Shown: one piece after another, positions 1 through 64,000 of the stretch
How positions within the stretch are numbered: position 1 is the stretch's first letter
Layout of the letters: each line of letters opens with the position of its first letter
Sequence record: NC_049850.1
Reading direction: 5' to 3' (one strand)
DNA length: 64,000 bases
Notes under the pieces: model-generated
Told to the model about the DNA's origin: nothing
What the model saw: only the letters and a program-made list of their open reading frames with translations
Database searches by the model: none
Translations under genes and position numbers: made by a program

Positions 1-393
1 CAGCCCGAAAAGCCGCGTCTTGCCATCGCAGGCCCAGACGTGAAGTACTCGACGCTGGAAGAGGCGCGCGAGCAACTGACCCACTTCTGGGCGCGCGTAG
101 AGGCCCACCCGTGCGTCGTGGGTGGTAGCGTGTTCGCGATGGCCCTCGGCAACGACTTCGACCTCGCACAACTCGACCTGTGGTTCAATGGCAACGTGCC
201 ATGGCACTACCGCGACAAGGTGTGCCTGCGCGCCCTGATCAACACGCACCCGAACTCGGTGGTGTGGGATAGCGAGGACAACTTCGGCAAGGATCGCGAA
301 GACCTGCACACGGCACTCGGTGACGCGAAGGCCCAATCCCGGATGCTCATGCGCATGGTCGCCCGCCATCCCGAAATCTCGCAGGTGGTGTGA
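1..393 (+). CDS. 3'-5' exonuclease/exoribonuclease (DEDDh, Rv2179c-like), 5'-truncated
   Basis: Frame is open from base 1. Motifs GNDFD..L..W...VPWHYRDKVCLRAL and HTALGDA match the C-terminal half of phage DEDDh exonucleases. Confidence 0.55.
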   Translation, partial: QPEKPRLAIAGPDVKYSTLEEAREQLTHFWARVEAHPCVVGGSVFAMALGNDFDLAQLDLWFNGNVPWHYRDKVCLRALINTHPNSVVWDSEDNFGKDREDLHTALGDAKAQSRMLMRMVARHPEISQVV

Positions 394-620
394 TGACGAA
401 GAAACAGAAGGCCCCGGGCCTGCGTCTGCAACTGCTGTCGGACGGCAGCACCGCCCAGTACCTCGAAATCTCGAAGCTGGCGACGCCGCACGTCGAGAAG
501 GAGTTCATCCACTTCGACAAGCTGCCGGACGGCACGTGGCGTTTGCTCATCAACGTGCGTGACGAGAACGGCAAGCAGATTGCGACGCCGGACATCCACA
601 TCATGGAGATCATGCGGTGA
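390..620 (+). CDS. hypothetical protein
   Basis: 76-aa ORF with 4-bp overlaps on both sides and phage-like codon usage. Confidence 0.6.
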   Translation: MMTKKQKAPGLRLQLLSDGSTAQYLEISKLATPHVEKEFIHFDKLPDGTWRLLINVRDENGKQIATPDIHIMEIMR

Positions 621-982
621 GCGAGGACAGCCGTTACTGGGTAGGCGTCGATTTTGATTCGACGCTTGCCTATCTGGACGAGTGGCAAGGAAAGTTTCAC
701 CTTGGCACGCCTATACCGGCCATGGTAGCATTCGTCCGCAGTTTGCTCGAACAGGGCAAGGAAGTACGTGTGATGACGGCCCGGGTATGCCCGGACCCCG
801 ACTACACTGAGGAAGAACTCGAAGAGGTGCACCGCCTGATCGAAGACTGGACAGAAGAGCATATCGGCACTCGTCTGAGCGCCACGTGTATCAAGGACCG
901 GTTCATGATCGCGCTCTTCGACGACAAGGCGTTTCACGTGACCCCGAACACGGGGATCGTTCACATACCGGAGACTGAATGA
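617..982 (+). CDS. HAD-superfamily phosphatase
   Basis: Motif I GVDFDSTL (DxDxT), motif II VMTAR and C-terminal LFDDK. Confidence 0.7.
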   Translation: MSEDSRYWVGVDFDSTLAYLDEWQGKFHLGTPIPAMVAFVRSLLEQGKEVRVMTARVCPDPDYTEEELEEVHRLIEDWTEEHIGTRLSATCIKDRFMIALFDDKAFHVTPNTGIVHIPETE

Positions 983-1224
983 AGTCCATTAAGTTCCAAC
1001 GGCGCTGTAGCAGTGGCACGGAGTTTTACGAAATGCCTCTGGAAGAGGGCAACTACGGCATCGTCTACAACGGTGGCCCCACACTCGGCATCAAGTTCTT
1101 CTCGGACGACGGCACCGAATGCCTGTACGTGGAACTTCCCAAGGAAGCTGCCGACAAGATGGCGCAGTACATCATCGACTCGGACCGCAACCATCAACTC
1201 TACAAAAACCTGAAGGAAATCTGA
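979..1224 (+). CDS. hypothetical protein
   Basis: 81-aa ORF translationally coupled to its neighbours. Confidence 0.6.
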   Translation: MKSIKFQRRCSSGTEFYEMPLEEGNYGIVYNGGPTLGIKFFSDDGTECLYVELPKEAADKMAQYIIDSDRNHQLYKNLKEI

Positions 1225-1928
1225 TGTTCAACGTCGACCCGCATTACGAAGCAAAGCACATCATCCGCGCCGCGTTCGCACCTGACCACGCCGACTACCT
1301 GCTGTCGGCCATGTCGCAGGGCCTGCACACGGCAAACCCGTATCACAACGTGGAGCACCAACTGCACGTCGCGTACTGGGCTCATGTGTGCGCGCTCAAC
1401 GAGAACTCGTTGCTGGCCAAGCCGAGCAATCGCTATCTCGTCGAGAGCGATATCAAGGCGCTCCTGCTGGCCGCCATGTTCCACGACCACAACCATTCTG
1501 GCGGTGTCGAGAACGATCTCGTCAACGTCCAGCGCGCGATCCAACGCGTGATGAGCCGCGATATCGCGCTCATCATGGAGAACGAGGGCATCGACAAGAA
1601 CAAGGTGCGCAACCTGATCCGCGTCACCTGTTTCCACGAAGGCGAATTCCGGCACGTGCCGAAGAATCTGCTGGAAAAGTCGATCCGCGACGCTGACCTC
1701 ATGATGGTCTACACGCAAAGCGGGGCGGACGTGTCGACCGGCCTCATGTACGAGCAAAAGGGTGCACCCACTGGCTGGGTTCAGCGCTCGTACGAATTCC
1801 TGTCGACCGCCAAGATGTTCACGCGTTTCGGCCAGATCGCACAGGCCCAGCACCTGAAAGACGCGTGTGCCGCGTGGAAAGAACAGCATGACCAGATCGT
1901 TGCGTACAACGCAGCCGCTGGAAAGTAA
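1224..1928 (+). CDS. HD-domain phosphohydrolase (class I PDE-like motifs)
   Basis: NPYHNVEH, AAMFHDHNHSG and DADL motifs. ATG at 1224 overlaps the upstream stop. Confidence 0.7.
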   Translation: MFNVDPHYEAKHIIRAAFAPDHADYLLSAMSQGLHTANPYHNVEHQLHVAYWAHVCALNENSLLAKPSNRYLVESDIKALLLAAMFHDHNHSGGVENDLVNVQRAIQRVMSRDIALIMENEGIDKNKVRNLIRVTCFHEGEFRHVPKNLLEKSIRDADLMMVYTQSGADVSTGLMYEQKGAPTGWVQRSYEFLSTAKMFTRFGQIAQAQHLKDACAAWKEQHDQIVAYNAAAGK

Positions 1929-1957
1929 GACAACGCAACAACTACCCTTGAGGTTCT

Positions 1958-4900
1958 ATGCTGGAGAAAGAGTTTACGTTTGACCCGGCACATGACCTGA
2001 TCGACAAGCGCGACCCGTACAATCTGGTGATCCACCAGTGCAACGGGTGGGCGCAGAACAAGCGTCGCATCATGATCGTGTGCCAGTTCGTAGACTCGCG
2101 CGACCTGAAGGCCGGTGAAATGCTTGGTGACCGGGGGACTCGTCTTCCGTTCATCAACGCCATGAAATACGGCAACAAGATCGCGCGGTCGTACGCAGAA
2201 GACAAGAGCATTCCGCAGGCGTCCTATACGGTCATCAACTGGGCCGCCTGCAAACACTTGAACCTCGGCACCGCGCAGAAGCGCGAAATGGAAGTCGCAT
2301 TCGGTGAGCGGATCAAAAAGGCGATCAAGAAGTTCAAGCCCACGCACATCCTGTTCTCTGGCGACGAGGCTATCCATTCGGTGTTCCCGCAGATCAAACA
2401 CCCGCAGTACAAGCGCGGGTGGGTGCATCAGATGCAAGTCGGGGAAGAGAAGATCAAGGTTGTATCGACTCTCGACTTCTTCCGCTTGCTCGACAAGCAG
2501 GGCGAGCATGCAAACCTGTTGGGCTTCTGGTGCCGCCACTTCGCGAACCTAGTGATCGGCCGCAACCCGCACAACATCGCGGACCTGACACCGACACCGA
2601 AGTACATCAAGACGCTGGACGAGTTCACGCTCTTGATGAAGAAGTTGTACAAAGCAAGCGAAGTCGCGTTCGACACGGAAACGCGAAACCTGAGTGTCCT
2701 GTTCAACAAAATCCTGACCATCCAGTTTGCGATGGACACGAACCCAGACCGTGGGTACGTGGTGTCGGTAGATCATCCGCTGGCCCACTGGACGAAGGAA
2801 GAGCGGCTGCATATCAAGCGCGAGTTGAAGAAGTTCTTCAGCGCCAAGAAGGGGCCGATGCTTCTCACCTTCAACGGTATGTTCGATTTGCGGGTCGTGC
2901 GTCAGCAACTGCGCATCCCCATCATCTGGCATCCGGTGTGGGAGATCACGTTCGGTGAGCACGCGCTGGACGAGAACATTTCGTCGCTCAACAAGGTGTG
3001 TAGCATGCCTGACGAGCAATTGAAGGACTCGTCAAAGTTCGGTGGTCTTCGTCCAATCCTGTGCTCGTACGGCAACGACTTCTACTTCCGGGATGACACG
3101 GAGTTCGGTAAGGGTGATCGCGGAAACATCGCGAACATCGATCCGCAGAACCCGGACTTCTTGATGTACGCGGCGATGGACGTTCAGTCGCTGCTGCGCA
3201 TCAAGCAGGAGCAGTTGCGTCGTGCCGACCGGATCATGCTCGCGGGCAAGGTCTGGCGTCCGCATTACGAGCGCCATATGATTCACCAGATGGGGTGGAC
3301 GGCTCACCAGCTTTCGCACCTCAAGCAGGACGGGTCGAAGATCAGCAAGTCGTACCTGCGTACCCTGCTCTCGAAAGAAGGGCCGCTGCGTAAGGAGTTG
3401 CGTCGCGCCATTGCCGAGTTCCGGGTCTACAAGGAAGTGCGTCAGGCAAACTCGGAACTGCTAAAGGAATCGGGCTTCAAGGCCGGATTCCTGTTCGGTG
3501 CGGCAAAGGCAGCAGGCAACTGGATGTTCAAGTTGAGTCGAACGCCTCACAAGGCAAAGCTCTTCTTCGATATCTTGGGGTTGCAGCCGCTGTCGAAGAC
3601 GAAGAGCGGGAACGACGCTATCGACAAGGAGTTCGTGGCCCACTACCGGGACAAGAACAAGATCGTCGGGCTGTACGGGGAGTATCAGGCGCTGACGAAG
3701 CTGTTGAGCACGTACGCGCGTGGCTGGTTCAAGCGTTTGACCACCAACGTGGACGCGGCAAAGGACAACCACCTTCGACCCGATTACTCGGTGTGGGCGG
3801 TGGTGACTGGGCGTCTGGCGTCGATGGGCCCGAACCTCCAGCAGATTCCGAGCCGTGGGAAACTGGCCAAGATCATCAAGAAGATGTTCGTGAGTACTCC
3901 GGGCTATCTCATGATCCGCTACGACTACTCGGCACACGAGGTGCGAATCTGGAGTGTTGCAGCAGGCGACGATGCACTGGCAGAAGCATTCCGTGCAGGT
4001 CAGAAGTTGCGGCAGGCGTACATAGCGGCAACGACCGACGAAGAGCGGGCTGAGATCAAGGCGCAGTTGAAGACGAAGGGCGACATTCACATCCAGAACG
4101 TCTTCCGATTCTTCAAGCAATGGGTGGATAAGGACCATCCGCTGCGACACGCGATTAAGGCGGTTGTGTTCGGTGTGCTGTACGGTAAGTCGGCAAAGAC
4201 TCTGGGCATCGACACGAAGCAGTCTGACCTTGGTGCTATCAAAGGCCAGATCAGTACGCTGTACGAAGAATCGCTGAAGCCTGAGACCGAGAAGAAGCGA
4301 GTGGCCGAGATCAACCGGCTGATCGAAGAACTCGATCTGAAGCTGACGGCCCTGATCGAAGAAGATCGGACGCCGTACGCACAGGACATCATCGATAAGA
4401 TGTTCAAGGCGTTCCCGCAGGGTGCGACGTGGACTGAAGGCATGCAGCGCATGGCAGAAGAAGAGTACTACGTGTACAGCCCGAGTGGCCGTCGCCGGTT
4501 CTTGCCCGCTGCTATGACACAGGATCAGCAGATCGTGGCGCAGCAGGTGCGACGCGGTTCGAACGCCCCGATTCAGGGTTTTGCATCCGAGATCGGCGTG
4601 CGGGCTGGGCGCGAAATTCTGGAGGCGTACTACGATGCGCTGCCGCAATTCCGTGAATGGCTTGGGCTCGAAGGCACAGACTGGGACTGGCGTGTCCTGT
4701 TCAACCGGACGGTGCACGACGCGAACTACTACAGCGTTCCGTACGCTATGGTGATTCCGTTCCTGCACATGATGCAGTATCAGGCGACGTATGGTGTGAC
4801 GGCCGCGTTCAAGCGCGACTTCAACATCAAGTTCACCATCGAGCCCGAGATCGAAGCCGAGATCATGGGTGCGAACGATACGGAAGGCAGTGCTTGGGAC

Positions 4901-5128
4901 TGGAGCCTGAACAACCTGATGGACTCGCTAAAAGCCGCACTCAAGAGTCAGGCTGCGGCTGGTCTCCTGAAAGGAACGGAAAGCGAAGTGTTTGAGCAAA
5001 TCGTCAAACCTTGGCGCTCGAAGAAAATGCGTGGCTGGTTGCAAGAGAACTATCCGATGTTGGACGTTCGTGATCTGGACACGCAGATTCGTGGTGCCCT
5101 GAAACACGCTGACAAGGAGGCTGCATGA
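1958..5128 (+). CDS. polA: DNA polymerase family A with N-terminal UDG-like domain and 3'-5' exonuclease
   Basis: Exo I AFDTET, motif A DYSAHEVR, motif B KAVVFGVLYG, NAPIQG, motif C TVHD; TGRLAS..PNLQQIP. Confidence 0.93.
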   Translation: MLEKEFTFDPAHDLIDKRDPYNLVIHQCNGWAQNKRRIMIVCQFVDSRDLKAGEMLGDRGTRLPFINAMKYGNKIARSYAEDKSIPQASYTVINWAACKHLNLGTAQKREMEVAFGERIKKAIKKFKPTHILFSGDEAIHSVFPQIKHPQYKRGWVHQMQVGEEKIKVVSTLDFFRLLDKQGEHANLLGFWCRHFANLVIGRNPHNIADLTPTPKYIKTLDEFTLLMKKLYKASEVAFDTETRNLSVLFNKILTIQFAMDTNPDRGYVVSVDHPLAHWTKEERLHIKRELKKFFSAKKGPMLLTFNGMFDLRVVRQQLRIPIIWHPVWEITFGEHALDENISSLNKVCSMPDEQLKDSSKFGGLRPILCSYGNDFYFRDDTEFGKGDRGNIANIDPQNPDFLMYAAMDVQSLLRIKQEQLRRADRIMLAGKVWRPHYERHMIHQMGWTAHQLSHLKQDGSKISKSYLRTLLSKEGPLRKELRRAIAEFRVYKEVRQANSELLKESGFKAGFLFGAAKAAGNWMFKLSRTPHKAKLFFDILGLQPLSKTKSGNDAIDKEFVAHYRDKNKIVGLYGEYQALTKLLSTYARGWFKRLTTNVDAAKDNHLRPDYSVWAVVTGRLASMGPNLQQIPSRGKLAKIIKKMFVSTPGYLMIRYDYSAHEVRIWSVAAGDDALAEAFRAGQKLRQAYIAATTDEERAEIKAQLKTKGDIHIQNVFRFFKQWVDKDHPLRHAIKAVVFGVLYGKSAKTLGIDTKQSDLGAIKGQISTLYEESLKPETEKKRVAEINRLIEELDLKLTALIEEDRTPYAQDIIDKMFKAFPQGATWTEGMQRMAEEEYYVYSPSGRRRFLPAAMTQDQQIVAQQVRRGSNAPIQGFASEIGVRAGREILEAYYDALPQFREWLGLEGTDWDWRVLFNRTVHDANYYSVPYAMVIPFLHMMQYQATYGVTAAFKRDFNIKFTIEPEIEAEIMGANDTEGSAWDWSLNNLMDSLKAALKSQAAAGLLKGTESEVFEQIVKPWRSKKMRGWLQENYPMLDVRDLDTQIRGALKHADKEAA

Positions 5129-5541
5129 TCGACAAAACCCTGTCGGCAGAGCGGGTAGGGGAAGAACTGCTATGGCAGATTTACGTGGAGCCGGAAGAAA
5201 TGACGGCAGAGCAGTTGAATGGTGAGGGCGAACAACCCGACTACTACGCTCTCTACCTCACGGAGGCGGCTCACGGACATTTCAACATGCAGGCGGTGTT
5301 GGCGCGCGTGTTGCCCGGGGAGCCTGACCTCGGTGACATATACGTCTACGATCATGAGGTGTACAGCACGTTCGTATACATCGCGCCCGGCCGTCGTGCC
5401 GACGCAGAGGAACTGCTATGCGACATGATCCGCATGCTCAGCGCCGGGAACGTAATCAACCCGATTGAATTGACACACGCGTTCGGTGGGATGGTGCGCG
5501 GTCGCCCGGTGCAGATGGGCACCATGCATCCGACCCACTGA
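5125..5541 (+). CDS. hypothetical protein
   Basis: 138-aa acidic ORF coupled to polA. Confidence 0.6.
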   Translation: MIDKTLSAERVGEELLWQIYVEPEEMTAEQLNGEGEQPDYYALYLTEAAHGHFNMQAVLARVLPGEPDLGDIYVYDHEVYSTFVYIAPGRRADAEELLCDMIRMLSAGNVINPIELTHAFGGMVRGRPVQMGTMHPTH

Positions 5542-6261
5542 GTGCACTTAACGCTAGACGTTCACATGACACACATTTATGGGTCACTAACTATCGACGC
5601 GCAGTCGTCGATGCCAGTGCTGCCCGTGCTAGACGTTGAACACGTCATGCATGGTCAGCACACCAACTCGTGGTACAAGGGCCAGTGGTCTATGGCACAT
5701 GTGCCGGGGACCGCCCACACGGTGGTAGCGCTTCCGCAGCGCGGTAAATTCATGGACGTGTACACGGCGTCCGCTGATCTGGAGCGTACGGAAGCAATCG
5801 GTCAGCACATTGCGGACAGTCTGCGCGATCTCGACTCGAAGCATGCGGGCTCGCGGTGGCTGTACAAGTTGCACATGCTGATGCAAGAAACTGGTGCCGA
5901 CGTTCCGTACACGTCGATCATCAACAACATGAGCGAGCACGCATCCTTCTCGCTCTTGAGCCAAGGGATTGACCTAGGGGTCTACGGTGTATATGATACG
6001 GTTAATCGTAGCGTACAACTCGTGTGGACTACCGACCCCGACTTCGTTCAGAGGACGCGGGCAACGGAGCCCACGCGGTATCTTTTCCACCGCTACCCCG
6101 TAGTCCGTGACCGTCCCTTGTTCATACACACAGAGAACGTGTGTGCCAAGTGGTACGTGTGGAAGCAAGCATTCACGAACGTTGACGGGGTTCTCAAGGC
6201 ATTCAACGTGCTCGAAAACTTTCTCTTCAAGAATCCAGAAGTAGCTGAAATCCGGAGGTGA
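5542..6261 (+). CDS. hypothetical protein
   Basis: 239-aa ORF abutting the upstream stop; alternative ATG at 5566. Confidence 0.6.
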   Translation: MHLTLDVHMTHIYGSLTIDAQSSMPVLPVLDVEHVMHGQHTNSWYKGQWSMAHVPGTAHTVVALPQRGKFMDVYTASADLERTEAIGQHIADSLRDLDSKHAGSRWLYKLHMLMQETGADVPYTSIINNMSEHASFSLLSQGIDLGVYGVYDTVNRSVQLVWTTDPDFVQRTRATEPTRYLFHRYPVVRDRPLFIHTENVCAKWYVWKQAFTNVDGVLKAFNVLENFLFKNPEVAEIRR

Positions 6262-6265
6262 TCTG

Positions 6266-7333
6266 ATGGGCGTATTGTCTCAAGAACGCCTCGAACACAT
6301 CCGGCAGCAACTGGCCATGCTTCCTAACGCAAAGCGTGGTGGCGCAAACCGGATCATGGTCTGCTGCCCATATCATGGGGAGTCAAACCCGAGTGCCGGT
6401 ATCTGGACGGAGGGGCCCTACGCCGGTCTCTTCCGATGCTTCGCGTGTAAGGCACGTGCCAAATGGGACGAGGTGGCTCCGAAGCTGGGGCTGAAGGCGT
6501 TCTATGATGGGCCGCCGCGCGAAGAGAACACGTCGAATCTGTTGATGAGTCGACTGAAGCAAGTCGAGGCCGCAACGAGCGCCGTGGACGCAATGCATGA
6601 GCGGGGTTACCGCGAAGAGAAGCTGAAGTTCTCGCGACTGGCCCCCAACAAGAAGTGGCGCACGATACCGACCAACCTGCTTCTGGAGTTGGGCGGAAAG
6701 ATGTGCGTGAAGTATCTCGACGACTACAACACGTGGTCGACGACGAAGTTCATCTACCTGCCGGTCATGATCCGGGGCGAACAGCGCGGCTATTTCCGGG
6801 CCCGGCTCAAGAAAGACGAGAGCGGCAAGAACCTGCCGTCGTACCTGTTGGCTCCGGGCACACGAGGCTCGAACTGGTCGTCTCAAGACGGCCTGTGGCC
6901 CTACGATCATGCGATAGGCATGATGAAGAAGATGAAATCCAAGACCGTGGTATTGGTCGAAGGGCAGCGCGACGCACTGCGTCTGATCTTGGCTGGAATA
7001 CCAGCCATGTGCATCTTCGGAACTCAGTCGTGGTCAACACAGAAGGCGCGTCACCTCAGCCTCGGAGGCGTGAAGCGCGTTGTACTTTTCATGGACGGTG
7101 ATGCCGCTGGCTTCCACGCAACGGAGCACATCAAGCCGAGCCTGAAGAACGAGGTTGAAGTGCGGGCTCTCTCACTGTGGAAGATGAAGGGCTCCCCGCT
7201 GCTTCCGTATCTCGAAGACCTCGAAATCGACGATGCTACGAAGGCCGCAAAGAAGGACGGCGTGACGCTATGGGACCCGGGTTGCGTCCCGGATCGTATC
7301 ATCAACCGTCTCCGTGAGAAGTATTTCGAGTGA
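6266..7333 (+). CDS. dnaG: DNA primase (Zn-finger plus TOPRIM)
   Basis: CPYHGESNPS...FRCFAC zinc-binding domain; TOPRIM VLVEGQRDAL and FMDGDAAG. Confidence 0.85.
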   Translation: MGVLSQERLEHIRQQLAMLPNAKRGGANRIMVCCPYHGESNPSAGIWTEGPYAGLFRCFACKARAKWDEVAPKLGLKAFYDGPPREENTSNLLMSRLKQVEAATSAVDAMHERGYREEKLKFSRLAPNKKWRTIPTNLLLELGGKMCVKYLDDYNTWSTTKFIYLPVMIRGEQRGYFRARLKKDESGKNLPSYLLAPGTRGSNWSSQDGLWPYDHAIGMMKKMKSKTVVLVEGQRDALRLILAGIPAMCIFGTQSWSTQKARHLSLGGVKRVVLFMDGDAAGFHATEHIKPSLKNEVEVRALSLWKMKGSPLLPYLEDLEIDDATKAAKKDGVTLWDPGCVPDRIINRLREKYFE

Positions 7334-7340
7334 GGACAAG

Positions 7341-7727
7341 ATGCTTTTTCTGAAGAAGTATGCGATTGAAATAGTGCTGCTGATCGCGTTTGCAGCGCTT
7401 TGCGTTATGGTCGGCTACGGCCACGGCTACAAGTCCGGTTGGGCTGCGCAGCAGGTCACCATCGACAAGATGGCGAAGGACGAAAACGCAAAGCGCGACA
7501 GCGACAACGGCCGTCTGAACGCGGCCGAGCAGCAGGCACCGAAAGTCGCTGCGCAGGTCGCAACCACGGTACAGACGAAGGTCGAATATCGCGACCGCAT
7601 CGTTCGCGAGTACTACGAAAAGACTCCCAGTGCTGAAACCTGCAAGTGGGCAGTCCCGACGATCAACCTGATCAACCAAGTCATCGACGGCCCGAGCCCG
7701 GCGTCGGACGCAGCAACGGAGAAGTAA
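7341..7727 (+). CDS. inner-membrane spanin (Rz-like)
   Basis: N-terminal TM helix, then coiled-coil and one Cys; directly upstream of a lipoprotein; GAGGA RBS before ATG 7341. Confidence 0.7.
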   Translation: MLFLKKYAIEIVLLIAFAALCVMVGYGHGYKSGWAAQQVTIDKMAKDENAKRDSDNGRLNAAEQQAPKVAAQVATTVQTKVEYRDRIVREYYEKTPSAETCKWAVPTINLINQVIDGPSPASDAATEK

Positions 7728-7728
7728 C

Positions 7729-8037
7729 ATGCGATTGACAAAGACCGCCGTTTGTGCAATACTCACGGCCGCAGTACTTTCGGGCTGCGGAACCGCGCCG
7801 ACACCCAGCACACCGGTTCTCGTGAGCGAGAAGCAGTCGCTCAACATCGATCCGAAGTCGCTGGATTGCGACGGATTGTCAAAGCTTGATCCGTCCAAGC
7901 CATACGGTGAGAAAGAACAAGTCAAGGCCATCGAGGTATGGGCCAACGAGTTCGACACGTGCCGCCTGAAGTTCCGTGGGTTCGTCACCCTCGTCACCCC
8001 GCTCCTGCGCATCAACCAGCCTGCCGCTAGTAAATAA
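7729..8037 (+). CDS. outer-membrane spanin lipoprotein (Rz1-like)
   Basis: Signal peptide with lipobox LSG-C, Pro-rich linker and two further Cys. Confidence 0.72.
   Translation: MRLTKTAVCAILTAAVLSGCGTAPTPSTPVLVSEKQSLNIDPKSLDCDGLSKLDPSKPYGEKEQVKAIEVWANEFDTCRLKFRGFVTLVTPLLRINQPAASK
8027..8036 (+). promoter_or_regulatory. class A motif CTAGTAAATA
   Basis: CGCTAGTAAATAAG is identical at 8025 and 17524; it lies upstream of ORF 8075. Confidence 0.5.
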
Positions 8038-8074
8038 GAGTGGTAGCTACCCTATAACCCCATAGAGGATCAAC

Positions 8075-9373
8075 ATGTCTGTATCTGAAAACATCGACTT
8101 CCTGACGCCCGGCTCGGTCTGGCTTCGTGAGGCCGATGGCTCCGTAGCGAAGTTCCTGATGCTCACGAACACGAGCCTGAAGAAGAAAACGCAGGAGCAG
8201 CACCCGCCGCAAGTCATCTACGTTGACGCGCAGGGGAACTTCTACAACCGACGCGTCGAGGACTTCTTCAAGGTCTACACGTTCCACAGCGTCGACGGCG
8301 ACCTCGAACGTCGTCTCGAATCCCTGATCCAGTTCAACGAAGCTGATCTGGAGCACGTGCACGATCCGGAAGACGACCCGGTATCCGAAGTCGCTGACGC
8401 ACTGATCAACGAAGTCGTGGACGAAGTCCCGGGCGAGTTGAGCGCCCCTGCATTCGTGGAGCAGTTCGCAACGGACCCTAGCCGGTCCCTCAACGTGTAC
8501 TTCGGTCTGATCAAGAAGGAAGACACGCGGATGCCAGTGCTGTCGGCCGCCGACCTGAACGACGCGCTGGTCCACTACTCGCAGAACCCGAACCAAGAGT
8601 ACGGGGTCACCGAGCACCGCCTCATGTTCTCGCTCGGTGGCCCGGTCACCATCGAGAGCCTGACGGAAGCGTTCCACCCGAGCCTCGAAGTCAGCACGTA
8701 CGACTGGTTCGACGTGCACGCAAACGAGAAGTCGGAAGCCATCGTCTGGGAATCGTGGATCGGTGTCTACCCCGAATACTCGATCCGGGGCCTGTACGCG
8801 ACTGTCATCGTTGGTGTGCCTGACGCAAGCGCCACTGCCGCAGAAACTACCACGATGATGGAGACTCTGGAAGCCGCGAGCCGTGAAGGCAACCCGGTCC
8901 CGCTCGAAATGTGGACAGCAGCCGCAGGTGTCGATAGCGCGGCACTTCTGGCTGAAGTCGATCCTGCTGTGCACACAGCGGGGTACGCGCAGGCAGCGCC
9001 GCTTACGGTCCCGGCCGAGACGACGGAAGCCGAACTGAACGTGATGCAGCAAGCATTCATCGATGCGACGGCGCACGCGCAGCCCGAAGAAGTTTCGATT
9101 CCGGCAGCTACCATGAGCCAGACGGAAGAGATCGCGATGCTCGTCCAGAGCCTCGGTCTGACTACCGACGCCGCAAGCGAACTGGCAGCAGATGCTGAAG
9201 TCATGGCCGCAATCGCTGCGGTTCAGGCAAAACGTCGTGAAGGCACGATCACACTGCGCAACGCAGAGCCGGTATCGGACGTGACCGACGTGGAAGCCAC
9301 TGACATCGTTGTCGAACCTGCGTTCTCTCCTGAGACCGCAGCCGAGATCGGCCTGAACCAACAACAGCAGTAA
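8075..9373 (+). CDS. acidic hypothetical protein
   Basis: 432-aa ORF with GAGGA RBS; Ala/Glu-rich low-complexity C-terminal third. Confidence 0.75.
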   Translation: MSVSENIDFLTPGSVWLREADGSVAKFLMLTNTSLKKKTQEQHPPQVIYVDAQGNFYNRRVEDFFKVYTFHSVDGDLERRLESLIQFNEADLEHVHDPEDDPVSEVADALINEVVDEVPGELSAPAFVEQFATDPSRSLNVYFGLIKKEDTRMPVLSAADLNDALVHYSQNPNQEYGVTEHRLMFSLGGPVTIESLTEAFHPSLEVSTYDWFDVHANEKSEAIVWESWIGVYPEYSIRGLYATVIVGVPDASATAAETTTMMETLEAASREGNPVPLEMWTAAAGVDSAALLAEVDPAVHTAGYAQAAPLTVPAETTEAELNVMQQAFIDATAHAQPEEVSIPAATMSQTEEIAMLVQSLGLTTDAASELAADAEVMAAIAAVQAKRREGTITLRNAEPVSDVTDVEATDIVVEPAFSPETAAEIGLNQQQQ

Positions 9374-9387
9374 GCGGGTAACCGCAG

Positions 9388-9418
9388 TACCCGGGCCTCG
9401 TCCCGGGTATTTTTGTTT
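9388..9418 (+). terminator. intrinsic terminator
   Basis: TACCCGGG-cctcgt-CCCGGGTA followed by TTTTTGTTT. Confidence 0.8.
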
Positions 9419-10370
9419 AAGCCGCGTGCTTGCAGTTGTCGAAGTGGTGGCGCTCCATATTTTTGTTACCCGTGGCCCCACAGTGAGGACACGTCTTCAT
9501 TGGCGCGTCGCGGTGTTGCTGTAGCGACTTCAGGCGAATCTTTTCCTTGCACTCGTCGCTCATGGTTGGGCGCGTTGACGAGGATGCGTCGAAGTCTGGA
9601 TTCTGCTTGCAGTTATCAAAGTGCCACATCTTTGCCACGTTAAGCGCGACTGATTTGTTGCAGTGGGGGCATTCGACCTTTGGTCGACGCAGTGCTGCTG
9701 CTCGGATTTTCTCTGCGTGCTCAGCGCTTTTCGGCCCACGTAGTAGTTCTTTGGTTTCTTCAGAGCGCTTAATGCCAGTCATGCGCTCTCGCCATTCAGT
9801 TGATTTTTTCACACCGCGCCCGGCCGCTGACATCTTCATGCGTGCCTCTTCGGTGTGCTTGTATCCTGACGATCCAGCACCACCGGCACTGGCGTTAGTG
9901 AGTATGCCGCCATCCGCGTATCGACCAATGGATTCGATGATCAGGTCTTCGGCAGCAAAGGCCACGGCCTCGATCAGATCGCTGGACAGGCGCTGCACGA
10001 TCACGTCCAGACCAGCACCTTCTATCTTGCGCACCTTGGTGTGCTTGCGAGTTGGGCGAGTGGCTTTGCGGGATTCGGAGGTGTGCTGCCACATACGAGT
10101 TCCTTTGCCTTTGCCTATGTAAAACGGCTCGAACTCGAATTCGATAGTTTTCCCACGGGCCAGCTTGTAGCTATAGCTGCCCGGCTTACGCGGGTCCAGC
10201 AGTGCGTAGACGTAAAATTCACGCTTCAAGCTGAGTTTTCTGTTGACAGCAGCGTAAAAATCCGTATAGTGCGTGGCTCCCGCTATAAGAGCATCGCGAA
10301 ACGCCTTCGGCTTTACGTGCGCTGTCGTTGCGCTCAGTTCGGTAGCAAATTTCTGCTTGTAGTCTTTCAT
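9417..10370 (-). mobile_element. free-standing GIY-YIG (LEM3-like) homing endonuclease with NUMOD3 repeats and two CPHC zinc knuckles
   Basis: FYVYALLDPR...PFYIGKG motif; KHTEEARMKMS-type repeats; CPHC...HFDNCK twice. GGAG RBS before ATG 10370. It is the only minus-strand gene in this block. Confidence 0.75.
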
Positions 10371-10427
10371 AAGATTCTCCAGAGTTGTTACTGTTTCTAC
10401 TAACCTGACATGAAATTGAGGTTTCGC

Positions 10428-11432
10428 ATGAACGTCCAAAAGGGCGATTATATCATAGGAAAGGTCGACAAAAAGACGCATCTTATCAAGGTCGATTCGA
10501 TCCACAAGGGCATAGCTTCGGGCCTAGAACAAAAGGACGCGCACATACCGCAACTGGCGCGCATGCTTGAGTTCAACGCCGACTCCATCATCGCGAATTT
10601 GGGCCCGGAGCCAAAGCCGGGCCGCGCTTTTGGCTGTGACACCACGCGTCGCTACGTGGGCCGCAAGACACACGAGCATTTTCAACGCCTCTACTGGTTC
10701 TACAAGCCGGAAGGAGACGCAGGTGAACGTGTTGTGCGCGCCTTTGACAAAGCGTACAAAGTCTTGAAGAAGAACGGCTTGGACTTCATCATCCAGCCCG
10801 AGACGTGCGTCTGGGAGATCACGCCCCCGAACGGTGAGCGGTATGCTGGCATGTACAAGCGCTCGTCCAAGCCGGAGAAGAACCCGCACCGCCTGATCAT
10901 CCGTCCGGAGGTCATGGAAGAGAAGGACTGGGCGTACGTGATCTACCACGAACTGGCAGGCCACCACCTGCACTACGAGTTCCTGACGGGCTCGAAGCTG
11001 GAAGGCGCGTGGGTGAAGCTGTACAACCGAAGCGTGAAGGTCAGCGTCGTCAAGAAGGAAGACTGTGCGCGTATCCTCGAAGATTTTCTGGGTCAGGAGA
11101 CCCGGCTCTCGGACTACAAGGGCCAACTCGGTGAGGATGACGCAGAGGCCCTGAAGTGGATTCTCAAGGCCATCAAGACGAACCACAAGATTTCGCTTTC
11201 CGAGATCGATTTGCTGTTTGCTGCCGACTACGCGGACGACATCCGCGCGATCTGGCCGCAGCGGGTGTCGCGCGTCGATCTGGAGCCGCTGGTCACGGAA
11301 TACGCGCTCAAGAACTACAAGGAGTTGATCGCTGAGTCGATTGCGTGGTATCTTTCGGGCCTCCAGCTTCCGAAGGACGTGACGAAGCTCGTGGAGAAGA
11401 CTCTTGCCTACGTGAAGGCGAACCATGAGTAA
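10428..11432 (+). CDS. zincin-like metallopeptidase domain protein
   Basis: YHELAGHHLH (HExxH variant) with downstream ELIAE; GAGGT RBS before ATG 10428. Confidence 0.5.
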   Translation: MNVQKGDYIIGKVDKKTHLIKVDSIHKGIASGLEQKDAHIPQLARMLEFNADSIIANLGPEPKPGRAFGCDTTRRYVGRKTHEHFQRLYWFYKPEGDAGERVVRAFDKAYKVLKKNGLDFIIQPETCVWEITPPNGERYAGMYKRSSKPEKNPHRLIIRPEVMEEKDWAYVIYHELAGHHLHYEFLTGSKLEGAWVKLYNRSVKVSVVKKEDCARILEDFLGQETRLSDYKGQLGEDDAEALKWILKAIKTNHKISLSEIDLLFAADYADDIRAIWPQRVSRVDLEPLVTEYALKNYKELIAESIAWYLSGLQLPKDVTKLVEKTLAYVKANHE

Positions 11433-11766
11433 CATTCGCACCGTCGGCACGGACCTGCGTGTCCTTATCAACTCGTTCTCGTGTCACGTATCGAAGACGC
11501 AGCGGGCCACGATAAATATCAGTGGACAGGTTGAAAGAATTGGGGTATCATGCCACTTCACTTTTCAACTCGGCCCCAAGAAGACGCGTCTGACGTTCAA
11601 GGACGCGTGGATCAGGGACCAGTCTCATCCGCAAGAAGTGGCGTTTGCCGTTAAGTGCGCGCTGGCCGACTTCATTCGCAAGACTGATGTGGTGCCCGAC
11701 GCTTATCGGGAACAGCTAGTTCAATTGGTGCTTCGGCATCACCTACAAGACAAGGAGCAACGATGA
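11425..11766 (+). CDS. hypothetical protein
   Basis: 113-aa ORF overlapping its neighbours. Confidence 0.55.
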   Translation: MSNIRTVGTDLRVLINSFSCHVSKTQRATINISGQVERIGVSCHFTFQLGPKKTRLTFKDAWIRDQSHPQEVAFAVKCALADFIRKTDVVPDAYREQLVQLVLRHHLQDKEQR

Positions 11767-12227
11767 TCGAATACACCAACCGCGAAGACTTCGATGACGG
11801 GCTGGACAGCGAACTTCTCGTCAAGTTCGACTCGCTGTTGGGCGAGACCATCGTCGGCGTCGAAGACGACCCGCAGCGACGCTACATCATCTTCACGACG
11901 ATGAGCGGACGTATGCTCAAGCTGTACCACATGGACAGTTGTTGCGAGGATGTGTACATCGAATCGATCACTGGTGACCTGTTCGATCTGTTGGGCACCC
12001 CGCTTCTGCTGGCCAACGAGTCGACGAGCGACGAGAACCCGAAGGCGCAGCCGCGACCAGACTACCTCGATGAAGAGGACTACTGGGATGGGACGCCGGA
12101 ACATTTCCAGTGGACGTTCTATCGACTGGCTACCGCACGCGGTTTCGTCGACATCCGATTCTACGGTTCGAGCAACGGGCACTACTCGGTGAAGGTACGG
12201 CTCGCAGACATTACGGACAACCAATGA
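11763..12227 (+). CDS. conserved phage protein of unknown function
   Basis: YHxxxCCEDVYIESITGDL...WTFYRLAT..G.V.IRFYGSSNGHYS resembles a widespread phage family. Confidence 0.65.
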   Translation: MIEYTNREDFDDGLDSELLVKFDSLLGETIVGVEDDPQRRYIIFTTMSGRMLKLYHMDSCCEDVYIESITGDLFDLLGTPLLLANESTSDENPKAQPRPDYLDEEDYWDGTPEHFQWTFYRLATARGFVDIRFYGSSNGHYSVKVRLADITDNQ

Positions 12228-12583
12228 CGATCAAGATCGTGGTGCCGCCTTCGGGTGGTATCGAGTGGGTCAAGAAAAAGAAGAACGTGCTCGTATCCGA
12301 TTCTTGGCTACCACTAGCCTTTGCCCGCGAGGCCCACATCGAGGAACGGGAAGAAATGGTGATGGTGCGAAAGCCCACGCTGGTTACTCTCGACTTCGGT
12401 GCCGACTTCGACATGGAGCCGTGGATCGAACTGCTGTATAGGTACGCGCGCAGCAGCATGAGCGGCCGGTCGCCCAAGCGGGATATCGAGGTCGAGGGGT
12501 TGCTGTTGCGCGGCGTGTATCCGATGGACAACGTAGAGGGTAGCACGTGGGTCTGCTCCATCGACATGTGGGAGAAAGCATGA
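12224..12583 (+). CDS. hypothetical protein
   Basis: ATG 12224 with ATGA overlap; within the 12110 ORF frame. Confidence 0.55.
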   Translation: MTIKIVVPPSGGIEWVKKKKNVLVSDSWLPLAFAREAHIEEREEMVMVRKPTLVTLDFGADFDMEPWIELLYRYARSSMSGRSPKRDIEVEGLLLRGVYPMDNVEGSTWVCSIDMWEKA

Positions 12584-13041
12584 AGGTAGTGGACAAAGAC
12601 ATCATGAACGGAGTGCTGGTCGTCGACTTCGAGGACTACGACGTTCAGGGTTGGTTCGAGGAAGTCACGGCTCCCAGCACGGATGTGGCGTTCGGCGCAC
12701 CGTGCATGTACCGACGTGATCTCGTGATCGACGGTACACTATACATCGGCCTGTTCCCGGTCATCCGCCGTGGCACGAGCACCGTGTGGGAGTGTACTGT
12801 CCGGTATACGGACCCGCGCTACACCAATGTCAAGTTCGTTGTATGCGCTGACGACGTGAAGAGCAAGAACGACGGGCAATGGCATTTCGTGTCAGCCCAG
12901 CAGATCGCGCGCCTCCACAATCTGCGGCCCAGTCAATGGGTCACGTTGCAGCAGGCACAGAAAATCGGGCTCTCGCTTGAGGGCCTTACGATCCTGCGCC
13001 CGCGATTCGACGGGGACTACAAGGACTACAGTGGGGCATGA
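12580..13041 (+). CDS. hypothetical protein
   Basis: ATG 12580 with ATGA overlap and GGAGA RBS. Confidence 0.6.
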   Translation: MKVVDKDIMNGVLVVDFEDYDVQGWFEEVTAPSTDVAFGAPCMYRRDLVIDGTLYIGLFPVIRRGTSTVWECTVRYTDPRYTNVKFVVCADDVKSKNDGQWHFVSAQQIARLHNLRPSQWVTLQQAQKIGLSLEGLTILRPRFDGDYKDYSGA

Positions 13042-13433
13042 TGTTTAGCACCACCGCGTACCATTCGTCGAACTTCCTGTTCGATTTCCCCGTACAGGCA
13101 AAGGCTAACGCGAATCGTAAATACACAGATCGGCATGCCAATGGCCTTCTAGGTCTGTGGTGCTCCGTTACCGAGCGCGGGCGCTCCGCATTCGGACGTT
13201 ACCTGTATGAATTCGAGATCGACGCTGACTGGCCTTCGGTCCTGAACATCAAGTTGAGCACTCTGTTCGGGATCAGTGATCCGACAGAGTTGCGTGACTT
13301 GCGTAAGACTTGGCTCGATAATGGGACCAAGGTAGTGCGGCTTAGCGAGTGCGATCAGGTCTTTCAGGCCATTGTGCTCGATTTCCGCGTCATCAAAAAC
13401 TGGCACCTAGTTGCAGAGAAGCCGGTTTCCTGA
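13038..13433 (+). CDS. putative ADP-ribosyltransferase-fold protein
   Basis: AYHSS..FDF...GLWCS...FG.YLYE.EI and LDNG...IVLD..IK resemble ART-PolyVal-type domains. Confidence 0.4.
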   Translation: MMFSTTAYHSSNFLFDFPVQAKANANRKYTDRHANGLLGLWCSVTERGRSAFGRYLYEFEIDADWPSVLNIKLSTLFGISDPTELRDLRKTWLDNGTKVVRLSECDQVFQAIVLDFRVIKNWHLVAEKPVS

Positions 13434-13469
13434 TAGAATCATAAACAGGTTGGGAACTCCATTGGAACC

Positions 13470-13479
13470 CCAATTTTAT
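13470..13479 (+). promoter_or_regulatory. class B motif CCAATTTTAT
   Basis: CCCAATTTTATA is identical at 13469 and 28959; it lies upstream of ORF 13502. Confidence 0.5.
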
Positions 13480-13501
13480 ATTGGATAAAAACGGAGGTCC
13501 T

Positions 13502-14575
13502 ATGAGCTACAAGGGTGACGGTCGCGTAAAGCGCACATACGAGCAAGCAGTACAGGAACTTGCAGCACTTGGGCGCACGCTGATTTCCAGCGAGGCTGAG
13601 TACTATGAGTCACCGCGAACGGTCACGATTGGGTGCCGGTGCGGCGCTGTTCTGAAGCAGAGCGTTTCGGTGGCTGTGCGCGGAAAGGGGTTTTGCGTGG
13701 ATTGCCGCAAAACCTCGGACGCTGCGTCGAAGAGGTCAGTCGTGACCAAGGATGGTGTGTTTGCCACCGTAGCGGAGGCCGCTGCCTTCTACGGAATAGA
13801 CCACAAGACCGTGTATGCTCGTTTGTCAAGCGGATATTCTGACGCAGCGGCCGTGGGCCTTGAACTGCACGCAGCGGCCAACGCAAGTCGCGACCTAGAT
13901 GCTATCGGGTACGTGTACAAAATAACCAACACCGTTAATGGGCTAGTGTACATCGGTCTCACAACGCTGTCTGTAGCCGAACGCTATAAGGGCCACCTTG
14001 CCGCATGCAAAGATGGTATCATGCTGCCTATGTACATTGATATGCGAAAGTATGGGTATGATAAATTCCGTGTGCGTTGCTTGGCTAAGGTTCCTGTACG
14101 GGAACTGCCGGACACGGAACGGCGTCTCATAGAAAAGCACCACGCTACCGATCCGAAGTTTGGATACAACAGCGTGGCTGGCGGTAGTCTCGGTGGGACC
14201 GGGCTCGGCATGGCAGTTGAGTACGAAGGTCGCGTTTTCCACACCCGCAAGGCGTTCGCTAAGCACATAGGGCACGGATACGCAACCGTAACCGAACTCC
14301 TGAAGCTTGGCATGACACCAGTGCAGGTAGCGGAAGAGTGCGAGGCCCGTGCGGCGTCCACAGTGCAGGAAAAGCTGGCCAAGAAGCTGGGCCGAGCCGT
14401 AGTAATCAATGGTGTCGAGTACAACTCAATACGGGCGGCATGCCGCGCGCTCGGGGTAGACAACAACACCGTAACAAGGCGACTTCATCAGGGTTGGTCG
14501 CTTGAGTCCGCGTTTGATACGCGCAAATTCACACGCGGTGATTCACCGCACAACAGGAAAGCAGATGCAAGGTAA
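13502..14575 (+). mobile_element. free-standing GIY-YIG homing endonuclease with Zn ribbon and HTH (NUMOD1/IENR1-like) repeats
   Basis: GYVYKITNTVNGLVYIGLT motif; CRC/CVDC; repeated AEAAAFYGI / RAACRALGV helices. It overlaps the thyX start. Confidence 0.8.
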
Positions 14576-15500
14576 TCCGACGTTCCACGGCGATCAGTGC
14601 GAAGTTCGAGTGATCGAATATTCTAAGTCCAGCAAGACTGGCCACCCGCTCGTGACGTTTCAAACGAAGTATTGGCGCGCGGTTCATGCAGAACTGCTCA
14701 CTCACCGGGCCCTGAGCCGAAACGCGAGCAGCAGCCGCGCTATCCCAACGGCCAAGCTTATCGCCACCATCCGCGACGAGCATCCGTTCCCGGTGCACTG
14801 GGGTGCCAATCAGCCGGGGATGCAGGCTCACGCGGAATGCAGCAATCTGGTTAAGCACCCGCGCACGGGCGAAATGCTGACCCGCGAAGCCGCGTGGTCC
14901 GCAGGTGTGGCTGACGCCTGTGACTGGGCCACGGCGTTTGCGGACGCTGGATACCATAAGCAGATCAGCAATCGATTCGCGGAGAATCTGGGCTGGATCA
15001 ACGTGGTTATCACGACGAGCCAGCTTGACAACTTCTTCGAGTTGCGGGACCACGATGATGCGCAGCCGGACATTCGTGATCTGGCACGCACCATGCGCCG
15101 CGCGATGAACTCTGCCACGCCTCGCATCCTCGATCCGAAGGACCTGACGGACCCGCGTGCATGGCACTTGCCGTACGTGACAATGCAAGAGCGTCAAGCT
15201 CATCCGATCACCGAGTTGCTGGCAATGAGTGCAGCGCGTTGCGCCCGGGTCTCGTACTTGACGCACGACGGCATGAATCCGCTGCTGGCCAAGGACATCG
15301 AGTTGTACCGTCGACTGGTCGAGAGCAAGCCGCTGCACGCGTCACCGCTCGAACATCAGGCGATTGCTACATCCTTTGACTATCCGTCGAAAAACTTGAC
15401 GGGTGGCTGGATGCAGCACCGGACGCTGCTTGAAACTGCTGGCTCCATCGATCAGATGCACGAACGCATGGGCTTTGCCCCGGCACCCGTTACGCAATAA
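14565..15500 (+). CDS. thyX: FAD-dependent thymidylate synthase
   Basis: HAELLTHRALSRNASSSRAIP signature, CARVSY and HASPLEH. Confidence 0.85.
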   Translation: MQGNPTFHGDQCEVRVIEYSKSSKTGHPLVTFQTKYWRAVHAELLTHRALSRNASSSRAIPTAKLIATIRDEHPFPVHWGANQPGMQAHAECSNLVKHPRTGEMLTREAAWSAGVADACDWATAFADAGYHKQISNRFAENLGWINVVITTSQLDNFFELRDHDDAQPDIRDLARTMRRAMNSATPRILDPKDLTDPRAWHLPYVTMQERQAHPITELLAMSAARCARVSYLTHDGMNPLLAKDIELYRRLVESKPLHASPLEHQAIATSFDYPSKNLTGGWMQHRTLLETAGSIDQMHERMGFAPAPVTQ

Positions 15501-15544
15501 GGGCCCGGCGCTACGTAATTTGATTGGGTGAATAAGGAGGGCTT

Positions 15545-16216
15545 ATGCTCACACTACCCCAGATTGCGCAGCGCACGAGTGCACGACGTAAAGAGAGCGC
15601 TAAGTACGTGAAGATCACGTACCAGAAGCGTGGGTGGGATAGCCTCGGACGTGGCTATGTCGCCTGCGCCTCTTACTCGACCAAAATCTGGGACCCGTAT
15701 AAGCGGAAGTACGTTCGCAATACGCGGGGCCCCGGTGGTAAGCCGAGACGGTACGTGACTGTTATTGTTTTTCTTGACCCAAGGCTGCATGTTGCTGTAT
15801 CATGTAGCTGCCCAGACTTCCGCTATCGCTGGGAAGTCGCGTTGAACCGGAAACAAGCCGCCGAGATCGAATACTCGAACGGGGAATTGCCGGTAATACG
15901 AAATCCGCGCATGACCACCTCGTCTTGTAAGCATTTGTTCAAGCTTTACGAGACGATCAAACCTCAGCTTCCGGCCCGTCGCGCAGGCGACGATACGCCG
16001 CCGATTGCACCGCCCCAGATCGGGGTCGCACCGTCTCAGCTACGGAAGGTCGAGGAAGCGCGCCGCGCGGCCCTGAAGAACGCGGTTAAACCCGTGGTGA
16101 TCAAGGCTCCGACAAACGTGCAAAGGTCGGTCAAACCGGGCAAGAAGCAATCCACGCTGCCGCGCTCTGCCGTCGCGCCTATTGCGCAACGCATGAAGCA
16201 GAGAAGGAATAAGTGA
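15545..16216 (+). CDS. SWIM-type zinc finger protein with basic Pro-rich tail
   Basis: CSCPDF...CKH motif; AGGAGG RBS. Confidence 0.6.
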   Translation: MLTLPQIAQRTSARRKESAKYVKITYQKRGWDSLGRGYVACASYSTKIWDPYKRKYVRNTRGPGGKPRRYVTVIVFLDPRLHVAVSCSCPDFRYRWEVALNRKQAAEIEYSNGELPVIRNPRMTTSSCKHLFKLYETIKPQLPARRAGDDTPPIAPPQIGVAPSQLRKVEEARRAALKNAVKPVVIKAPTNVQRSVKPGKKQSTLPRSAVAPIAQRMKQRRNK

Positions 16217-17184
16217 TGAAAAGTTATGAACACTCAGCCTCGTTCTCGAAGCTGAAAAACATCACGGAGAGGATTAGCAAGAACCTGACGACGCTGGAAT
16301 ATCTCCACACGCTCGACATGTTCTTGTGGAAGGCGCTCGCGCCGATCCACGCGGAGTGTCCGTCGCTTTTCCAGAACTACGTGGCAAAGATTGTGGCACG
16401 GCAGACCCGCAAGGCGAGCCGACGCTTCACCTCGGACGACCGGACAAAGCTTCCGATTCACCTGTTCAACATGGTGACTACGAAGGACCCGAAGAAGGCG
16501 CACGAGCACGCACGTGCCATGCACCTGAATCGCGGTCTCATGTTCGGTTTCATCGCCCTGTTCTTCAGGCGCGTTGAACAATACGAGCACCTGCACACTG
16601 CGCTCGATCTCGATCCGATTGTTCGGAATTCGAAGATTTACGAGATCGAGCGCAGTATCGGCCTCCGTCCCGGAGCCGCGCTGTTCACGGCGGTGCAGGA
16701 GGCGCGCTTCTGGTACACGAAAGCCCGCAACTTCAAGAACATGATTCTTGAGAAGTACACGCGACTCGCGCTGATGCATGCGAAGACCACGTATAAGGAC
16801 TTCAACCACCACGTACGTCTGGATGACGTTATCCAGATTTACATGATCGTTGTGTCCCGGGCAATCGACCGCTGCGACGCGCGTCAGGGCGTGCTCACCA
16901 CGTTCATCACGAACTGGTTCAAGAGCGCGCGGTCCGAGGTCGCTGAAATGGCCAAGGATCAGGGTGATCAGTCGTACGAAGCACTGGTCGAGGAAATGGG
17001 GGACGCGAGTTCGGAGATTCTGGGCTCGACGGACGGAGGTCTGGGTGACGACATGCACGACCACATCGCGTATGTTGCCAAGCAGATCGACAAGCAAGGC
17101 TATGTCCGGGCCGCACTCCATATCCCCGAGCGGCTATCGAAAAAACAGCTTCAGATTCTTGAGGCATTCGTTCTGGAGGAATGA
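16213..17184 (+). CDS. phage sigma-70-family factor (region 2 present, region 4 apparently absent)
   Basis: ILEKYTRLALMHAK...DDVIQ...RAIDRCDARQGVLTTFITNWFKSA aligns to sigma region 2.1-2.4. Confidence 0.7.
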   Translation: MMKSYEHSASFSKLKNITERISKNLTTLEYLHTLDMFLWKALAPIHAECPSLFQNYVAKIVARQTRKASRRFTSDDRTKLPIHLFNMVTTKDPKKAHEHARAMHLNRGLMFGFIALFFRRVEQYEHLHTALDLDPIVRNSKIYEIERSIGLRPGAALFTAVQEARFWYTKARNFKNMILEKYTRLALMHAKTTYKDFNHHVRLDDVIQIYMIVVSRAIDRCDARQGVLTTFITNWFKSARSEVAEMAKDQGDQSYEALVEEMGDASSEILGSTDGGLGDDMHDHIAYVAKQIDKQGYVRAALHIPERLSKKQLQILEAFVLEE

Positions 17185-17185
17185 T

Positions 17186-17536
17186 TTGAGCAATCCGCTC
17201 GAACTGTCGGTGACGGCAATGAAATCGTTGCTTGCCGACTACGCGCTCCGTGCGAAGCAAGCTGAGGAAACCGCAGGACTGCTAATGGCCAAGACGCTGG
17301 ATGAGGTCGGCCGCCTGCACCTGTTCCAGTTGCTTCAGCAGCACATCGAGGCACGGGCCCACGACAGAGCAGTTCACCAGCAGGCCGTGATTCAAACCAC
17401 GTGCTTAGCACTCGCAACTGCGCTGTCGCAGGACGACGAATCCCTGCGTGACGCAGTGATACGCATCCACAAGAACCTGTCGCTCGCGGCTGATGCTGCG
17501 ATGCAAGTACCCATATCGGCCGACGCTAGTAAATAA
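17186..17536 (+). CDS. hypothetical helical protein
   Basis: TTG start after GGAGGA; this is the 3' part of ORF 16850. Confidence 0.5.
   Translation: MSNPLELSVTAMKSLLADYALRAKQAEETAGLLMAKTLDEVGRLHLFQLLQQHIEARAHDRAVHQQAVIQTTCLALATALSQDDESLRDAVIRIHKNLSLAADAAMQVPISADASK
17526..17535 (+). promoter_or_regulatory. class A motif CTAGTAAATA
   Basis: Upstream of ssb. Confidence 0.5.
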
Positions 17537-17583
17537 GGTCAGCAGTAGCAACAGCAACCAACCAATCGCAAGAAGGAAGAAGT

Positions 17584-19122
17584 ATGGCACGCCAAAAGGG
17601 CACCGATTTCGACAACATCAACACCAACGGCAACAAACGTGACAAAGTGAAGGTCACGGACGTGGTGACCCTGTTCAAGTTCCCGGAAAAGAAGTGGGTG
17701 ACTCTGCGCCTGTACGGTGACATCCACTCGTACGCAACCGCGTGGGTGAAGACGAAGACGAAGGACGGCAAGTCCACGAAGTTCCCGATCGATCTTCCGT
17801 CGTACGACCCGACGACCCAGACGTTCGACAGCACGAAGTACGACCCGTGGTACGAGTTCTCGCAACAAGAGCGCGACAACAACGTCGAGCGTGACGACCA
17901 GATGATTCAGGTCGGCCGCAAGTTCTACATGAACGCGCTGCTGCGTCACCTCCAGAAGCAACAACCGAGCACGAAGATTCGTCCGACGAGCACCGAGAAG
18001 GAAACGGGCTTCAAGGACAAGGACAGCGACACGTGGACGCCGTGGCAAGTTCTGGCGCTGAGCCCGGGCCTGATCGGCAAGATTCGCGAACTGAAGGGTC
18101 TCAACACCGTGACCTCGAAGAAGACGGGTGCCACGAAGACGTACAACGTGTCGGACGAGAAGTTCGGTCGCGACATCCGTATCCTGTACGATTCGACGAA
18201 ATCGCCGGGTGACCAGTACCAAGTGGTGCCGGGTGATTCGCGCACTCCGATGACGGAAGAAGAACTCTCGTTCCTGCGCTGGGACACGTCGGCTCTCGCA
18301 TCGGAACCGCCGAGCGACGAGGAAACGAAGAAGGAATTCGAGTCGTGGGCCAAGCGCAACGGCATCAAGCTGAAGTCGGGCAAGCGCCGTGACGAAGAGG
18401 ACATCGACGAGGACGAAGACGAGTCCCCGAAGAAGGGCAAGTCGAAGAAGACGACGACCTCGAAGAAGAAGCAAGTCGAAGAAGACGACGAGGACGATGA
18501 AGACCTCGACGGTGACGACGATGGCCTCGACGAGGACGAAGACGACGAACCGGCTCCGAAGAAGGGCAAGAAGGCCCCGGCCAAGGGCAAGAAGGTCGTC
18601 GAAGAAGACGACGATGACGACCTCGACGAAGACGAGGACGAAGACGAAGACGAGGATGACGAACCGGCCCCGAAGAAGGGCAAGAAGGCGGCTCCTGCCA
18701 AGGGCAAGAAGAAGCAGGTCGACGAAGACGACGAGGACGAAGACGACGAAGACCTCGATGACGACGAAGACGACGAACCTGCACCCAAGAAAGGCAAGGC
18801 AGTGAAGGGCAAGAAGAAGCCGGTCGAAGAAGACGACGAAGACGAGGACGATGACGACCTCGACGAAGACGAGGACGAAGACGACGAGCCCGCGCCGAAG
18901 AAGAGCAAGAAGGCTGCACCGAAGGGCAAGAAGAAGAAGCCTGTCGAGGACGACGAAGACGAGGATGAAGACGAAGACCTCGACGACGATGAAGACGACG
19001 AGGACGAAGAACCGGCCCCGAAGAAGAGCAAGAAGCCTGCTGCGAAGAAGGTGGCAAAGAAGACCAGCAAGAAGAAGCCGGTCGAAGAAGACGAGGACGA
19101 CGAAGACGACCTCGACGACTAA
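17584..19122 (+). CDS. ssb: single-stranded DNA-binding protein (gp32-like) with long acid/base block tail
   Basis: N-terminal domain with VTLRLYG, RKFYMNAL and DEKFGRDIRI is typical of gp32-like SSBs; acidic C-terminus; adjacent to recA. Confidence 0.6.
   Translation: MARQKGTDFDNINTNGNKRDKVKVTDVVTLFKFPEKKWVTLRLYGDIHSYATAWVKTKTKDGKSTKFPIDLPSYDPTTQTFDSTKYDPWYEFSQQERDNNVERDDQMIQVGRKFYMNALLRHLQKQQPSTKIRPTSTEKETGFKDKDSDTWTPWQVLALSPGLIGKIRELKGLNTVTSKKTGATKTYNVSDEKFGRDIRILYDSTKSPGDQYQVVPGDSRTPMTEEELSFLRWDTSALASEPPSDEETKKEFESWAKRNGIKLKSGKRRDEEDIDEDEDESPKKGKSKKTTTSKKKQVEEDDEDDEDLDGDDDGLDEDEDDEPAPKKGKKAPAKGKKVVEEDDDDDLDEDEDEDEDEDDEPAPKKGKKAAPAKGKKKQVDEDDEDEDDEDLDDDEDDEPAPKKGKAVKGKKKPVEEDDEDEDDDDLDEDEDEDDEPAPKKSKKAAPKGKKKKPVEDDEDEDEDEDLDDDEDDEDEEPAPKKSKKPAAKKVAKKTSKKKPVEEDEDDEDDLDD
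18388..19119 (+). repeat. coding tandem repeat: 7 Asp/Glu blocks alternating with 6 Lys-rich PAPKK..KK blocks
   Basis: Directly visible GACGAA/GAAGAC runs and repeated GAACCGGCCCCGAAGAAG. Confidence 0.95.
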
Positions 19123-19134
19123 GCCAGCGTCGAC

Positions 19135-19144
19135 GTAGTAAATA
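19135..19144 (+). promoter_or_regulatory. class A motif GTAGTAAATA
   Basis: Between ssb and recA, immediately before a terminator hairpin. Confidence 0.4.
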
Positions 19145-19153
19145 AAGTAGGAC

Positions 19154-19189
19154 AGAGCCCGGTAGGCAGAAGTCTATCGGGCTCTTTTT
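19154..19189 (+). terminator. intrinsic terminator
   Basis: AGAGCCCGGTAGGC-agaa-GTCTATCGGGCTCT (with GU pairs) followed by TTTT. Confidence 0.75.
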
Positions 19190-19216
19190 GTTTCCTAATA
19201 ACCGGAACATAGCTAC

Positions 19217-20713
19217 ATGGCAACGAAAAAGGCAGCAGCACCGGCAGCAAAGAAGGCGGCACCCAAGAAGGCACCGGCCGCTAAAAAGACGGCCGTGAAA
19301 GACGAAGTACTCGCGGAAATCGAAGCCGCGACCAAGACACCGAAGTTCGACGTGCGTTCGTTCTATCGTGGAACCATTGACGACGTGAGCCGTCGTCAGG
19401 GCGTTGAGGCCGATCCCATGGAGGACATCAAGCCGCTGAGCACTGGCCTGCTGATGCTGGACCTGCTGTACGGCGGTGGTATCCGACCAGCGATGTACAC
19501 GCACGCTGGCGACGAACAGACGGCAAAGACGACGCTGGCACTGATGGTCATGGTCAACGCAGTCAACAAGAACGTGCCGCTGATCGCGTTCTGGGACTAC
19601 GAGGGCTCGACGAAGAACTCGAAACCGTATCTCGCATCGATCCTGCGTTCGATGGGTGCCAAGGTCGGCATTCGAGACGTGTTCGGCAAGAAAGACAAGG
19701 AAACGGGCCAGTGGCTCGTGCATCCGGTCGTTCAGTACTACCCAGAAACCATTGGCGAGAAGTTCTTCTCGTGGATGGCCGCAATCCAAAAGCAGTACCC
19801 GGACAAGCGTCTGGTGGCCGGTAAGTGGTGGCTGATTTACGACGACAACAAAGCCAACAAGGCCATGATCGGTGACGCACACGATCCGAAGATGGCCAAG
19901 AAATACGGAAAGGGCCTGTGGGTCGAAGCCCCGGACGGCAACCTTCAGGGTGTGGTCATCGTCGACTCGTACCCGGCAATGAACCCGGAGTCGAACGACG
20001 ACGAGGACGCAGACAACTCGTTGGGCGTCCACGCGCGATTCTTCGCCAAGCACCTTCCGCGCGTGAAGGGCCGCATGGGCAAGAAGATGATTGCACTGCT
20101 CGGCATGAACCAGCTTTCGGATATTCCGATGGCCATGTACGGGCCGAAGCAACAAGAGTCGTGCGGCAAGAAGCTGCGCTACTACTCGGATGTCCGAATC
20201 TGGAACACGAAGCGTGGCTCCGGCATGCCGTTCAACGCAGTCTTCGACAAGGAAGAAGGCACCGAACTCGAAAAGAGCGTGACGGGCAAGGGCAACGACT
20301 CGTATCGGTATATCCAGACGAAGACGGTCAAGAACAAGCTGTGGACGCCGGGCCGGAAAGCGTGGTTCCGCATCTGGGTTGCAGACGCCGAAGGCAACGG
20401 CTGCGGTCTCGACCCGTTCTTCGACACGATCATGTATCTGAAGGAGACGGGACAGCTTGTCGGTAACGACCGCAAGCGCCTGACCCTGAAGCTTGACGGC
20501 CTCGATCCGATCCACAAGCCCACGTGGATGGAACTCAAGACGTGGGTGCTCGGGACCAAGGAACAGAAGGTCGAAATCTGCAAGAAGTTCAAGATCGCGA
20601 AGCCGTTCTGTCTGCGTGCATGGTGCTTCAAGCAGAGCGAATCGGGTAAGGGCGAAACGCTCTACGTCGAGCAGAAGGGTGAGAAGAAGGTCAGCGAGGA
20701 ATCGGAGGACTAA
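19217..20713 (+). CDS. recA: RecA/UvsX-like recombinase
   Basis: LSTGLLMLDLLYGGG, Walker A variant GDEQTAKTT, Walker B VIVDS, LLGMNQL, CGKKLRYYSDVRI and KTVKNK. Confidence 0.8.
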   Translation: MATKKAAAPAAKKAAPKKAPAAKKTAVKDEVLAEIEAATKTPKFDVRSFYRGTIDDVSRRQGVEADPMEDIKPLSTGLLMLDLLYGGGIRPAMYTHAGDEQTAKTTLALMVMVNAVNKNVPLIAFWDYEGSTKNSKPYLASILRSMGAKVGIRDVFGKKDKETGQWLVHPVVQYYPETIGEKFFSWMAAIQKQYPDKRLVAGKWWLIYDDNKANKAMIGDAHDPKMAKKYGKGLWVEAPDGNLQGVVIVDSYPAMNPESNDDEDADNSLGVHARFFAKHLPRVKGRMGKKMIALLGMNQLSDIPMAMYGPKQQESCGKKLRYYSDVRIWNTKRGSGMPFNAVFDKEEGTELEKSVTGKGNDSYRYIQTKTVKNKLWTPGRKAWFRIWVADAEGNGCGLDPFFDTIMYLKETGQLVGNDRKRLTLKLDGLDPIHKPTWMELKTWVLGTKEQKVEICKKFKIAKPFCLRAWCFKQSESGKGETLYVEQKGEKKVSEESED

Positions 20714-21411
20714 TGGGATACAATCCGCTCGTGCTCTCCACACGTGAAGAGCAAGAACAGGCGGATGACTTCCTGATGTCCCTGACGCAATTGGCACGGA
20801 CTACTACCAATCCGCAAGGTAGTTCTCCTATGCAAGAGATTGAGCGGAGACTAGCCGAGGCGCAGGCCCCGGAACAAAACGCGAGCGCTCCGGCCCCCCA
20901 GCGGGTACGACGTTCGCGTTTTTTCTATTCTCCGACCAAGAGCTTCAAGGAGGCCGTAGACGATGCTAAGGGGATTTCTGAACCGAAGTCATTGCCTGTT
21001 GAAAATGGTGAGATAAACGACCGGGCCGAGGCGTACGCGCGTGAACTCCCTGTCGCGCTCTCGGACAAGATCGCGGTTATACGCGAGTACCTGTTGAACG
21101 AGTGGGCACCGTCTGCGTTTGCGACGAGCGCGGCCACCGCACAGTTCATGGATGTTGCGCAACGTACACTTGGGACTGCCATCGACACGCAGCCCATGAT
21201 GAAGCTGCAACTCATGGTCGACAAGGCACTCACCGTCAAGATGGCTGAGTTCGTAGCCAAGTTCATGAATCTGGACCCTTCTCAGGCACCGGCACTAGCA
21301 GATCACGTGGCCCCCAAGAAGGAGGCCATCATCATCCATCCACATGACGACGAGCGCCGTCAGCGGCAGCGTCCAGCACCACGCAGAGAACGAGAAGATG
21401 AAGAAGATTGA
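20713..21411 (+). CDS. hypothetical protein
   Basis: 232-aa ORF between recA and terL, overlapping both. Confidence 0.6.
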   Translation: MGYNPLVLSTREEQEQADDFLMSLTQLARTTTNPQGSSPMQEIERRLAEAQAPEQNASAPAPQRVRRSRFFYSPTKSFKEAVDDAKGISEPKSLPVENGEINDRAEAYARELPVALSDKIAVIREYLLNEWAPSAFATSAATAQFMDVAQRTLGTAIDTQPMMKLQLMVDKALTVKMAEFVAKFMNLDPSQAPALADHVAPKKEAIIIHPHDDERRQRQRPAPRREREDEED

Positions 21412-23602
21412 CTATTCGAGGGTGACCGGCGTAGCTGATCATCTTGCGGAACTTGCCGAGTCGGGTGATTACAATCTGTTTCCCGGCCTCCTTTCGGACT
21501 CCGAAATGGAAGAGATTCAGCGTCGACGCGTGAAGGCAAAGCCGAAGGGCAAAGTCGCCACCGTGCGCGAAGACGAGTACATCATCAAGGGTGGCGGTGT
21601 CAGCGACGATGGTGAGGTCGTCGACGACTTTGACATCGCACGCTACATGGCAGAGGCCGAGGACAAGGAAACGGGCGTCCTGCACGATCTGAAGATCGAT
21701 ACGCGCGACATGCGCGCTGCCAAGAACTTCTACGACTACGCATTCAACATGCAGTCGGCAAAGGCAAACCCTCCGTGGTCGCGCCAGATGTGGGTTGGCC
21801 TGATGCTATTCGGTGAGGTGTGTCCACGCTGTTCGGATCACGACTGGCTAGACATTCACAACGTTCCGGTCGACTTCAAGGCCAAGGACATGCCGGATCG
21901 CCTACAGTTGCTGGAGTTCGGAAAGTGCCCGCGTTGCGGCTCCGACAAGTGGGACCTGATTCAAAACCACGGACTCCGAAACTACATGCAGTACGTGGGC
22001 GTGATCGGGCAGCGGGGCTCGAAGTCGTCGCTCACCGCACTCCTGTCCTCGTACTCGCTGCATCGGTTTGTCAAGTTCCCGAACTACGCATCGCTGTCGA
22101 AGTCGATGCAGGCGTCGACCGAGTTGACCGGCACGTTCGTATCGCTGACGTTTGCCAAGGCCGTTGGTGTTCTGTGGACTCCGTTCAAGAAGATCATCGA
22201 AGAGAGCGACTGGTGGAAGGGATTGTTCGATATCCTGAAGCATCACGGTAACCAGATGGGCACCGAGTTGTACACGATGTCGAGCCTGTACCTGACGCTA
22301 GGCTACAAGAACATACGATTCTACCCAAGCGGCCCGAAGTCGAGCACGCTGCGGGGGGACACGCGGATTCTTGCGGCACTGGACGAATTGGGTCTGTTCC
22401 CGCTTCCGACAGGAGATAGTGAGGAAGACGAAACAAGTGAACGTGCAAACTCGGACGAGGCGCACAAGTCGCTGTACAACAGTCTCGGTACTGTTTCGGT
22501 CACCTACGAAAACCTGCTGAAGGAAGGCGTATCCAGCGCACCGCCACCTCTGCTCTTCAACGTGTCGTCGCCGTACTCGCAGCGCGACAAGATGATGCGG
22601 CTGCTTCGGGAGGCGCGGACGCCGGACGGTGAGAAGGTGATGCTTGGCGTCAACCTCGCGACGTGGGAAATGAACCCGTTCTACACGCGAAACTCCCAGA
22701 TCATCGCACAGGCGTACGCAGCCAACCCCGAAAAGGCGGCTCGTGACTGGGGTGCAAGTCCTCCGGCCGTACACTCGCGATTCATCCATCCGGATACTGT
22801 GGGCGAAGGTGTGTTTGTTGGCGGTCCTAACGCTCACAACTTCATCTACCAATTCGACAAGCCGGGTGAGGTGTATGGGCGCATCGAGCGGGTACGCGGT
22901 AACCAGTGGCCGAGCATCATCGCTATCGACGCAGGTTCCTCGAACAACTCGTTCTGTATCGCGGCCGTGCACTACAACTTCGAGACCGGGAAGACGGTGG
23001 TCGGAACCGCACTCGAATGTATTCCGATGAACGGGAAGAAGGTAAACTTCAACCTGCTGTACCTGAACGTGATCCTGAAACTGGCGCGCGAAACGAATGC
23101 GGTTGGCATGGTGGCCGACCAATGGCAGTCGATTGATCTGTTGCAGCGTATCCGCGAGGACATGGGCCTGAATCCGCTCGGGAAACCCCGGTGCTTGCCT
23201 CGTCAGTACTCGCCACGTCGTAAGGACTTCGATGCATGTCGCGCGATGCTCACGTCGAAGAACCTGATTCTTCCGACAATCACCGAGTCTGATCGGGATC
23301 GGATTGTGGCGGGCGGTATCGACGATTACCGCTCTGAATTCATGAACCGTCCGGTTCCCCACATTCTGCACCAGATGATCACGGTGCGCGATGTGGGCCC
23401 CGAAAAGTGCCCGGAAAAGGGCGAAGGCTACACCGACGACATGTTCCGGGCCATCGTTTTGGGCTCTACCATCGTCCACCATCCGAGAGTGATGGAGCGT
23501 CTGGCAGAAGCGCGGAACTTCAACTACGGCGGCGACAACGGAAACCGTATGCCGGAACCCGGATTTGCTGGTCGCTCGGGTGGCTTCGGGGCACGTCGAT
23601 AA
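21398..23602 (+). CDS. terL: terminase large subunit
   Basis: Walker A GQRGSKS, Walker B AALDE, coupling motif VSSP, nuclease IAIDAG and TDDM. Confidence 0.8.
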   Translation: MKKIDYSRVTGVADHLAELAESGDYNLFPGLLSDSEMEEIQRRRVKAKPKGKVATVREDEYIIKGGGVSDDGEVVDDFDIARYMAEAEDKETGVLHDLKIDTRDMRAAKNFYDYAFNMQSAKANPPWSRQMWVGLMLFGEVCPRCSDHDWLDIHNVPVDFKAKDMPDRLQLLEFGKCPRCGSDKWDLIQNHGLRNYMQYVGVIGQRGSKSSLTALLSSYSLHRFVKFPNYASLSKSMQASTELTGTFVSLTFAKAVGVLWTPFKKIIEESDWWKGLFDILKHHGNQMGTELYTMSSLYLTLGYKNIRFYPSGPKSSTLRGDTRILAALDELGLFPLPTGDSEEDETSERANSDEAHKSLYNSLGTVSVTYENLLKEGVSSAPPPLLFNVSSPYSQRDKMMRLLREARTPDGEKVMLGVNLATWEMNPFYTRNSQIIAQAYAANPEKAARDWGASPPAVHSRFIHPDTVGEGVFVGGPNAHNFIYQFDKPGEVYGRIERVRGNQWPSIIAIDAGSSNNSFCIAAVHYNFETGKTVVGTALECIPMNGKKVNFNLLYLNVILKLARETNAVGMVADQWQSIDLLQRIREDMGLNPLGKPRCLPRQYSPRRKDFDACRAMLTSKNLILPTITESDRDRIVAGGIDDYRSEFMNRPVPHILHQMITVRDVGPEKCPEKGEGYTDDMFRAIVLGSTIVHHPRVMERLAEARNFNYGGDNGNRMPEPGFAGRSGGFGARR

Positions 23603-23614
23603 GCGGTTAAATCC

Positions 23615-23624
23615 TCAATTTTAG
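23615..23624 (+). promoter_or_regulatory. class B motif TCAATTTTAG inside a 9-bp inverted repeat covering the ruvC RBS
   Basis: ATCCTCAAT (23611-19) pairs with ATTGAGGAT (23635-43). Confidence 0.55.
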
Positions 23625-23648
23625 TGTACCAATTATTGAGGATTGCGT

Positions 23649-24275
23649 ATGGCTAAAAAGAAAGTGAAAAAGCCGCGCGAAGCCTACGTTTTGCCCGAGA
23701 CCTCGGGTCTGGCACCTGACACCAAGCGTGTTTTGGCGCTGGACCCGGGGTCTAGCAACACGGGTATCGCGCTAGTTGCCGTAAATTCGGCAGGGCGGGT
23801 GAAAGTCATGGCCAACGCGGTACTGGAAAAGCCCGTAGCAGACCTAACCAAGTTCGGAGAATCGCGGACCGCATTTTTGGCAGAGATTAAACGGTGGGTC
23901 GACCTGTACCAACCGCAGGGTTTCATTGCCGAGCGGTTCATGACGCGCGGACAGCAATCGATGGGTACTACTATCGAATGCGTGTCCGTCATGATCGGGC
24001 TGATGGCCGGAACCTATCCGGAAATTCCGATGCTCACGATCCCGGCAGCGCAGTGGAAGAACGCATGGCACCACAGGCACAAGGGTGCCACGCTCGAAGA
24101 GACGTACAAGATTTCGCGCACAACCCCTCACCAAGTAGATGCCGCGTTCATTGGCATCTACGCACTGGAGCGTGGGTTGGGCAAGACGTTCGAATACGAC
24201 CCGATGCGTATCGTTCACCAAGCAGAGATCACAAGCTGTACCAGACTTGTAAATCGTAGACCAAAGAAGAGGTGA
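23649..24275 (+). CDS. ruvC: RuvC-like Holliday junction resolvase
   Basis: VLALDPGSSNTG, IAER and HQVDA motifs. Confidence 0.8.
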   Translation: MAKKKVKKPREAYVLPETSGLAPDTKRVLALDPGSSNTGIALVAVNSAGRVKVMANAVLEKPVADLTKFGESRTAFLAEIKRWVDLYQPQGFIAERFMTRGQQSMGTTIECVSVMIGLMAGTYPEIPMLTIPAAQWKNAWHHRHKGATLEETYKISRTTPHQVDAAFIGIYALERGLGKTFEYDPMRIVHQAEITSCTRLVNRRPKKR

Positions 24276-24279
24276 GGAC

Positions 24280-24519
24280 ATGAAAGCACAACTTCCTCAA
24301 GCATTCACGAGTGCGGGCGTTACCCGCACCCAGATCGCAGCCGCAATCGCGCCCGCAAACAAGATCGAAGCGCGCATCAACATGAGCGCTGAAGTGGCGG
24401 GTGCCGGGCTCTGCCCCGAGTGTAAGAAGCCAATGGAACGCAGCAACGCCAACGGCTTCCCAGTCCTGATCTGTGAGGCGCACCGTATCGCTATACCGAT
24501 GCCCAACGGAACCGTGTGA
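24280..24519 (+). CDS. small zinc-ribbon protein
   Basis: CPEC...CEAH; GAGGA RBS. Confidence 0.55.
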   Translation: MKAQLPQAFTSAGVTRTQIAAAIAPANKIEARINMSAEVAGAGLCPECKKPMERSNANGFPVLICEAHRIAIPMPNGTV

Positions 24520-24526
24520 GGCTCCT

Positions 24527-25393
24527 ATGGCTGAGAAAAAGAAACCCGCGCTGACCATCGAAGAAATGATGGGCTTTGATCTGCGGGACAAAACCGATGC
24601 GATGCCCAAGAAGGTGAAGAAGGACAAGACGAAGGTAAAACGGGCTCCGGCTCTGGATATCGAAGACGTGGAAGCGGTCGAGATTCCGGTGCCGAAGAAA
24701 AAGAAGCGAGGGCGTCCACCGGAACCGCGCAACGACGAAATGACCCGTCGCGAGCGTGACCGGGACGCACCAGCCCCGTCTACGGCTCTCGAAGTCATTG
24801 GGCGCGATCCGCTCGAAGACGACGAAGACGACATGGCGCTTACTGTGGTCAAGAAAAAGAAACGTAAGGAGTCCGACGAAGATTCCGGAAACCGAATCTC
24901 TCGACTGAAGTCTAGCGGCCTGAACTCCATTCTTGGTGACGATGCCGAAAAGCTGCAACAGCTTCTCGAAGACGGTGACGCCGATTCAGCGGCCAACGCT
25001 CTTCAGAAGCGGATGCTTCAGACCTGTATTGACCTGATTGCAGAGGTTGAAAACGGGGTTCGCGAATCGAAGGGGCGCTACGGTGTCCACTCGTTCAACA
25101 ACCTCATCATGTCGATTCGTGAACTCATGACCGACATGCAACAAACGAAGGATCGGGGCGCTATAGGGCTGACTATCAGTGAGACGGTGTTGCGACCGCT
25201 CTTGCTCGACATTGCGATGATGATCATGAACGAAACAGCGGCTATTACGGCTGCTGTGAAGCCTTTAGTATCCCTTGACGACTTCAAAGAGTTTCGTAAA
25301 GAGATAGATGAGGTTCGCGCGCGTACCGGCGCGTTCATGCAGTCGTCGTATGAGGGGGCACGAGATCGCATCATCGAGTTCATGCAACGTTAA
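24527..25393 (+). CDS. hypothetical protein (charged disordered N-terminus, helical C-terminus)
   Basis: ATG 24527 with GAGG RBS. Confidence 0.65.
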   Translation: MAEKKKPALTIEEMMGFDLRDKTDAMPKKVKKDKTKVKRAPALDIEDVEAVEIPVPKKKKRGRPPEPRNDEMTRRERDRDAPAPSTALEVIGRDPLEDDEDDMALTVVKKKKRKESDEDSGNRISRLKSSGLNSILGDDAEKLQQLLEDGDADSAANALQKRMLQTCIDLIAEVENGVRESKGRYGVHSFNNLIMSIRELMTDMQQTKDRGAIGLTISETVLRPLLLDIAMMIMNETAAITAAVKPLVSLDDFKEFRKEIDEVRARTGAFMQSSYEGARDRIIEFMQR

Positions 25394-25407
25394 CGAAGGT
25401 GGTGATC

Positions 25408-25545
25408 ATGATCTTGTCGACTTATGCTTCTGCGGTGCACCTCGGTGCATTCATTCTTTCGGTGTACGGAGTGTCGGAATTCGCGCACGAGGTAACGCTG
25501 CATCTGGCAGCAAAGGATATGTGGTGGCAAAGAAATCGACAATGA
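25408..25545 (+). CDS. small 45-aa hydrophobic protein (absent from the ORF track)
   Basis: MILSTYASAVHLGAFILSVYGVSEF...; it fills the gap and its stop overlaps the next ATG (ATGA). Confidence 0.5.
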   Translation: MILSTYASAVHLGAFILSVYGVSEFAHEVTLHLAAKDMWWQRNRQ

Positions 25546-26018
25546 CGCGGGCCGAGATTGCTACAACAATCAAGGCCAAGATCGCGGACTATTGGCGAGA
25601 GAAGATGTATGCCGTTAGCGCAGAGGTCGGCCTGAATAAGGGCGGTTCTCTGCGCGCTGACGTTTTAGCGGTCCACATGAAGAACGAGATCGTGATGATC
25701 GAGGTGAAATCGTGTGTGGCTGACTTCCGAAACGACAAGAAGTGGCCGCAGTATCTGAAGTACTGCAATCGACTGTTCTTCGCAGTCGGTGCCGCGACAT
25801 ACGAGAAAATCAAAGCTGATATTCCGCCTGAAGTTGGGGTGTTCGTCATTCGCTCCTATCTAAACAAGAAGTATTCGTACAAGCGTACAGCCATACGAAT
25901 GGTCAGGTCTGCGAAGCATCGTGAGATCGACCCGAGCATTATGGCCAACGTGGCTATTCGCATGGCATACCGTGGGGCCGACATGACGCGGTTCCGGGTA
26001 AACAACAGAATCAAATAA
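25542..26018 (+). CDS. MmcB-like PD-(D/E)XK nuclease
   Basis: EV.L....RADVLA...IEVKSCVADFRNDKKW..YL.YC.RLFFAV. Confidence 0.7.
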   Translation: MTRAEIATTIKAKIADYWREKMYAVSAEVGLNKGGSLRADVLAVHMKNEIVMIEVKSCVADFRNDKKWPQYLKYCNRLFFAVGAATYEKIKADIPPEVGVFVIRSYLNKKYSYKRTAIRMVRSAKHREIDPSIMANVAIRMAYRGADMTRFRVNNRIK

Positions 26019-26028
26019 GGAGTAGTCA

Positions 26029-27984
26029 ATGTACACGCGCAATCGCATTCTCGGGGTCCATGGTGGCTCCATCAACGTAGACCCGGTTGGTGACAGTAAC
26101 GTGGTTGCTGCCCGGGCAGTGCGCGCGAACATGATGCCTGTGACCGCGAACATGGGTTACGGTGGTCTGGGCCTTGGCGGCGGTTCCGGTGCCTCCACAA
26201 ACGTCAACAGTTTCTGGGCATCGAACTATCAGTACATGATGACGGGCATTCTGCCCGCAGACCCGGGGCTCACCGACACTGCCAACCTGAAGCTGTTCTA
26301 TCGGGACATCTACCTGTTCGACAGCACTGCGGGTTCCGCAATCGATATTCAGTCGCACTTCCCATTCTCGGACTGGGAATTGCGCGGCCTCACGGAGAAG
26401 GAACTTGCTCCGTTCAACGAGACGCTGATGCGCCTCAACATCCGCCAGATGCTGCCGTTGATCAGCACTGCTTATCTGGTAGACGGATTCTTCTGCGGGT
26501 CCATGGTGTTCGATCCGCGTTCGCGCCAGTTCATGGACACGCTCATCCATGACGCGCTTTCCTGCAACGTGCTTCCGTCGTCGTTCTTCTGCATCGATCC
26601 CGAGATCAGTGTGACTACGAGTCAGGCAACGCAGCAGATGTTGCATTCTGCCTCAGAGTACACGCGTCGCTATCTCGATTCGATGCCGCAGTCGTTTGTG
26701 AACCAGCTTCGCGACGGCGCGTTCACGCTGGACCCAGTGACCATGCTGTATGTGGCGCGTCGCTCCACCACGGACCGTGCGTCGACCTCGTACCTGCACC
26801 GTATCCTCCCGATGTACCTGATCGAGAAGACGCTGTTCCGTGGCACGCTCACCGAGGCGCAACGACGCCAACGTGCAATGACCCACCTGACGGCAGGCGA
26901 CGACAAGTGGACGCCGACTGGCGAAGAACTGAACGCGCTGGTCCGCACGTTCCAGCAGGCCGAATACGATCCGCTCGGCGGCTGGGTGTCGACTCGTAAC
27001 GCGGTTCAGGCGGTCGACATTCGACCCGGTGGTGACTTCTGGCGCTGGTACGATACGGCCGACGTTCTGGTGCCGTACAAGCTGCGTGCCATGGGCATCA
27101 GCGAGGCGTTCATGGAAGGCGACACTTCGTACGCGGCAGCAGAGTCTGCGTACTCGTCGTTCCTTGAGACCCAGAACTCGTACCGACAGTACCTGACGGA
27201 CTCGATCTTCTACTCGAAGATTTTCCCGCTCGTCGCCGTCATCAACGACCTGTACAAGGACCCGAAGAAGCGTGCGCAGACCGGTCACGTCGTCGACTTC
27301 CTGTTCAACAAGGGCAACCGCCAGAACCTCAAGATGCCGCAGCTTCACTGGCACAAGAAGCTTGAGGTGAAGGGCGAAGAGAACATGATGGAAATGCTCG
27401 AACTCGCATCCGAGAAGGGCGTTCCAGTTCCGCTCAAGATGTGGATGGCAGCAGCCCAGATCGATCCAGAAGCGCTCGACCGCGACCTCAAGGAAGATCG
27501 TGCGTATCGCGCGATGCTCCAGAAGTACACGGGCAAGGACACCAGCTTCCAAGCCGAGACCGAGAACATCAACAGCCCTTGGGTGGGCAAAGAGGGTGGA
27601 TGGGGTCATGGTGGCCCGCGCAGTGATCGTGATGAAATGGAAGACCGTGGTATCGAGCGAGCCGAGGAACCCGAGTTGCGCGCCCTGTTCGAACGCACGG
27701 CCGCTGGTAACCGCACCAGCGAATCCTTCAACCTCAATAGCCGGGGCTACCGTCAGCCGCTGCTGGCACGTGAATTCGAAGGCGACTCGTGGACGTTGAC
27801 GAAGACTGGCAAAATCAAGCACAACCCGAATCCGGTGAACGCTCGACGCCAGATGAACGACAACATCTACAAGATCGCGAAGCGCGCGACACGCGATCCG
27901 AACTACCGTGCGGAGTTGAAGAAACGCAATATCGAAAAACGGGGAAGCGCGGTCCTGCGCCACAACCCCGCACTCAAGGACTGA
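26029..27984 (+). CDS. probable portal protein
   Basis: 651 aa downstream of terL; YRDIY..D...GSAIDI, helical content and GDTSYAAA pattern resemble myovirus portals. Confidence 0.55.
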   Translation: MYTRNRILGVHGGSINVDPVGDSNVVAARAVRANMMPVTANMGYGGLGLGGGSGASTNVNSFWASNYQYMMTGILPADPGLTDTANLKLFYRDIYLFDSTAGSAIDIQSHFPFSDWELRGLTEKELAPFNETLMRLNIRQMLPLISTAYLVDGFFCGSMVFDPRSRQFMDTLIHDALSCNVLPSSFFCIDPEISVTTSQATQQMLHSASEYTRRYLDSMPQSFVNQLRDGAFTLDPVTMLYVARRSTTDRASTSYLHRILPMYLIEKTLFRGTLTEAQRRQRAMTHLTAGDDKWTPTGEELNALVRTFQQAEYDPLGGWVSTRNAVQAVDIRPGGDFWRWYDTADVLVPYKLRAMGISEAFMEGDTSYAAAESAYSSFLETQNSYRQYLTDSIFYSKIFPLVAVINDLYKDPKKRAQTGHVVDFLFNKGNRQNLKMPQLHWHKKLEVKGEENMMEMLELASEKGVPVPLKMWMAAAQIDPEALDRDLKEDRAYRAMLQKYTGKDTSFQAETENINSPWVGKEGGWGHGGPRSDRDEMEDRGIERAEEPELRALFERTAAGNRTSESFNLNSRGYRQPLLAREFEGDSWTLTKTGKIKHNPNPVNARRQMNDNIYKIAKRATRDPNYRAELKKRNIEKRGSAVLRHNPALKD

Positions 27985-27990
27985 CAAATT

Positions 27991-28233
27991 ATGTACTCCT
28001 TTCTTGTGAACTCTAGCCGACCGGACCCCAACGATTTCAGTTGGCACGTTTACTCGAAAGCTACACCCACGGCAGTCAGCGCGAACCTCACGCTCGAAAA
28101 AGGCGTCAAGTTTGGGGTTCGCGCGCACCCGGTGTCGCAACACTCTGTTCAGGTGGTAGTCGCTGGTGCGTCGCGCGTCTATAGCGTGAGTGCCCACCGA
28201 CTTCCCCGCCTCTCCAAAGGAGCACGAAAATGA
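27991..28233 (+). CDS. hypothetical protein
   Basis: 80-aa ORF in the operon. Confidence 0.5.
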   Translation: MYSFLVNSSRPDPNDFSWHVYSKATPTAVSANLTLEKGVKFGVRAHPVSQHSVQVVVAGASRVYSVSAHRLPRLSKGARK

Positions 28234-28676
28234 AGCCGAACATTCTGCACTGGGGAATCGTGTACGACAGGTACACCCCGGCCGTCGAAGGGCAGATCGT
28301 TCGCGATCTGATCCTCGTCATCAATAAGGCACGTAGTGAGTACTCCGACGTAATCGTCGTGTGCGAATCCGATGAGCCGCGTCGCGCGGTCGAAGCTCTT
28401 GGCATAGACCTCGATAACACGGTTGAACTCGCGAAATACTGGGTGCAGTACAAGACAGGAGAGCGCTGGCCCCCGGTCCCCGGCAACGCCCGAGCCATCG
28501 TTCAGCGTGACCTGTATCAGAAGCCCGCAAAGGTACGTATGGACCCGAGCGGTCGTGACAAGGGCTTCTTCCTGCCAGAACAGGGGAAGCCAAACAACAA
28601 CTACCTGACGCTAAACCGGCCAGCGCCTAACGGCTATGCGCCGGTTGACCCGATTCTGGTGTCGTTGTGGACCTAA
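28230..28676 (+). CDS. hypothetical protein
   Basis: 148-aa ORF with AGGAG RBS. Confidence 0.6.
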   Translation: MKPNILHWGIVYDRYTPAVEGQIVRDLILVINKARSEYSDVIVVCESDEPRRAVEALGIDLDNTVELAKYWVQYKTGERWPPVPGNARAIVQRDLYQKPAKVRMDPSGRDKGFFLPEQGKPNNNYLTLNRPAPNGYAPVDPILVSLWT

Positions 28677-28685
28677 AGGACGATC

Positions 28686-28955
28686 ATGGAGATCAATGCA
28701 GCAACTCGTTTGGTGGCAACCGAGAAATGGAGCCACGATGTGCACACGAAAAAGCATCCGCCTGAGCACAAGTTCAGCGACGGCTCTGCCGAGTCGATTG
28801 CGGAATGGGCGCGCAAGTCGCACGGTGGCGACACCAAGAAGGCGATGGATTCGCTCAACTTCTACATCAACCGGGCCGGTCACAACCTGAGCGAAGAGCA
28901 GCGGTCGAAGGTCGAGCACGCCAAGAAGCTGTTGGGCGGCGGGGACAAAAAGTAA
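28686..28955 (+). CDS. DUF3175-like protein
   Basis: KWS..V...FS..SAESIA...AMDSLNFYINRAGHNL....LE.AK pattern. Confidence 0.65.
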   Translation: MEINAATRLVATEKWSHDVHTKKHPPEHKFSDGSAESIAEWARKSHGGDTKKAMDSLNFYINRAGHNLSEEQRSKVEHAKKLLGGGDKK

Positions 28956-28959
28956 GTTC

Positions 28960-28969
28960 CCAATTTTAT
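28960..28969 (+). promoter_or_regulatory. class B motif CCAATTTTAT
   Basis: Start of the intergenic region upstream of the tail operon. Confidence 0.5.
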
Positions 28970-28977
28970 AGCGGTAA

Positions 28978-29157
28978 TCCCGTGAGCGTATGGGACGTTT
29001 TTCTTCAGGCGAGTGTTGGTTTTGGGCCTGTACGCTGTTGTAGGAGAGGTCGTGCTTCGGCAGGCTGGTTCGCGGGAACCAGTTTAGACCTCTCCTTTCT
29101 TTTTGCCCCGGTGCTGGCAATCACCGTGAGGATCGCATATCTGCCAGCACAAAGGGC
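28978..29157 (+). ncRNA. candidate structured RNA or leader
   Basis: Four helical elements, including a 10-bp-closed three-way junction with a cUUCGg hairpin followed by a U tract. Confidence 0.45.
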
Positions 29158-29178
29158 CTCAGTATAAGCGAGCGCCAA

Positions 29179-30327
29179 ATGTCATATCTCTCCGACGCAG
29201 TATCAAGAGCTACCCAGCAGATTAAGACTGGCGTGAACTCACAAATTAGCAGACAGGTTCAAGGTATCAAGGGCGCAGTGTCCAGTGCCGAGAACGCTGT
29301 AGTAAACGCAGCGGCAGGTGTCGTAAATAATACGGTACGCACTGCTGTTGGCACCGCCATTGGCGCAGCCGCAGACCTATTGTCCGGTAACCCGGGAGGT
29401 GCGCTGACGACTCTGGCCAATGCGCCAGAAAAGATTTTGGGCTCTGCACTAGGCGGCCTAGGCGGCTTTGCCGGGCCTTCGTCACTGGACCTAACGGGCC
29501 CGGGGACGCTATCGGAAATGTCGAGTTCGGGTGGTATCAACCCGGGCGACAACTTGTTCGGTGCCCTAAACCGCACGGACCCGATGATGAACTACAGTTG
29601 GTACTGCCAACTTCCGGTGATCAGTCCGGGCTCCACGCAATCGGAATCTCCCACATCTGGTTCGATTCTCGGGAACTTGGCAGGTAGCCTAGGCAACATC
29701 CTGAAGTCGAGTATCGCAGGTTCCGTCAGCACGAGCGGAAGCGCGCAGCTTCCATGGTACTTCGTGGAGGGCGCTACGTGCCCGTTCCGTCAGTACGACA
29801 CGGTGACGATCTTCCGTGAGGGCCGAGACCGCAAGTACCCGTCGAAGTATTCGGTGGACAACCTGCAACTTACGATGTACGCGGACTCCGCAAACCAAAC
29901 CTTCCAGTACCTGCAAGCGTGGAACAACGCGATCCTGACGCCCTTCGGCGCGACGGCCGCTGCAACCATGGGCGGGGGCTGGGGACGCCCGAGCGACTAC
30001 AAGAAGCCGATCTTCATCTACCTGCTGGACGTTACGAATCAGGTAGTAGCCCTAATCGAATACGTGGAATGCTGGCCCGTGTCCGTCGAGCAGTACACAT
30101 TGGAGTCCGGCTCTAGCCAGCGTGTTGTCAACCGCGTGAACTTCTCGGTCGGTGACGTGTTCATCAACCTGATGGAAGTGTCGAGCGATCTGATCGGTGA
30201 GGTGCTGTACAACGCAGGTGCAAGTGCAGTGAACGCAGGTGTGAGCGCCGTGGGCGGTTTGGCCCAGCAAGGCTTGAACACCGCAATCAATTCCATGAGC
30301 GGCGCGCTCGATGGAATTTTCTCATAA
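29179..30327 (+). CDS. tail tube-fold baseplate protein (T4 gp19/gp54-like)
   Basis: DPMMNYSWYC, LQLTMY, YLQAW, DYKK.I, CWPVSV and VNFSV; Gly/Ala-rich termini. Confidence 0.6.
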   Translation: MSYLSDAVSRATQQIKTGVNSQISRQVQGIKGAVSSAENAVVNAAAGVVNNTVRTAVGTAIGAAADLLSGNPGGALTTLANAPEKILGSALGGLGGFAGPSSLDLTGPGTLSEMSSSGGINPGDNLFGALNRTDPMMNYSWYCQLPVISPGSTQSESPTSGSILGNLAGSLGNILKSSIAGSVSTSGSAQLPWYFVEGATCPFRQYDTVTIFREGRDRKYPSKYSVDNLQLTMYADSANQTFQYLQAWNNAILTPFGATAAATMGGGWGRPSDYKKPIFIYLLDVTNQVVALIEYVECWPVSVEQYTLESGSSQRVVNRVNFSVGDVFINLMEVSSDLIGEVLYNAGASAVNAGVSAVGGLAQQGLNTAINSMSGALDGIFS

Positions 30328-30341
30328 GTAGGTAGACCTAA

Positions 30342-31772
30342 ATGTCCGAACAAAACTACGTACCGCAATCCCAGACGACTAGCTTCTCTGCGTTTCCAGC
30401 AGACAGGCAAGCCGAACTGGCTCGCATTCAGGCCAACAAGATGCAGAGCCTAGCGCATCTGCCTATGCCCGTGAAGATGCCGGACGGCACGGAACATCCG
30501 GGTCACCCGGGCGGCCCACGCGGCCCGCAGCACGTAGGCGCAGCAGCCCGACAGGCCGCGCGTCCCACGCACATGCCACAGGGGCCAGTGCTTGCGACCA
30601 TCGACCCTAACCTCCAGATGCCTGCCTCTGCGCCTCCTGCCGTTCGACCGGGTGTAGCAGTCCATCGACAAGCAGAGCAGCAAGCGGATGCCATGTTCGC
30701 AGCCGCAGCCGGGGGCTTTACGTCGCCCGTACCGCAGCCTCTTCCGGTGCCGGTCCCTAACACGCCTCCGGTGGCACACGCGATGGTTCCGCAGCATCAG
30801 TTCCATGCAGCGCCGATCCCGACTCCGCAGCCTATGGCACCTGCACCCGTAGCCCCGAACTTGGTTCAGGCGTACGTGAATCAGGTGGCGACGCAGCATC
30901 CCGGCGTCATTAACCCGGTGGCGGATTCCGAGTACATGTCGGTCGAGCTTCCCTCGCGTTTCTCCTATTACGGATTTACCGACCTGTACGTGTGTCCGTT
31001 CCGGGCGAAGCATCTGAGCAAGCTTCAGAAGGCGCATCGTGAGCAGTCGTTGCTTGCCATGGTCGAAGCCGTATCGGCAGTGTGCTATACGACAAGCCCT
31101 GAATACGCGGGTCGTCCGATGGCGTTCGAACTCACGCTCCCTGACTTCTTCTTCGTCCTGTACTGGCTGCGCCTGAACTCGTTCACGAAGAGCAACTACG
31201 TGCACAACACGGTGTGCGAAGACAAGGGCCACGTAAAGCGCGTGTCATACACGCTGAACGCGCGCGAGTTCGATGAGCAGGTGGCTCGTGGTGATATGAC
31301 GGCAGAGGAACGGGCACAGATCGCGGCACTTGCGCTGCCCCCGGAATCGCTGAAGCTGTCGCAGATCATCACGCAGACCAACATGAAGGTTCGCGAACTG
31401 GAGACAAAGCCGGACCCGGCAGTCTACTGTCTGGCCGACGCGCCGGAACTGATCATGCGGCCCCCGACCATGCGCGATGTTCTGGAGTTTGCAGAGTCCC
31501 CAGAAATGAAGGACCCCGAACAACGTTCGGAATTCTCGTTCTTGGCGCAACTCGCGACTCATATCCAGCACACTGCTGGCTACCTGACGCTGCGTCAACG
31601 CCTCGACATCGTTGGCGAGTGCTCGGCTGATCAGGTATCGCTGATCAAGGACTTCGAGAACCAGTTGAAAGACTACGGTGTCGAAGAGCGTGTACGTATC
31701 CAGTGCAAGGAGTGTGGTGCGGTCTCGGAGACGAAGTTGTCTCTGGCCGCCCACAGCTTCTTTCCCTCTTAA
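30342..31772 (+). CDS. baseplate hub/tail assembly chaperone (T4 gp26-like) with Pro-rich N-terminus
   Basis: VELPSR..Y, PFRAKH, LTLPDF..VLYWLR, RPPT and C-terminal CKEC. Confidence 0.55.
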   Translation: MSEQNYVPQSQTTSFSAFPADRQAELARIQANKMQSLAHLPMPVKMPDGTEHPGHPGGPRGPQHVGAAARQAARPTHMPQGPVLATIDPNLQMPASAPPAVRPGVAVHRQAEQQADAMFAAAAGGFTSPVPQPLPVPVPNTPPVAHAMVPQHQFHAAPIPTPQPMAPAPVAPNLVQAYVNQVATQHPGVINPVADSEYMSVELPSRFSYYGFTDLYVCPFRAKHLSKLQKAHREQSLLAMVEAVSAVCYTTSPEYAGRPMAFELTLPDFFFVLYWLRLNSFTKSNYVHNTVCEDKGHVKRVSYTLNAREFDEQVARGDMTAEERAQIAALALPPESLKLSQIITQTNMKVRELETKPDPAVYCLADAPELIMRPPTMRDVLEFAESPEMKDPEQRSEFSFLAQLATHIQHTAGYLTLRQRLDIVGECSADQVSLIKDFENQLKDYGVEERVRIQCKECGAVSETKLSLAAHSFFPS

Positions 31773-31788
31773 TAGCAGCAAGGACACG

Positions 31789-31941
31789 ATGGAACGGTAC
31801 AACCTGATCGTTTCGGAGTACGGTGTATATCCTCCGGACGACATGCCGATCTATCGCTTCCAGCAACTCAGTGAGTCGGCGCAGGCGCGTCGCGACAAGC
31901 GGATCGAGGCTGCTGAGAAGGGACACACTTTCGTAGGCTAA
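31789..31941 (+). CDS. small tail chaperone-like protein (gp51/GT-like position)
   Basis: 50 aa with AAGGA RBS, between the chaperone and the tape-measure-like gene. Confidence 0.5.
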   Translation: MERYNLIVSEYGVYPPDDMPIYRFQQLSESAQARRDKRIEAAEKGHTFVG

Positions 31942-31953
31942 CAGAGGTGAGCC

Positions 31954-33837
31954 ATGCCACAATTCAGTAGTGATTACGAAAGGCGCAAGTGGCAGTCGTT
32001 GCAGAATTCAGCGGGCGCGTCGCTCACGCATATCGTTCAGGGCCGTGCGTCCATGGCCGACGTGCAAAAGGTGACGACCGCGCTGAATGGTCTCAACAAG
32101 CTGGCGGCCGACGTGTTCTCACGTGCCGTCAGCACTGCCGAAGTTCAGGCCAAGAAGTTCGAGGCTCAGTACGAGCAGGTCCGAATGGATCAAGCTATCG
32201 ACACGCTGACCTCGTTCGAAATGGCGCTGAACGAAGCGCTTAAACCGCTGGTGCCTGAGTTGATGTCGAATATTCAAGAGGCCCTTGCCCTTGAGTTGTA
32301 CGAAGCAACCGACGCACTGCAAAACAATCTGGGTCGAAAGTTCGATCATCTGCGCGAACTGATGCCCCCGAAGGACTTGCCAACCGTCAACGACGTGCTG
32401 GCGGCCAATGAACTGCTGGTCGAAGAGATCGGCCGTGTTGACGATGATAAGTGGGGACGACGCGAGCCCGTTCTTATCGACAAGATTGCCGACGTATTCC
32501 GTGGAACACTGCGTGATCTGGCTGACCAGATCAATCGTGAGCGCGCGGCCCAGCGTCAGGCTCAGGGTGGTTCGCGTCACCTCAGTCTGGAAGGGCCGAA
32601 GGGCCATGCCACGGTCGAAGTGCCGATGGTCGAGGAATCACCTATCATGTCGCGGGTCTCGGGGCTTCTGGGCGCACCTTCTGGTGCCACAGCAGCTTCG
32701 GGGCCTGTTGGCGCATCTGGTTCCCACCAAACTGCGTCGACTTCCATAGCGAGCGGTGCACTCGCCGCAGCCAATGGCCAGCGCACCAGCATCACGCTAA
32801 GCCACTCTGCCGAGAACGCAATCGAGAACGCTGCCAATCACCAGACGGAGTTGTACAAGCGATTGTTCGACTTCCTAAGTGGTCGCAAGGGATCGCAGGG
32901 TTCGGGTGATCACGATGGTGTGCAAGGTGCACTGGACGAGGAAGAAAAGGCTGACATCTGGTGGCGCTCATTCCGGAACTGGATGGGTCGCGACCTTGGT
33001 AAATCGCGCAAGAAGAGTGAGAAAGACGACGGTCCGTTCAAATGGCTCAAATGGCTGAAGGGACTGGGGCCCGTACTGCTATCTATGGTCACGAACCCAG
33101 AACTCTATCGGGCTATGGGAGAGTTGATCGAGAAGTACGTGACGTGGGATAACGTCAAGACCGCATTCAGCGCTGCGTGGGACTTTGTGGCCAAGGAAGC
33201 ATCAGACACCATCGACTGGGTTATGGACAAGCTGCACCTGAAGGAAGTGGGTGAGTGGCTTGCCAAGCAAGGCAAGGGGATGGCTGAGAAGGTCGGGAAG
33301 TTCTTCGGCATCAATGAGAACACCGGCAAGATCGGTAACGACATGAGTGGAGGCGGTGGTGAGAACCCCGATTTCGACAAGTCGCGAACGGGCGATCCGT
33401 ACAAGAACGGCGGCCCTCCGGGTGCCGCAGCCGGTGTCTCGATGCCGGTGCCAGTTGGTAAGGACGGCCAACCGCTTCCGAATGCGCGCTCCGAGAAGGG
33501 CGACACGTACGTAAGCAAGTTGATGCAGAGCATAGGCTTGAACGCGGGTGATTCGTCGACCTATCAACAGGCGCTGATCAACAATCGCTCGACGCTGGTC
33601 ACGCCTGCGGGCCTCACGGGCATGCGTGGAACGTACTCGGTCCCGCAAAACCCTGCGATGATGAAGCCCGGCGTCTCGATTGATCCCAATGCAGTGGGCG
33701 TCATAGCAGAGTCCTCGGAGTTCACGCTCCCGGGTGCTGCAAAGGGCACAACGCAGGTTGGCATTGACACGTTCGGCTTCCAAGCAGCCTCGTCCGATTC
33801 GCTGCTGATGATGAACACGCACTTCTTCACATCATGA
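31954..33837 (+). CDS. tape measure-like protein
   Basis: Long helical N-terminus, Trp-rich amphipathic repeats, canonical position. Confidence 0.45.
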   Translation: MPQFSSDYERRKWQSLQNSAGASLTHIVQGRASMADVQKVTTALNGLNKLAADVFSRAVSTAEVQAKKFEAQYEQVRMDQAIDTLTSFEMALNEALKPLVPELMSNIQEALALELYEATDALQNNLGRKFDHLRELMPPKDLPTVNDVLAANELLVEEIGRVDDDKWGRREPVLIDKIADVFRGTLRDLADQINRERAAQRQAQGGSRHLSLEGPKGHATVEVPMVEESPIMSRVSGLLGAPSGATAASGPVGASGSHQTASTSIASGALAAANGQRTSITLSHSAENAIENAANHQTELYKRLFDFLSGRKGSQGSGDHDGVQGALDEEEKADIWWRSFRNWMGRDLGKSRKKSEKDDGPFKWLKWLKGLGPVLLSMVTNPELYRAMGELIEKYVTWDNVKTAFSAAWDFVAKEASDTIDWVMDKLHLKEVGEWLAKQGKGMAEKVGKFFGINENTGKIGNDMSGGGGENPDFDKSRTGDPYKNGGPPGAAAGVSMPVPVGKDGQPLPNARSEKGDTYVSKLMQSIGLNAGDSSTYQQALINNRSTLVTPAGLTGMRGTYSVPQNPAMMKPGVSIDPNAVGVIAESSEFTLPGAAKGTTQVGIDTFGFQAASSDSLLMMNTHFFTS

Positions 33838-35312
33838 ACCTGACCGACGCCCTAGCGTGGACGGGGCCTAGCCCCTCCACCGTTAATTCGCATGACGCGG
33901 AACCGCTTAGCACTCGTCTGGACTACCTATCCGAGTCGATGGACCTTGAAACGTTCATAGACCATACGATGTATCCAAATGAGCAGCGCGTATCCGAAAT
34001 GGAGTGGACGCTTTCTGGTCTAGCGAACTGGGGGGCGTCCGGACACAACAGCAGCGGTGATGGGGTTGAGCATCTAATCTCGTGGCCGCTGTTCAATTAC
34101 CTGAAGCAATCAGGATACCTTGATAATGGCGAGAGTCGTGATGGCTTCATGGCCAACGTCAGGTTGCGTCTCGACAAGATTCTCAAGCGCTTTGTGAAGA
34201 AGCGGCTCAAGAAGTGGTTCTGGCGATTCCTGCGTAAGGTCCTGAAGAAGGCCGTGCGTATTCTGTGGAATGCAGCACGTTGGATCATCGAGAACACGTT
34301 CCGCGCGATTATCCGGCTACTGGTACGCCCGCTCATCGTTGGCGTGCTTGAGTTGATCGGGCTGAACCCGGAACTGTGGCCATTCATTGCAGTGGCTGGC
34401 GGTATAGCGGTAGGCGGCTGGTGGGCTTGGAACAAGTTCTTCGGAGACAAGGCCCATGACACCACAGGCACTATCGTTGACACCGCAATGACCGTCGTCG
34501 GGCCGTCAGGCGCAGAGGCCCCTATAGGCGCAGGTGCTCCGATGGCGGCAAACGCGCCCGGAACCCGCTATGCTCCGGCCACCGAATTGAGCGGCCTGAT
34601 CGCACGTGGTGAAGGTGACTACAACGTGGTCAACTACGGCACGCGCGTCAAGGACAAGAAAAAGCGCAAGAGGGCAGGCACCGAAGACCTTGAGAACATG
34701 ACCGTCAACGAGGTCATGCAGCATCAGCAGGCCGGTGACTTCAACGCTGCTGGTCGCTACCAGATCATCACGGACACAATGCCTGAGATTGTCCGTGGAA
34801 TGGGCCTTACTGGTAATGAGAAGTTCGACAGGACTACTCAGGACCGCATGTTCAACTACCTGATCACGGTGAAGCGCCGACCCATTGGTGACTACATCAG
34901 TGGTCGCTCAAATGATTTGAACGCCGCTATCTACGCAGCGTCCATGGAGTGGGCTTCGGTGGCAGCACCCGCTGGTATGCCGCTGTTCAAGAAGAAAAAG
35001 ACCGACGTTACGCGTTATGGCGACGGAGAAACTTCGTACTACTCAGGAGTTCAGGGTAATCGGGCTTCGATACCTGCGATTGAAATGGGTGAAATGCTGG
35101 AGCGCGAGCGTATACGCGCGGCTGGCGGCCAGACCCAGACGCAGCAGTCGACGGTTCAAACACGTGACGGTACGACCATGGCGCAGGCGGATGCAGTGAA
35201 GGCCCGGCAGCGACAGGCACAGCCACGTGGTGCACCACCGCCACAGCAGCAACAAAAAGACAAGGAAATCATACTCGGAAAGAACGGTGAACTAATCAAC
35301 GTAACTTCGTAG
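33834..35312 (+). CDS. tail-associated lysozyme-fold protein with TM segment
   Basis: LIARGEGDYN...AAGRYQI...FDRTTQD...EWAS muramidase-like domain. Confidence 0.6.
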   Translation: MNLTDALAWTGPSPSTVNSHDAEPLSTRLDYLSESMDLETFIDHTMYPNEQRVSEMEWTLSGLANWGASGHNSSGDGVEHLISWPLFNYLKQSGYLDNGESRDGFMANVRLRLDKILKRFVKKRLKKWFWRFLRKVLKKAVRILWNAARWIIENTFRAIIRLLVRPLIVGVLELIGLNPELWPFIAVAGGIAVGGWWAWNKFFGDKAHDTTGTIVDTAMTVVGPSGAEAPIGAGAPMAANAPGTRYAPATELSGLIARGEGDYNVVNYGTRVKDKKKRKRAGTEDLENMTVNEVMQHQQAGDFNAAGRYQIITDTMPEIVRGMGLTGNEKFDRTTQDRMFNYLITVKRRPIGDYISGRSNDLNAAIYAASMEWASVAAPAGMPLFKKKKTDVTRYGDGETSYYSGVQGNRASIPAIEMGEMLERERIRAAGGQTQTQQSTVQTRDGTTMAQADAVKARQRQAQPRGAPPPQQQQKDKEIILGKNGELINVTS

Positions 35313-35320
35313 GATTCATT

Positions 35321-36262
35321 ATGGCATCCTCTCCATACACAGTACTCATTCAGCGCTCCATGTCAGCGGACCCGATTTCGGTTCAGGCTCCGATGCCAGA
35401 AACGTTCTCGATGGACGCGGGTGCCTCATACGAGCAGCCGTTGCCGCAGGGCTTCACGAGCAGCGGCACAATTAACGCAGCGTTTGCCGCATTCGGTGTT
35501 CGTCTGGCGGTTCAGGCCATGAGCGCCCAGCTATGGTCTGGCAACACAGAAACGAACCTGAGTCTCGAACTCCAGTTCCATACGGAGACCGATCCAGTTC
35601 AGGACGTGCGCACACCAATCGTGAACCTGCTGAAGCTGACAATGCCTAGCACCAGCAGCACCACCGGCCTGCTGGAAAGTCCGGGGCCCTCTATCGACTT
35701 CTCGAATCAGGCTGCTGCAATAGGTAGCGACGCATTCTCGGCATTTGGAACTTCCATAGGCTCGGTTCTGGGGTCTGTCGGCACTACGGTACGCAACGCG
35801 TTCAACCGTGGGGGCCCGACGCCGCAACCCGGATCGATAACAGAAACCAGCAAACGGTCCAACGACAGTTCGAACGGAACGGTTCCACAGGCAGTGATCC
35901 AAAACCCAAGCCTCGGGACCGCAGCCTACTGGAACACGAAGCTCAAGAACAAGATTTCGATCAAGCTCGGGAACTACATGTTCTTCGAGTCCGTGGTGAT
36001 CACACGAGTGTCTATCACGGCGGCTTCGAATTTCGATGCGCAAACTGGACTACCTCATCACTGTCGCGTGCTCGTTGAGTTCAAGCCTCTGTTCATGCTC
36101 ACACAGCAAGACCTCGACACACTGTTCGTTAATCCGGGCGGTGGTTCGGGTGGGACTCCGGGTAACAACTCGTACGGCTTCTCGTTGCCCATGGAATCTA
36201 TCAACGGCGTGGCCAAGAACGTGTTCAATAGCGTTCAGTCGACACTCGGTAACCTATTCTAG
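35321..36262 (+). CDS. baseplate tail-tube cap (gp48-like)
   Basis: PETFS, LELQF and ISIKLGNY..FESVVIT.V tube-fold pattern. Confidence 0.5.
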   Translation: MASSPYTVLIQRSMSADPISVQAPMPETFSMDAGASYEQPLPQGFTSSGTINAAFAAFGVRLAVQAMSAQLWSGNTETNLSLELQFHTETDPVQDVRTPIVNLLKLTMPSTSSTTGLLESPGPSIDFSNQAAAIGSDAFSAFGTSIGSVLGSVGTTVRNAFNRGGPTPQPGSITETSKRSNDSSNGTVPQAVIQNPSLGTAAYWNTKLKNKISIKLGNYMFFESVVITRVSITAASNFDAQTGLPHHCRVLVEFKPLFMLTQQDLDTLFVNPGGGSGGTPGNNSYGFSLPMESINGVAKNVFNSVQSTLGNLF

Positions 36263-36270
36263 GAGTTAGC

Positions 36271-36621
36271 ATGGACGGATACTCTGGCGACATGAATTGG
36301 TCGCGATACACGCCGGTCGATAGCACGACCACGAACTATGACTTGTTTCGATCGGCATTCCGAAATGTTCGGTTCAACGTGGAATCCCAAACGCGCTACC
36401 AGATCACGAGTCTAGACATGGCTAACCTGCCGGGACTCGCGTACAAGTTCTTCGGGGACACCAGCCTATGGCGCGCGCTCATGGCCTATAACGGCATCAC
36501 AGACCCGCTTTCTGGGGTTTGCGTAGGACTCACGATCAAGGTTCCTACTAAGGCCGCACTTCAGAACTATGTGACTGGTCAGGTCAAGAGCCAACAGCAG
36601 CGCCAGTCGATCATTATCTAA
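36271..36621 (+). CDS. LysM-like baseplate wedge protein (gp53-like)
   Basis: LPGLAYKFFGDTSLWRALMAYNGITDP. Confidence 0.65.
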   Translation: MDGYSGDMNWSRYTPVDSTTTNYDLFRSAFRNVRFNVESQTRYQITSLDMANLPGLAYKFFGDTSLWRALMAYNGITDPLSGVCVGLTIKVPTKAALQNYVTGQVKSQQQRQSIII

Positions 36622-36630
36622 GGAATTCAG

Positions 36631-37752
36631 ATGGGTTTCGCAGTCAACGACCGGCTGGAGGTCAGTCTGTTCATCAACGATCAGGAGTTCCCTCTTGATT
36701 CATTGAACGTGCTTCACTTCCTGCACATAGCGTGGGGGACGCGTGGTCTAGTCCCTACCATCCACCTGTCCGTGTTTGATGCGCAGCACACGCTGGATGC
36801 CGTTCCGCTTCAGGACGGCATACCTATTCGAGTGGCGATCCGCGCGTATCAGGGCCAGACGCAGACCTACAACTTCCGGAAATACGACCACAAAAAGACG
36901 AACACCGGCAACGGCTTCACGTATAGGCTGGACGGCTATCTGGACGTTCCAAAGTACTGGCTAGGGACATCCGTTGTTGGGATACGTGGCACTTCTAACG
37001 AAGTGCTGAATCAGATAGCAACCTCGTGCGGCATGAAGTATGAAGGCGTATCCACGGCCGACAGTCAGTTGTGGCTACCGCGTAACCGTACGTACGCAGA
37101 ATTTGCACGCCACGTAGCCGATGCTGGCTACGCCACTGACTCGTCGTACATGGAAATGGCGGTCACGAGCTACGGAGCAATACGCTATCTGGATGTGAAC
37201 GCACTACCGCAGACCACCACGAAGGTTACGCTCGGCCAGTTTGTGCAGGGGTCACTTACCGCTGCCGATTACAAGCCTCATGCCCGATCCGGTATGAACA
37301 ACAAGATGACGGGCTACCAGAACACAAAGCACTCCCAATCGTTGTCCGGTGACGTGCTAAATAGTGCGGCCTCGACCCTTGTGTTCAATCCGGATTCGAG
37401 TGCTCCGCTCTTCAACGCAAAGGTGCGCGAGGACGCGGCACGCGGCTACCAGACGTTTGGTGGTATCGACGTTGGGAACACACACGCTAACTACGACAAG
37501 GCCCTGTATCAGAACCTCCGGTACTCGAACCTGTTCTCGCTCGACGTGGAGTTCCTGATGGCGTCACCTACCACATTCGAGCCCATGGACACGTTCTCGT
37601 TCATCGTGGATCAGGAAACGAATTTGGTCGACCGCGCATACGCCGGGACCTATACGGTGGTGGCACGCGCCATCTTCATCACGGGTGCTACGTACGCCGA
37701 AAAGATTCTGGGCACGCGCAGCGGCATGGACACGACATACACGAGTGGTTGA
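36631..37752 (+). CDS. baseplate hub protein (gp27/gpD-like)
   Basis: Position between the LysM and spike genes; beta-rich. Confidence 0.5.
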   Translation: MGFAVNDRLEVSLFINDQEFPLDSLNVLHFLHIAWGTRGLVPTIHLSVFDAQHTLDAVPLQDGIPIRVAIRAYQGQTQTYNFRKYDHKKTNTGNGFTYRLDGYLDVPKYWLGTSVVGIRGTSNEVLNQIATSCGMKYEGVSTADSQLWLPRNRTYAEFARHVADAGYATDSSYMEMAVTSYGAIRYLDVNALPQTTTKVTLGQFVQGSLTAADYKPHARSGMNNKMTGYQNTKHSQSLSGDVLNSAASTLVFNPDSSAPLFNAKVREDAARGYQTFGGIDVGNTHANYDKALYQNLRYSNLFSLDVEFLMASPTTFEPMDTFSFIVDQETNLVDRAYAGTYTVVARAIFITGATYAEKILGTRSGMDTTYTSG

Positions 37753-37754
37753 TC

Positions 37755-38555
37755 ATGGGATTCAAAACACAGAATGCAAGCGTTAGGCAGACCGAAGATT
37801 ATGGCAGCAGCTATTACGTCGGCGTCGTAACCGCAAACAACGATCCACTTGGCCTCAGCCGAGTGCAGGCCAACGTGCCGGGCCTCATGGATACTGCGGC
37901 CGGTGAGGTTCCTTGGATCGGGAGCCTGCGAGACAGTCCGTTTGGCTACGGAACAGGACCCAAGGGCCCTTATGGCTGGTACGGGAGCCCGCAGGTAGGC
38001 TCCAAGATCAAGGCAGAGGCGCAGGGTGGGGACATCCTGCGCTGCCTCTACACGAGCCTTCTGACGAAGCCGGATATGCACCCGTGGTTCACGAACCCGC
38101 AGCGCTGGGGTTATGTCGATCCGTCTGGCAACAGCCTGCAAGTCGACATGGCGGCCGGTACGTGGGTGTGGACGCACGTTTCGGGTGACCAGATATCCTA
38201 CGATGGCAGTGGCAATCGTGTGAACGTGATCAAGGCCAACGAGACAACGAATGTGCAGGGCAGCGAGACCCACAACATTCAGGGCAGTCTCCAGTTCAAC
38301 GTGAGTGGCAATGCGACGGTGCAGTGTTCGTCGTTCAATCTCCAGTGCAGCGGCAACGCTTCGTACTCGGCGTCCACGCACCAATTCAACGGGCCCGTGA
38401 CGATGAGCAGCACTCTTGCCACAGGCGGTGACATAACGGATCAGACAGCAAGCGGCAACAGCACGACAGTGGGTCAGTTCCGCACGGCTTACCGCAATCA
38501 CTACCACCACGTGCCGGACAATCCAGACACCAGTACTCCGATCCCGCAGTTCTAA
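37755..38555 (+). CDS. baseplate spike (gp5/gpV-like)
   Basis: OB-fold GVV..NNDP..L.RVQ, beta-helix repeats and C-terminal HYH metal-binding tip. Confidence 0.75.
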   Translation: MGFKTQNASVRQTEDYGSSYYVGVVTANNDPLGLSRVQANVPGLMDTAAGEVPWIGSLRDSPFGYGTGPKGPYGWYGSPQVGSKIKAEAQGGDILRCLYTSLLTKPDMHPWFTNPQRWGYVDPSGNSLQVDMAAGTWVWTHVSGDQISYDGSGNRVNVIKANETTNVQGSETHNIQGSLQFNVSGNATVQCSSFNLQCSGNASYSASTHQFNGPVTMSSTLATGGDITDQTASGNSTTVGQFRTAYRNHYHHVPDNPDTSTPIPQF

Positions 38556-38576
38556 ATTTAATAGAAAGGAGTGCTT

Positions 38577-39005
38577 ATGAGTACACCAACCGCATACCAG
38601 CTTAGCACCGTCGACGCGGTGTGGGTAGATGCGAGTTCGAAGTTCACGATGGACGGCAACCCGGACCTGCTGCCGGATGTGCTGGCTGTAAATAACTCGC
38701 TCTACAACCTGTTCTCATGTCAGATCGGGGCGCGGGCTCGTATCTTCCAACCGGAGTATGGAGCCGCGTTGCTGACGTTCCTTCAGGAACCACTGGATCA
38801 GGGAACAGCAGACAAAATTCAGGTGGCTTTCATTCAGGCAATTGCTCGATGGGAGCCGCGCATCAAACTCGACTTCAGCAACACGTGGGTCCGTCCGGAC
38901 TACACGCTGCCCGGCTACCAGATTCGAATAGCGTACGCGCTGAACCTGAACCTGAGCACGCAGGGCGTTGCTGGTTTCACGATCAAGACTTCATCCACCC
39001 AGTAA
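38577..39005 (+). CDS. baseplate wedge protein (gp25-like)
   Basis: NLF....GAR.R.FQPEYG..L..FL.EP and AIARWEPRI. Confidence 0.8.
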   Translation: MSTPTAYQLSTVDAVWVDASSKFTMDGNPDLLPDVLAVNNSLYNLFSCQIGARARIFQPEYGAALLTFLQEPLDQGTADKIQVAFIQAIARWEPRIKLDFSNTWVRPDYTLPGYQIRIAYALNLNLSTQGVAGFTIKTSSTQ

Positions 39006-39014
39006 GGTTCAACG

Positions 39015-40844
39015 ATGGCCACCTCAACTCGTCCCAACACACTAGAACTGTCGGACATGACTGCTGACGTTGATCAGTTCGTTCAGCAGTTTCAAGCGTT
39101 TCTGCAAGGCCGTCCAACGTGGGTTGGCAACCTGACGACCGCTACCTCTGAGACACTGATCGAACTCGCGGCCTCGGTGGGCGCGTTCGCTCAAGGTCGT
39201 ATCATTCGTGCTGCTGAGGATTGCTTTGCGGAGACCGCGCAATCGGACTCGTCGATCCTCAGCATCACTCAGATGCAGGGCTTGCGCATATCGCGCTATC
39301 TGCCTGCCGGGCTCCCGACACAACTCTCGTCTCCGGTTCCGCTGACCGTGCCCCCGCTCACGCAGTTTCAGTGTGCGGGGCAATTCTTTTTCAACCGAGA
39401 GCAGATAACATTCACTGACACAAATCCGGTGAGCGTCACGCTGTTCGAGGGGCAAGTCTACGCCTACGTCATGAATGGTAAGGGCTCCGAACGGCAAACG
39501 TTTGTAGGGGCCCAAGACGCGTTCGCAGTGTCTGACCGGGACGTTCAGGTGACGCTCAACGGCATGATCTTGCCCAAAGCGTACGGTGGCCTGTGGAACT
39601 TCGACGGGTTGCCCGGCTATTCGGACCAGACGATGAGCGACGGTCGACTGCTCATCCAGTTCGGTAACTACGGCGGCCTGAATGGCTTCTTCGGCACGAT
39701 CCCGGGCATCAACGATCAGATTATCGTCAGCTACCCCATCACTCAGGGTATTTCGGGCAATAGCTTCACGACCATCAACAAGCAGGTGACGGTCGCGGGG
39801 TTCCCAGAAATCGGGGGCGTCGCAACCGCAAACCCCACGGGCGGCTCGAACGCGAATCCTATCGTGTCCTACAAGAACGTGGCGTCTGGAGGCTTCGGCA
39901 CCTATCAGTCTGGTGTAACGAAATCGCAGTACCAGTCGATCATTGCTACGTATCCGGGCATCGTTGACGTGATGACGCAGGCCCAGCGCGAGATCGATCC
40001 TTCGGACCTCAAGTGGATGAACGTGGTGCGTGTTGCGGCTCTCACATCGAGTCCGTGGACGCAGGCGCAGATTCAGGACTTCTTGAAGTACTGCCAATCG
40101 GTGACCATGTACAGCACGTACTTCCATTGGCAGGATGCGATCCCGATTGACCGCGATGTCGAGGTCGATGTTTACATCTTCAACTCGGCAACTATCGAGG
40201 CGGTGCGAGAAGCTGTGGTGTCCGAGATAAATGGCCTGTTCGCACCGCGCCCCGGTATCTTGACCACCAACTTCTACGTCTCGGATTTGGAACGCGCGAT
40301 CTTCCGTGCTGGTAAAGGTGCGGTGTCCTACATTATCCCGCGTAGTCCCACCGGTTCCATGATCGTCGGTGCGCCGCCGTCTCCGGTTGCTACGTACACA
40401 ATCAATCCGAATCAGGCACAGGGCCTTCCGCAGCTTGTGTACGCGTACGGTATCTCGACGGACATGCAGAACGGTGACGTTGGCTATCCGAGTTCGTGGG
40501 TGTACCCGCAGGTTACGCAGGCCGATGGCACGTCGACGATCACGCTGACGTGGCCCGAGGTTTACGGGGCAAGTAAATACCATGTTTGGGGGCGTGATTC
40601 GGCGCAAGGCTTCGGTCTGCTCGCCACGATCAATGCGGGCGATCCGCTGACGTTCACGGATAACGGGACGATCACACCTGTAGGCCCTCTTCCGCCTTCT
40701 GGCAATTGGCCGATCAGGTACAACCGGCTGCGTCCGGTTGACCCGAACGATCCTACGAAGGGCACGACACTCAAGGTGAACGTGTTCTACGCAGAGCGTC
40801 AGCAGCGCTTCGACACGAATCCTACCCGCATGCAACTTGGGTGA
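39015..40844 (+). CDS. baseplate wedge protein (gp6/J-like)
   Basis: ETAQ.DSS, IQFG...G.IP and TGGS motifs; position after gp25. Confidence 0.7.
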   Translation: MATSTRPNTLELSDMTADVDQFVQQFQAFLQGRPTWVGNLTTATSETLIELAASVGAFAQGRIIRAAEDCFAETAQSDSSILSITQMQGLRISRYLPAGLPTQLSSPVPLTVPPLTQFQCAGQFFFNREQITFTDTNPVSVTLFEGQVYAYVMNGKGSERQTFVGAQDAFAVSDRDVQVTLNGMILPKAYGGLWNFDGLPGYSDQTMSDGRLLIQFGNYGGLNGFFGTIPGINDQIIVSYPITQGISGNSFTTINKQVTVAGFPEIGGVATANPTGGSNANPIVSYKNVASGGFGTYQSGVTKSQYQSIIATYPGIVDVMTQAQREIDPSDLKWMNVVRVAALTSSPWTQAQIQDFLKYCQSVTMYSTYFHWQDAIPIDRDVEVDVYIFNSATIEAVREAVVSEINGLFAPRPGILTTNFYVSDLERAIFRAGKGAVSYIIPRSPTGSMIVGAPPSPVATYTINPNQAQGLPQLVYAYGISTDMQNGDVGYPSSWVYPQVTQADGTSTITLTWPEVYGASKYHVWGRDSAQGFGLLATINAGDPLTFTDNGTITPVGPLPPSGNWPIRYNRLRPVDPNDPTKGTTLKVNVFYAERQQRFDTNPTRMQLG

Positions 40845-40846
40845 TC

Positions 40847-41665
40847 ATGACTTACTTCAATTACCAAATCGATTGGCCAAGCACGGACTATCGAGAGAAC
40901 CTGCGGCTCGGTTACCGGACGCCACGTTCTATCTTGTGCCCTCCGTACTTGGCAATCAATCCGTACTACGTAGATTACGTGAACGCGATTGACAACGTGT
41001 TTGATGAGCAGGTTGACCTGAAGACCGAGACGCTTCTGAACCTTCGCAACATGTGGGTCACAAACCCGACCATGGAGCAGGAAATCGTGGATCAGGTCCC
41101 GGGTGCAGACCCAAGCAATCCCGGAGGCCACATCGTTGAGTTCGATGACTGGTCGCAGCCGGAGCGCGATCTTCTCGTCAAGCAGGTGAACGCGCTAGGC
41201 ATGAAGCTCGCGAACGCGGGCATCATCAGCAACAACTCGTATCAGGCAATCGCCCGATGGGTCGGTATGTACTGGTACGGGAAGGGCACGCGAGCGTTCA
41301 TCGACTTCATCAATTACAGCCTGTCCTCGTTCCTCGATGTAAAGCCTCTGTGGACGCAGGACTACGTGCACTTCTATAAACCGGACGATCCCGCCATCGG
41401 CGCAAAAATCTGGGAAGGCGGCACGTGGTATCCGACGACGCACGTGCAGATCATCGCGAAGGGCGGCCTTGGCGACCTAGATATCAACACGCTGGTGGCG
41501 TTCTTCTACGAGATCGCGAACTACAACCTCGTGCTCTACTCGGTCGACGAAGAGTTCGACATGCCAATCACAGACGATCCGACGCTGGTGCGCACGGACG
41601 CACAGATCGTGGCTCTCGGGCTCTGGGAGCACCAGAACATTTTCATTCAACCCAATACGAACTAA
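40847..41665 (+). CDS. baseplate wedge protein (gp7/I-like)
   Basis: Follows the J-like gene; YWYGKGT..FI motif. Confidence 0.5.
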   Translation: MTYFNYQIDWPSTDYRENLRLGYRTPRSILCPPYLAINPYYVDYVNAIDNVFDEQVDLKTETLLNLRNMWVTNPTMEQEIVDQVPGADPSNPGGHIVEFDDWSQPERDLLVKQVNALGMKLANAGIISNNSYQAIARWVGMYWYGKGTRAFIDFINYSLSSFLDVKPLWTQDYVHFYKPDDPAIGAKIWEGGTWYPTTHVQIIAKGGLGDLDINTLVAFFYEIANYNLVLYSVDEEFDMPITDDPTLVRTDAQIVALGLWEHQNIFIQPNTN

Positions 41666-41677
41666 GGACTACGCATC

Positions 41678-43414
41678 ATGGCAGACCCTATCGTACCAAA
41701 CAGTGCGTCGTTCCTGATCACGGATGTTGGCTTGGCCGCCGCATCCGTCGCAAAACCTGACGGCCCGTACATCGAGATCGTAGAGTTCCGCATAGGCGAT
41801 GGCTACGGCTATACGCCGAGCGCTAGTGACGTTGGCCTGAACGGCAATACCGTGTACACAGGCATCCCGACTTCCTACCAGTTCGTGGCTCCGGACACGC
41901 TGGACATCCTGTGTGAGTTGCCGCCTGAAGCGGGCTATTTCGAGTTCGGTGAAGTTGGTCTCTACCTTCCGGGTGGCGTGCTGTTTGCGAAGGCCGTGTT
42001 CCAGAAGCCGCAGCAGAAGTTTCCGAAGATGACGAGCGCGACCGTCAACACGTACTCTCTTCACTGCTTGCTGAAGCTCAAGCAAGCACTGGCGCTGATC
42101 AACGTGACGGTGCAGCAAAACCCAGCAGTCCTGAACGTTTATTGCTGGTCGGATGTGCGGCCTGTGTCCAAGATGGTGAACCCGTACATCCCGGAATTGC
42201 TGGTGCACGAACTGGACAGCGCGGGCTCGTCCACACTTCTACAGCAGTCGGCTGGAGACCTGTGGACAGTTGGCACCACGCACTATCCGTACATTAACAG
42301 CCAGCCGGACCAGCGCTCATTCCCAGTGGTGGCGGCCTCAACAACGTGGATCGAAGTCTCGGCCGCGCTAATGCACCCACGCGACCTGAGCGTGGCCGGG
42401 CGGCAGATACTGGTGCGCACGGCCGACGGTTACTTCCGGTCCGTGCAGTCGGTTACGGTTAACGGTTCGAACTACCGATTGAACCTTAATTGTACTAACG
42501 ACGGCACGTACAACAATTTTCCGCTCCCATCAGTACCGTCCGGCCATATCAACATATTCCAGAACGACATCGCGCCGGGCCACGTGTTCTATTCGCAGAT
42601 CATCGACCCCCCGTCGATCCCGCTGGCCACGCTTGGCAATCCGGGTCTCGCGTACGGCCGCTACGGCACATACATGCCGGGCCCCGGCGTCATCGAGACG
42701 TACGGCATGTTGCAGAACCCGAGCCTCGGCGTGAACCAGATCGTCGGTGCCGGTGAGGACCTGAACAAGACATCGTGGACATCTGGCCTATACACCATCG
42801 ATCCGGGTGGCCACGGGTTCCCTGCCAACATGCCAGTGTCAGCGTCTGGTCACCTGTGGGTGCATTCGGAATTCGCGCTGGCCGTGCAGCAGGGCATCAA
42901 CAGCAACAACATCACCCAGATTTTCTATCCGGCAGGTAATGGCGGTGGTGATAACCGTGGACGCGGTGGCTATCCTCCGTACTGGCGTGAATGGAACGCG
43001 CTCAGTGACCAGAACAACGGTCAGGGTGGCTGGACCGACTGGTTCGCGTTGAACGTCATCGGAAAGCAGGGTGGCGGCACCGGTAGCGTAGTATCCGCGA
43101 TGAGTCCCAACTCGAACGTCGAAATCGACAAGATTGTCACGCTGACGATTCCATCGGCAGGCAACTGGACCATCATGGGCTGGGCACACGGTATGGTGAG
43201 TGTGTACCATGGTGCGGTTCTGTACATCGACGCAGCGGCCGTGGACTCCACTGGCGCTTACGGTGATACCGAGGGTATCGGGTTCAACACGCTGTGGGGC
43301 ACGGTCAGCCAAGGCTACAGCGCCGGGCAGCAGGTGCAGGTGCGTATGCACACCAACTCGACTACTGACAACTACGGCGATTTCCGCGTGATGGCTCTCG
43401 CACTGAAACTTTAA
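41678..43414 (+). CDS. baseplate-attached tail fibre
   Basis: N-terminal ITDVGLAA...FRIGDG collar-fibre domain; knob-like TQIFY...YWREW...WTDW. Confidence 0.7.
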   Translation: MADPIVPNSASFLITDVGLAAASVAKPDGPYIEIVEFRIGDGYGYTPSASDVGLNGNTVYTGIPTSYQFVAPDTLDILCELPPEAGYFEFGEVGLYLPGGVLFAKAVFQKPQQKFPKMTSATVNTYSLHCLLKLKQALALINVTVQQNPAVLNVYCWSDVRPVSKMVNPYIPELLVHELDSAGSSTLLQQSAGDLWTVGTTHYPYINSQPDQRSFPVVAASTTWIEVSAALMHPRDLSVAGRQILVRTADGYFRSVQSVTVNGSNYRLNLNCTNDGTYNNFPLPSVPSGHINIFQNDIAPGHVFYSQIIDPPSIPLATLGNPGLAYGRYGTYMPGPGVIETYGMLQNPSLGVNQIVGAGEDLNKTSWTSGLYTIDPGGHGFPANMPVSASGHLWVHSEFALAVQQGINSNNITQIFYPAGNGGGDNRGRGGYPPYWREWNALSDQNNGQGGWTDWFALNVIGKQGGGTGSVVSAMSPNSNVEIDKIVTLTIPSAGNWTIMGWAHGMVSVYHGAVLYIDAAAVDSTGAYGDTEGIGFNTLWGTVSQGYSAGQQVQVRMHTNSTTDNYGDFRVMALALKL

Positions 43415-43426
43415 AGAGGTGTACTG

Positions 43427-44071
43427 ATGAATACAGAGGTTGAAGAAGTGAGCACCGTGCCGGAGCAGGAACCACAACCGATCCTGCGCACGTATTACCA
43501 GTACACTCCAGTAGAAGTGGCGGGCATCAAACTGTTCCAGTACAACGGGACCAATATTCAGGCTCATGAGGACGAGCAGCCTGCCAACTCCACGGAACTT
43601 GAACCGCCCCTCAGCATAGGGCCCACCCTGTGCTACTACTGGGACCAAGATCGCTATCGGTGGTTCTGGTCACCGGACCTCACGAAGCTGGACGGCGCTG
43701 GTGCGGTCGCGCGTGCAACTGCGGCGGCCGACGCCGCGTTCTCGAAGGTTATGGCCGCGCTCAACCGAGAGTATCCGGAGGCCGAACGCGCTACGTGGGC
43801 GCAGCAACGAGCCGCAGCCGAGGCCGTGCTTGCAGGCGGCACCTCGAAGTTGCTGGCCTCGATGCTGTGTGCTGGAGAAACGGCTGAAGAGCTTGCGCTG
43901 AAGATCGCGACAAAGGCAGATGCGTACGATGCCGCGCTTGGTGCCGCGCTGTTCGATCTTCGGAAGGCCCGGGCAGAGGCGGCTGCTGCCACGCTCGATT
44001 CGGCGCTGGCTTCGTGCAAGACCGTGGAAGACCTAGTGAACTATGCGTGGGCTTCCGAGGACATCAAATGA
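43427..44071 (+). CDS. tail fibre assembly chaperone-like protein
   Basis: YPEAERATW.QQ..AA and LA.KI..KA.AY helical pattern; follows the fibre. Confidence 0.55.
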   Translation: MNTEVEEVSTVPEQEPQPILRTYYQYTPVEVAGIKLFQYNGTNIQAHEDEQPANSTELEPPLSIGPTLCYYWDQDRYRWFWSPDLTKLDGAGAVARATAAADAAFSKVMAALNREYPEAERATWAQQRAAAEAVLAGGTSKLLASMLCAGETAEELALKIATKADAYDAALGAALFDLRKARAEAAAATLDSALASCKTVEDLVNYAWASEDIK

Positions 44072-44580
44072 GCCAAGCTATCTACGCGCGAATCCTGTAC
44101 GACGAGATTCGCATGATGGACCCGAAGTCTGGTCTCTATGTCTGGTGTGATCCGGACGAGGCTGGAGTTCTGGAGGTTCAGCGCATACTGCACGGCGCTC
44201 CGTTTAAAGTGGAAAACAGTACGGAGTACCACGTAACGGTTCTGTATCACGAGGGCAAGATGCCTGAGCGCATACAGATTCCGGTAGACCGGCCGACAAG
44301 CGCGCGGCTTGCCGGATTCGAGGTGTGGCCGACTGAAAAAGGCAATGTCATGGTCCTGCGTCTGGACAGCCCGGAGCTACAGGAACTCCACGCTGAGTTG
44401 CTGCGTACCGGTCTGACCCATTCGTTTCCGGATTTCAAAGCACACCTAACGGTTGCCAAGAACGTGGACATGAACGATAGGAAAACGCTCGGCTGGTATA
44501 TGTCTCGTAATCATTACCTGAAGTACTGCCCTACCCATATCACGCTCGATGAACGTGTGAAAGCGTCGTCGCTCGCGTGA
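44068..44580 (+). CDS. acb1: anti-CBASS nuclease Acb1-like 2H phosphoesterase
   Basis: Two HxT motifs (YHVTVLY, AHLTV); GLYV, EVWPT..G..VLRLDS and G.TH.F collinear with T4 57B as I recall it. Confidence 0.75.
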   Translation: MSQAIYARILYDEIRMMDPKSGLYVWCDPDEAGVLEVQRILHGAPFKVENSTEYHVTVLYHEGKMPERIQIPVDRPTSARLAGFEVWPTEKGNVMVLRLDSPELQELHAELLRTGLTHSFPDFKAHLTVAKNVDMNDRKTLGWYMSRNHYLKYCPTHITLDERVKASSLA

Positions 44581-44586
44581 CGCATG

Positions 44587-44625
44587 AAAAAGCCCCGTAC
44601 ACCTAACAAGTGTACGGGGCTTTTT
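44587..44625. terminator. bidirectional intrinsic terminator
   Basis: 16-bp stem AAAAAGCCCCGTACAC / GTGTACGGGGCTTTTT. Confidence 0.85.
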
Positions 44626-44644
44626 GTTACATCTTCTTACATCC

Positions 44645-44654
44645 TCAATTTTAT
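44645..44654 (+). promoter_or_regulatory. class B motif TCAATTTTAT
   Basis: ATCCTCAATTTTA is shared with 23611; upstream of ORF 44737. Confidence 0.45.
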
Positions 44655-44736
44655 CGTGCAGAGCCAATTCGGACCTGTCTTCGTGCGAAAGTGACCAGTC
44701 GCACGTTGTTAGCAATACTGAAAGGATCAGAAGATC

Positions 44737-44955
44737 ATGCACTACGAAGAAAAAGGCCAAAAGCTGCAACGGGAAGAAAAGCTGCTGAACATTTCGGCAG
44801 CAGTACAGAGGAAATCGAACCGAACCCTACTGTACTCTGGATTCTGCTATTACTGCTATGAGCGAGTGCATTCGCCGCATATCTTCTGCGACAATGCTTG
44901 CCGTGAGGACTACGAAAAGGAAATGCGCATCAAGAACGCCACGACATCCCGGTAA
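44737..44955 (+). CDS. small C4 zinc-finger protein (TraR/DksA-like finger)
   Basis: CYYC...FCDNAC preceded by a helix. Confidence 0.5.
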   Translation: MHYEEKGQKLQREEKLLNISAAVQRKSNRTLLYSGFCYYCYERVHSPHIFCDNACREDYEKEMRIKNATTSR

Positions 44956-44957
44956 GC

Positions 44958-44996
44958 AAAAGCCCCACAAGGAACTCAGTCCTTGTGGGGCTTTTT
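44958..44996. terminator. bidirectional terminator between convergent genes
   Basis: 16-bp stem AAAAGCCCCACAAGGA / TCCTTGTGGGGCTTTT. Confidence 0.85.
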
Positions 44997-44998
44997 GT

Positions 44999-45388
44999 TT
45001 ATGCGCTGTTCTGCGCGTAGTACACCGACAGAAACGCAGACTCCGTAGCGGTCGACGGGTTCTGAATTGTCACCGTGTCATACGTGTCATCGATCACCAG
45101 CACCTTGTTCACGTTGATGGTCGTCATCAACGTGCTGATGCCAAGGGTGACTTGCACTGGTGCACTGGTCCCTAGGCAGAACGCCGTGACCTTCTTCAGG
45201 GTGATAGAGGAACCGGGGGAAAGACCGACGGACTGTGCCGCCATGTCGTCGGTTCCGTAAATCCCATCAACTTCACCGAGTTGCTTCAGGATCAGCCTGT
45301 TGCCGCCAGTCACGTTGAGCCGGAAGCGCAGTGTCCGGGGCTTGACCGGCGGCAGGTTCGTGATGCCGCACACTTGATTAGTAGCCAT
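44999..45388 (-). CDS. small virion protein, paralogous to the N-terminus of the 668-aa fibre
   Basis: L.PG...T..PV.V...T...V...L.IDD..D...I.N.S shared with ORF 50571. Confidence 0.5.
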   Translation of the reverse strand: MATNQVCGITNLPPVKPRTLRFRLNVTGGNRLILKQLGEVDGIYGTDDMAAQSVGLSPGSSITLKKVTAFCLGTSAPVQVTLGISTLMTTINVNKVLVIDDTYDTVTIQNPSTATESAFLSVYYAQNSA

Positions 45389-45397
45389 TAGCTTCTC

Positions 45398-47287
45398 CTA
45401 GATTACCGGAATAGGGTTGCTGACGCGCTGTGCCAAAGACGTGTAGCTGATCTCCATGTTTGCTACCTCTATGGAAAGTGGCACAGAGTCTGTTGCACGC
45501 GCGATGCCGTAAGACAGAGTTGCGGCACCCGATCCCATGGCTCCCGAGTAGTTCACCACGGGCTTGGAGTCGCGCCACACCTGAAGAGTGCCCTGCGAGC
45601 CCAGCACTACGTGCATCACGTAGTTCACCCAAACGCCTCGTTGTAGAAGCGCATCGGAGTACTGAATGATTGGTATGACATCGGTGGACGCTTGGGTCCG
45701 TATAGAAAGCGTATCCTGCGCCACGTCCATGGTCAGCGTCTTGGTCGAGGCATCGCGGTCCAGCCCGAATACAGAGCACTGGGACGCTGTGCCTATGGTT
45801 CCCGAATCGATCCTGAGCGCGAAGCTGAACCAAATGTCGGTGCCCGTGTTGAGCGTGGCCGTATCGACAAGATCGGCGCGATCAATCGTTGTGGGGTCCG
45901 AAACATCACGGTCACCCGGATTCACCAAGAACTGCTGGGCCGACTGCCTGTTACGGGCCTCCGTGTAGCCACCCAGTACACCGCGCACCGCCATTTGCCG
46001 CCCCGATACTGTACGCACAGTGGTGGGGCCGAACGTCAGCGTGTAGTTGATCGGCCATACGGCTTCCGCGAATCGCGTTGCGTACGCGCTATCGACGTTC
46101 GGTGCGAGTACAACCACCGATTCGATGGCCAGCGATCCATACTGGGGCACCGGAATCGTATAGCCGTCTGGTGTGGCAACCACTTGTCGAGACCACACAC
46201 CACCGTCACGCCCCTGAATCGCGAGCGTGTAGCCGCCATTCGGAATGAACAGTTTGGTCGTGGATGCGGCGCGCGTTGTCGCCACAAACGCTGTGTTGTC
46301 CGAAGCATTTGCCCCGTCCTCGATCTGCGGCTTCGAAATTTCGACGGTTATGGAGAACGGGTCCGTGTCGTTGGTTGTGGCAATCACAAGGGCTACGGAC
46401 ATCTGATCGCCTGCGATAGCCGAGTTCCAGATGCTGACGCGGCGACGCCCGTATGCGGGAAGCACCGTGTACGATGCGGCTCGCGCATTGCCCGTTTTGA
46501 GCACAACGCCGGTAGCCACGCCCCCAACGTTCAGCACGTTCACGGTCGCTGCGGTTGTGAGGCCGCCACGAGTCAGCGTGGGTGCCGTGCCTGAGCCGCT
46601 GTTGAAGCTGAGCGGAACGCCCGCTGGGCTTGCCCCAGTACGCGTGAACCTGATCTGAAGTTTCGGGCCGACCTGCAAGACCTCCCACAGAAGTGTAGGA
46701 TCGCTAACTGTCCAGCCAGTTGGTAGTGAGCCGCCGTTTGCGGACGTGCCGATCACAGCCCCTGCGAAAGTGGGGTTGGTGATCAGGTTGCTTGTACCGC
46801 GCTGGACCATCAACCGGCCATCATCGTCGCGATCATCAACTGTCTGGTTGAATGTCTCGAACGGGTATGCCAGATCACGATAGCGCCAAAAGCGCCCAGC
46901 CATAAAGTCTGCTTTGTACAGTGATGTGCGCGCCGTATTCTGGTGCGCTGTGCTAACAAACATCGGATCGATGAAGAGGTTACCCTTCGTATCGATCTTC
47001 AGTTCTTGTCGTGGGACCACGGTGCCGAGTGTGCTATCCGTAGCCACGTCTGAGCCACGCAATTCCCAGACGGGGGCTTTGTACAGCACGCCATCGCGAT
47101 ACAGGGGAACGGTGTCGTCGGCTTGTAGCGGGATCGAGGCTTGCGCCATGGAGCCAGTGTAGAGCGTGTCTAGCGCAGAACCTACCGTACCCGATTCGTG
47201 TCCGATCAGCGTAGAGCCGTTCGGCGCGCGCAGCCACGCGGCAATGCGCTGCCGGAAACTCTCGTACAGTGCTGGTATGGAGTACAT
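45398..47287 (-). CDS. fibre/spike protein with C-terminal polysaccharide-lyase-like jelly roll
   Basis: GRLMVQ..TSNL and CBM-like middle; DIWFSF...WVNYVMHV...GTLQVWRD. Confidence 0.5.
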   Translation of the reverse strand: MYSIPALYESFRQRIAAWLRAPNGSTLIGHESGTVGSALDTLYTGSMAQASIPLQADDTVPLYRDGVLYKAPVWELRGSDVATDSTLGTVVPRQELKIDTKGNLFIDPMFVSTAHQNTARTSLYKADFMAGRFWRYRDLAYPFETFNQTVDDRDDDGRLMVQRGTSNLITNPTFAGAVIGTSANGGSLPTGWTVSDPTLLWEVLQVGPKLQIRFTRTGASPAGVPLSFNSGSGTAPTLTRGGLTTAATVNVLNVGGVATGVVLKTGNARAASYTVLPAYGRRRVSIWNSAIAGDQMSVALVIATTNDTDPFSITVEISKPQIEDGANASDNTAFVATTRAASTTKLFIPNGGYTLAIQGRDGGVWSRQVVATPDGYTIPVPQYGSLAIESVVVLAPNVDSAYATRFAEAVWPINYTLTFGPTTVRTVSGRQMAVRGVLGGYTEARNRQSAQQFLVNPGDRDVSDPTTIDRADLVDTATLNTGTDIWFSFALRIDSGTIGTASQCSVFGLDRDASTKTLTMDVAQDTLSIRTQASTDVIPIIQYSDALLQRGVWVNYVMHVVLGSQGTLQVWRDSKPVVNYSGAMGSGAATLSYGIARATDSVPLSIEVANMEISYTSLAQRVSNPIPVI

Positions 47288-47296
47288 AGGAATCCT

Positions 47297-47515
47297 TTAA
47301 GTGCAAATACAAATTACAGGTACTTTGGGGGCAACCACGGCTTCCGTGATGACTTCTACCCACTGCTTACGCACCCGTGTGGATGCTGGGTAAGTAGTGA
47401 GTGAGTCGGTCACAACCTCCACATAACTCTTACGGACTCCAGTGGAAGCCGCAAGTGTAGAATTCGTAACCACCTCACCGTACACCTTACTTACTTGTGT
47501 GGTAGGCGTAGCCAT
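47297..47515 (-). CDS. 72-aa protein of three tandem beta repeats
   Basis: VSKVYGEVVT / VRKSYVEVVT / VRKQWVEVIT. Confidence 0.6.
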   Translation of the reverse strand: MATPTTQVSKVYGEVVTNSTLAASTGVRKSYVEVVTDSLTTYPASTRVRKQWVEVITEAVVAPKVPVICICT

Positions 47516-47517
47516 GA

Positions 47518-48555
47518 TTAGTCACCCATACCGACCTGTGCCGCGTTGACGCTGGTAACAGTCCATGCGCTACCTGCGCTGTCCCGCGTGAACACATCGG
47601 AGTACACAACGTTCGTGCCCACCAGCGAGCGCACTGCACCCGGGACCACGGTTCCGTTCGACTTTATCTGGGCCGTAACCGAGTGTTGAGCGTCGGCCCC
47701 GGGGTTCGAGGCACAGGTGTTGACGACAACGGCGTTTACGTTTTGGGCTGCATATGGAAGCGCGCTCATCGTGTACAGATCAGACTTACCTGTCGTCGCG
47801 TCTGTCAACGTCGCAGTCCCGGTCCACGGCTGCGATGCCACCTGCCAGTTGGCCCCGGCGCTGGGCGCGAATTGAGTGCTATCACCAGCACCAGCAGGGT
47901 TCATTAGGCCGATACGACGCGCGCCCACCGGAAACGTGTTGAAATCGGTGCCTGTGGTGTCCCAGATCAGGAAGTCGTCCAGATACGACAGGTTGTTGCT
48001 CGTCGTGTAGTCGGTGCCGATAAACAGCGTCGGTATCACCTGTGCAGGATGGTTGCTCAGGTTGTACGTACCACTGAATTGCTGAACACCATCCACGTAG
48101 GCCGTCACCTGAGAGTTGGCCCCGTTCAGCGTGAACGAGACTTCGATCCAGTGATAGCCATCACCCAAATACGTGGTGCCAGTTGCTACAGGTGTCGTCG
48201 TGTTGTTGTGCAACGTCAAATAGCTGCCGTTGTACGACAATAGCGTGGCATTGGGGAGGCTGACCAAGCAGTACTTTGGGAGGTTGCTGCCGCCACCGCC
48301 ATTCAAGCGCAGCCTCCACCAGCCTGCCACATAAAACGTGGAGCCAGATGCAATACCAGAGCCGGGCAGATCGCAGCGTAGCGAGGCCGCGTATCCAGCT
48401 GTGTTGTTGCAGAAGGCACGGCCGCCGAAGCGGCCATTTGTTGGGTCTATACCAGCAGTACCAGCAGGCGTCGCGACCTGCTTGTACTTGCCGCTGTTCG
48501 TAACGTCGGTGATCGTCGTGTACGAATCCCAGCCTTCAGAAAATAGGAGTGCCAT
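47518..48555 (-). CDS. ConA/laminin-G-like lectin protein
   Basis: N-terminal FSEGWD, HWIEV..., YVDG..Q and YLDDFLIWD; C-terminal P.GAGDSTQF.P domain. Confidence 0.6.
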   Translation of the reverse strand: MALLFSEGWDSYTTITDVTNSGKYKQVATPAGTAGIDPTNGRFGGRAFCNNTAGYAASLRCDLPGSGIASGSTFYVAGWWRLRLNGGGGSNLPKYCLVSLPNATLLSYNGSYLTLHNNTTTPVATGTTYLGDGYHWIEVSFTLNGANSQVTAYVDGVQQFSGTYNLSNHPAQVIPTLFIGTDYTTSNNLSYLDDFLIWDTTGTDFNTFPVGARRIGLMNPAGAGDSTQFAPSAGANWQVASQPWTGTATLTDATTGKSDLYTMSALPYAAQNVNAVVVNTCASNPGADAQHSVTAQIKSNGTVVPGAVRSLVGTNVVYSDVFTRDSAGSAWTVTSVNAAQVGMGD

Positions 48556-48564
48556 ATTCTTTCC

Positions 48565-50571
48565 TTATCGCGTGCCGTTGAGCGTGATCGATACGCCGCT
48601 AAAAGTCGTGTCCGTGACGCCCGCAGCGAACGTCATCACGTCGCCTGCTGCAAACGTGACCGGGTTCGATATGTTCACGGTGCCAGTCGACGAGCCCGCA
48701 GGATACGTGATGTCCCCCACCATTACACCGTTCTTGTAGATGCCTATGATCACGATGCCGGTCGTAGCCACCATCGAACTCGACAAGTTTCCGGTGATGC
48801 CGGAGAGTCCAGCAGCGAACGCCACGCTACGCGCGAATATCGTTCGGTAGAACGTAGCACCAGCTACCGGAGTTCCCGGGTAGAACGTCATGATGTCGTA
48901 CGGCTGCGGCGGTATGGTTGCTGTGGGCGGCGCTGTCCATGTGCCGTCTTCACGCAGATACCTAGTGGTGCCAGCCGTCGAACCCGGGCTCGGAACAAGA
49001 CCGTTTTTGGCGTTGACGCCGGACGGCCCGAACGTCGGAACGTTCATCTGGATCGACACGTTGTCGTTGCCATCGGCCCCGACTATGATGTTGCTGTCGT
49101 ATGCCACGATCTTGCGGAAACGAGTCTTGCCCGAGCCGTCGTTTGCGGCCGACATAACCGACGTGCCTGACGGTGCCGTGTTGTCGTAGGGTACAAGGTT
49201 CACGTTGCCGTTGCCGTCTGGCGACGCCCCGTTGACGGTCTTGACAGTTCCCGACGCCGTGATGTTGACCGTACCGTCTGCCGCCATCGACATGCCGGTC
49301 CCTAGCTTGATGCCGCCTAGGACCGTACTCGATGCTTGTGGCAGCGTGTACGGGGCCGGTATAGTAGGCAGTCCTAGCAAGTCTGAGTAGTTGCCAGTCT
49401 TAGCCACGGTGGCCAGATTCTGAACGTCGCTGGCTCGAATGGTCAACACATAGTTGCCTGTGTTGTCTGGGGCCGTCCCATTGATGCTAAGCACACCCAA
49501 GTTTGTGATCGTACTGTTCGTATAGTCGATCCCACGGCCTGCCGTGATGCCTTGACCCAAGTTCGAGCGTATATCGTCGAGCACCGCCTGAAGGTTCTTG
49601 CCGTAAGTAGTGCCAACGAGTGCTGCGCCACCTGCGCTACCCAGATCGGATTCAGCCACCACGTCAGCGATCCGGAGTGCGTTGATCTCGACCGTGACGA
49701 GCGGCGCTCCGGCCACGACCATGGCCGCGACTTCGGGGGCGAGCACGATCTGAACGCCGCCCGTGCCGTCATAGGCCAGTCGTTCGAGATATGCACCCAT
49801 CAAATAAACGTCAACGACGTTCGGGGTAAAGCCGCCGGGTATCACGAACGTGCCCTGACCATCGGCGGTCGCGTACACGATCTTGATGGTGCGTCGGTTC
49901 AGGTCCCCACTCACTATCAGGTTATCGTTAGGATCACGATCGATTGTGATGTTGGCACCCGCTACCAGTGTTCGGAACTTCATGCGCGCGTCATGCGCGC
50001 CAGAGTCCGAGATCAACGAGTTGCCGGTTCCGGGGTGTGCATCGACAGCCTCGATGGTGAGACTGCCGTCCCCCATTGGGTACATGTCGTTGATACGAAG
50101 GACGCCTGTGTTATTGACCCTGATGGTGCTGCCCGTGTTGTCGATGCCGATGCCGGGGCCGCCCTCGATCACCACCTCGCCTGTCTTGTTGTTGACACTG
50201 GTGACAATACCCTTGATGGGCATTGGATCAGTAGTCGAGTGCACGACGAACGTGATCTGCACTACTGCGGTGTCAGTGTCCGAGCGGTTGGTGATGAAGA
50301 ACTGATCTACCGGATCGTCAATGGACAGTTGCTGATCGACCGCTACTGCTGTTGGGGTTCCGGTCCCTACCACAGTCGACACAAACACAGGCTTGTCCGT
50401 GCTGATCGTGAGCGCCGAGAACCCAACATCCGCATCCCATTGCTGCCCCGGCTTCAGGACAATAGTCTGGTTGATGGTCTGATTGGCGTAGTACTTTGCC
50501 ACCAGATTCTCGTTGATGACTGGAACACCGGAGCCGCGAGTGCCTGTCTTGATTACGAAGCTGTCGCCCAT
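48565..50571 (-). CDS. 668-aa accessory fibre protein
   Basis: VTSVN..TG, LATVAKTGNYSDL and TLPQAS..LGGIK fibre repeats; C-terminal PYDI tip domain. Confidence 0.7.
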   Translation of the reverse strand: MGDSFVIKTGTRGSGVPVINENLVAKYYANQTINQTIVLKPGQQWDADVGFSALTISTDKPVFVSTVVGTGTPTAVAVDQQLSIDDPVDQFFITNRSDTDTAVVQITFVVHSTTDPMPIKGIVTSVNNKTGEVVIEGGPGIGIDNTGSTIRVNNTGVLRINDMYPMGDGSLTIEAVDAHPGTGNSLISDSGAHDARMKFRTLVAGANITIDRDPNDNLIVSGDLNRRTIKIVYATADGQGTFVIPGGFTPNVVDVYLMGAYLERLAYDGTGGVQIVLAPEVAAMVVAGAPLVTVEINALRIADVVAESDLGSAGGAALVGTTYGKNLQAVLDDIRSNLGQGITAGRGIDYTNSTITNLGVLSINGTAPDNTGNYVLTIRASDVQNLATVAKTGNYSDLLGLPTIPAPYTLPQASSTVLGGIKLGTGMSMAADGTVNITASGTVKTVNGASPDGNGNVNLVPYDNTAPSGTSVMSAANDGSGKTRFRKIVAYDSNIIVGADGNDNVSIQMNVPTFGPSGVNAKNGLVPSPGSTAGTTRYLREDGTWTAPPTATIPPQPYDIMTFYPGTPVAGATFYRTIFARSVAFAAGLSGITGNLSSSMVATTGIVIIGIYKNGVMVGDITYPAGSSTGTVNISNPVTFAAGDVMTFAAGVTDTTFSGVSITLNGTR

Positions 50572-50599
50572 AATTATCTCCGTTATGATGCTCTACTAA

Positions 50600-50609
50600 C
50601 TAAAATTAC
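50600..50609 (-). promoter_or_regulatory. class B motif GTAATTTTAG
   Basis: About 30 nt upstream of minus-strand ORF 50571; a second copy CCAATTTTAG at 50686-50695. Confidence 0.4.
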
Positions 50610-50614
50610 ACACC

Positions 50615-50643
50615 AAAAGAAAAACCCGGCTCGGGGCCGGGTT
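50615..50643 (-). terminator. intrinsic terminator
   Basis: AACCCGGC / GCCGGGTT stem with a U-rich tail on the minus strand. Confidence 0.7.
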
Positions 50644-50729
50644 CTTCTGCGTGCCGCCTATTAATGTACCCATTGCATAGATACACTAAAATTGGCTGTT
50701 CGGTTATTGCCAATACAGGGCCCTATTCG

Positions 50730-51848
50730 CTACGCGGTTGGCAATTCTGCGTTTACGGTCATGCCAAAACTACAGGTTCCGAAGCCTCCTAGTAGTTGGT
50801 TACCGGCAGGCAAGTTCAGGCGCACTGCGTTGTTCGTCTGTGAGGCCACGGTCGGATTGCCTGAGCTAAGGTTGGATACAGACACACCGCTGAACGCAAG
50901 CGTCGGGTTGCTGATACGCTTGTACTCGTACTGCGCCGTCATCTGCGGAACCTGTCCGTTGCCTACCTGTCCGGACCACGCGAAAGGTGTTCCAGAGAAC
51001 GCTTCGTAGTAGAACAGACAGTCGTTGAGCATGGACGCTAGGTCGCGAAACTCGTAGCCCGTAAATTGCGGCCCGAACTCAAGCTGAACTTCAGACAGCA
51101 GCGCCGTGAACGTGCCGGGAGACGCAGCAGTAGCAATCTGCAATCTCAGGTAGTGGTTGGTCCCCAGAGTTTTGCCCACAACCGAGGGCAGCGCAAACGT
51201 CTGCTGACACCGCGTCCACGTGTTGGCGGCCACCGCTATAGCCGAGCCCGCAAGCGCCACCGTCGACGAGCCGCCACTCCCGAAGTTCTGGAATAGCGAA
51301 GGCGTAAACGACATGGCCTTAGTCGTGTTCACGTAGAACGACACGGTTACGTTCTGGCCCGCTAGTGTTGACACGTCATTTATGGACTGCGAAACATACG
51401 GAGTGCCGGTGCCAGATGTTTCTTGCCACGACAGATAGCTGATCTCGTTATTCGAGGTTCCTGTGGCCATGCTGACCGTAGCCCCGTTGCTGAACATGTA
51501 CCAACGATCAGCCACAAACCCGGCAATGGCACCGGACGCCGGATTGCCGTACTGGTTGAGCCGGAAGCGCCCGTTGATGACACGGTTCTTTATAGAGCCA
51601 AGCGCGAAGTTGCCTGTGCTATCTGGACTCACCCCGTTGATCGTTTTCACCAACTGGTTGGTCGTATTGGTCGACGTATAGGCGGTGGCCGTGACCGCAG
51701 CACTTGCCAGCAACCGAACTGCGCCAGACGAATCCAGCGTATAGAGGTTGGCGTCGGCGGTGTTGATGGCCAGTTGCCCGGCCACCAAGTTGTCGACAGC
51801 GGGCGGCAAACCCGCTGTCGAGTTACGAAGGTGTTTTACGACGGTCAT
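50730..51848 (-). CDS. distal fibre subunit: gp37-like N-domain plus carbohydrate-binding jelly-roll tip
   Basis: GQLAINTAD; NRVINGRF...ADRW...VQLE.G. Confidence 0.7.
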   Translation of the reverse strand: MTVVKHLRNSTAGLPPAVDNLVAGQLAINTADANLYTLDSSGAVRLLASAAVTATAYTSTNTTNQLVKTINGVSPDSTGNFALGSIKNRVINGRFRLNQYGNPASGAIAGFVADRWYMFSNGATVSMATGTSNNEISYLSWQETSGTGTPYVSQSINDVSTLAGQNVTVSFYVNTTKAMSFTPSLFQNFGSGGSSTVALAGSAIAVAANTWTRCQQTFALPSVVGKTLGTNHYLRLQIATAASPGTFTALLSEVQLEFGPQFTGYEFRDLASMLNDCLFYYEAFSGTPFAWSGQVGNGQVPQMTAQYEYKRISNPTLAFSGVSVSNLSSGNPTVASQTNNAVRLNLPAGNQLLGGFGTCSFGMTVNAELPTA

Positions 51849-51861
51849 CAGTACACCTCAA

Positions 51862-52977
51862 TTAAGTCCCGGAGTAGGTGCCCTCGTCGAGCGTCAGGAC
51901 CGAAGTGTTGACCGAAAACACACCGCCCGCAACGGAAAGGCCCGAGCCCGCCTGTGCCAGACCGAGCGCCGCTGCCGATCCTACCGGCAGATTCGCTGTG
52001 GGCACTGTGGTTACCCACGTTGGCACATTGGACGCGTTGGTGGTCAGCACCGAGTTAGCTGCGGCACCCGCACCTTCCTGCGCGGCGCTGAGCGTCGATA
52101 CCCATGTCGGGGCACCGCTACCGTTCGTGGTCAACACATCGCCGTTACCAGCACCCGAGCCGAGTTGCGCAGCCGCAAAGGTTCCGGTCGTGATGTCTGC
52201 GGCACCAAGAACAACGGTGCCCGTCTTGCCGTTGACCGACGAGACCAGCGCGGAACTCTCGACGGTTCCCCACACGGTGCCGTTCGAGATAAGCCAGTCG
52301 CCCGTGCTGAACGTGAGTGCCGGTTGGCCTGTGCCCGGAGGCGAGTACGTGCCTGCCGCAGTTGCTATGTAGTACCAACCTTGGTTGCCCGAGGCCGCAG
52401 CCGGTAGCGTACTCGTGCCCGGTACGAAAGTCCCTTGGTACTGCACGGCACCCACAATAGAAGCCGGTAGATAGGACACGGGAATCTTGCTGCCCGAATC
52501 CAGAGGTGCCACACCGTTTGCGGCACCAACGCTAGAGGTAGCGACACCGCCAAGCGTAGTGAGCGCGGCCGAGGCCGAGGCCGCCGTCAGCAGCGCGGAG
52601 CCCGTTGCCGTAGCCCCGATTGCGGTCTGCACTGCTGCGGTTGTTGCGGCCGTGAACACGCCGATACCGACTGACGTACCACCCAGCGTGTTGAGGGCCG
52701 CGCTCTGGTTGGCGGCCGTGAACAAGGCGTTACCGACCGTCGTGGCTCCCAAGTTCGTGGGAGTCAATGCCACGTTCCCCGACGACGGCGATACTCCGTT
52801 GACCGAAGTAACCGTCCCGTTCGCGCCGGAATAGAATGTGGCAATCGAGTTGTCTGCGCCAAGAATGAAGATTTTCTTGTCGGCTGCGTTGATTGCGATT
52901 TGGCCGACCACCAGTTCTGTGGTGCTCGGTACTAGACCTGCGGTGCTGTTATGCAGATGTATTAGCTTTGCTGCCAT
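51862..52977 (-). CDS. middle fibre subunit: gp37-like N-domain, Ala/Gly/Thr shaft, C-terminal LDEGTY
   Basis: GQIAINAADKK; VTSVNG; YQGTF..GQGWYY. Confidence 0.7.
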   Translation of the reverse strand: MAAKLIHLHNSTAGLVPSTTELVVGQIAINAADKKIFILGADNSIATFYSGANGTVTSVNGVSPSSGNVALTPTNLGATTVGNALFTAANQSAALNTLGGTSVGIGVFTAATTAAVQTAIGATATGSALLTAASASAALTTLGGVATSSVGAANGVAPLDSGSKIPVSYLPASIVGAVQYQGTFVPGTSTLPAAASGNQGWYYIATAAGTYSPPGTGQPALTFSTGDWLISNGTVWGTVESSALVSSVNGKTGTVVLGAADITTGTFAAAQLGSGAGNGDVLTTNGSGAPTWVSTLSAAQEGAGAAANSVLTTNASNVPTWVTTVPTANLPVGSAAALGLAQAGSGLSVAGGVFSVNTSVLTLDEGTYSGT

Positions 52978-52988
52978 TTTTGGTTCTC

Positions 52989-53543
52989 TCAGTGCCCTAC
53001 GAATGCACCCTCATTGAGGGAAGATTGGATATCCTGCCAAGCGGCATTACTTCGTACGTATACCTTACTGTCTACAGGCGCGTCTCCTATTCCGCTGATA
53101 GCGGATGTTGGTGTTATTGGGGACACGCGACTGACCAAATACATGTCCCCGTTGGTAGCAGGTTGGTTCAGAGAGATTCCAGCAGCAGTAGACGAGAACG
53201 CAGTTGTCTTGTAGCCGTTCTTGTACACAGAGAGCAGTGCAGCACCACTGTTCCCTATGGGAATGAGGTTGTCGCCGGGATTGGCAACATACAAGAAGGC
53301 GTCAGATAGCGCGAATAGCTGCTGGCATATTAGTTGGTAGTCCAGAATAAACTGCCATCTGGACTTGGTGTCCGACCACTGGTAGGCCCCGGGGCTAAAG
53401 ACGCCGACGCTTTGGGTCAGTATCAGATTGAGGCCCCTCGTATCTGGGTACGCGGGCAGCGTGTCAACCAGTGGGGCAAACGCATTTGTGATGCCACCAT
53501 TGGATCGGACTATCGAATACGGGAAAAACAGAGCGACTGACAT
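52989..53543 (-). CDS. short fibre anchor protein with foldon-like motif
   Basis: N-domain paralogous to ORF 61884; GIGDAPVDSKVYVRSNAAW; ends LNEGAF. Confidence 0.6.
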   Translation of the reverse strand: MSVALFFPYSIVRSNGGITNAFAPLVDTLPAYPDTRGLNLILTQSVGVFSPGAYQWSDTKSRWQFILDYQLICQQLFALSDAFLYVANPGDNLIPIGNSGAALLSVYKNGYKTTAFSSTAAGISLNQPATNGDMYLVSRVSPITPTSAISGIGDAPVDSKVYVRSNAAWQDIQSSLNEGAFVGH

Positions 53544-53614
53544 GATTGTTTTTAGTTCTAAGTTTGCACTTCAGTGGTGGTCTCCACGTGTACTACTGGG
53601 GCCCCCGCCCCGAT

Positions 53615-54100
53615 TTACTGCGCTGTTGCTACAAGCCGTGCAGCGGCCCCCAGCCCACTGTCAAGCGCCGGTTGATCCTGCGGAATCTCGGTACTGTTCG
53701 TGAACAGGGACCAGTTTGCATCGGCCGCTGTCTCGGTCTTGTTTGCGTCTTTGTTCTGTTCTTCAGGCGTCTTGCCGTCACGCACACCATACGCGTCGTC
53801 GAGCGCTTTCTTGGCATCGTAGAGCCGCGATTTATCCGCGCCTTGCAGATTGCGGCCCTTGCGATTGATGAACCCATTCAACTTCGAACTGGCTTCGCCT
53901 CGATCTTCTGAGTGCTGCTTGAGTTGGCGCGCGATCTCGCTGGGGCTCTCGGTGAACGTGCCCTTCGGCAATTCTGATCCTGCGCGTCGGCCCTTGCCTC
54001 GGTACTGCTGGTCCATGCGCTGCTGCCACGTCTTGTCCTGATCCTGCTTAGGCGGGTCCGTGATTTGGCGCTCAGCCAGCAGCCTATAGGCTGCTTTCAT
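53615..54100 (-). CDS. second DUF3175-like protein
   Basis: LPKGTFTESPSEIA...LNGFINRKGRNL...L.DAK; GGAGAAGG RBS before ATG 54100. Confidence 0.6.
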   Translation of the reverse strand: MKAAYRLLAERQITDPPKQDQDKTWQQRMDQQYRGKGRRAGSELPKGTFTESPSEIARQLKQHSEDRGEASSKLNGFINRKGRNLQGADKSRLYDAKKALDDAYGVRDGKTPEEQNKDANKTETAADANWSLFTNSTEIPQDQPALDSGLGAAARLVATAQ

Positions 54101-54124
54101 AACCTTCTCCATGTTCTCTGGCTG

Positions 54125-54157
54125 CAATAAAATTGGGACGCCTCAGCGTCCCAATTT
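54125..54157 (-). terminator. intrinsic terminator overlapping class B motif (54127-54136)
   Basis: 12-bp perfect stem AAATTGGGACGC / GCGTCCCAATTT right after the stop of ORF 54446. Confidence 0.7.
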
Positions 54158-54158
54158 G

Positions 54159-54446
54159 TTAAGTCGCCGATGTATCGCTTGGCGGTACAGGCAATAGCTG
54201 TAGTATGTAGGCCGTGTACGGCCGCACAATTGTCGTGTTGCCTATGTGCTCGGTCTCGTAGTACGTACGCTCATCGTAGTGCAGTTCACGACTCGTACCA
54301 AGTGCCGCTGGATCGAGTATCAGGACCCCATAGTTGAACTCGATTAGGTAGTCGTCCGGAACACTTGCGAGTACGTCAGGCCACTCTGTTTCGTCCCACG
54401 TCGCTACGTAGAACGTTTTGCTTATATCATCCTTGTAGGTGTCCAT
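54159..54446 (-). CDS. hypothetical protein
   Basis: 95-aa acidic ORF with AAGGA RBS. Confidence 0.55.
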   Translation of the reverse strand: MDTYKDDISKTFYVATWDETEWPDVLASVPDDYLIEFNYGVLILDPAALGTSRELHYDERTYYETEHIGNTTIVRPYTAYILQLLPVPPSDTSAT

Positions 54447-54455
54447 ATGTTCCTT

Positions 54456-54821
54456 TTAACTCGGTGTGAACCAAGTAATAGTGGTCATTGGTTTAGCTGG
54501 GTCCAAGGTTGTCTGCGCTATGACCTCCAGCGTAACACCACTGTCTTGTGTGGTATACGGAAGGCCCGCTATGACTTCCATGGATACACCATAATCGTTT
54601 GCCGGAATTAGGCCGGACGCCAACACCTCCATTTGAACCGCATAGTCATTCGCATTGAGCGGGGGTATGATCAGGACTTGTCGTGCTACAGCCTGACTCT
54701 TAACCGCCGATGACTGCGACAGTAGAACCTGCCGCGCTACTGCCCTAGCAGTAGACGCGGGAGATTGAACCGTGAGTAGCTGTCTGGCTAGGGCTTGGGC
54801 CTTTACTGGGTTACCTGCCAT
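54456..54821 (-). CDS. 121-aa protein of six tandem beta repeats
   Basis: AQALARQLL / AVARQVLL / AVARQVLI, then NDYAVQMEVLA / NDYGVSMEVIA / QDSGVTLEVIA. Confidence 0.6.
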   Translation of the reverse strand: MAGNPVKAQALARQLLTVQSPASTARAVARQVLLSQSSAVKSQAVARQVLIIPPLNANDYAVQMEVLASGLIPANDYGVSMEVIAGLPYTTQDSGVTLEVIAQTTLDPAKPMTTITWFTPS

Positions 54822-54835
54822 GGGCTACTCCGTGA

Positions 54836-57088
54836 TTACGTTATGTGGTTCAAAGCAAACTGCGAGGCTTTGATCGAGTTGGTGGTCCACGCCTTGTTGC
54901 CGTTCGGATCGATATCAGACAGAACCGACACGTATGTAGGAGTCGTACCTGACACCGTGACTTGCGAACTGTCCGTTTCAGCACCGCTACTCCGCAACCC
55001 GACGCTAACAACCGGGGCCGTGGTCGAGGTTTTGGTGAAATACGTCTCCACCAACTGTGCCCGAGCCGTATAGCCTGCCGGAATCGTGTCTGCCGAAGAG
55101 TACACGTCAACGTCTCCGGAGTTCGAGGACGCTACGTTCTTCGAACTCAGGCTCGATAGTGCAGCCTGATTCACTGCGCTGGCGTTAGTGCCCGAGCCAC
55201 CGGTCGGGACCCATTGGGCCTGAACATCGGCATTGGGACGCTGAACCGCGATGTTGATTTGACCGAGGTTACCGCTAAGGCCGGTGCCGTCTTCGAGCGT
55301 CACGTAGATATCGTCGATTGCGGTAAAGCACCCCGAACGTTGGAAGCCGATCAGGAACAGGCCCGTCGTGTCGATGTTGCGTGTGAACTGATAGGTGAAC
55401 TTCGAGCCGATCTGCACACCGTCAATGTACATGTACACATCGAACTGGTTGACTGACGCGCTGTTCTTGACATACCGCATTTCGAAGTAGTGATACAGGT
55501 TCGACGTTGCAGACAGCGATCCTGTCAGATACGTTGTGCTGTTTCCTACCGAATCCAGAATACCCCACTGACGATTGCCACCAGAGGCCCCCGCCACGAA
55601 TAGGTGCAAGAATCCACCGTACGTGTTGAAGACCGTAAACTGGCCGTTCGCGGCGGGCGCTCCGGATGCAGATACCACCAGACCGCTGCCAACACCACCT
55701 GTCAATCCAGTTGCTGTGGCGTCGAGCGCCTCGTATACGTTCAGCGCCTGCCAATTGGTCACCATGTCTGGGGTGGTGGCGATAATACCGGTAACGGAGC
55801 TTGAGAACAGTACGTATTTGCTACCGTCATACAGATAATTTGTATAGCCGCCGGTCGCGACGTTCGTGAGTGGAGTGCCCACCAGAGTCCATGTAACACC
55901 ATCTAGTGTGCTGTATACCGACCCACCGTTTGTCACCGCATAGAGCGTGCTGCCGACCAGTATAAGCTGGGTCGGCAGTACTGGCAAACTCAGACCCAGC
56001 GTCATCGTCACTGTTCCGGACAGCGGACTAGGCGTTCCGGGAGTGCCGCCCGGATTGGCCGCGTACATAAGGCCCATGTTCGTGGCAAACACATAGCGAT
56101 TCGCAGCGGGCAAGAACGCCATATCCGTAATGTAGTTACCACTTGGACCCGGTGCCGTCCAACCCGTGGCGGTCACCGTGAAGCTGGTCCACGCGCCCGA
56201 TGTGTTCAGCGCTGAGTTTGCGGCAACTGCCATCAGCCCGTAACCGGAGTAGAAAAGAGCAACAACACCACTGCTACCGCCCAACAAACGACTTACGGTA
56301 GAAACCGCGTTAATGGCTTGAGTTGCACCGCCCCCGCTCGACGCTAGGGTAAAGTTGCCAGCGCCCTTCTTGGCGTCCCCCACCATTGCATACATGATGC
56401 CCTGAAATCCTGAACTGGTATTGGATATCACTGGAACAACATGAGGAAACGCCGAGTTGCCGGTGTCCACTGGACACATTGGGCTGGAAACCGACGCACT
56501 CGGAGTGACTGGTAGTGCTACGTTAGTCCAAGACGAACCGTTATTCGTTGAGTAGTTTATAGCCGTCGTATTAGTGCTTGTGTTGGAGACAACCAGCGGC
56601 ACGCTAGACGTTTGGGAGTACGTCATAGCTAGGGCACCAGATATCTGTGCTGGCGTGTCCGTCCAGTTGATCAGGTCTGGCGACGTGCTGATGTTCGTGC
56701 CTGTTGCCCGACGGAACCCCCAGTAACGGGTTCCGTCAAAACCGCACCCTTGGCCCAGTGCTGCGCTAACGTAATACCCAGCGTTGCTGTTGAGTTTGGC
56801 ACCAAAACCGAGTGTGATACCGCCCGCGTTCCAAGCCTGTTGAACTGTGTAGCCCGTATTGTAGTATCCCCACGTCTGGTCAGCAGCAGCGCCCCACAGA
56901 GCCGACGATGCAGCAGACGACTGAAACGCACCCACGGGACGCAGTGACGTTCCCGGGACGTTAGTAACGCTAGGCGCAAACGTCACCTTCTTGGTTGTGG
57001 GAGCCTGTGGGGAAACGCTCCAGTTTTGCAGCCGCAGGTCGCTGTCGTCGCGGGTCGTTTCAAAACCCTGCATGTATTTGAGACTCAT
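54836..57088 (-). CDS. LamG-like lectin with inserted Asp-box beta-propeller
   Basis: N-terminal MQGFE; YHYFEM...YIDG..IDDIYV; Asp-box-like STNNGSSW and STLDGVTW. Confidence 0.55.
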   Translation of the reverse strand: MSLKYMQGFETTRDDSDLRLQNWSVSPQAPTTKKVTFAPSVTNVPGTSLRPVGAFQSSAASSALWGAAADQTWGYYNTGYTVQQAWNAGGITLGFGAKLNSNAGYYVSAALGQGCGFDGTRYWGFRRATGTNISTSPDLINWTDTPAQISGALAMTYSQTSSVPLVVSNTSTNTTAINYSTNNGSSWTNVALPVTPSASVSSPMCPVDTGNSAFPHVVPVISNTSSGFQGIMYAMVGDAKKGAGNFTLASSGGGATQAINAVSTVSRLLGGSSGVVALFYSGYGLMAVAANSALNTSGAWTSFTVTATGWTAPGPSGNYITDMAFLPAANRYVFATNMGLMYAANPGGTPGTPSPLSGTVTMTLGLSLPVLPTQLILVGSTLYAVTNGGSVYSTLDGVTWTLVGTPLTNVATGGYTNYLYDGSKYVLFSSSVTGIIATTPDMVTNWQALNVYEALDATATGLTGGVGSGLVVSASGAPAANGQFTVFNTYGGFLHLFVAGASGGNRQWGILDSVGNSTTYLTGSLSATSNLYHYFEMRYVKNSASVNQFDVYMYIDGVQIGSKFTYQFTRNIDTTGLFLIGFQRSGCFTAIDDIYVTLEDGTGLSGNLGQINIAVQRPNADVQAQWVPTGGSGTNASAVNQAALSSLSSKNVASSNSGDVDVYSSADTIPAGYTARAQLVETYFTKTSTTAPVVSVGLRSSGAETDSSQVTVSGTTPTYVSVLSDIDPNGNKAWTTNSIKASQFALNHIT

Positions 57089-57097
57089 ACGTATTCC

Positions 57098-58240
57098 TTA
57101 ACGAGAAGTCTGGCCGAACTCTCCGGCATTCAGACTGGCTGTTGTCCAAGGGTTCGTGCCGTCTGTTTCCGCCACCGATAGATAGCGCGACGGGCCGTTC
57201 GATGTTGTCATTTGCGTCACACCGGACGAGCTTGATGTTTTGAAAGACCCCTGAATGTTCTGATACCGATTCGAGTTGCCACGCATCACGACCGCACGCA
57301 CATCGGATACCGCTGGCACGTTCCACTTGTAAGTGTCCGTCTGACCGGTAGCCGTTGCCGTGACGTAGTTAGCACCCGTGGTATCAGTTGCCGACTGCCA
57401 GTTGGGCTCTGCACCAGATGGAGTCCACTGGGTGACCGATCCGTTGCCAGTTGCCGAGACCGCGTAAATACGGCGTGCCGTGATAGCGGGTTCCGTTTCC
57501 GGGGTCGGCCACACACCAGCACCGAGAGGCCACGCGGCGTCCGCACCCGAAACGTTCTGAACCACGAGGTCATCAACGAAGTAGCTGATGAAGTTCGAGG
57601 CGAAGAACTTGAGGCGGTTCGCGATCTGCCCTGCCGTGAAGTTGTCTGCACTCCACGTCACCGGAATATCCTGCTGCAACGTCGTGCCGTTGATAGTGTA
57701 CGTGGCAGTCAGGACAGCCGACGATGCAGTCGATGTCGTGCTGTAGTACGAGAACTGAAGCTGTACCCAGTAGTACGTGTTCAACTGGATGTTGAAGTTG
57801 TACGGAGAACTGGTCGGGCTGTTGATGTTGGTTACGAACTGGAGGTTCGTGCCGCCCGACGACGAATTGCTGATGTTAAGGAGCGGATACCACGAGCCCG
57901 GAACGCCTGCGGTGCCGAGCGCGAGCAGCGTGCCCGAGCCCGGGTTCATGGTGCCCACGTTCAGCCAGAAGTTGAACGCGAACGCGGCCTTACCGCTGGT
58001 GGCAGTGTTCCCGCGAATCATCTGCATGGTCGACGGGAACTGGTACTCAAAGCCCGAGGTCAGGGACGCCGGAGCGCCCGACACCGGGAACGTAAGCGCC
58101 GCACCGCCAAATGCACCAGCCGACAAGTTCACCTGTCCGGCTATCGAGCTATTCGTCACGAACCATGGGTAGTTTGCGGCAAGCGTGCCCGAAGGGTAGA
58201 TGTCAAACCCCTCGGCCGCTGCAATAAATTGTGCTGCCAT
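57098..58240 (-). CDS. ConA/laminin-G-like lectin protein
   Basis: N-terminal AEGFD; YYWVQ...FVDDLVV; C-terminal GNGSVTQWTP..PNW domain paralogous to ORF 48555. Confidence 0.6.
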   Translation of the reverse strand: MAAQFIAAAEGFDIYPSGTLAANYPWFVTNSSIAGQVNLSAGAFGGAALTFPVSGAPASLTSGFEYQFPSTMQMIRGNTATSGKAAFAFNFWLNVGTMNPGSGTLLALGTAGVPGSWYPLLNISNSSSGGTNLQFVTNINSPTSSPYNFNIQLNTYYWVQLQFSYYSTTSTASSAVLTATYTINGTTLQQDIPVTWSADNFTAGQIANRLKFFASNFISYFVDDLVVQNVSGADAAWPLGAGVWPTPETEPAITARRIYAVSATGNGSVTQWTPSGAEPNWQSATDTTGANYVTATATGQTDTYKWNVPAVSDVRAVVMRGNSNRYQNIQGSFKTSSSSGVTQMTTSNGPSRYLSVAETDGTNPWTTASLNAGEFGQTSR

Positions 58241-58250
58241 TTGTTACTCC

Positions 58251-59546
58251 TTATTGCCACGTGCCACGGATGGTGATGGTGATGAGCGAAACGTTCGTCG
58301 TCGCAAACTGATAGGACAACTGATCGCCTGCCGCGTAATTGGTTGTGCTACCCGTGCTCGTAAACGAGTTGCCGTTTACCGTGTCGATGTTGAGCGTGCC
58401 GACCTGCGTACCCGTATTCGGAGTGGCCGCCGGGTACTTCATGATGCGTATGGTTGCGGTCGTGCCACTGAGTAGCCGCACGTTTGCCACCGAATTCGCC
58501 CAGTTCTGCGGGAACTGGCACGGGTCCGTGAACATGTAGAACACTTCGTTCACGATGTTCGGGTTGCCCTGAACGTTGACGGGCAGACGCGCGATGCTCG
58601 GGTTGGGCGGTTGGTTCAGCAGGTCCGTGTAGGAGCCAGTGAGCGCCACCGTCGACAGCGTACCCGACGCGAGGTTACCTGCGGTCGCTGCGGTGTTCGT
58701 GAACTGCACGCCACCCAGCGTCGCGGTCGTTGCCTTGGGCAGCGAATACGGCGTAGGCTTGTTCGACAGGTCGTTGTAGTTGCCGGACGTGGCGACGGTC
58801 GCAAAGCCCGCGATGTCGGTAGCCGTCAGCGTGACCGTGCCAGTCTTACCGTTCACGGACGTGACGTTGGAGCCCGAGTTAGCGATCTTCGTCCACACGT
58901 TGTTCGACACCAGCGCCAAGTCACCGACAGCCCACGTGCTGATGCCGTCGATTGACGTAGAGCCCGCAACCGATACCACGTAGTACGAACCGTTTGCCTG
59001 CGCAGTGCCACCAGCAACACCACCGTTCGCGAGAACCGGGTTGTTCGCGTTAGCGTCCCAGTTCCCCTTATACGATAGGCCGCCCGTGATAGACGAGGGC
59101 AGGTATTTCGATGCGACAGTACCAGACGGGCCCGAAAGCAAGTCGGTAGGCAGACCAACGTCTGCGGCCGTAAGCGTCACGGTGCCCGAGCGCGAGTTGA
59201 CGGATACGACACCTGCGTTGGTAATGTTGCCGTTCGAGTCCACAGCCAGACCGCCGCTGGCCGGAACCATCACACCCCCGAGCACCGCTGCCGACGCTTT
59301 CGGGAGTACGTAATTGCCAGCCGACGGTTTGTTGGTCAGGTCGTTGTAGTTGCCGGTGAACGCCACCGTAGACAGATCACCCGGACCCAGACCGATCTCC
59401 TGAATAGCACCCGTGTTGTCGAGTGTGTACAGTTTTCGGTCTGGGAAGTTGATGGCCAACTGGCCGGTGAGTATCTGCGCCGTGGTGGGGCGAGCACCAG
59501 CGGTCAGCAGCCGTGGGTGCTGAACCGGGATGTTAAGAGCAGTCAT
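58251..59546 (-). CDS. fibre subunit: gp37-like N-domain, shaft repeats, tip domain
   Basis: AGARPT...GQLAINFPDRKLYT; TGNYNDL repeats; tip paralogous to the C-terminus of ORF 50571. Confidence 0.7.
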   Translation of the reverse strand: MTALNIPVQHPRLLTAGARPTTAQILTGQLAINFPDRKLYTLDNTGAIQEIGLGPGDLSTVAFTGNYNDLTNKPSAGNYVLPKASAAVLGGVMVPASGGLAVDSNGNITNAGVVSVNSRSGTVTLTAADVGLPTDLLSGPSGTVASKYLPSSITGGLSYKGNWDANANNPVLANGGVAGGTAQANGSYYVVSVAGSTSIDGISTWAVGDLALVSNNVWTKIANSGSNVTSVNGKTGTVTLTATDIAGFATVATSGNYNDLSNKPTPYSLPKATTATLGGVQFTNTAATAGNLASGTLSTVALTGSYTDLLNQPPNPSIARLPVNVQGNPNIVNEVFYMFTDPCQFPQNWANSVANVRLLSGTTATIRIMKYPAATPNTGTQVGTLNIDTVNGNSFTSTGSTTNYAAGDQLSYQFATTNVSLITITIRGTWQ

Positions 59547-59559
59547 TGTGTATTCCTAA

Positions 59560-61884
59560 TTAGCCGATGACGCCGCCATCGATAGTCAAGTTCTGCAAGA
59601 ACGAAAGCGGAACTGCCGCGTCGCCTGTTGTCGGTGTGGTCAGCCCGTTCAGGACTTGACTACCCATGCTTAGCGGGCCCGTCATGGTCACGTTACCTGA
59701 AACAGGCACAGCGTTCACGTTTGCCGCCGTAAGCGAGACGTTGCCGCTACCGTTCGGGCTGATGCCGTTGACCGTCGACACGGTGCCTGCTGGAATCGCA
59801 GCGGTAACCGTGACCAACCCGTTAGCTTCGGAGAGCGTAACGTTTTGGCCTGCAACCAGCGACTTGATGATCGCGGAGTTTGCAGGCGGGCTGGATTCGA
59901 CGAGCAGTACAGCGCCTGTACCGGCTTGACCCGTGACCGACGTTATCGCGTTGGCGATGGATGGGACAACGGACCATCCCAAGTTCTGGCGCATGTAGCC
60001 GTTACCATCGTTCGGGGCCTCCGGAACGCCAGTCCCCGAAATCTGAATCGAGTTGCCTGTGTTCGACAGCGAAATCGCGGGGCCAGCCGTGAACGTGATA
60101 GCGCCAGTCAGCGCGCCAGACGTTCCTGCTGTGATGGACGAAACGCCGCCCGAAGCAGTCGACGCGATGGAAAGGTTCCCGTTCGCGTCAGGAGTGATAG
60201 TCACGCCAGAACCCGCAACCAGCGTCTTCAACTTGATGTTGCCGGTCGTCGAGCCGCTGTCGGAAATCAGCGAAGTGCCGGTTGCCCCGTTGTTGTTCGT
60301 GGCCTGCACAACGACCACACCGGTTTGTCCGGACACCGAAGCAACAGCACCGGTTGCCGAGATCGTGCCGTCGGCCGCGATGCTGATACCAGAGCCCGCC
60401 TTGACACCGCCTAGGTTCACACCGGTCGGTGCCGCAAGCGACAGGTTACCGGTTCCGTCCACAGTCAGACCGGCCTTGACGATAACACCACCGATGGTGC
60501 TGGTCGTAGCCGGGTTCAGCACTTGGTTCGCAGCAATCGTCAGCGTCTTGTTGTCGCCAGACGGCGTGATCGTGACGTTGGAGCCTGCGGCCAGCGACTT
60601 GATCGTCGCGATACCGCCCGCAGTCCCGTTGTTGTCCACCAGACCCGTGCCCGTGCCTTCGTTGTTCACTGCCGTCAGTGCGCCCGAGGTTGCTGTCGAA
60701 CTGATGGTGATGTTGCCGTTAGCGTCCGTGCCAAGCTGAATCAGGTTACCAGCAACCAGCGTCTTCAGTTTTGCGTTGCCGGTAGTCGACCCGTTATTGC
60801 TGATGAGCGACGTGCCTGTTGCAGCGTTGTTGTCCGTGGTCTGAATGACCACGACTCCGGTCTGGCCAGATACGGACTGGACATTACCCTGCGCATTGAT
60901 TTGCAGGTTGCCGTTCGGATCGGAGGCCAGCGTAACGTTGGAGCCAGCGACCAGCGTCTTCAACTTGATGTTGCCGGTCGTCGCCCCACTATCCGTAATC
61001 AGCGACGTGCCGGTTGACCCGTTGTTATTCGTAGCCTGAATGACAACGGCACCAGTTTGTGCGGACACCGAAGAAACCGGAGCCGGAACTGGTGCCGGGA
61101 CTGAGATCGTGCCGTCAGCCGTCACGTTGATGTTGGCACCGATCTTGACTGCGCCAAGAACTGTGCTCGATGCCACGGCCGACACGATCTTGCCGTCGGC
61201 ACTCAACTGAATGCCCTGATCTTGCGGGACATACACACCGCCTAGATGGGCCGCGTCCTGCCCCGCTGCCGGAAGAACGTACTGGTTTGCGCCCGTCAGG
61301 ACGAGGTTGCCTGATCCGTCTGGCGCGATGGTGATGCCAGAGCCCGCGACAAGCATCGCTAGACTCAAATTACCGGTTGTGGACCCATCGTTCTTGATGA
61401 GCGACACGCCGTTGGGAGCATTGTTGTCGACAAGCTTCACTACGACGTTGCCCTGCGGGTCCGGCGTCTGGTTGTTGACCGACCGAACGTCACCGGCAGT
61501 GTAGTTGGCCGTCGTCGTAGCCCCGTACACGGACCCATCGTTTGCGATGAACGTGGGGCCGCCCGGGTACTCGACACCGTTACGCCACACCTTCGAGCGC
61601 GTCGGGAGGCCCGAGTTGGGGTCCGTTACTTCGTAGAACAGATCGATTGCAGCACCGTCGATGATGCCTTGGCAGATCGCGGTGTACGGAAGGGCAAAGC
61701 GCCACCGGCTCTGGCCGATGTCATAGATGTACGCGCCCTTGTCACGACCCGGGCCCTCCGTGGACGCAAGGATAACCGCCTCGGCCGTAGGGTCGATCGG
61801 CAGCGTGTCCACAGTAGGTGCCACCACCGTGTTCGCCACCCCGTTTCGGTGTAGCGTCAGGGAGTAGTAAAAAGTGCTGTCCAT
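59560..61884 (-). CDS. long proximal fibre/anchor protein with internal repeats and foldon-like motif
   Basis: Repeated GTSLI.D.G.TTGNIKLKTLVAG; GVPEAPNDGNGYMRQNLGW; ends TIDGGVIG. Confidence 0.7.
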   Translation of the reverse strand: MDSTFYYSLTLHRNGVANTVVAPTVDTLPIDPTAEAVILASTEGPGRDKGAYIYDIGQSRWRFALPYTAICQGIIDGAAIDLFYEVTDPNSGLPTRSKVWRNGVEYPGGPTFIANDGSVYGATTTANYTAGDVRSVNNQTPDPQGNVVVKLVDNNAPNGVSLIKNDGSTTGNLSLAMLVAGSGITIAPDGSGNLVLTGANQYVLPAAGQDAAHLGGVYVPQDQGIQLSADGKIVSAVASSTVLGAVKIGANINVTADGTISVPAPVPAPVSSVSAQTGAVVIQATNNNGSTGTSLITDSGATTGNIKLKTLVAGSNVTLASDPNGNLQINAQGNVQSVSGQTGVVVIQTTDNNAATGTSLISNNGSTTGNAKLKTLVAGNLIQLGTDANGNITISSTATSGALTAVNNEGTGTGLVDNNGTAGGIATIKSLAAGSNVTITPSGDNKTLTIAANQVLNPATTSTIGGVIVKAGLTVDGTGNLSLAAPTGVNLGGVKAGSGISIAADGTISATGAVASVSGQTGVVVVQATNNNGATGTSLISDSGSTTGNIKLKTLVAGSGVTITPDANGNLSIASTASGGVSSITAGTSGALTGAITFTAGPAISLSNTGNSIQISGTGVPEAPNDGNGYMRQNLGWSVVPSIANAITSVTGQAGTGAVLLVESSPPANSAIIKSLVAGQNVTLSEANGLVTVTAAIPAGTVSTVNGISPNGSGNVSLTAANVNAVPVSGNVTMTGPLSMGSQVLNGLTTPTTGDAAVPLSFLQNLTIDGGVIG

Positions 61885-61889
61885 AGTTC

Positions 61890-62561
61890 TCACCACGTGA
61901 ATGCGGCGTTAGCCGAGTTGAGGCTTGGCATGCGTTGTTGAACAAGCTGTGTCAACGCTTCGCCCTGAGCCCCGTTTATTTTTTGTGTAACCGCCGTGTA
62001 TGCGTCCTGATCTGCGAGTGCGCTCAGCCCGTTCTGGCTCCAGTACCAACCGGCACTCATGAACAGATCGGCAGCTTGCGTCACAAGGTCAGGATTGCTG
62101 ACGACGCGCGTGTCCCCGTAGATGGCTTGGCTGTATGCCGTGTAGTTCGAGCGCCCCGTCAGGTGGAATGCACCTCGCCCGCGAAACAGCCAGCCATCAC
62201 CAGAAGCCACGTTGCCGTTGCCCATGCGCGAGGCATAGACCAGATTCGCAAGCTTCTGCGGGTTGCCAACATAGCTCGGCGCATACGCCTTGCTGGTATC
62301 GGCTTGGTTCATGGTGAACCGCGAAGGCCACACGGCGACCAGCCGTTCCGGCGTCGTGTAGTTCAAGTTCTCCACGAGCTTCGAGAAGCCCGCAGTCTCG
62401 TACGCGGCTTGCGCCATGAAATAACGCACACGGCGCGGACTCGCGTCGATACCGAATTTTGCCATCGCCGTGTTTGCTGCGTCTGCCATCCCCTGAAGCT
62501 GTGCGGCCGGAATTTGTGGCGCAAATTTTGCGAGTTGCGCGCTCGTGATTGCGTATGCCAT
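61890..62561 (-). CDS. glycoside hydrolase family 19 endolysin
   Basis: FMAQAAYET..F..L.ENLNY, GDGW.FRGRG..LTGRSNY and SAGWYW. Confidence 0.88.
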   Translation of the reverse strand: MAYAITSAQLAKFAPQIPAAQLQGMADAANTAMAKFGIDASPRRVRYFMAQAAYETAGFSKLVENLNYTTPERLVAVWPSRFTMNQADTSKAYAPSYVGNPQKLANLVYASRMGNGNVASGDGWLFRGRGAFHLTGRSNYTAYSQAIYGDTRVVSNPDLVTQAADLFMSAGWYWSQNGLSALADQDAYTAVTQKINGAQGEALTQLVQQRMPSLNSANAAFTW

Positions 62562-63025
62562 TAGTTCACCTCAAGAAATCCGATACGTGCGTCAACGACA
62601 CCGTTCTTGAAAGGATTGAATTTGTAGATCATCTGAACGTGCGCCGTGTACGTGCCGGGGCGCAGGTTAGGAACTACCAGATCGATCTTCTCAAAAGCGA
62701 AACCTTTGACCTCCACGTTCATGTGTTGCGGATACGTGTAGACGACGTTGCCTGCGGCGTCCGTCAAGAACACGTTGTAGACTGCACGTCGTTCGGTCTT
62801 GCTTTCGACGATGAGTGGTGGGTGGATAGAAACTTCGGACCCCGCACTAACTTGGTAGGTGTCCCTGATTGACACCGTTGTCTCTGGCGCGGGTTCGACG
62901 ATCCAGACACAGGCCAAGATCATGAGCACGACCATCACCCATGGCGATAGTCGTGTGATCCATTGATCGACCCATAGTCCGAAACCAAAAAGTGCGTGGT
63001 GGCCGTTTCCTGCGAGCGTCTTCAC
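62561..63025 (-). CDS. single-TM protein with periplasmic beta-sandwich, in the lysis cassette
   Basis: TM WVMVVLMILACVWIV; lies between holin and endolysin. Confidence 0.55.
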   Translation of the reverse strand: MKTLAGNGHHALFGFGLWVDQWITRLSPWVMVVLMILACVWIVEPAPETTVSIRDTYQVSAGSEVSIHPPLIVESKTERRAVYNVFLTDAAGNVVYTYPQHMNVEVKGFAFEKIDLVVPNLRPGTYTAHVQMIYKFNPFKNGVVDARIGFLEVN

Positions 63026-63026
63026 G

Positions 63027-63386
63027 TCATTCTCCTTTGTTTCCCTCAGTCGCCGGAGACTGGGCCGCGTCGTCCACCTTGAACCCCAGACTCTCCAAAC
63101 GTTTCGTGTAAAAGCTTTCGAACAGCGCGATTGCGCGTGTCCCCATGAGACCGGCCGTCGCGATCAGGATTGCTGCAATCGGCCCGTCGATGTTGAACCA
63201 CTCGCAAGCCCAGAACGTCATGAGACCCGCGAATCCCGCCGTGATCAGGTCGCGCACCAGCGTGACGAACCTGAAATCTTGCCCGTTGTTGAGGTACTTG
63301 ACTGCGCCTCCGAAAATCGCGAGTCCGAAAACCCACGCGTACGTGCTCAGTCCGTAGCCGAACGGGTCCTTGTCACCCTGAAACAT
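63027..63386 (-). CDS. holin (LydA-like)
   Basis: Two to three TM helices, LAIFGGAVKYL...AGFAGL...AGLMG; charged C-terminus. Confidence 0.78.
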   Translation of the reverse strand: MFQGDKDPFGYGLSTYAWVFGLAIFGGAVKYLNNGQDFRFVTLVRDLITAGFAGLMTFWACEWFNIDGPIAAILIATAGLMGTRAIALFESFYTKRLESLGFKVDDAAQSPATEGNKGE

Positions 63387-63425
63387 GATCGTGCTCCATG
63401 TCAGTCACTCCTAGATTAACCCGTT

Positions 63426-63464
63426 ATAAAATTGGCGAATCCCATAAAATTGGGCTAGTAAATA
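63426..63464. promoter_or_regulatory. divergent control region: two class B motifs (minus strand, 63426-35 and 63444-53) and one class A motif (plus strand, 63455-64)
   Basis: ATAAAATTGG twice and CTAGTAAATA, each pointing toward its flanking gene. Confidence 0.55.
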
Positions 63465-63485
63465 GACCGGCAACAGGAGAAAACT

Positions 63486-63788
63486 ATGAAATACGGCGTC
63501 ACTTTCTACTCGAACCTCAACGTCCTCAACCACGTGGACAACAGTCGAGAGGTTGGCATGTTTGTCAAATCTGTGTTAGAATCTGAGGATGCCCGAAACC
63601 CGCTTGAGAACATTGAACTTTTTCGCGCGGCACGTGATCGCCTGAATGTCGAGATCGAAAAGCGGTTCGGTTCGGGCATGGAAGTTGTGTTGTTGGACGC
63701 CGAGGATTTCGACTTCGAAGCCGACGAGTTCAGCGACGCGATCTGTGTCAGCGTCCGCTCAAAGGAGAAGGGATACACCGTGCAATGA
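63486..63788 (+). CDS. hypothetical protein
   Basis: 100 aa with AGGAGA RBS. Confidence 0.6.
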   Translation: MKYGVTFYSNLNVLNHVDNSREVGMFVKSVLESEDARNPLENIELFRAARDRLNVEIEKRFGSGMEVVLLDAEDFDFEADEFSDAICVSVRSKEKGYTVQ

Positions 63789-64000
63789 AGAAGGGAAAGA
63801 AAGGAAAAATCTATGTGGCAGATGGGAACTGGCTGCTGCATCGCGTGTTCTTCACGTTGCGCACGCACCGACCCATAGAAGAGGCTCTGCCGTACGCGTT
63901 TCTGTCGTTGGTATGCAAGGACGCGATTGCGACGCGTGCCGATAGAATGCTCATCGCGTTCGACGGCCCCAAGGTGTTCCGGTACGCGCTTTATCCGGAG
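63785..64000 (+). CDS. 5'-3' exonuclease / RNase H (FEN family), 3'-truncated
   Basis: MKKGKKGKIYVADGNWLLHRVFF...IAFDGPKVFRYALYP; runs off the window end. Confidence 0.75.
   Translation, partial: MKKGKKGKIYVADGNWLLHRVFFTLRTHRPIEEALPYAFLSLVCKDAIATRADRMLIAFDGPKVFRYALYPE

Follow-up and report, generated by a model that had tools for sequence, protein, structure and literature searches.

Two short, oriented sequence words recur in this stretch of the genome of the Burkholderia jumbo phage BcepSaruman, and they raise the question of which genes they serve and which protein would read them. The window analysed is the whole stretch of 64,000 nucleotides (positions 124001-188000 of the record), and positions below refer to it unless the record is named. 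An earlier note, drawn up from the letters of the window, had proposed that the words, here class A and class B, are two temporal promoter classes, at least one of them read by a sigma factor encoded nearby. We consider two temporal classes to be well supported by the position, orientation, gene-class association and cross-genus conservation of the motifs, from which we infer that class A comprises middle promoters of replication genes and class B late promoters of virion and lysis genes. The two are almost certainly part of an ordinary early, middle and late cascade that a large clade of giant phages has in common. Two sigma-like proteins encoded by the phage probably drive it, and one of these had previously gone unrecognised.

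Class A has the consensus [T/C]AGTAAATA. In the window, TAGTAAATA occurs 4 times against 0.06 expected, a count reached in 0 of 100 shuffles, and genome-wide YAGTAAATA is found at 18 sites where an order-1 Markov model predicts 0.5. Seventeen of these are in the sense orientation, and the sole antisense copy (record positions 71995-72003) lies on a coarse strand-block boundary. GTAAATA words within genes that lack the YAG flank (13117, 29323, 38688, 40573 and 57464) look like chance occurrences. The sites precede operons for replication, recombination and nucleotide metabolism, among them those of ssb, recA, helicases, the beta clamp, DNA polymerase, an exonuclease and a deaminase. Where the motif overlaps an upstream stop codon, the proteins concerned do end alike, as had been remarked (gp227 in ...AASK-stop, gp240 in ...DASK-stop); in phiRSL1 the overlap falls in a different reading register, so that coding does not account for the motif.

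Class B, with the consensus [C/T]AATTT[T/A]A, is enriched in the same manner: [CTG][CT]AATTTTA[TG] has 9 matches in the window against 0.27 expected, and YAATTTTA has 18 genome-wide where 3.7 are expected. Sixteen of these run in the sense direction; of the 2 antisense copies, at least one (record position 187444) is on a strand-block boundary. Every coordinate that the earlier note gave for either class, 4 and 9 respectively, proved exact (Table 1). Two class B variants in the window, at 10411-10418 (-) and 15516-15523 (+), had escaped it. Class B sites precede virion, packaging, lysis and homing-endonuclease genes, and all 5 solitary opposite-strand genes carry one. In BcepSauron, class B sites are gone together with their homing endonucleases, namely the site at 10411..10418 with gp229 and that at 13470..13479 with gp236; class B sites appear to travel with such cassettes.

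Table 1. Motif sites and associated features in the window (64,000 nucleotides), in order of position.
Feature	Sequence	Position	Strand	Context
Class A	TAGTAAATA	8028..8036	+	38 nt before gp228; overlaps gp227 stop codon
Class B variant	CAATTTCA	10411..10418	-	40 nt before solitary minus-strand homing endonuclease gp229
Class B	CCAATTTTAT	13470..13479	+	22 nt before GIY-YIG homing endonuclease gp236
Class B variant	TAATTTGA	15516..15523	+	21 nt before gp238
gp238		15545..16216	+	Overlaps sigma gene start; candidate sigma partner
gp239, sigma-like factor		16216..17184	+	Regions 1.2 and 2, linker, tail
gp240, small ORF		17186..17536	+	3' of sigma gene; adjoins it in phiRSL1, BCSR5 and Motura too
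Class A	TAGTAAATA	17527..17535	+	48 nt before ssb (gp241); overlaps gp240 stop codon
Class A	TAGTAAATA	19136..19144	+	72 nt before recA (gp242)
Hairpin (8-bp stem) and T-run, terminator-like		19154..19190	+	Between class A site and recA
Class B	TCAATTTTAG	23615..23624	+	24 nt before Holliday-junction resolvase gp245
Class B	CCAATTTTAT	28960..28969	+	Heads tail/baseplate gene block
Class B	TCAATTTTAT	44645..44654	+	Directly 3' of terminator hairpin; before gp267
Class B	GTAATTTTAG	50600..50609	-	28 nt before gp271
Class B	CCAATTTTAG	50686..50695	-	Second site upstream of gp271
Class B	CCAATTTTAT	54127..54136	-	27 nt before gp275
Class B	CCAATTTTAT	63426..63435	-	Before holin-antiholin-endolysin operon
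Class B	CCAATTTTAT	63444..63453	-	Tandem second holin site; back to back with class A at 63456
Class A	TAGTAAATA	63456..63464	+	Divergent junction; 21 nt before gp285 and 5'-3' exonuclease operon

Both classes are strand-specific and intergenic, and each site in the window faces its downstream gene. Either motif is a single block of ~10 bp with a weak purine patch 3-7 nt downstream, at a median distance of ~40-46 nt from the start codon (interquartile range ~27-72 nt). A -35 or -30 element accompanies neither class in the 5 genomes checked, in line with what had been judged by eye, and neither shows a conserved activator box upstream. Strand specificity would also suit motifs that act in RNA, as processing sites, 3'-end modules, stop-codon cassettes or translational enhancers, and so would the frequent overlap of class A with an upstream stop codon, sometimes followed by a hairpin and T-run, and the tight spacing of many class B sites, 22-36 nt from the start codon. 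We regard this explanation as very improbable, because the motifs also stand facing outward at true divergent junctions (72 kb, A/B; 112.6-113 kb, A/host-type; 187.4 kb, A and two B) and before solitary opposite-strand genes, where there is no upstream transcript and a promoter is obligatory. Moreover, the stop-codon overlap falls in different registers in different phages, the start-codon distances are broad overall, and, of the 28 class A sites in BcepSaruman, only 5 have a terminator-like hairpin between site and gene, while in the other genomes almost none do. Those few hairpins, recA's among them, are awkward for the promoter reading; the one at 19154..19190 probably ends ssb transcripts, to judge from its sequence, and the same order of class A site, hairpin and recA is found in phiRSL1.

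The comparison set consisted of nine jumbo phages with a common sigma-ssb-recA synteny. In all 9 of these sigma-bearing genomes GTAAAT ranks first or near the top among oriented upstream words, and AATTT-type words resembling class B recur in most of them. Of 32 groups of orthologues, 26 retain their promoter class, where permutation gives 13.5 +/- 2.5 (p ~5e-5). Among the class A sites, that before ssb is present in BcepSaruman, phiRSL1, BCSR5, Motura and Lu11, and that before gp228 recurs with its orthologues in phiRSL1 (ORF249) and Motura. Among those of class B, the site before the resolvase gp245, whose operon extends to the portal gene, is found in phiRSL1 and Motura as well; phiRSL1 carries CCAATTTTA at the position orthologous to the 28960 site, and the Motura holin has a class B site too. 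The counterpart of gp271 in BcepSauron is annotated 'tail fiber protein'. In the record of Lu11 (NC_017972) the depositors themselves annotate class A as 'putative middle/late promoter'.

A third class, of host type, comprises ~47 promoters of the form TTGAC-N16-18-TAnnnT, many of which read gggtaTTGTTGACg-N17-TAnAAT. These lie in the arms of the genome with none between 120 and 210 kb; the three classes are spatially separated along the genome. Being outside the window, the host-type class was invisible to the earlier note.

The sigma-like factor of the window, gp239, is annotated from 16216, with a GTG one codon upstream at 16213. It had been described as showing region 2 only, which is right in that regions 3 and 4 are lacking and incomplete in that region 1.2 and an insert like the non-conserved region (NCR-like) are present as well, residues 23-246 matching sigma70. 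Region 1.2, the insert and region 2 (residues 23-249) are followed by a disordered acidic linker (265-277) and a conserved tail (278-322), with a conserved C-terminal segment Q[RK]x[ILV]L..F.LE. Matches to Pfam Sigma70_r2 (E 0.0065, 16.7 bits against a 24-bit cut-off) and TIGR02937 (E 0.0014) are both under the respective cut-offs, while PHROG 17569, 'RNA polymerase sigma factor', matches at E 3e-74. All top Foldseek matches of the AF2 model (pLDDT 85.6) are sigma70 chains, and VIA places 1sig_A first, with Z 12.1 and an rmsd of 4.0 A across 218 residues (23-246 of the model), and many sigma2 domains next. Fold comparison gave no match beyond ~residue 259, and the tail alone has no Pfam match to region 3 or 4 even at E 10. 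Likewise, gp239 has no sequence-family match to the gp55 family, and the T4 gp55 chain 7d7d_F is absent from its best 50 fold matches. Directly upstream of the sigma gene, all nine genomes carry gp238, to which family searches gave no assignment.

Outside the window, BcepSaruman encodes a second candidate, gp159, a cryptic protein with a predicted fold that combines an ECF- or gp55-like sigma2 domain with a sigma4-like domain. It is homologous to gene 112 of PaBG, which HHpred assigns as a sigma factor at 97% (PMC7412058). In VIA, 11 of its best 13 matches are sigma factors (Z 7.2-8.7), several of them across residues 115-331; T4 gp55 (7d7d_F) is fourth among its fold matches (Z 8.1, rmsd 2.2 A), and Sigma70_r2 or r4 is found in the named atlas clusters nearest to it. 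Foldseek gave E 0.4 or worse, Pfam and NCBIfam gave no match, and no profile similarity to gp239 was found. That gp159 is a sigma factor is a prediction on evidence of middling strength, with a Z of 8-9 for a helical protein. Both families, gp239 and gp159, occur once per genome in 9 of 9 genomes.

Taken together, we favor a three-tier model to which we assign a probability of about 55%. Host sigma70 on the host RNA polymerase core would read the host-type promoters in the arms; gp159, made from these, would read class A, a -10-only promoter; and class A, which in relatives also heads the operon containing the sigma gene, would yield gp239 for the reading of class B, likewise -10-only. In function gp239 would then correspond to T4 gp55. 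Host-type promoters precede the gp159 gene in BcepSaruman, Illi-2 and PaBG; its homologues in phiRSL1, BCSR5 and PhiXhv-12 have a class A site as the closest one upstream. As for gp239, 7 of 8 relatives have class A sites ahead of its gene, and in BcepSaruman itself the nearest sites upstream are class B variants. The assignment of sigma to class is the least certain part of the model: on its own, the statement that gp239 reads class B stands a little short of an even chance in our judgement, and we think it rather unlikely that gp239 reads class A. In -10 recognition by sigma70 the key bases are A at -11 and T at -7. The core [C/T]AATTT fits this register, which suits the sigma70-like sigma2 and region 1.2 of gp239; class A does not fit.

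The reverse pairing, in which a gp55-like gp239 reads class A, was implied by the earlier note from likeness to the T4 box, and we find it the less well supported of the two. Class B would then be left to gp159 or another factor. The likeness is real: TAGTAAATA resembles the T4 late box TATAAATA, TAAATA being the last six bases of both, and T4 late promoters are -10-only and read by a protein with sigmaR2 alone (PMC7892883). GTAAAT is also the single most conserved motif, and every close relative carries a class A site immediately behind the sigma operon and in front of ssb. The presence of GTAAAT alongside the gp239 family in all 9 genomes does not discriminate between the sigmas, since gp159 is equally constant. 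Against this pairing, the position of the gp239 gene behind class A in those 7 of 8 relatives means that gp239 would need to activate its own expression; the genes behind class A are replication genes rather than late ones; and the sigma2 of gp239 resembles group-1 sigma70 rather than gp55, whereas that of gp159 resembles gp55 and ECF sigmas (7d7d_F is outside the top 50 for the former and fourth for the latter). We therefore hold the reverse pairing to be unlikely.

Still less probable, in our view, is a split sigma, in which gp239 would supply melting and -10 recognition and gp159 or gp238 would bind the beta flap, as gp33 does in T4, the two serving one class while host sigma70 with a phage activator or appropriator serves the other. 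T4 does employ gp55, gp33 and a sliding clamp together (PMC7892883), gp239 is without the flap-binding region 4, gp159 has a sigma4-like C-terminal domain, and all nine genomes keep gp238 beside the sigma gene, which it overlaps; with A as its second and T as its sixth base, as in a sigma70 -10 element, [C/T]AATTT may also suit host sigma70. However, a pure flap-binder would have no need of the sigma2-like domain of gp159 (rmsd 2.2 A to gp55), neither class has a conserved upstream activator box, and a non-exhaustive search detected no homologues of AsiA, MotA or gp33.

The three-tier model offers a testable regulatory map for a large and little-studied supergroup of jumbo phages without an RNA polymerase of their own, whose lineages include phiRSL1, Sarumanvirus, Motura, Lu11/PaBG and Xanthomonas and Vibrio phages. 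The map holds three promoter classes, two conserved regulons, one recognised and one cryptic sigma-like factor, and a conserved candidate partner gene, gp238. It would correct the view of this group as having a single sigma factor or none (compare PMC7824862). The compact 10-bp middle and late promoters may also be of use for the engineering of Burkholderia phages.

Among known cascades, that of the Bacillus phage SPO1 passes from host sigmaA to gp28 and then to gp33/gp34. The proposed cascade is alike in using the host sigma early and then two successive phage sigma-like specificities, middle and late, with the factor for the later tier made in the earlier one. The two differ in that SPO1 has bipartite promoters (-35 and -10) for its middle and late genes and the BcepSaruman classes have no -35, and the SPO1 sigma-like proteins are unrelated to those of BcepSaruman in sequence. 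In its predicted two-domain fold of sigma2 and sigma4-like parts gp159 resembles the ECF (group 4) sigmas, its best fold neighbours being ShbA, sigma28, SigE, sigmaH and sigmaL and its consensus sequence pattern resembling ECF regions 2 and 4. It departs from them by an additional domain of ~115 residues at the N terminus and an inserted beta-hairpin, and it has a sigma4-like domain although neither class A nor class B has a -35 motif. The promoters annotated in Lu11 correspond to class A, which there reads aaaaCTGTAAATA or, in front of ssb, ...GTAAATG, and they keep the syntenic place that follows the sigma operon. That annotation recognises one undivided 'middle/late' class; it includes neither class B, which has the form TAATTTAA in this phage, nor the second sigma, nor the fact that both regulons are conserved.

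A close parallel to the proposed late tier is T4, in which late transcription depends on gp55, gp33 and the gp45 clamp at the late promoter (PMC7892883). The two systems share -10-like promoters without -35 conservation, and a sigma with a sigma2-type body, no regions 3 and 4, a flexible linker and a conserved C-terminal segment (PMC7892883); both phages also keep late genes apart from replication genes and encode their own sliding clamp and clamp loader. On the other hand, gp239 is nearly twice as long as gp55 and has a sigma70-like region 1.2 and an NCR-like insert, the BcepSaruman clamp is a bacterial DnaN-type beta clamp rather than a gp45 trimer, no gp33 homologue was identified, and there are two -10-only classes where T4 has one. 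These likenesses raise the possibility, which we regard as improbable, that the tail of gp239 docks on the phage DnaN-like beta clamp and so couples class B to replication in the manner of T4, with gp159 as the middle-class sigma. If so, clamp-activated late transcription would have arisen convergently, or be ancestral, across a supergroup of jumbo phages that lack an RNA polymerase.

Two short motifs recur upstream of genes in BcepSaruman, a jumbo myovirus (263.7 kb) that infects B. cenocepacia; its closest named relative beyond its own genus is the Ralstonia phage phiRSL1. The window matches positions 124001-188000 of the BcepSaruman record, NC_049850.1, at 100% identity. The coordinates that the earlier note gave for class A (putative middle promoter, GTAAAT core) and class B (putative late promoter, [C/T]AATTT[T/A]A) are all exact: in the window the class A string TAGTAAATA has 4 matches against 0.06 expected, the class B pattern has 9 against 0.27, and every site faces its downstream gene. 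Genome-wide, class A written as [T/C]AGTAAATA occurs 18 times (17 sense, 1 antisense) against 0.5 expected under an order-1 Markov model, and class B written as [C/T]AATTTTA occurs 18 times (16 sense, 2 antisense) against 3.7; the lone antisense class A call and at least one of the two antisense class B calls sit on boundaries of coarse strand blocks. Functional-looking class B variants carry A, C or G as the seventh base, and two variants in the window had been overlooked (see table). Maximal-order Markov k-mer statistics absorbed the motifs and were uninformative; oriented intergenic k-mer enrichment, used instead, recovered both classes without prior knowledge.

The same enrichment returned a third and stronger class, gggtaTTGTTGACg-N17-TAnAAT, which judged by its sequence is a textbook host sigma70 promoter. 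About 21 near-identical copies lie at 1.9-28.5 kb, and a relaxed pattern searched over the whole genome finds 47 co-oriented, non-internal sites, confined to 0-30 kb, 60-120 kb (sparsely) and 210-263 kb, with none within 120-210 kb. Classes A and B range over 30-210 kb, and the earlier note saw no -35 element because the window holds just these two phage-specific classes. Directly 3' of the early TTGTTGAC promoters, many predicted early transcripts would start with a conserved leader some 30 nt long, either a variant of catcgattcaacgaacccgaaggggaacg...ATG or a second type, cactttcaacgca...; early genes could share it as a 5'-UTR or translation-initiation element. Where the early region ends there is a 1.3-kb gap without genes that holds two host-type promoters and no tRNA; a non-coding RNA may be encoded there, or an origin or terminus may be close by.

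Several features support reading classes A and B as probable promoters. Each class consists of one conserved block, about 10 bp long; in none of five genomes does any position from -45 to -12 carry information for either class, and a weak purine patch follows the blocks 3-7 nt downstream. Each direction of a divergent junction must have its own promoter, and at the true divergent junctions the motifs face outward. All five solitary opposite-strand genes (gp110, gp126, gp229, gp287 and gp321) have a class B site 20-40 nt upstream of the start codon. Flanking sequence in the sister phage BcepSauron is 100% identical here, giving no fine-scale resolution and leaving only the homing-endonuclease indels informative: gp229 and gp236 are both absent from BcepSauron together with their class B sites, and therefore these mobile cassettes bring the element along. 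BcepSauron instead carries an HNH endonuclease inserted before the DNA polymerase gene.

The A-S-K-stop ends that the motif gives to two upstream proteins are real; the phiRSL1 class A site ahead of ssb overlaps the stop codon of the preceding gene in another register, so the motif is no artefact of coding. A terminator-like hairpin with a T-run separates site from gene at 5 of 28 Saruman class A sites, recA among them, and such hairpins are rare after class A in relatives, for which reason a 3'-end or terminator module was rejected as the general account of class A. These hairpins are probably terminators of the upstream genes packed against the next promoter, an arrangement that is still awkward. 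Before recA, the order of motif, hairpin with T-run and gene is identical in phiRSL1, and with a putative promoter that points into a terminator, recA may be controlled by attenuation or antitermination.

The two classes head different sets of genes. Class A precedes the large helicase gp088, dCMP deaminase, a recombination endonuclease operon, a DEAD helicase, the operon running from Dda helicase through DNA polymerase to primase, gp228, ssb, recA, the 5'-3' exonuclease, the beta clamp, a second DNA polymerase gene and a DnaB-like helicase. Class B precedes the tail tube, the major head protein, a virion protein, the head-protease operon, tail fibres, the tail/baseplate block, the resolvase-to-portal operon, the holin-antiholin-endolysin operon and both homing endonucleases. 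Among operon heads with annotated function, class A has about 11 in replication or nucleotide metabolism and none structural, and class B about nine in structure, lysis or packaging and none in replication. The large terminase gene overlaps the preceding gene in the class A-headed recA operon and lacks its own class B site, so its expression may go with that of the replication genes and not with that of the late genes. Elsewhere, a class B site is followed by a 560-nt annotation gap, where an ORF of 382 aa is longer than the annotated CDS and the BcepSauron annotators divide the region otherwise; the annotation there may be wrong about where a gene starts or about an additional small gene.

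Positions of promoter-related and neighbouring features in BcepSaruman
Feature	Position	Strand	Remark
Divergent junction	72 kb		class A one way, class B the other
Divergent junction	112.6-113 kb		class A one way, host-type promoter the other
Divergent junction	187.4 kb (window 63426-63464)		class A to exonuclease operon, two class B to holin
Antisense class A call	record 71995-72003
Antisense class B call	187444
Class B variant	window 10411	-
Class B variant	window 15516	+
gp229, homing endonuclease	window 9417-10418	-	own class B
gp236, GIY-YIG homing endonuclease	window 13470-14575		own class B
gp238, sigma-like gp239, gp240	window 15545-17536		gp238 end overlaps sigma start; 1-nt gap before gp240
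Class A to hairpin before recA	window 19136-19190		hairpin and T-run at 19154-19190
Large terminase gene	window 21344-23602
Region of doubtful annotation	window 28955-30327		class B at 28960
Longer ORF	window 29179-30327
Annotated CDS	window 29518-30327
Early leaders	record ~3500-27500	-
Gap without genes	record 28202-29498
Host-type promoters in gap	28291, 28552	+
gp159, second sigma-like protein	record 85717-86712	-	annotated hypothetical

The arrangement extends well beyond this genus. At least 173 proteins of about 322 aa are related to the sigma-like factor gp239, many of them encoded on contigs of 200-250 kb, and homologues of gp239 in named phages reach down to about 20% identity. Synteny of the sigma gene, ssb and recA is kept in phiRSL1, Motura, Lu11, PaBG, PhiXhv-12, Illi-2 and GR7B, and in BCSR5 the sigma-ssb part is seen, at the start of the record. 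When the unbiased motif analysis was repeated on the whole genomes of these eight relatives, GTAAAT ranked first or near the top among oriented upstream words in all of them, and its 5' flank differed between lineages: YAGTAAATA in Saruman, phiRSL1 and BCSR5, TCGTAAATA in Motura, CTGTAAATA in Lu11, PhiXhv-12 and GR7B, GGTAAATG or CTGTAAATAG in Illi-2, and GTGTAAAC in PaBG. Class B-like words were CAATTTGA in phiRSL1, CAATTTCA in Motura, TAATTTAA in Lu11 and PaBG, and AATTTTA in PhiXhv-12; BCSR5 gives a weak signal, and the words of Illi-2 and GR7B resemble class B only loosely. Sites in two or more genomes are present for 32 orthologue groups, of which 26 keep their class, against 13.5 +/- 2.5 when labels are shuffled within genomes (p ~5e-5), and 65 of 75 cross-genome orthologue pairs agree. 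Class A precedes ssb in five genera, and in three class B precedes the genes for the resolvase and for a head-module protein. Literature searches found no published description of these motifs for this clade apart from the Lu11 record, whose depositors annotated class A sites as 'putative middle/late promoter', so that class A has precedent in a relative.

By profile, region 2 of gp239 is weak (Pfam E 0.0065, under the cut-off; TIGR02937 E 0.0014), and its PHROG is named 'sigma factor'. In the confidently predicted structure (pLDDT 85.6), residues 23-246 superpose on a fragment of E. coli sigma70 that spans region 1.2, the non-conserved region and region 2 (Z 12.1, 218 residues), and the top Foldseek matches are all sigma70 chains. 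No structural match extends past about residue 259; the last 70 residues form a disordered acidic linker (265-277) and three short helices ending in a conserved Q[RK]x[ILV]L..F.LE, and this tail searched alone matched no region 3 or 4. The description of the factor as lacking region 4 therefore stands, and that of a protein with region 2 only gives way to one that also has region 1.2. A Pfam six-frame search and a family HMM found no hidden gp239 paralogue. Homologues of gp238, the gene before the sigma gene, adjoin it in all nine genomes, and those of gp240, the small ORF after it, in the three closest; atlas and family scans recognised no function for gp238, which is a candidate cofactor for the sigma.

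A weak second sigma candidate has been mentioned for PaBG, as gene 112 (PMC7412058), and its Saruman homologue is gp159, encoded outside the window. This family has at least 65 proteins on contigs of jumbo-phage size. For gp159 we found no Pfam or NCBIfam match, no profile similarity to gp239, no match among PDB sequences and nothing significant with Foldseek. Its predicted structure (pLDDT 88.6) contrasts with these nulls: of the 13 structures nearest to it in fold, 11 are sigma factors, including ShbA (Z 8.7), sigma28 (Z 8.5, residues 118-331) and T4 gp55 (Z 8.1, rmsd 2.2 A over 81 residues), and in a language-model atlas gp159 adjoins viral Sigma70_r2 clusters (score 0.95). We consider it quite likely that gp159 is a sigma. 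The gp159 gene comes after those for RNA ligase and topoisomerase; Lu11 and PaBG also have a topoisomerase gene next to the sigma-like one. Both families occur once each in all nine genomes, and two phage sigma-like proteins for two phage-specific promoter classes is the simplest bookkeeping.

We propose, at a probability of roughly 0.45 for the gp239 half, that gp239 would read class B and gp159 class A. A phylogenetic-profile test could not discriminate between pairings, both families and the GTAAAT core being present in all nine genomes sampled. The gp239 gene lies within a class A-headed operon in 7 of 8 relatives, and the nearest intergenic promoter upstream of gp159 is host-type in Saruman, Illi-2 and PaBG; this is the order expected of a cascade and therefore favours the proposed pairing. 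The pairing implied by the earlier note, gp239 with class A, we consider less likely. Against our own pairing, the sites closest to gp239 on its upstream side in Saruman itself are variants of class B, and the gp159 homologue stands behind class A in three relatives. Class A also offers no -35 element for the sigma4-like domain of gp159 to read.

Resemblance to known systems enters on both sides. Class A resembles TATAAATA, which speaks for gp239 as its reader; the sigma2 of gp159 resembles gp55 and ECF sigmas, and set beside the likeness of class A to the T4 late box this favours gp159 for class A. That a region-4-less sigma serves late genes in T4 would favour gp239 for class B. Sigma70-type sigma2 with region 1.2 flips out two bases, an A and a T, which [C/T]AATTT carries at positions 2 and 6 respectively, a register that class A lacks; reasoning from sigma70 biology, this too would favour class B for gp239. 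Split-sigma or other schemes take up the remainder of the odds.

Temporal cascades of phage sigmas and late promoters consisting of a -10 element only are classical in T4 and SPO1. New here are an explicit three-class promoter map, A and B regulons that are conserved in nine genera, the domain make-up of gp239, and the finding that gp159 is probably a second sigma. The layout of gp239 parallels that of T4 gp55, with a sigma2 body, a linker and a conserved C-terminal segment. In gp55 the C-terminal motif binds the sliding clamp (PMC7892883). BcepSaruman encodes a DnaN-like beta clamp, gp301, and a clamp loader, and by analogy the gp239 tail, residues 278-322, might bind the phage clamp; such clamp-coupling, if true, would be a further gain.

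What the first reader, a model, noticed from the sequence alone, without database searches (positions are those of the whole stretch)
18388..19122. SSB with a ~245-aa nucleolin-like block polyampholyte tail
Seen: seven Asp/Glu blocks, most with a central D-L-D, alternate with six PAPKK(G/S)KK...KKK.V blocks, making up about half the protein. Known: SSB tails are usually short acidic peptides, while alternating charge blocks drive phase separation in nucleolin and Nopp140-type proteins. Inference: this could be a condensate scaffold for a membraneless phage replication compartment, or a multivalent hub or histone-chaperone-like DNA mimic.
Basis: partly seen in the sequence, partly recalled or inferred. 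Interest (0 to 1): 0.72.

Follow-up and report, generated by a model that had tools for sequence, protein, structure and literature searches.

The report
Phage SSB with striped charged tail
A jumbo phage's T4-gp32-type single-stranded-DNA-binding protein carries a 244-residue disordered tail of alternating acidic and lysine-rich blocks; this tail is a conserved, apparently undescribed hallmark of a whole phage SSB family and probably acts as a multivalent docking and self-association arm.

Summary
Window 17584-19122 (+) is gp241 of Burkholderia phage BcepSaruman, 512 aa. Residues 269-512 hold seven acidic and six Lys-rich blocks. Charge segregation is far beyond chance: kappa 0.66 against 0.17±0.03 in shuffles.

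The SSB label holds. The N-domain model (pLDDT 93.5) matches only RB69 and T4 gp32 cores in the PDB at Foldseek probability 1.0. Synteny of sigma factor, SSB and RecA-like recombinase is conserved.

The tail is predicted disordered. It is a family trait, not a one-off:
- 432 clusters (50% identity) share the N domain.
- Of 140 representatives, 98 have tails of at least 100 aa and 100 have at least 5 alternating blocks.
- In the close clade, tail length (228±23 aa) and net charge (−59±10) are held while block number ranges 4-13.

Acid blocks carry a D-flanked Leu or Phe twice as often as chance. Fifteen relatives end in the bacterial SSB tip motif. The adjacent recombinase always has a Lys-rich N-terminal arm.

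Best reading: an expanded, modular version of the gp32 acidic C-terminus that works as an electrostatic hub. Condensate formation is plausible but untested. I rate it a new variant of a known kind, with moderately high interest.

The parts
17584..19122 (+). Complete SSB gene (BcepSaruman gp241, 512 aa plus stop)
   Evidence: ORF list. 100% identical to NC_049850.1 141584-143122, annotated 'single strand DNA binding protein'. PHROG 15004 at E=1e-82.
17584..17649 (+). N-terminal disordered arm (residues ~1-22). Its start is conserved in the clade: M-A-[KR]-x-K-G-x-D-[FL]-D.
   Evidence: pLDDT 64-65 in the N-domain model and 30-44 in the full-length model. Alignment A2. The analogy to the gp32 N-terminal cooperativity arm is inferred.
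17650..18360 (+). gp32-type ssDNA-binding core (residues ~23-259): OB-fold-containing domain ending in helix 245-258
   Evidence: AlphaFold2 model with pLDDT 93.5 and pTM 0.86. Foldseek PDB top 5 are RB69 gp32 core 2a1k, T4 gp32 core 1gpc and gp32-Dda-dT17 8gme, probability 1.00, E 2e-5 to 2e-3, TM 0.44-0.61. 64 viral models match at E<=1e-3, many named SSB. hhalign to a gp32 profile gives E=0.002 over 168 colinear columns.
18388..19122 (+). Disordered block-polyampholyte tail (residues 269-512): 7 acidic and 6 Lys-rich blocks, net charge about -67
   Evidence: Block parse. Kappa 0.66 against 0.17 in shuffles. No secondary structure and pLDDT 43-54 in the full-length model.
18427..19119 (+). 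Six tandem modules of 36-41 codons, each a Lys-rich block followed by an acidic block with a central D-L-D. Unit starts at 18427, 18550, 18664, 18778, 18889 and 19012.
   Evidence: TRF periods 105-123 and 225. Unit alignment and 69-82% pairwise DNA identity.
19154..19185 (+). Intrinsic-terminator-like hairpin (14-bp stem, 8 G-C pairs, T-run) just after the SSB stop codon
   Evidence: Consensus scan. It is the longest stem of the six found. Function not tested.
19217..20713 (+). RecA/UvsX-like recombinase with a Lys/Ala/Pro-rich N-terminal arm (9 Lys in the first 28 residues) and an acidic C-terminal tip. Proposed client of the SSB tail.
   Evidence: Pfam RecA at 4e-13 and PHROG 97 UvsX-like at 1.5e-47. 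The Lys-rich arm is present in all 7 relatives examined. It is the only replication or recombination protein in the window with such an end. The interaction is inferred.
16216..17184 (+). Phage sigma factor, conserved upstream neighbour (synteny marker of the module)
   Evidence: PHROG 17569 at 2.9e-74. The order sigma factor, SSB, RecA is conserved in RSL1, Motura, Vibrio GR7B, Xanthomonas PhiXhv-12, Dickeya AD1 and NCTB.

Best explanation
This is the phage's gp32-type ssDNA-binding protein. The short acidic C-terminal domain of classical gp32 has been replaced by a ~245-residue disordered arm built from 6-7 repeated modules. Each module is a Lys-rich block followed by an Asp/Glu block that carries one Leu (Phe in relatives) flanked by Asp.

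Shown: the gp32-like fold of the core; the predicted disorder and extreme charge segregation of the tail; and family-wide conservation of tail architecture, length and net charge together with the D-[L/F]-D motif.

Inferred mechanism: each acidic module behaves like one copy of an SSB acidic tip. It can sit on the basic ssDNA-binding surface of its own or a neighbouring core when no DNA is bound. That would give auto-inhibition and protein-protein cross-links. Once ssDNA occupies the core, the modules are freed to dock onto basic surfaces of partners. The first candidate partner is the Lys-rich N-terminal arm of the adjacent RecA-like recombinase. In relatives that end in the DDDIPF-type tip, host SSB-binding proteins are candidates too.

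The interleaved Lys blocks partly neutralise the arm. They also give it attractive contacts with acidic blocks of other molecules or with DNA. The protein would then be multivalent and self-associating, and would concentrate replication and recombination factors on ssDNA, possibly as a condensate.
For: Identity as an SSB:
- Foldseek matches only gp32 cores at probability 1.0, using a pLDDT 93.5 model.
- Many phage SSBs match in BFVD.
- hhalign to gp32 is colinear over the core, with the Cys columns of the family aligned to gp32 C77/C87/C90.
- PHROG 15004 matches.
- Synteny with the RecA-like recombinase is conserved in 7 distant phages.
- PMC7824862 places phiRSL1, Motura and NCTB in jumbo-phage subgroup 2.2, and describes group 2 as having gp32-orthologous SSBs.

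The tail is functional rather than junk:
- Of 98 family tails of at least 100 aa, 96 have kappa above every shuffle. The median is 0.58 against 0.16.
- In 50 close relatives, tail length is 228±23 aa and net charge is -59±10, while block number ranges 4-13.
- Repeat units are only 69-82% identical at the DNA level.

The modules look like docking motifs:
- 147 of 286 acid blocks hold a hydrophobic residue, against 70±5 by permutation.
- Those residues are mostly Phe or Leu, with Asp at -1 (86%) and +1 (79%).
- 15 of 140 representatives end in D[IVLM]P[FYW], the bacterial SSB-Ct motif DDDIPF (PMC5872125). Motura is one of them.
- Classical gp32 tails end in Asp/Leu-rich tips.

Partner: the recombinase has a Lys-rich arm in every relative examined.

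Precedent:
- The gp32 acidic end is proposed to occupy its own DNA site, and its C-terminal region recruits partners (PMC11551737).
- E. coli SSB and gp32 phase-separate in vitro (PMC7584906, PMC11951158).
Against: No binding, localisation or phase behaviour has been measured for any family member.

17 of 50 close relatives end in a basic block, not an acidic one. A terminal acidic tip is therefore not required.

About half of the acid blocks family-wide have no hydrophobic residue.

The tail is strongly net negative (-67). That charge could keep it expanded and self-repelling rather than self-associating.

The central placement of Leu/Phe is partly forced by how I defined the blocks.

Part of the sequence-level support for gp32 homology is weak: hhalign probability is 14%, and only 1 of 105 members hits Pfam gp32. 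The structural match carries that claim.

I did not check whether the phage encodes a second SSB outside the window.
Confidence: 0.55

Rival explanations
1. Condensate scaffold. The tail's primary role is to drive phase separation, so that the SSB forms a membraneless replication and recombination factory in a jumbo phage that lacks a protein-shelled nucleus. Partners are sorted in by complementary charged arms.
For: Kappa is 0.66 and the fraction of charged residues is 0.70, the regime in which block polyampholytes attract each other. The pattern is conserved in 96 of 98 long tails. E. coli SSB and T4 gp32 form droplets in vitro. The recombinase carries a Lys-rich arm. The phage encodes a sigma factor and belongs to a group described as lacking its own RNA polymerase. 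Its DNA is therefore presumably transcribed in the open cytoplasm.
Against: The large net negative charge (-53 to -77) opposes homotypic coacervation unless polycations or basic partners are present. There are no data on localisation or material state. Multivalent recruitment without a separate phase explains the same sequence features.
Confidence: 0.25
2. Pure electrostatic regulator or entropic bristle. The tail only tunes ssDNA affinity, cooperativity and solubility of the core, like the gp32 C-terminal flap but larger. It has no specific partners. The Leu/Phe residues are relics of the ancestral repeat unit.
For: The gp32 acidic end is proposed to occupy its own DNA-binding site (PMC11551737). 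The core is basic (pI 9.15, net +6) and the tail acidic. Net charge and length are the most tightly conserved tail properties.
Against: A regulator would not need alternating Lys blocks or a Leu/Phe twofold enriched and flanked by Asp. It also does not explain the recurrent SSB-Ct-type ends in relatives or the co-conserved recombinase arm. Leu/Phe interchange between lineages argues for selection rather than inheritance.
Confidence: 0.15
3. DNA or polyanion mimic aimed at the host. The acidic blocks sequester host DNA-binding proteins such as nucleoid proteins, nucleases or defence sensors, with the SSB core serving as a carrier.
For: There are 120 acidic residues in 244, in runs of 12-27. Relatives carry poly-Asp runs of about 70 residues.
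Against: Known DNA mimics are rigid folded proteins, whereas this tail is predicted disordered and half-neutralised by Lys blocks. The gene sits in the replication and recombination module with strictly conserved synteny, not among early anti-host genes. No PADLOC or anti-defence evidence was sought or found.
Confidence: 0.05

Closest known systems
Bacteriophage T4/RB69 gp32 (PDB 1gpc, 2a1k, 8gme; Pfam PF08804)
   Same: The core fold is the best and only confident structural match. Both share the three-part plan: a flexible N-terminal arm, an ssDNA-binding core and a disordered acidic C-terminus. Half of the family keeps His/Cys columns aligned with the gp32 Cys77/Cys87/Cys90 positions. The gene neighbours a UvsX/RecA-type recombinase in a replication module. 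gp32 tails also end in Asp/Leu-rich tips.
   Different: Sequence identity is 10-13%. Pfam and PDB sequence searches miss it. In BcepSaruman the four His/Cys columns are Ala/Leu/Asp/Tyr, so it is probably zinc-free. An extra conserved ~13-residue insert (G-F-K-D-K-D-S-D-T-W-T-P) is present. The tail is 244 aa with a charged fraction of 0.70 and kappa of 0.66. Nine gp32 family members have tails of 56-109 aa, charged fraction 0.14-0.39, almost no basic residues and kappa 0.17-0.31.
Bacterial SSB (E. coli type): OB-fold core, intrinsically disordered linker and DDDIPF tip
   Same: The functional logic matches: a DNA-binding core, a disordered linker and acidic/hydrophobic docking motifs. 15 of 140 family representatives, including Achromobacter phage Motura, end in the same D-[IVLM]-P-[FYW] tip (motif as printed in PMC5872125). 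E. coli SSB phase-separates through its linker and tip (PMC7584906).
   Different: The core fold class differs: a gp32-type monomeric core, not the homotetrameric bacterial OB domain. The linker here is highly charged and blocky rather than Gly/Gln/Pro-rich. BcepSaruman itself ends in D-D-L-D-D, not the IPF tip. There are many internal tip-like modules instead of one.
Eukaryotic charge-block proteins (nucleolin N-terminal region, Nopp140, nucleophosmin)
   Same: Alternating long acidic tracts and Lys/Ala/Pro-rich basic tracts in a disordered region attached to a nucleic-acid-binding domain.
   Different: There is no homology: profile hits to eukaryotic acidic proteins are low-complexity matches only. 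There are no Ser clusters or phosphorylation logic. The protein is from a bacteriophage, and the acid blocks carry a single Leu/Phe.
Bacillus RNA polymerase delta subunit (acidic disordered C-terminus with a Lys tract; PDB 6zfb chain D appeared as a weak hit)
   Same: A prokaryotic nucleic-acid-machinery protein with a long acidic disordered tail interrupted by a Lys tract (weak hit; the description is from my own knowledge).
   Different: It has a single Lys tract rather than a periodic array. The folded domain and function are unrelated, and the hit is compositional (E=0.48).

Membership tests
gp32-type phage SSB (T4 gene 32 family) | Core fold superposable on the gp32 ssDNA-binding core | tested here: met
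   The AF2 model has pLDDT 93.5. The Foldseek PDB top five are all gp32 cores, at probability 1.00, E 2e-5 to 2e-3 and TM 0.44-0.61. The next hits have probability of 0.2 or less.
gp32-type phage SSB (T4 gene 32 family) | Detectable sequence homology to gp32 (Pfam PF08804) | tested here: inconclusive
   The window protein has no Pfam hit. One of 105 relatives hits PF08804 at E=0.0023. hhalign of the family profile against a 9-sequence gp32 profile gives E=0.002, probability 14%, and 168 colinear columns.
gp32-type phage SSB (T4 gene 32 family) | Zinc site (His plus three Cys) in the core | tested here: not met
   Columns 53/71/87/90 are H/C/C/C in 54, 67, 55 and 46 of 105 relatives. In BcepSaruman they are A/L/D/Y. 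The site exists in the family but not in this protein. That these columns bind zinc is inferred from their alignment with gp32 C77/C87/C90.
gp32-type phage SSB (T4 gene 32 family) | Cooperative ssDNA binding | not testable with these tools
   This needs biochemistry. Only indirect support is available: a basic core (pI 9.15), conserved Trp/Tyr/Arg columns, and synteny with the recombinase.
gp32-type phage SSB (T4 gene 32 family) | Disordered acidic C-terminal domain | tested here: met
   Residues 261-512 have no secondary structure and pLDDT 43-54. Net charge is -67. It is four times longer than classical gp32 tails and interleaved with Lys blocks.
Bacterial SSB (OB-fold tetramer with SSB-Ct) | Bacterial SSB OB domain (Pfam SSB) | tested here: not met
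   No Pfam or NCBIfam SSB hit. No bacterial SSB appears among the confident structural matches.
Bacterial SSB (OB-fold tetramer with SSB-Ct) | C-terminal DDDIPF-type tip | tested here: not met
   BcepSaruman ends in D-D-L-D-D. The tip is present in 15 of 140 family representatives and in Motura.
PHROG 15004 (jumbo-phage 'single strand DNA binding protein') | Full-length profile match | tested here: met
   E=1.2e-82 with residues 3-390 on profile positions 2-385 of 421. The profile itself includes part of the tail.
Block polyampholyte / charge-block IDR (physical class, not a homology family) | High fraction of charged residues, with opposite charges segregated into blocks well beyond random | tested here: met
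   The charged fraction is 0.70. Kappa is 0.66, against 0.174±0.026 with a maximum of 0.27 in 1000 shuffles.
Block polyampholyte / charge-block IDR (physical class, not a homology family) | Phase separation or compaction driven by the blocks | not testable with these tools
   This requires biophysical measurement or imaging.

The most novel reading that the evidence does not exclude
The striped tail is the scaffold of a membraneless replication and recombination factory in jumbo phages that do not build a protein nucleus. Short charged arms on client proteins, such as the Lys-rich N-terminus of the RecA-like recombinase, act as partition signals. This would be a bacteriophage counterpart of nucleolar charge-block organisation, evolved on a gp32 chassis and conserved across hundreds of phage lineages.
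Probability: 0.2. Interest if true: 0.85.

Novelty: new variant of a known kind. Interest (0 to 1): 0.6.

Why it matters
SSBs are the organising hubs of replication, recombination and repair. Their disordered tails are now known to control partner recruitment and phase separation in E. coli and T4.

This family offers a natural, extreme and evolutionarily tuned version. Its tail has near-constant length and charge, variable block number and a recurring D-[L/F]-D motif, and it is spread over at least 432 sequence clusters of large phages infecting Burkholderia, Ralstonia, Erwinia, Dickeya, Pseudomonas, Xanthomonas, Vibrio and others.

The family gives a ready comparative data set for asking how charge patterning encodes function in a prokaryotic system. 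It also bears on how non-nucleus-forming jumbo phages organise DNA metabolism.

On the practical side, it firms up the annotation of a Pfam-invisible gp32 homologue. It also shows that a zinc-free branch of the family exists.

Tried and rejected
Searches that found nothing:
- Pfam and NCBIfam on the protein gave nothing meaningful; the only hit was a compositional PBP1_TM match.
- phmmer of the N domain against PDB sequences found nothing.
- A profile of full-length relatives against the PDB found only low-complexity hits such as glycinin, sigma-factor linkers and RPA43. I reject these as homology.
- An N-domain-only profile against the PDB found nothing.
- hhalign against single T4 gp32 was not significant: probability 0.3-1.4%.
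- Rfam on 17000-19400 found nothing near threshold, so there is no known gene-32-type leader element.
- No sigma-70-like promoter was found in 16000-21000.

Measures and features set aside:
- Sequence charge decoration (SCD) did not discriminate, because the net charge dominates it.
- The long antisense ORFs (17946-19070, 374 aa poly-Ser; 18365-20797, 810 aa) and the +1/+2-frame Arg/Thr-rich ORFs are by-products of the GA-rich repeat, not genes.
- A scan of all window ORFs found no other protein with comparable charge blocks.

Literature and tool failures:
- Searches for a description of this tail (polyampholyte + phage + ssDNA; jumbo phage + SSB + disordered; ORF222 + RSL1) found none.
- My first kappa script timed out, and one script failed on a naming error. 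Both were rerun.

Rejected idea: recent replication-slippage junk. The units are only 69-82% identical, and the architecture is conserved down to 30% core identity.
Full report
**What the window is.** The flagged stretch lies in an ORF at 17584..19122 (+) encoding 512 aa. The DNA is 100% identical to Burkholderia phage BcepSaruman NC_049850.1 141584-143122. This is gene gp241, labelled 'hypothetical protein' in GenBank and 'single strand DNA binding protein' in RefSeq. The window therefore corresponds to about 124001-188000 of a 263.7-kb jumbo phage. The gene sits in a replication and recombination module:
- DNA polymerase at 1958-5128
- primase at 6266-7333
- thymidylate synthase at 14565-15500
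- sigma factor at 16216-17184
- a small ORF at 17186-17536
- the SSB
- a RecA/UvsX-like recombinase at 19217-20713
- large terminase
- a RuvC-like resolvase

**Checking the observation.** Coordinate 18388 starts codon 269, so the flagged region is residues 269-512, or 244 aa and 48% of the protein.
- Seven acidic blocks (12-27 aa, net -10 to -21) alternate with six Lys-rich blocks (13-21 aa, net +7 to +11).
- Six acidic blocks contain D-L-D and the first has D-I-D.
- Five basic blocks begin PAPKK[G/S]K.
- The tail has 73 Asp, 47 Glu and 50 Lys. Its charged fraction is 0.70 and its net charge is about -67. The first 265 residues have pI 9.15 and net +6.
- Kappa is 0.66 against 0.174±0.026 (maximum 0.27) in 1000 shuffles.
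- The DNA shows six tandem units of 36-41 codons (18427-19119) that are 69-82% identical.
- BcepSauron differs by one in-frame Lys codon.

The long ORFs on the opposite strand and in other frames are by-products of the GA-rich repeat.

**Is it an SSB?** Sequence methods alone are nearly blind here:
- Pfam, NCBIfam and PDB sequence searches find nothing real.
- Only PHROG 15004, labelled SSB, matches, at E=1e-82.

An AlphaFold2 model of residues 1-268, built on 105 relatives, is confident, with pLDDT 93.5 and pTM 0.86.
- Foldseek against the PDB returns RB69 gp32 core (2a1k), T4 gp32 core (1gpc) and the gp32-Dda-dT17 complex (8gme) as the top five. These have probability 1.00, E 2e-5 to 2e-3 and TM 0.44-0.61. 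Everything below has probability of 0.2 or less, apart from one further RB69 gp32 chain (2atq_B, probability 0.63, rank 13).
- Against predicted viral structures, 64 matches have E<=1e-3, and many are named SSB.

I fetched T4 gp32 (NC_000866, an accession seen in papers; locus L010) and eight diverse gp32 relatives.
- A local profile-profile alignment gives E=0.002 over 168 colinear columns: residues 37-240 against gp32 41-221.
- About half of the family carries His/Cys/Cys/Cys at columns 53/71/87/90. The Cys columns align with gp32 C77/C87/C90.
- BcepSaruman and its clade have Ala/Leu/Asp/Tyr at those columns, so this branch has probably lost the zinc site.
- A comparative study places phiRSL1, Motura and NCTB in jumbo-phage subgroup 2.2. 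It describes group 2 as using gp32-orthologous SSBs and phage sigma factors rather than a phage RNA polymerase (PMC7824862).

I conclude with high confidence that the N-terminal half is a divergent gp32-type ssDNA-binding core.

**The tail is disordered.** In the full-length model, residues 261-512 have no secondary structure and pLDDT 43-54. Residues 1-18 are also of low confidence.

**The tail is a family hallmark.**
- A full scan of 1.84 billion representatives with the N domain finds 432 clusters at E<=1e-3.
- Of the 140 top representatives that cover the core, the median tail is 156 aa. 98 have tails of at least 100 aa, and 100 have at least five alternating blocks, with up to 26.
- Of the 98 long tails, 96 have kappa above all 100 of their shuffles. 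The median is 0.58 against 0.16.
- All eight named relatives examined show the same stripes: RSL1, Motura, BCSR5, Sauron, Vibrio GR7B, Xanthomonas PhiXhv-12 (with a poly-Asp run of about 70), Dickeya AD1 and NCTB.
- The phage database lists 95 records with this core, mostly jumbo phages of Erwinia, Pseudomonas, Dickeya, Burkholderia, Rhizobium and Xanthomonas.
- Nine classical gp32 proteins have tails of 56-109 aa, charged fraction 0.14-0.39, almost no basic residues and kappa 0.17-0.31.

**What is conserved in the tail.** In 50 close relatives (at least 43% core identity), tail length is 228±23 aa and net charge is -59±10. The number of acidic blocks ranges from 4 to 13 and barely correlates with length, r=0.21. 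One relative with 83% core identity has one module more than BcepSaruman. A module grammar recurs family-wide:
- Pro follows 44% of acid blocks.
- Val precedes 34% of acid blocks.
- The non-acidic residues inside acid blocks are mainly Phe (145) and Leu (84), although these two make up only 3.4% of tail residues.
- 147 of 286 large acid blocks hold a hydrophobic residue, against 70±5.4 when the uncharged residues are permuted.
- That residue is flanked by Asp at -1 (86%) and +1 (79%), against a 66% Asp background.

Its central position is partly forced by my block definition.

At the C-terminus of the 140 representatives:
- 15 end in D-[IVLM]-P-[FYW], the bacterial SSB-Ct motif printed as DDDIPF in PMC5872125. 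Motura is one of them.
- 54 end acidic with a hydrophobic residue.
- 35 end basic.

Classical gp32 tails also end in Asp/Leu-rich tips.

**The neighbour.** The order sigma factor, SSB, RecA-like recombinase is conserved in all the distant relatives examined. In every one, the recombinase begins with a Lys-rich (often Lys/Ala/Pro) arm of 20-50 residues, and several end with a short acidic tip. In the window it is the only replication or recombination protein with such an arm. A strong terminator-like hairpin (19154-19185) follows the SSB stop.

**Mechanism.** Shown: a gp32-like basic core, a long disordered arm with extreme and conserved charge striping, a conserved D-[L/F]-D motif, and a co-conserved basic arm on the neighbouring recombinase.

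Inferred, by analogy with gp32 and E. coli SSB:
- The gp32 acidic end is proposed to occupy its own DNA site, and its C-terminal region recruits partners (PMC11551737).
- The E. coli SSB tip and linker mediate partner binding and phase separation (PMC7584906).
- T4 gp32 and UvsX form condensates in vitro (PMC11951158).
- By analogy, each acidic module is one copy of an SSB tip. Without ssDNA, the modules bind basic core surfaces in cis or trans. With ssDNA they are released and recruit basic partners.
- The Lys blocks temper the charge and supply attractive contacts between molecules or with DNA. Together this makes the protein multivalent.

Whether this goes as far as a separate liquid phase is open. 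The net charge of -67 argues that polycationic partners would be needed.

**Rivals** are a dedicated condensate scaffold, a passive electrostatic regulator, and a host-directed polyanion mimic. They are weighed in the rival section.

**Novelty.** The gene and its SSB label are already in public databases. The fold assignment, the zinc-free branch and the family-wide striped tail with its motif grammar were not found in any paper I could search. I rate it a new variant of a known kind: a gp32-type SSB with an expanded modular polyampholyte C-terminus.

**Limits.**
- No experiment exists for any member of the family.
- I did not inspect the rest of the phage genome for a second SSB or for compartment proteins.
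- Some metagenomic representatives may be truncated, which affects the counts of tail ends.

Noticed in passing
window 19217-20713 (+); L002 4558-6003; L003 4597-6198; L006 4530-; L007 4168-5637; L008 3833-; L009 3796-5307: The RecA/UvsX-like recombinase next to the SSB begins with a Lys-rich (Lys/Ala/Pro) disordered-looking arm in BcepSaruman and in all six other relatives examined. It often ends in a short acidic tip. No other replication or recombination protein in the window has such an arm.
   Followed up: partly
window 17740-17853 (SSB residues 53-90): About half of the SSB family has His/Cys/Cys/Cys at four columns that align with the Cys positions of T4 gp32. BcepSaruman, RSL1, Motura and BCSR5 have other residues there. 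A zinc-free branch of a gp32-like family is implied.
   Followed up: partly
window 19154-19185 (+): A 14-bp-stem, GC-rich hairpin followed by a T-run lies 32 nt after the SSB stop codon. It is the strongest terminator-like site in 16000-21000. This suggests the SSB ends a transcription unit separate from the recombinase.
   Followed up: no
window 17186-17536 (+): A small, helix-rich ORF (gp240, 116 aa) lies between the sigma factor and the SSB. It has recognisable counterparts at the same position in RSL1 and Motura. Its function is unknown.
   Followed up: no
window 17946-19070 (-) and 18365-20797 (-): Very long open frames lie antisense to the SSB (374 aa of poly-Ser; 810 aa rich in Arg and Leu). 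They are artefacts of the GAC/GAA/AAG-rich repeat, which lacks stop codons in several frames.
   Followed up: yes
window 17584-17620 (SSB residues 1-12): The disordered N-terminal arm of the SSB carries a conserved M-A-[KR]-x-K-G-x-D-[FL]-D start. This is a further D-[F/L]-D element next to basic residues, at the opposite end of the protein from the tail modules.
   Followed up: no
window 9417-10370 (-) and 13502-14575 (+): Two annotated homing endonuclease genes are embedded in the replication and nucleotide-metabolism module. One abuts thymidylate synthase, with the two ORFs overlapping by 11 nt.
   Followed up: no
window 20713-21411 and 21344-23602 (+): The annotated large terminase ORF overlaps the preceding hypothetical gene by 68 nt. 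That gene ends in a mixed Arg/Glu/Asp-rich tip.
   Followed up: no
L007 2387-3814 (Xanthomonas phage PhiXhv-12): The homologous SSB carries an uninterrupted run of roughly 70 Asp residues within its tail. This is an extreme homopolymer for a bacterial-virus protein.
   Followed up: no

Follow-up and report, generated by a model that had tools for sequence, protein, structure and literature searches.

What is the role of the 223-bp spacer that precedes the gene for the tail tube initiator in the Burkholderia jumbo phage BcepSaruman (hereafter Saruman)? The window, which is the whole 64,000-nucleotide stretch of DNA that was analyzed, is part of the 263,735-bp genome of this phage (MK552140.1), window base 28000 being record base 152000. 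A sequence-only reading of this DNA had pointed out the gap and had suggested that it encodes a small RNA of ~130 nt with a branched terminator or, alternatively, an attenuator or leader in front of the tail/baseplate operon. The gap is present, as are all the stems listed in that reading, each where it had been placed, and the structured region does begin behind a promoter-like motif and end before the first gene of the baseplate/tail block (Table 1). As the answer that we favor, with moderate confidence, we propose that the spacer is the cis-acting 5' leader RNA of the baseplate/tail-tube-initiator operon of phiRSL1-like jumbo phages and acts as a two-stage throttle.

Table 1. Coordinates of the genes and RNA features at the spacer (positions in the window)
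Feature	Position	Strand	Remark
DUF3175-like gene, 89 aa	28686-28955		directly upstream of the spacer
Spacer, 223 bp	28956-29178		between the DUF3175-like gene and the tail tube initiator gene
Promoter-like "class B" motif, CCAATTTTATAG	28960-28971	+	directly 3' of the stop codon of the upstream gene
Hairpin TCCCGT/ATGGGA with T run	28978-29005	+	terminator-like; Saruman and Sauron only
Hairpin CAGGC/GCCTG	29006-29030	+	G/U-rich loop; positional counterpart of the stem-loop of the relatives
Intrinsic-terminator-like element	29042-29104	+	10-bp closing stem 29042-51/29087-96; U run 29096-29104
H-type pseudoknot	29105-29147	+	covariation, alignment A3
Helix Pa	29106-29113 with 29122-29131	+	T29127 and A29129 bulged
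Helix Pb	29114-29119 with 29142-29147	+	5' strand inside the Pa loop
Pseudoknot crossing loop	29132-29141	+	crosses Pa
Alternative partner of the Pa 5' strand	29148-29157	+	CAC (29148-50) and GGGC (29154-57)
Small start-site hairpin	29155-29176	+	-8.1 kcal/mol; covers AAGCGAG, 7-13 nt before the start codon
Tail tube initiator/baseplate protein gene, 382 aa	29179-30327	+	ATG at 29179; regulated gene of the proposed leader

The spacer and its counterparts in related phages

The 382-aa protein encoded behind the spacer shows a weak Pfam match to the T4 gp19 family (gp19/gp54-like) and is named tail tube initiator in the annotation of the sister phage BcepSauron (hereafter Sauron). Baseplate and tail genes follow downstream of its gene, and farther upstream of the spacer there are a terminase gene and a gene for a 651-aa protein, the positional counterpart of which in Motura is annotated as portal. 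In the GenBank record of Saruman, the gene (gp252) begins in a shorter form at 29518, resulting in an apparent gap of 562 bp; a true start at 29179 is supported by the annotation of Sauron and by homologues that align from residue 1. The DUF3175-like gene is missing at the equivalent position in loci L005 and L006, with no counterpart seen in the gene tables of phiRSL1 and Motura, and it looks like an addition in the Saruman lineage. There is also an unannotated ORF (80 aa; window 27991-28233, +) between the portal-like gene and gp250, which has no Pfam match and has ORFs of 82-88 aa at the equivalent position in L004, L005, and L006.

The plus strand of the spacer was predicted to fold at -83.6 kcal/mol (z = -2.4), with 1 of 200 shuffled sequences folding as well, and the minus strand gave a z of -4.2. 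The fold of the single sequence therefore settles neither the strand nor the reality of the structure. The stronger evidence is from relatives, for which the downstream protein, and afterwards an alignment of this protein, served as the query. They come from phiRSL1, BCSR5, Motura, and numerous contigs of metagenomes and IMG/VR, with protein identity ranging from 58% down to about 29-30%, and no tail tube initiator gene was found in a scan of bacterial and archaeal genomes. A direct DNA similarity search with the spacer matched only Saruman and Sauron, the spacers of which are 100% identical, so that this pair carries no covariation information. The protein-based searches recovered 34 distinct upstream regions, and about 30 distinct relatives carry the same layout before the same gene. 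The spacer is 170-290 bp long in nearly all related loci, and its parts come in the same order, which is a promoter-like motif, a stem-loop, a strong hairpin with a U run, an H-type pseudoknot, and a small hairpin over the ribosome-binding site. The pseudoknot and the last hairpin had been absent from the description in the sequence-only reading. That reading had made its proposal depend on conservation and covariation in relatives, and both were found. The spacer is thus, as judged from the comparison of sequences, a conserved structured RNA leader on the plus strand. The general form of the earlier proposal holds insofar as this RNA carries a hairpin with a U run in its middle, but the branching of the terminator does not extend to the relatives in general.

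It is very improbable that the spacer holds nothing specific, i.e., the ordinary terminator of the head-gene operon and chance hairpins in GC-rich DNA. The z of the plus strand is modest, and the wider region shows no excess of terminator-like sites (8, with 9.4 expected), as would be consistent with such an explanation; however, three separate helices covary over about 26 lineages, the layout is kept down to about 30% protein identity, and the promoter-like motif is upstream, not downstream, of the terminator.

The leader belongs to no catalogued RNA family. A search of Rfam 15, which had been suggested as a check on the earlier reading, yielded no match at gathering thresholds in the whole window, and at permissive thresholds the spacer gave only a chance match to a microRNA model, which scored 14.6 bits where the threshold is 83 (E = 4.4). 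Nothing was matched on the leader in 11 relatives at E <= 1 either. ARAGORN found no tRNA or tmRNA genes in the window, and inspection of the alignment indicated no matching T stem for a GGTTCAA stretch that is present in the pseudoknot loops of relatives. No description of the leader was found in the literature searched. Recognition of GGA in the manner of CsrA/RsmA and a likeness to T-loops are tentative leads.

The promoter-like motif, stem-loop, and terminator-like element

Near-matches to the promoter-like motif occur 7 times in the window, compared with 1.4 expected. When the whole genome was scanned for CAATTTNAY, for which the public stretches of MK552140.1 were joined with the window in record order, 15 sites were found, being mostly intergenic and 35-90 nt before co-oriented genes, including a tail collar gene and two homing endonuclease genes. 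As the other copies are located only 35-90 nt before genes, the 218-nt leader is exceptional. Among 30 related loci, 27 have a motif of this kind at a distance of 108-212 nt before the pseudoknot, and the motif precedes the terminator in the same proportion of lineages (27/30). At window 44588-44656, in contrast, the ordinary order of terminator, motif, and gene is observed, which is the reverse of the order in the leader. CCAATTTTATAG is a putative promoter. Additional copies are present at window 13470-13481, 44645-44656 (behind a textbook terminator at 44588-44626), 50684-50695(-), 54125-54136(-), and 63424-63453(-), the last being a tandem pair, and one copy is 20 nt before a GIY-YIG endonuclease gene (13502).

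Of the two hairpins that had been noted behind the motif, the first (TCCCGT/ATGGGA, 28978-95) is present together with its T run but is not a general feature, having no counterpart in the leaders of relatives and being confined to the Saruman and Sauron pair. The second (CAGGC/GCCTG) is likewise present and is, by its position, a candidate homologue of the stem-loop of the relatives. In 22 lineages, this stem-loop carries GGAAGGGT at the 3' end of its loop, and the 13 nt after it are fully divergent among the lineages and always complementary to an upstream segment. The native duplex of the 5' stem was accordingly more stable than non-native combinations of strands from different lineages (-14.0 versus -8.6 kcal/mol; permutation p < 1e-4, 22 lineages), where it is to be noted that permutation tests of native against non-native pairing ignore the relatedness of the sequences.

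The next element carries the sequence features of an intrinsic terminator, which are a G+C-rich stem and a U run immediately 3' of it on the transcribed strand. The closing stem (AGGAGAGGTC/GACCTCTCCT) encloses a hairpin with a TTCG loop and a CTGGTTC/GAACCAG hairpin and is followed by TTTCTTTTT, and the segment 29042-29096 plus TTTCTTTTT was predicted to fold at -32.6 kcal/mol. A strong stem with a T run is also present at the equivalent place in related leaders. The three-way junction that had been described for this element exists in Saruman as drawn but is not conserved, because the branch is shared by only five lineages (Saruman, L004, L005, L006, and L114) and the form seen in most lineages is an unbranched hairpin interrupted by an internal loop. 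Similarly, the AGGAG and the GTG-started ORF of 11 codons said to be buried in the junction (29052-87) do exist, but they have no counterpart in 21 relatives and are not a general feature; an attenuator that operates by a leader peptide was rejected for this reason. The phage phiRSL1 has no RNA polymerase genes and is rifampicin-sensitive (PMC5468394). Therefore, the host polymerase, which obeys intrinsic terminators, would be expected to transcribe the leader.

The main rival to the cis-acting leader is that the 5' half (28960-29104) is a gene for a stand-alone, trans-acting small RNA of about 130-140 nt, for which the G-rich loop of the relatives would be the recognition element, the pseudoknot and the start-site hairpin then belonging separately to the 5' UTR of the gene that follows. 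We regard this as possible but doubtful. The conserved order of promoter and then terminator is as expected for such a gene, and GGAAGGGT remains unchanged in 14 of the 22 lineages (the other 8 having one- or two-base variants) while the stem flanking it changes completely. The halves were also found apart, with locus L108 having the 5' stem-loop, the terminator, and the start-site hairpin but no pseudoknot, loci L153 and L163 having the pseudoknot without the 5' stem-loop, and L143 having an insertion between the two, as described below; such separability of the modules suggests that the two halves of the leader may function independently. L151 and L115, moreover, carry another promoter-like motif past the terminator and ahead of the pseudoknot. 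On the other hand, the loop motif is missing in Saruman and L106, and the U run abuts the pseudoknot in most lineages, leaving no space for a second promoter, so that the downstream gene must depend on read-through there. Furthermore, no consistent target was found for the G-rich loop. In 9 of 17 lineages, its best partner was within the neighboring terminator, at the pyrimidine-rich 3' side and the U run (e.g., L132 2336-2410, L107 2315-2370, and L131 2328-2409), and the sites in the lineages outside this majority were scattered. The predicted pairing of the loop with the terminator could mean, for example, antitermination or protection of the 3' end.

The pseudoknot and the start-site hairpin

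The cis-acting leader that we favor continues beyond the U run with the pseudoknot, which is, by the alignment, its best conserved and most diagnostic part. The sequence-only reading had drawn a plain stem, GCCC..GTGCTGGCA/TGCCAGCAC..GGGC, over 29105-57. The pairing is present; however, an H-type pseudoknot that has an extended hairpin as its alternative is the better description. In an alignment of 26 sequences (A3), the cells of the pseudoknot were paired at 87.9%, compared with 71.1% in shuffled alignments and 29-44% when the partner strand was slid, and cells with double changes numbered 73 against 24 expected. The covariation score was 0.526, compared with 0.212 in shuffles, and was reached by none of 500. 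Pa was paired at 92.7% with double changes in 7 of 9 pairs, and Pb at 81.6% with double changes in 5 of 7; the 5' strand of Pb being located within the loop of Pa and compensatory changes being found in both helices, the arrangement is that of an H-type pseudoknot. The loops in A3 are 0-3 nt between the 5' strands of Pa and Pb, 0-2 nt between the 5' strand of Pb and the 3' strand of Pa, and 8-10 nt for the one crossing the 9-bp Pa, such lengths being compatible with coaxial stacking. The columns of C29106, C29107, A29129, G29130, and G29131 were invariant (26/26), and T and C columns in the crossing loop were conserved at >= 90%.

With respect to the strand, G.U cells numbered 39 and A.C cells 13, and pairing was 87.9% on the plus strand versus 81.6% on the minus strand. 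An RNA from the minus strand was rejected despite the better fold z of that strand, as it is countered by these counts, by the orientation of the genes, and by the U run. A covariance model built on A3 (R1) scored 49.8 bits at the pseudoknot of Saruman, which was the sole match in the 263,735-bp genome, and the idea of a repeat or regulon was rejected on the basis of this single copy. In 33 related loci, including 4 sequences outside the seed, R1 gave one match each, which was on the plus strand without exception and, in every locus for which the start of the tail tube initiator gene was located, shortly preceded that gene. No match was found in 665 kb of unrelated viral DNA. As a negative control, we used loci from an exact 14-mer search of IMG/VR with CGTGGGAAGGGTGC, the loop motif of the relatives, which gave 95 stretches; the pseudoknot was absent from 77 tested CGTGGGAAGGGTGC loci, three known relatives aside. 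In phiRSL1 (L104 2647), the annotated GTG start of ORF208 falls inside the 3' strand of the pseudoknot, and the start based on homology is an ATG about 44 nt farther on, matching position 2501 of L150.

The 5' strand of Pa has an alternative partner immediately behind the pseudoknot. In Saruman, CAC lengthens Pb into the 9-bp hairpin that the earlier reading had seen, and GGGC pairs with GCCC (29105-08). Across 23 lineages, the 5' strand of Pa paired better with its own downstream segment than with those of others (-7.85 versus -5.55 kcal/mol; permutation p < 1e-4). This preference is weak in Saruman (-5.3 versus -4.9), in which the pairing does not exceed the control, and it is likewise weak in L005, L111, and L106. 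The start-site hairpin overlaps the alternative partner, as its 5' strand includes part of GGGC, and in relatives the downstream segment overlaps or abuts that strand. Two conformers of the Saruman leader, one with the extended hairpin and the masking hairpin (-23.4 kcal/mol) and the other with the outer stem and the extended hairpin, leaving the start site open (-22.6 kcal/mol), are nearly isoenergetic, the difference being below 1 kcal/mol. As for the start-site hairpin itself, the basis is inspection of the minimum free energy folds of 24 leaders, which mostly show a hairpin immediately upstream of the start codon, the Shine-Dalgarno-like purines being part of its 3' strand. A permutation of native and non-native strands gave p = 0.38 and is uninformative, because the Shine-Dalgarno and anti-Shine-Dalgarno strands are alike in all lineages. 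Taken together, comparison among the relatives demonstrates the conserved order of the parts, the covarying 5' stem-loop and both covarying helices of the pseudoknot, the alternative partner, the strand, and the single-copy, gene-specific location.

The presence of two mutually exclusive, co-conserved structures beside the ribosome-binding site, along with nucleotides that are invariant or nearly so beyond what pairing needs (A29129, the C-C and G-G columns, and T and C in the loop), could also be explained if the pseudoknot were a sensor, i.e., a riboswitch aptamer or an operator for a phage protein, such as an unassembled baseplate protein in autorepression, the binding of which would stabilize the pseudoknot and keep the start site masked. 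We consider this unlikely. No riboswitch model of Rfam matches Saruman or the 11 relatives, permissive thresholds included, the downstream gene is structural and not metabolic, and a single-copy element provides no regulon that would hint at a ligand. In addition, invariant C-G pairs and an A-rich crossing loop in H-type pseudoknots could simply form minor-groove triples that stabilize the fold.

Homing endonuclease genes have settled at the spacer. In Sauron (L002 7180-7940), window 29182-29192 is replaced by 757 bp with a GIY-YIG/NUMOD3 homing endonuclease gene, which begins at or just after the original start codon of the tube initiator; therefore, the endonuclease gene inherits the leader. 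The tube initiator of Sauron restarts with an AGGAGG of its own and an ATGA overlap, and its first five codons are recoded (MSYLS in Saruman and MSFLS in Sauron), a pattern expected beside a homing site. In L143 (1688-2394), which is otherwise similar to L132, a 0.7-kb GIY-YIG endonuclease gene is located exactly between the U run of the terminator and the pseudoknot, representing a second, independent landing of an endonuclease in the spacer. In addition, a metagenomic relative of 230 kb has a match to the group I intron (Rfam RF00028, 81.4 bits, E = 4e-19) among the genes that precede its leader (L107 1766-2054). The two landings could suggest that the spacer is conserved as DNA, e.g., as a homing-endonuclease target, a recombination hotspot, or a site of replication or packaging. 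This is nevertheless hardly likely, because the G.U pairs favor an RNA of the plus strand, the conserved helices are outside both insertion points, and the spacer is kept in many relatives that have no endonuclease genes.

Proposed two-stage control and comparison with known systems

In the two-stage throttle that we propose, the points at which transcription starts and terminates, the assignment of the conformers to on and off states, and any trigger are what we infer from the conserved features. The host RNA polymerase would initiate at or just past the motif at 28960-71, and the 5' stem-loop domain would form in the nascent RNA. The strong hairpin and U run would then stop many transcripts as an RNA of about 130-140 nt, with a fraction reading on. 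The read-through RNA would fold into the compact pseudoknot, the Pa 5' strand of which may pair instead with the segment 29148-57, which is shared in part with the 5' strand of the hairpin over the ribosome-binding site. In the pseudoknot state, the downstream segment would be free and the ribosome-binding site masked, keeping translation low, and in the extended-hairpin state, the masking hairpin would be weakened, allowing translation. Folding kinetics, a protein, or a small ligand are candidate triggers of the switch. Both stages would limit, and possibly time, the synthesis of a protein that is presumably needed in few copies per virion.

It is also conceivable, although we hold this only tentatively, that the locus represents two undescribed RNA classes of jumbo phages, one being a sensor pseudoknot for a ligand or an assembly protein and the other a promoter-proximal small RNA with a conserved G-rich loop. 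If so, the former would make translation of the first baseplate gene responsive to conditions in the infected cell or to the state of tail assembly, and the latter would act in antitermination at its own terminator or on a target in trans.

Hardly any work has addressed how jumbo phages regulate the dosage of their structural genes, and the structured RNAs known from this group are few. The leader, which is compact, is supported by covariation, and has a fixed genomic address in a whole lineage of soil and plant-associated phages of Burkholderiales (phiRSL1, BCSR5, Motura, Saruman, Sauron, and about 25 metagenomic lineages), offers a case in which throttling of a presumably low-copy virion protein, at transcription and at translation together, can be tested directly. 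This study also corrects gene starts in two public records and indicates that homing endonuclease genes settle repeatedly inside the leader, thereby inheriting its control.

With respect to known systems, the 5' half is similar to the leaders of late operons of the lambda pR'-tR' "6S" type, which give a short RNA by default and make the downstream genes rely on read-through, in that a promoter-like motif is followed within about 140 nt by a strong hairpin and a U run, before structural genes. It differs from them in that neither a Q-like or N-like factor nor a site for one was identified here, read-through regulation being a proposal, and in that the present leader serves one operon in a 264-kb genome and not a whole late region. 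The antitermination RNAs HK022 put and EAR similarly have, between promoter and terminator, a conserved stem-loop of which the loop sequence is also kept, as the leader has behind its promoter-like motif, but their Rfam models show no similarity to it, and Saruman is without the conserved loop motif. Of the traits of Hfq-type small RNAs, the promoter-like motif and the terminator are present, and the loop motif is present in the relatives but not in Saruman.

In the 3' half, the exclusive long- and short-range helices that would set access to the ribosome-binding site resemble those of the leader of the MS2 maturation gene and of the metastable folds of the hok type, and low and possibly time-limited translation would be expected by this analogy; there is, however, no sequence relation, and kinetic control is only inferred here. 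The mRNA of T4 gene 32 carries an H-type pseudoknot in its leader, tens of nucleotides upstream of the ribosome-binding site. The present leader is comparable to this operator as an H-type pseudoknot in the leader of a phage mRNA, but it has no sequence relation to it, includes a start-site hairpin and an alternative helix that is conserved together with the pseudoknot, and precedes a structural gene, not the gene of a DNA-binding protein. Finally, although no Rfam model of the pseudoknot riboswitches matches, the context of a structural gene suggests no ligand, and the order of the conserved blocks presumably differs from that in these classes, the likeness to preQ1-I/II/III, SAM-II/V, guanidine-III, and fluoride riboswitches includes a compact H-type pseudoknot, invariant nucleotides, and two exclusive folds. 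Like them, the pseudoknot adjoins a helix that could mask the Shine-Dalgarno sequence. Invariant nucleotides and an alternative helix are present, the permutation for the link to the start-site hairpin being uninformative as given above, and the pseudoknot adds a candidate to the orphan riboswitch-like motifs.
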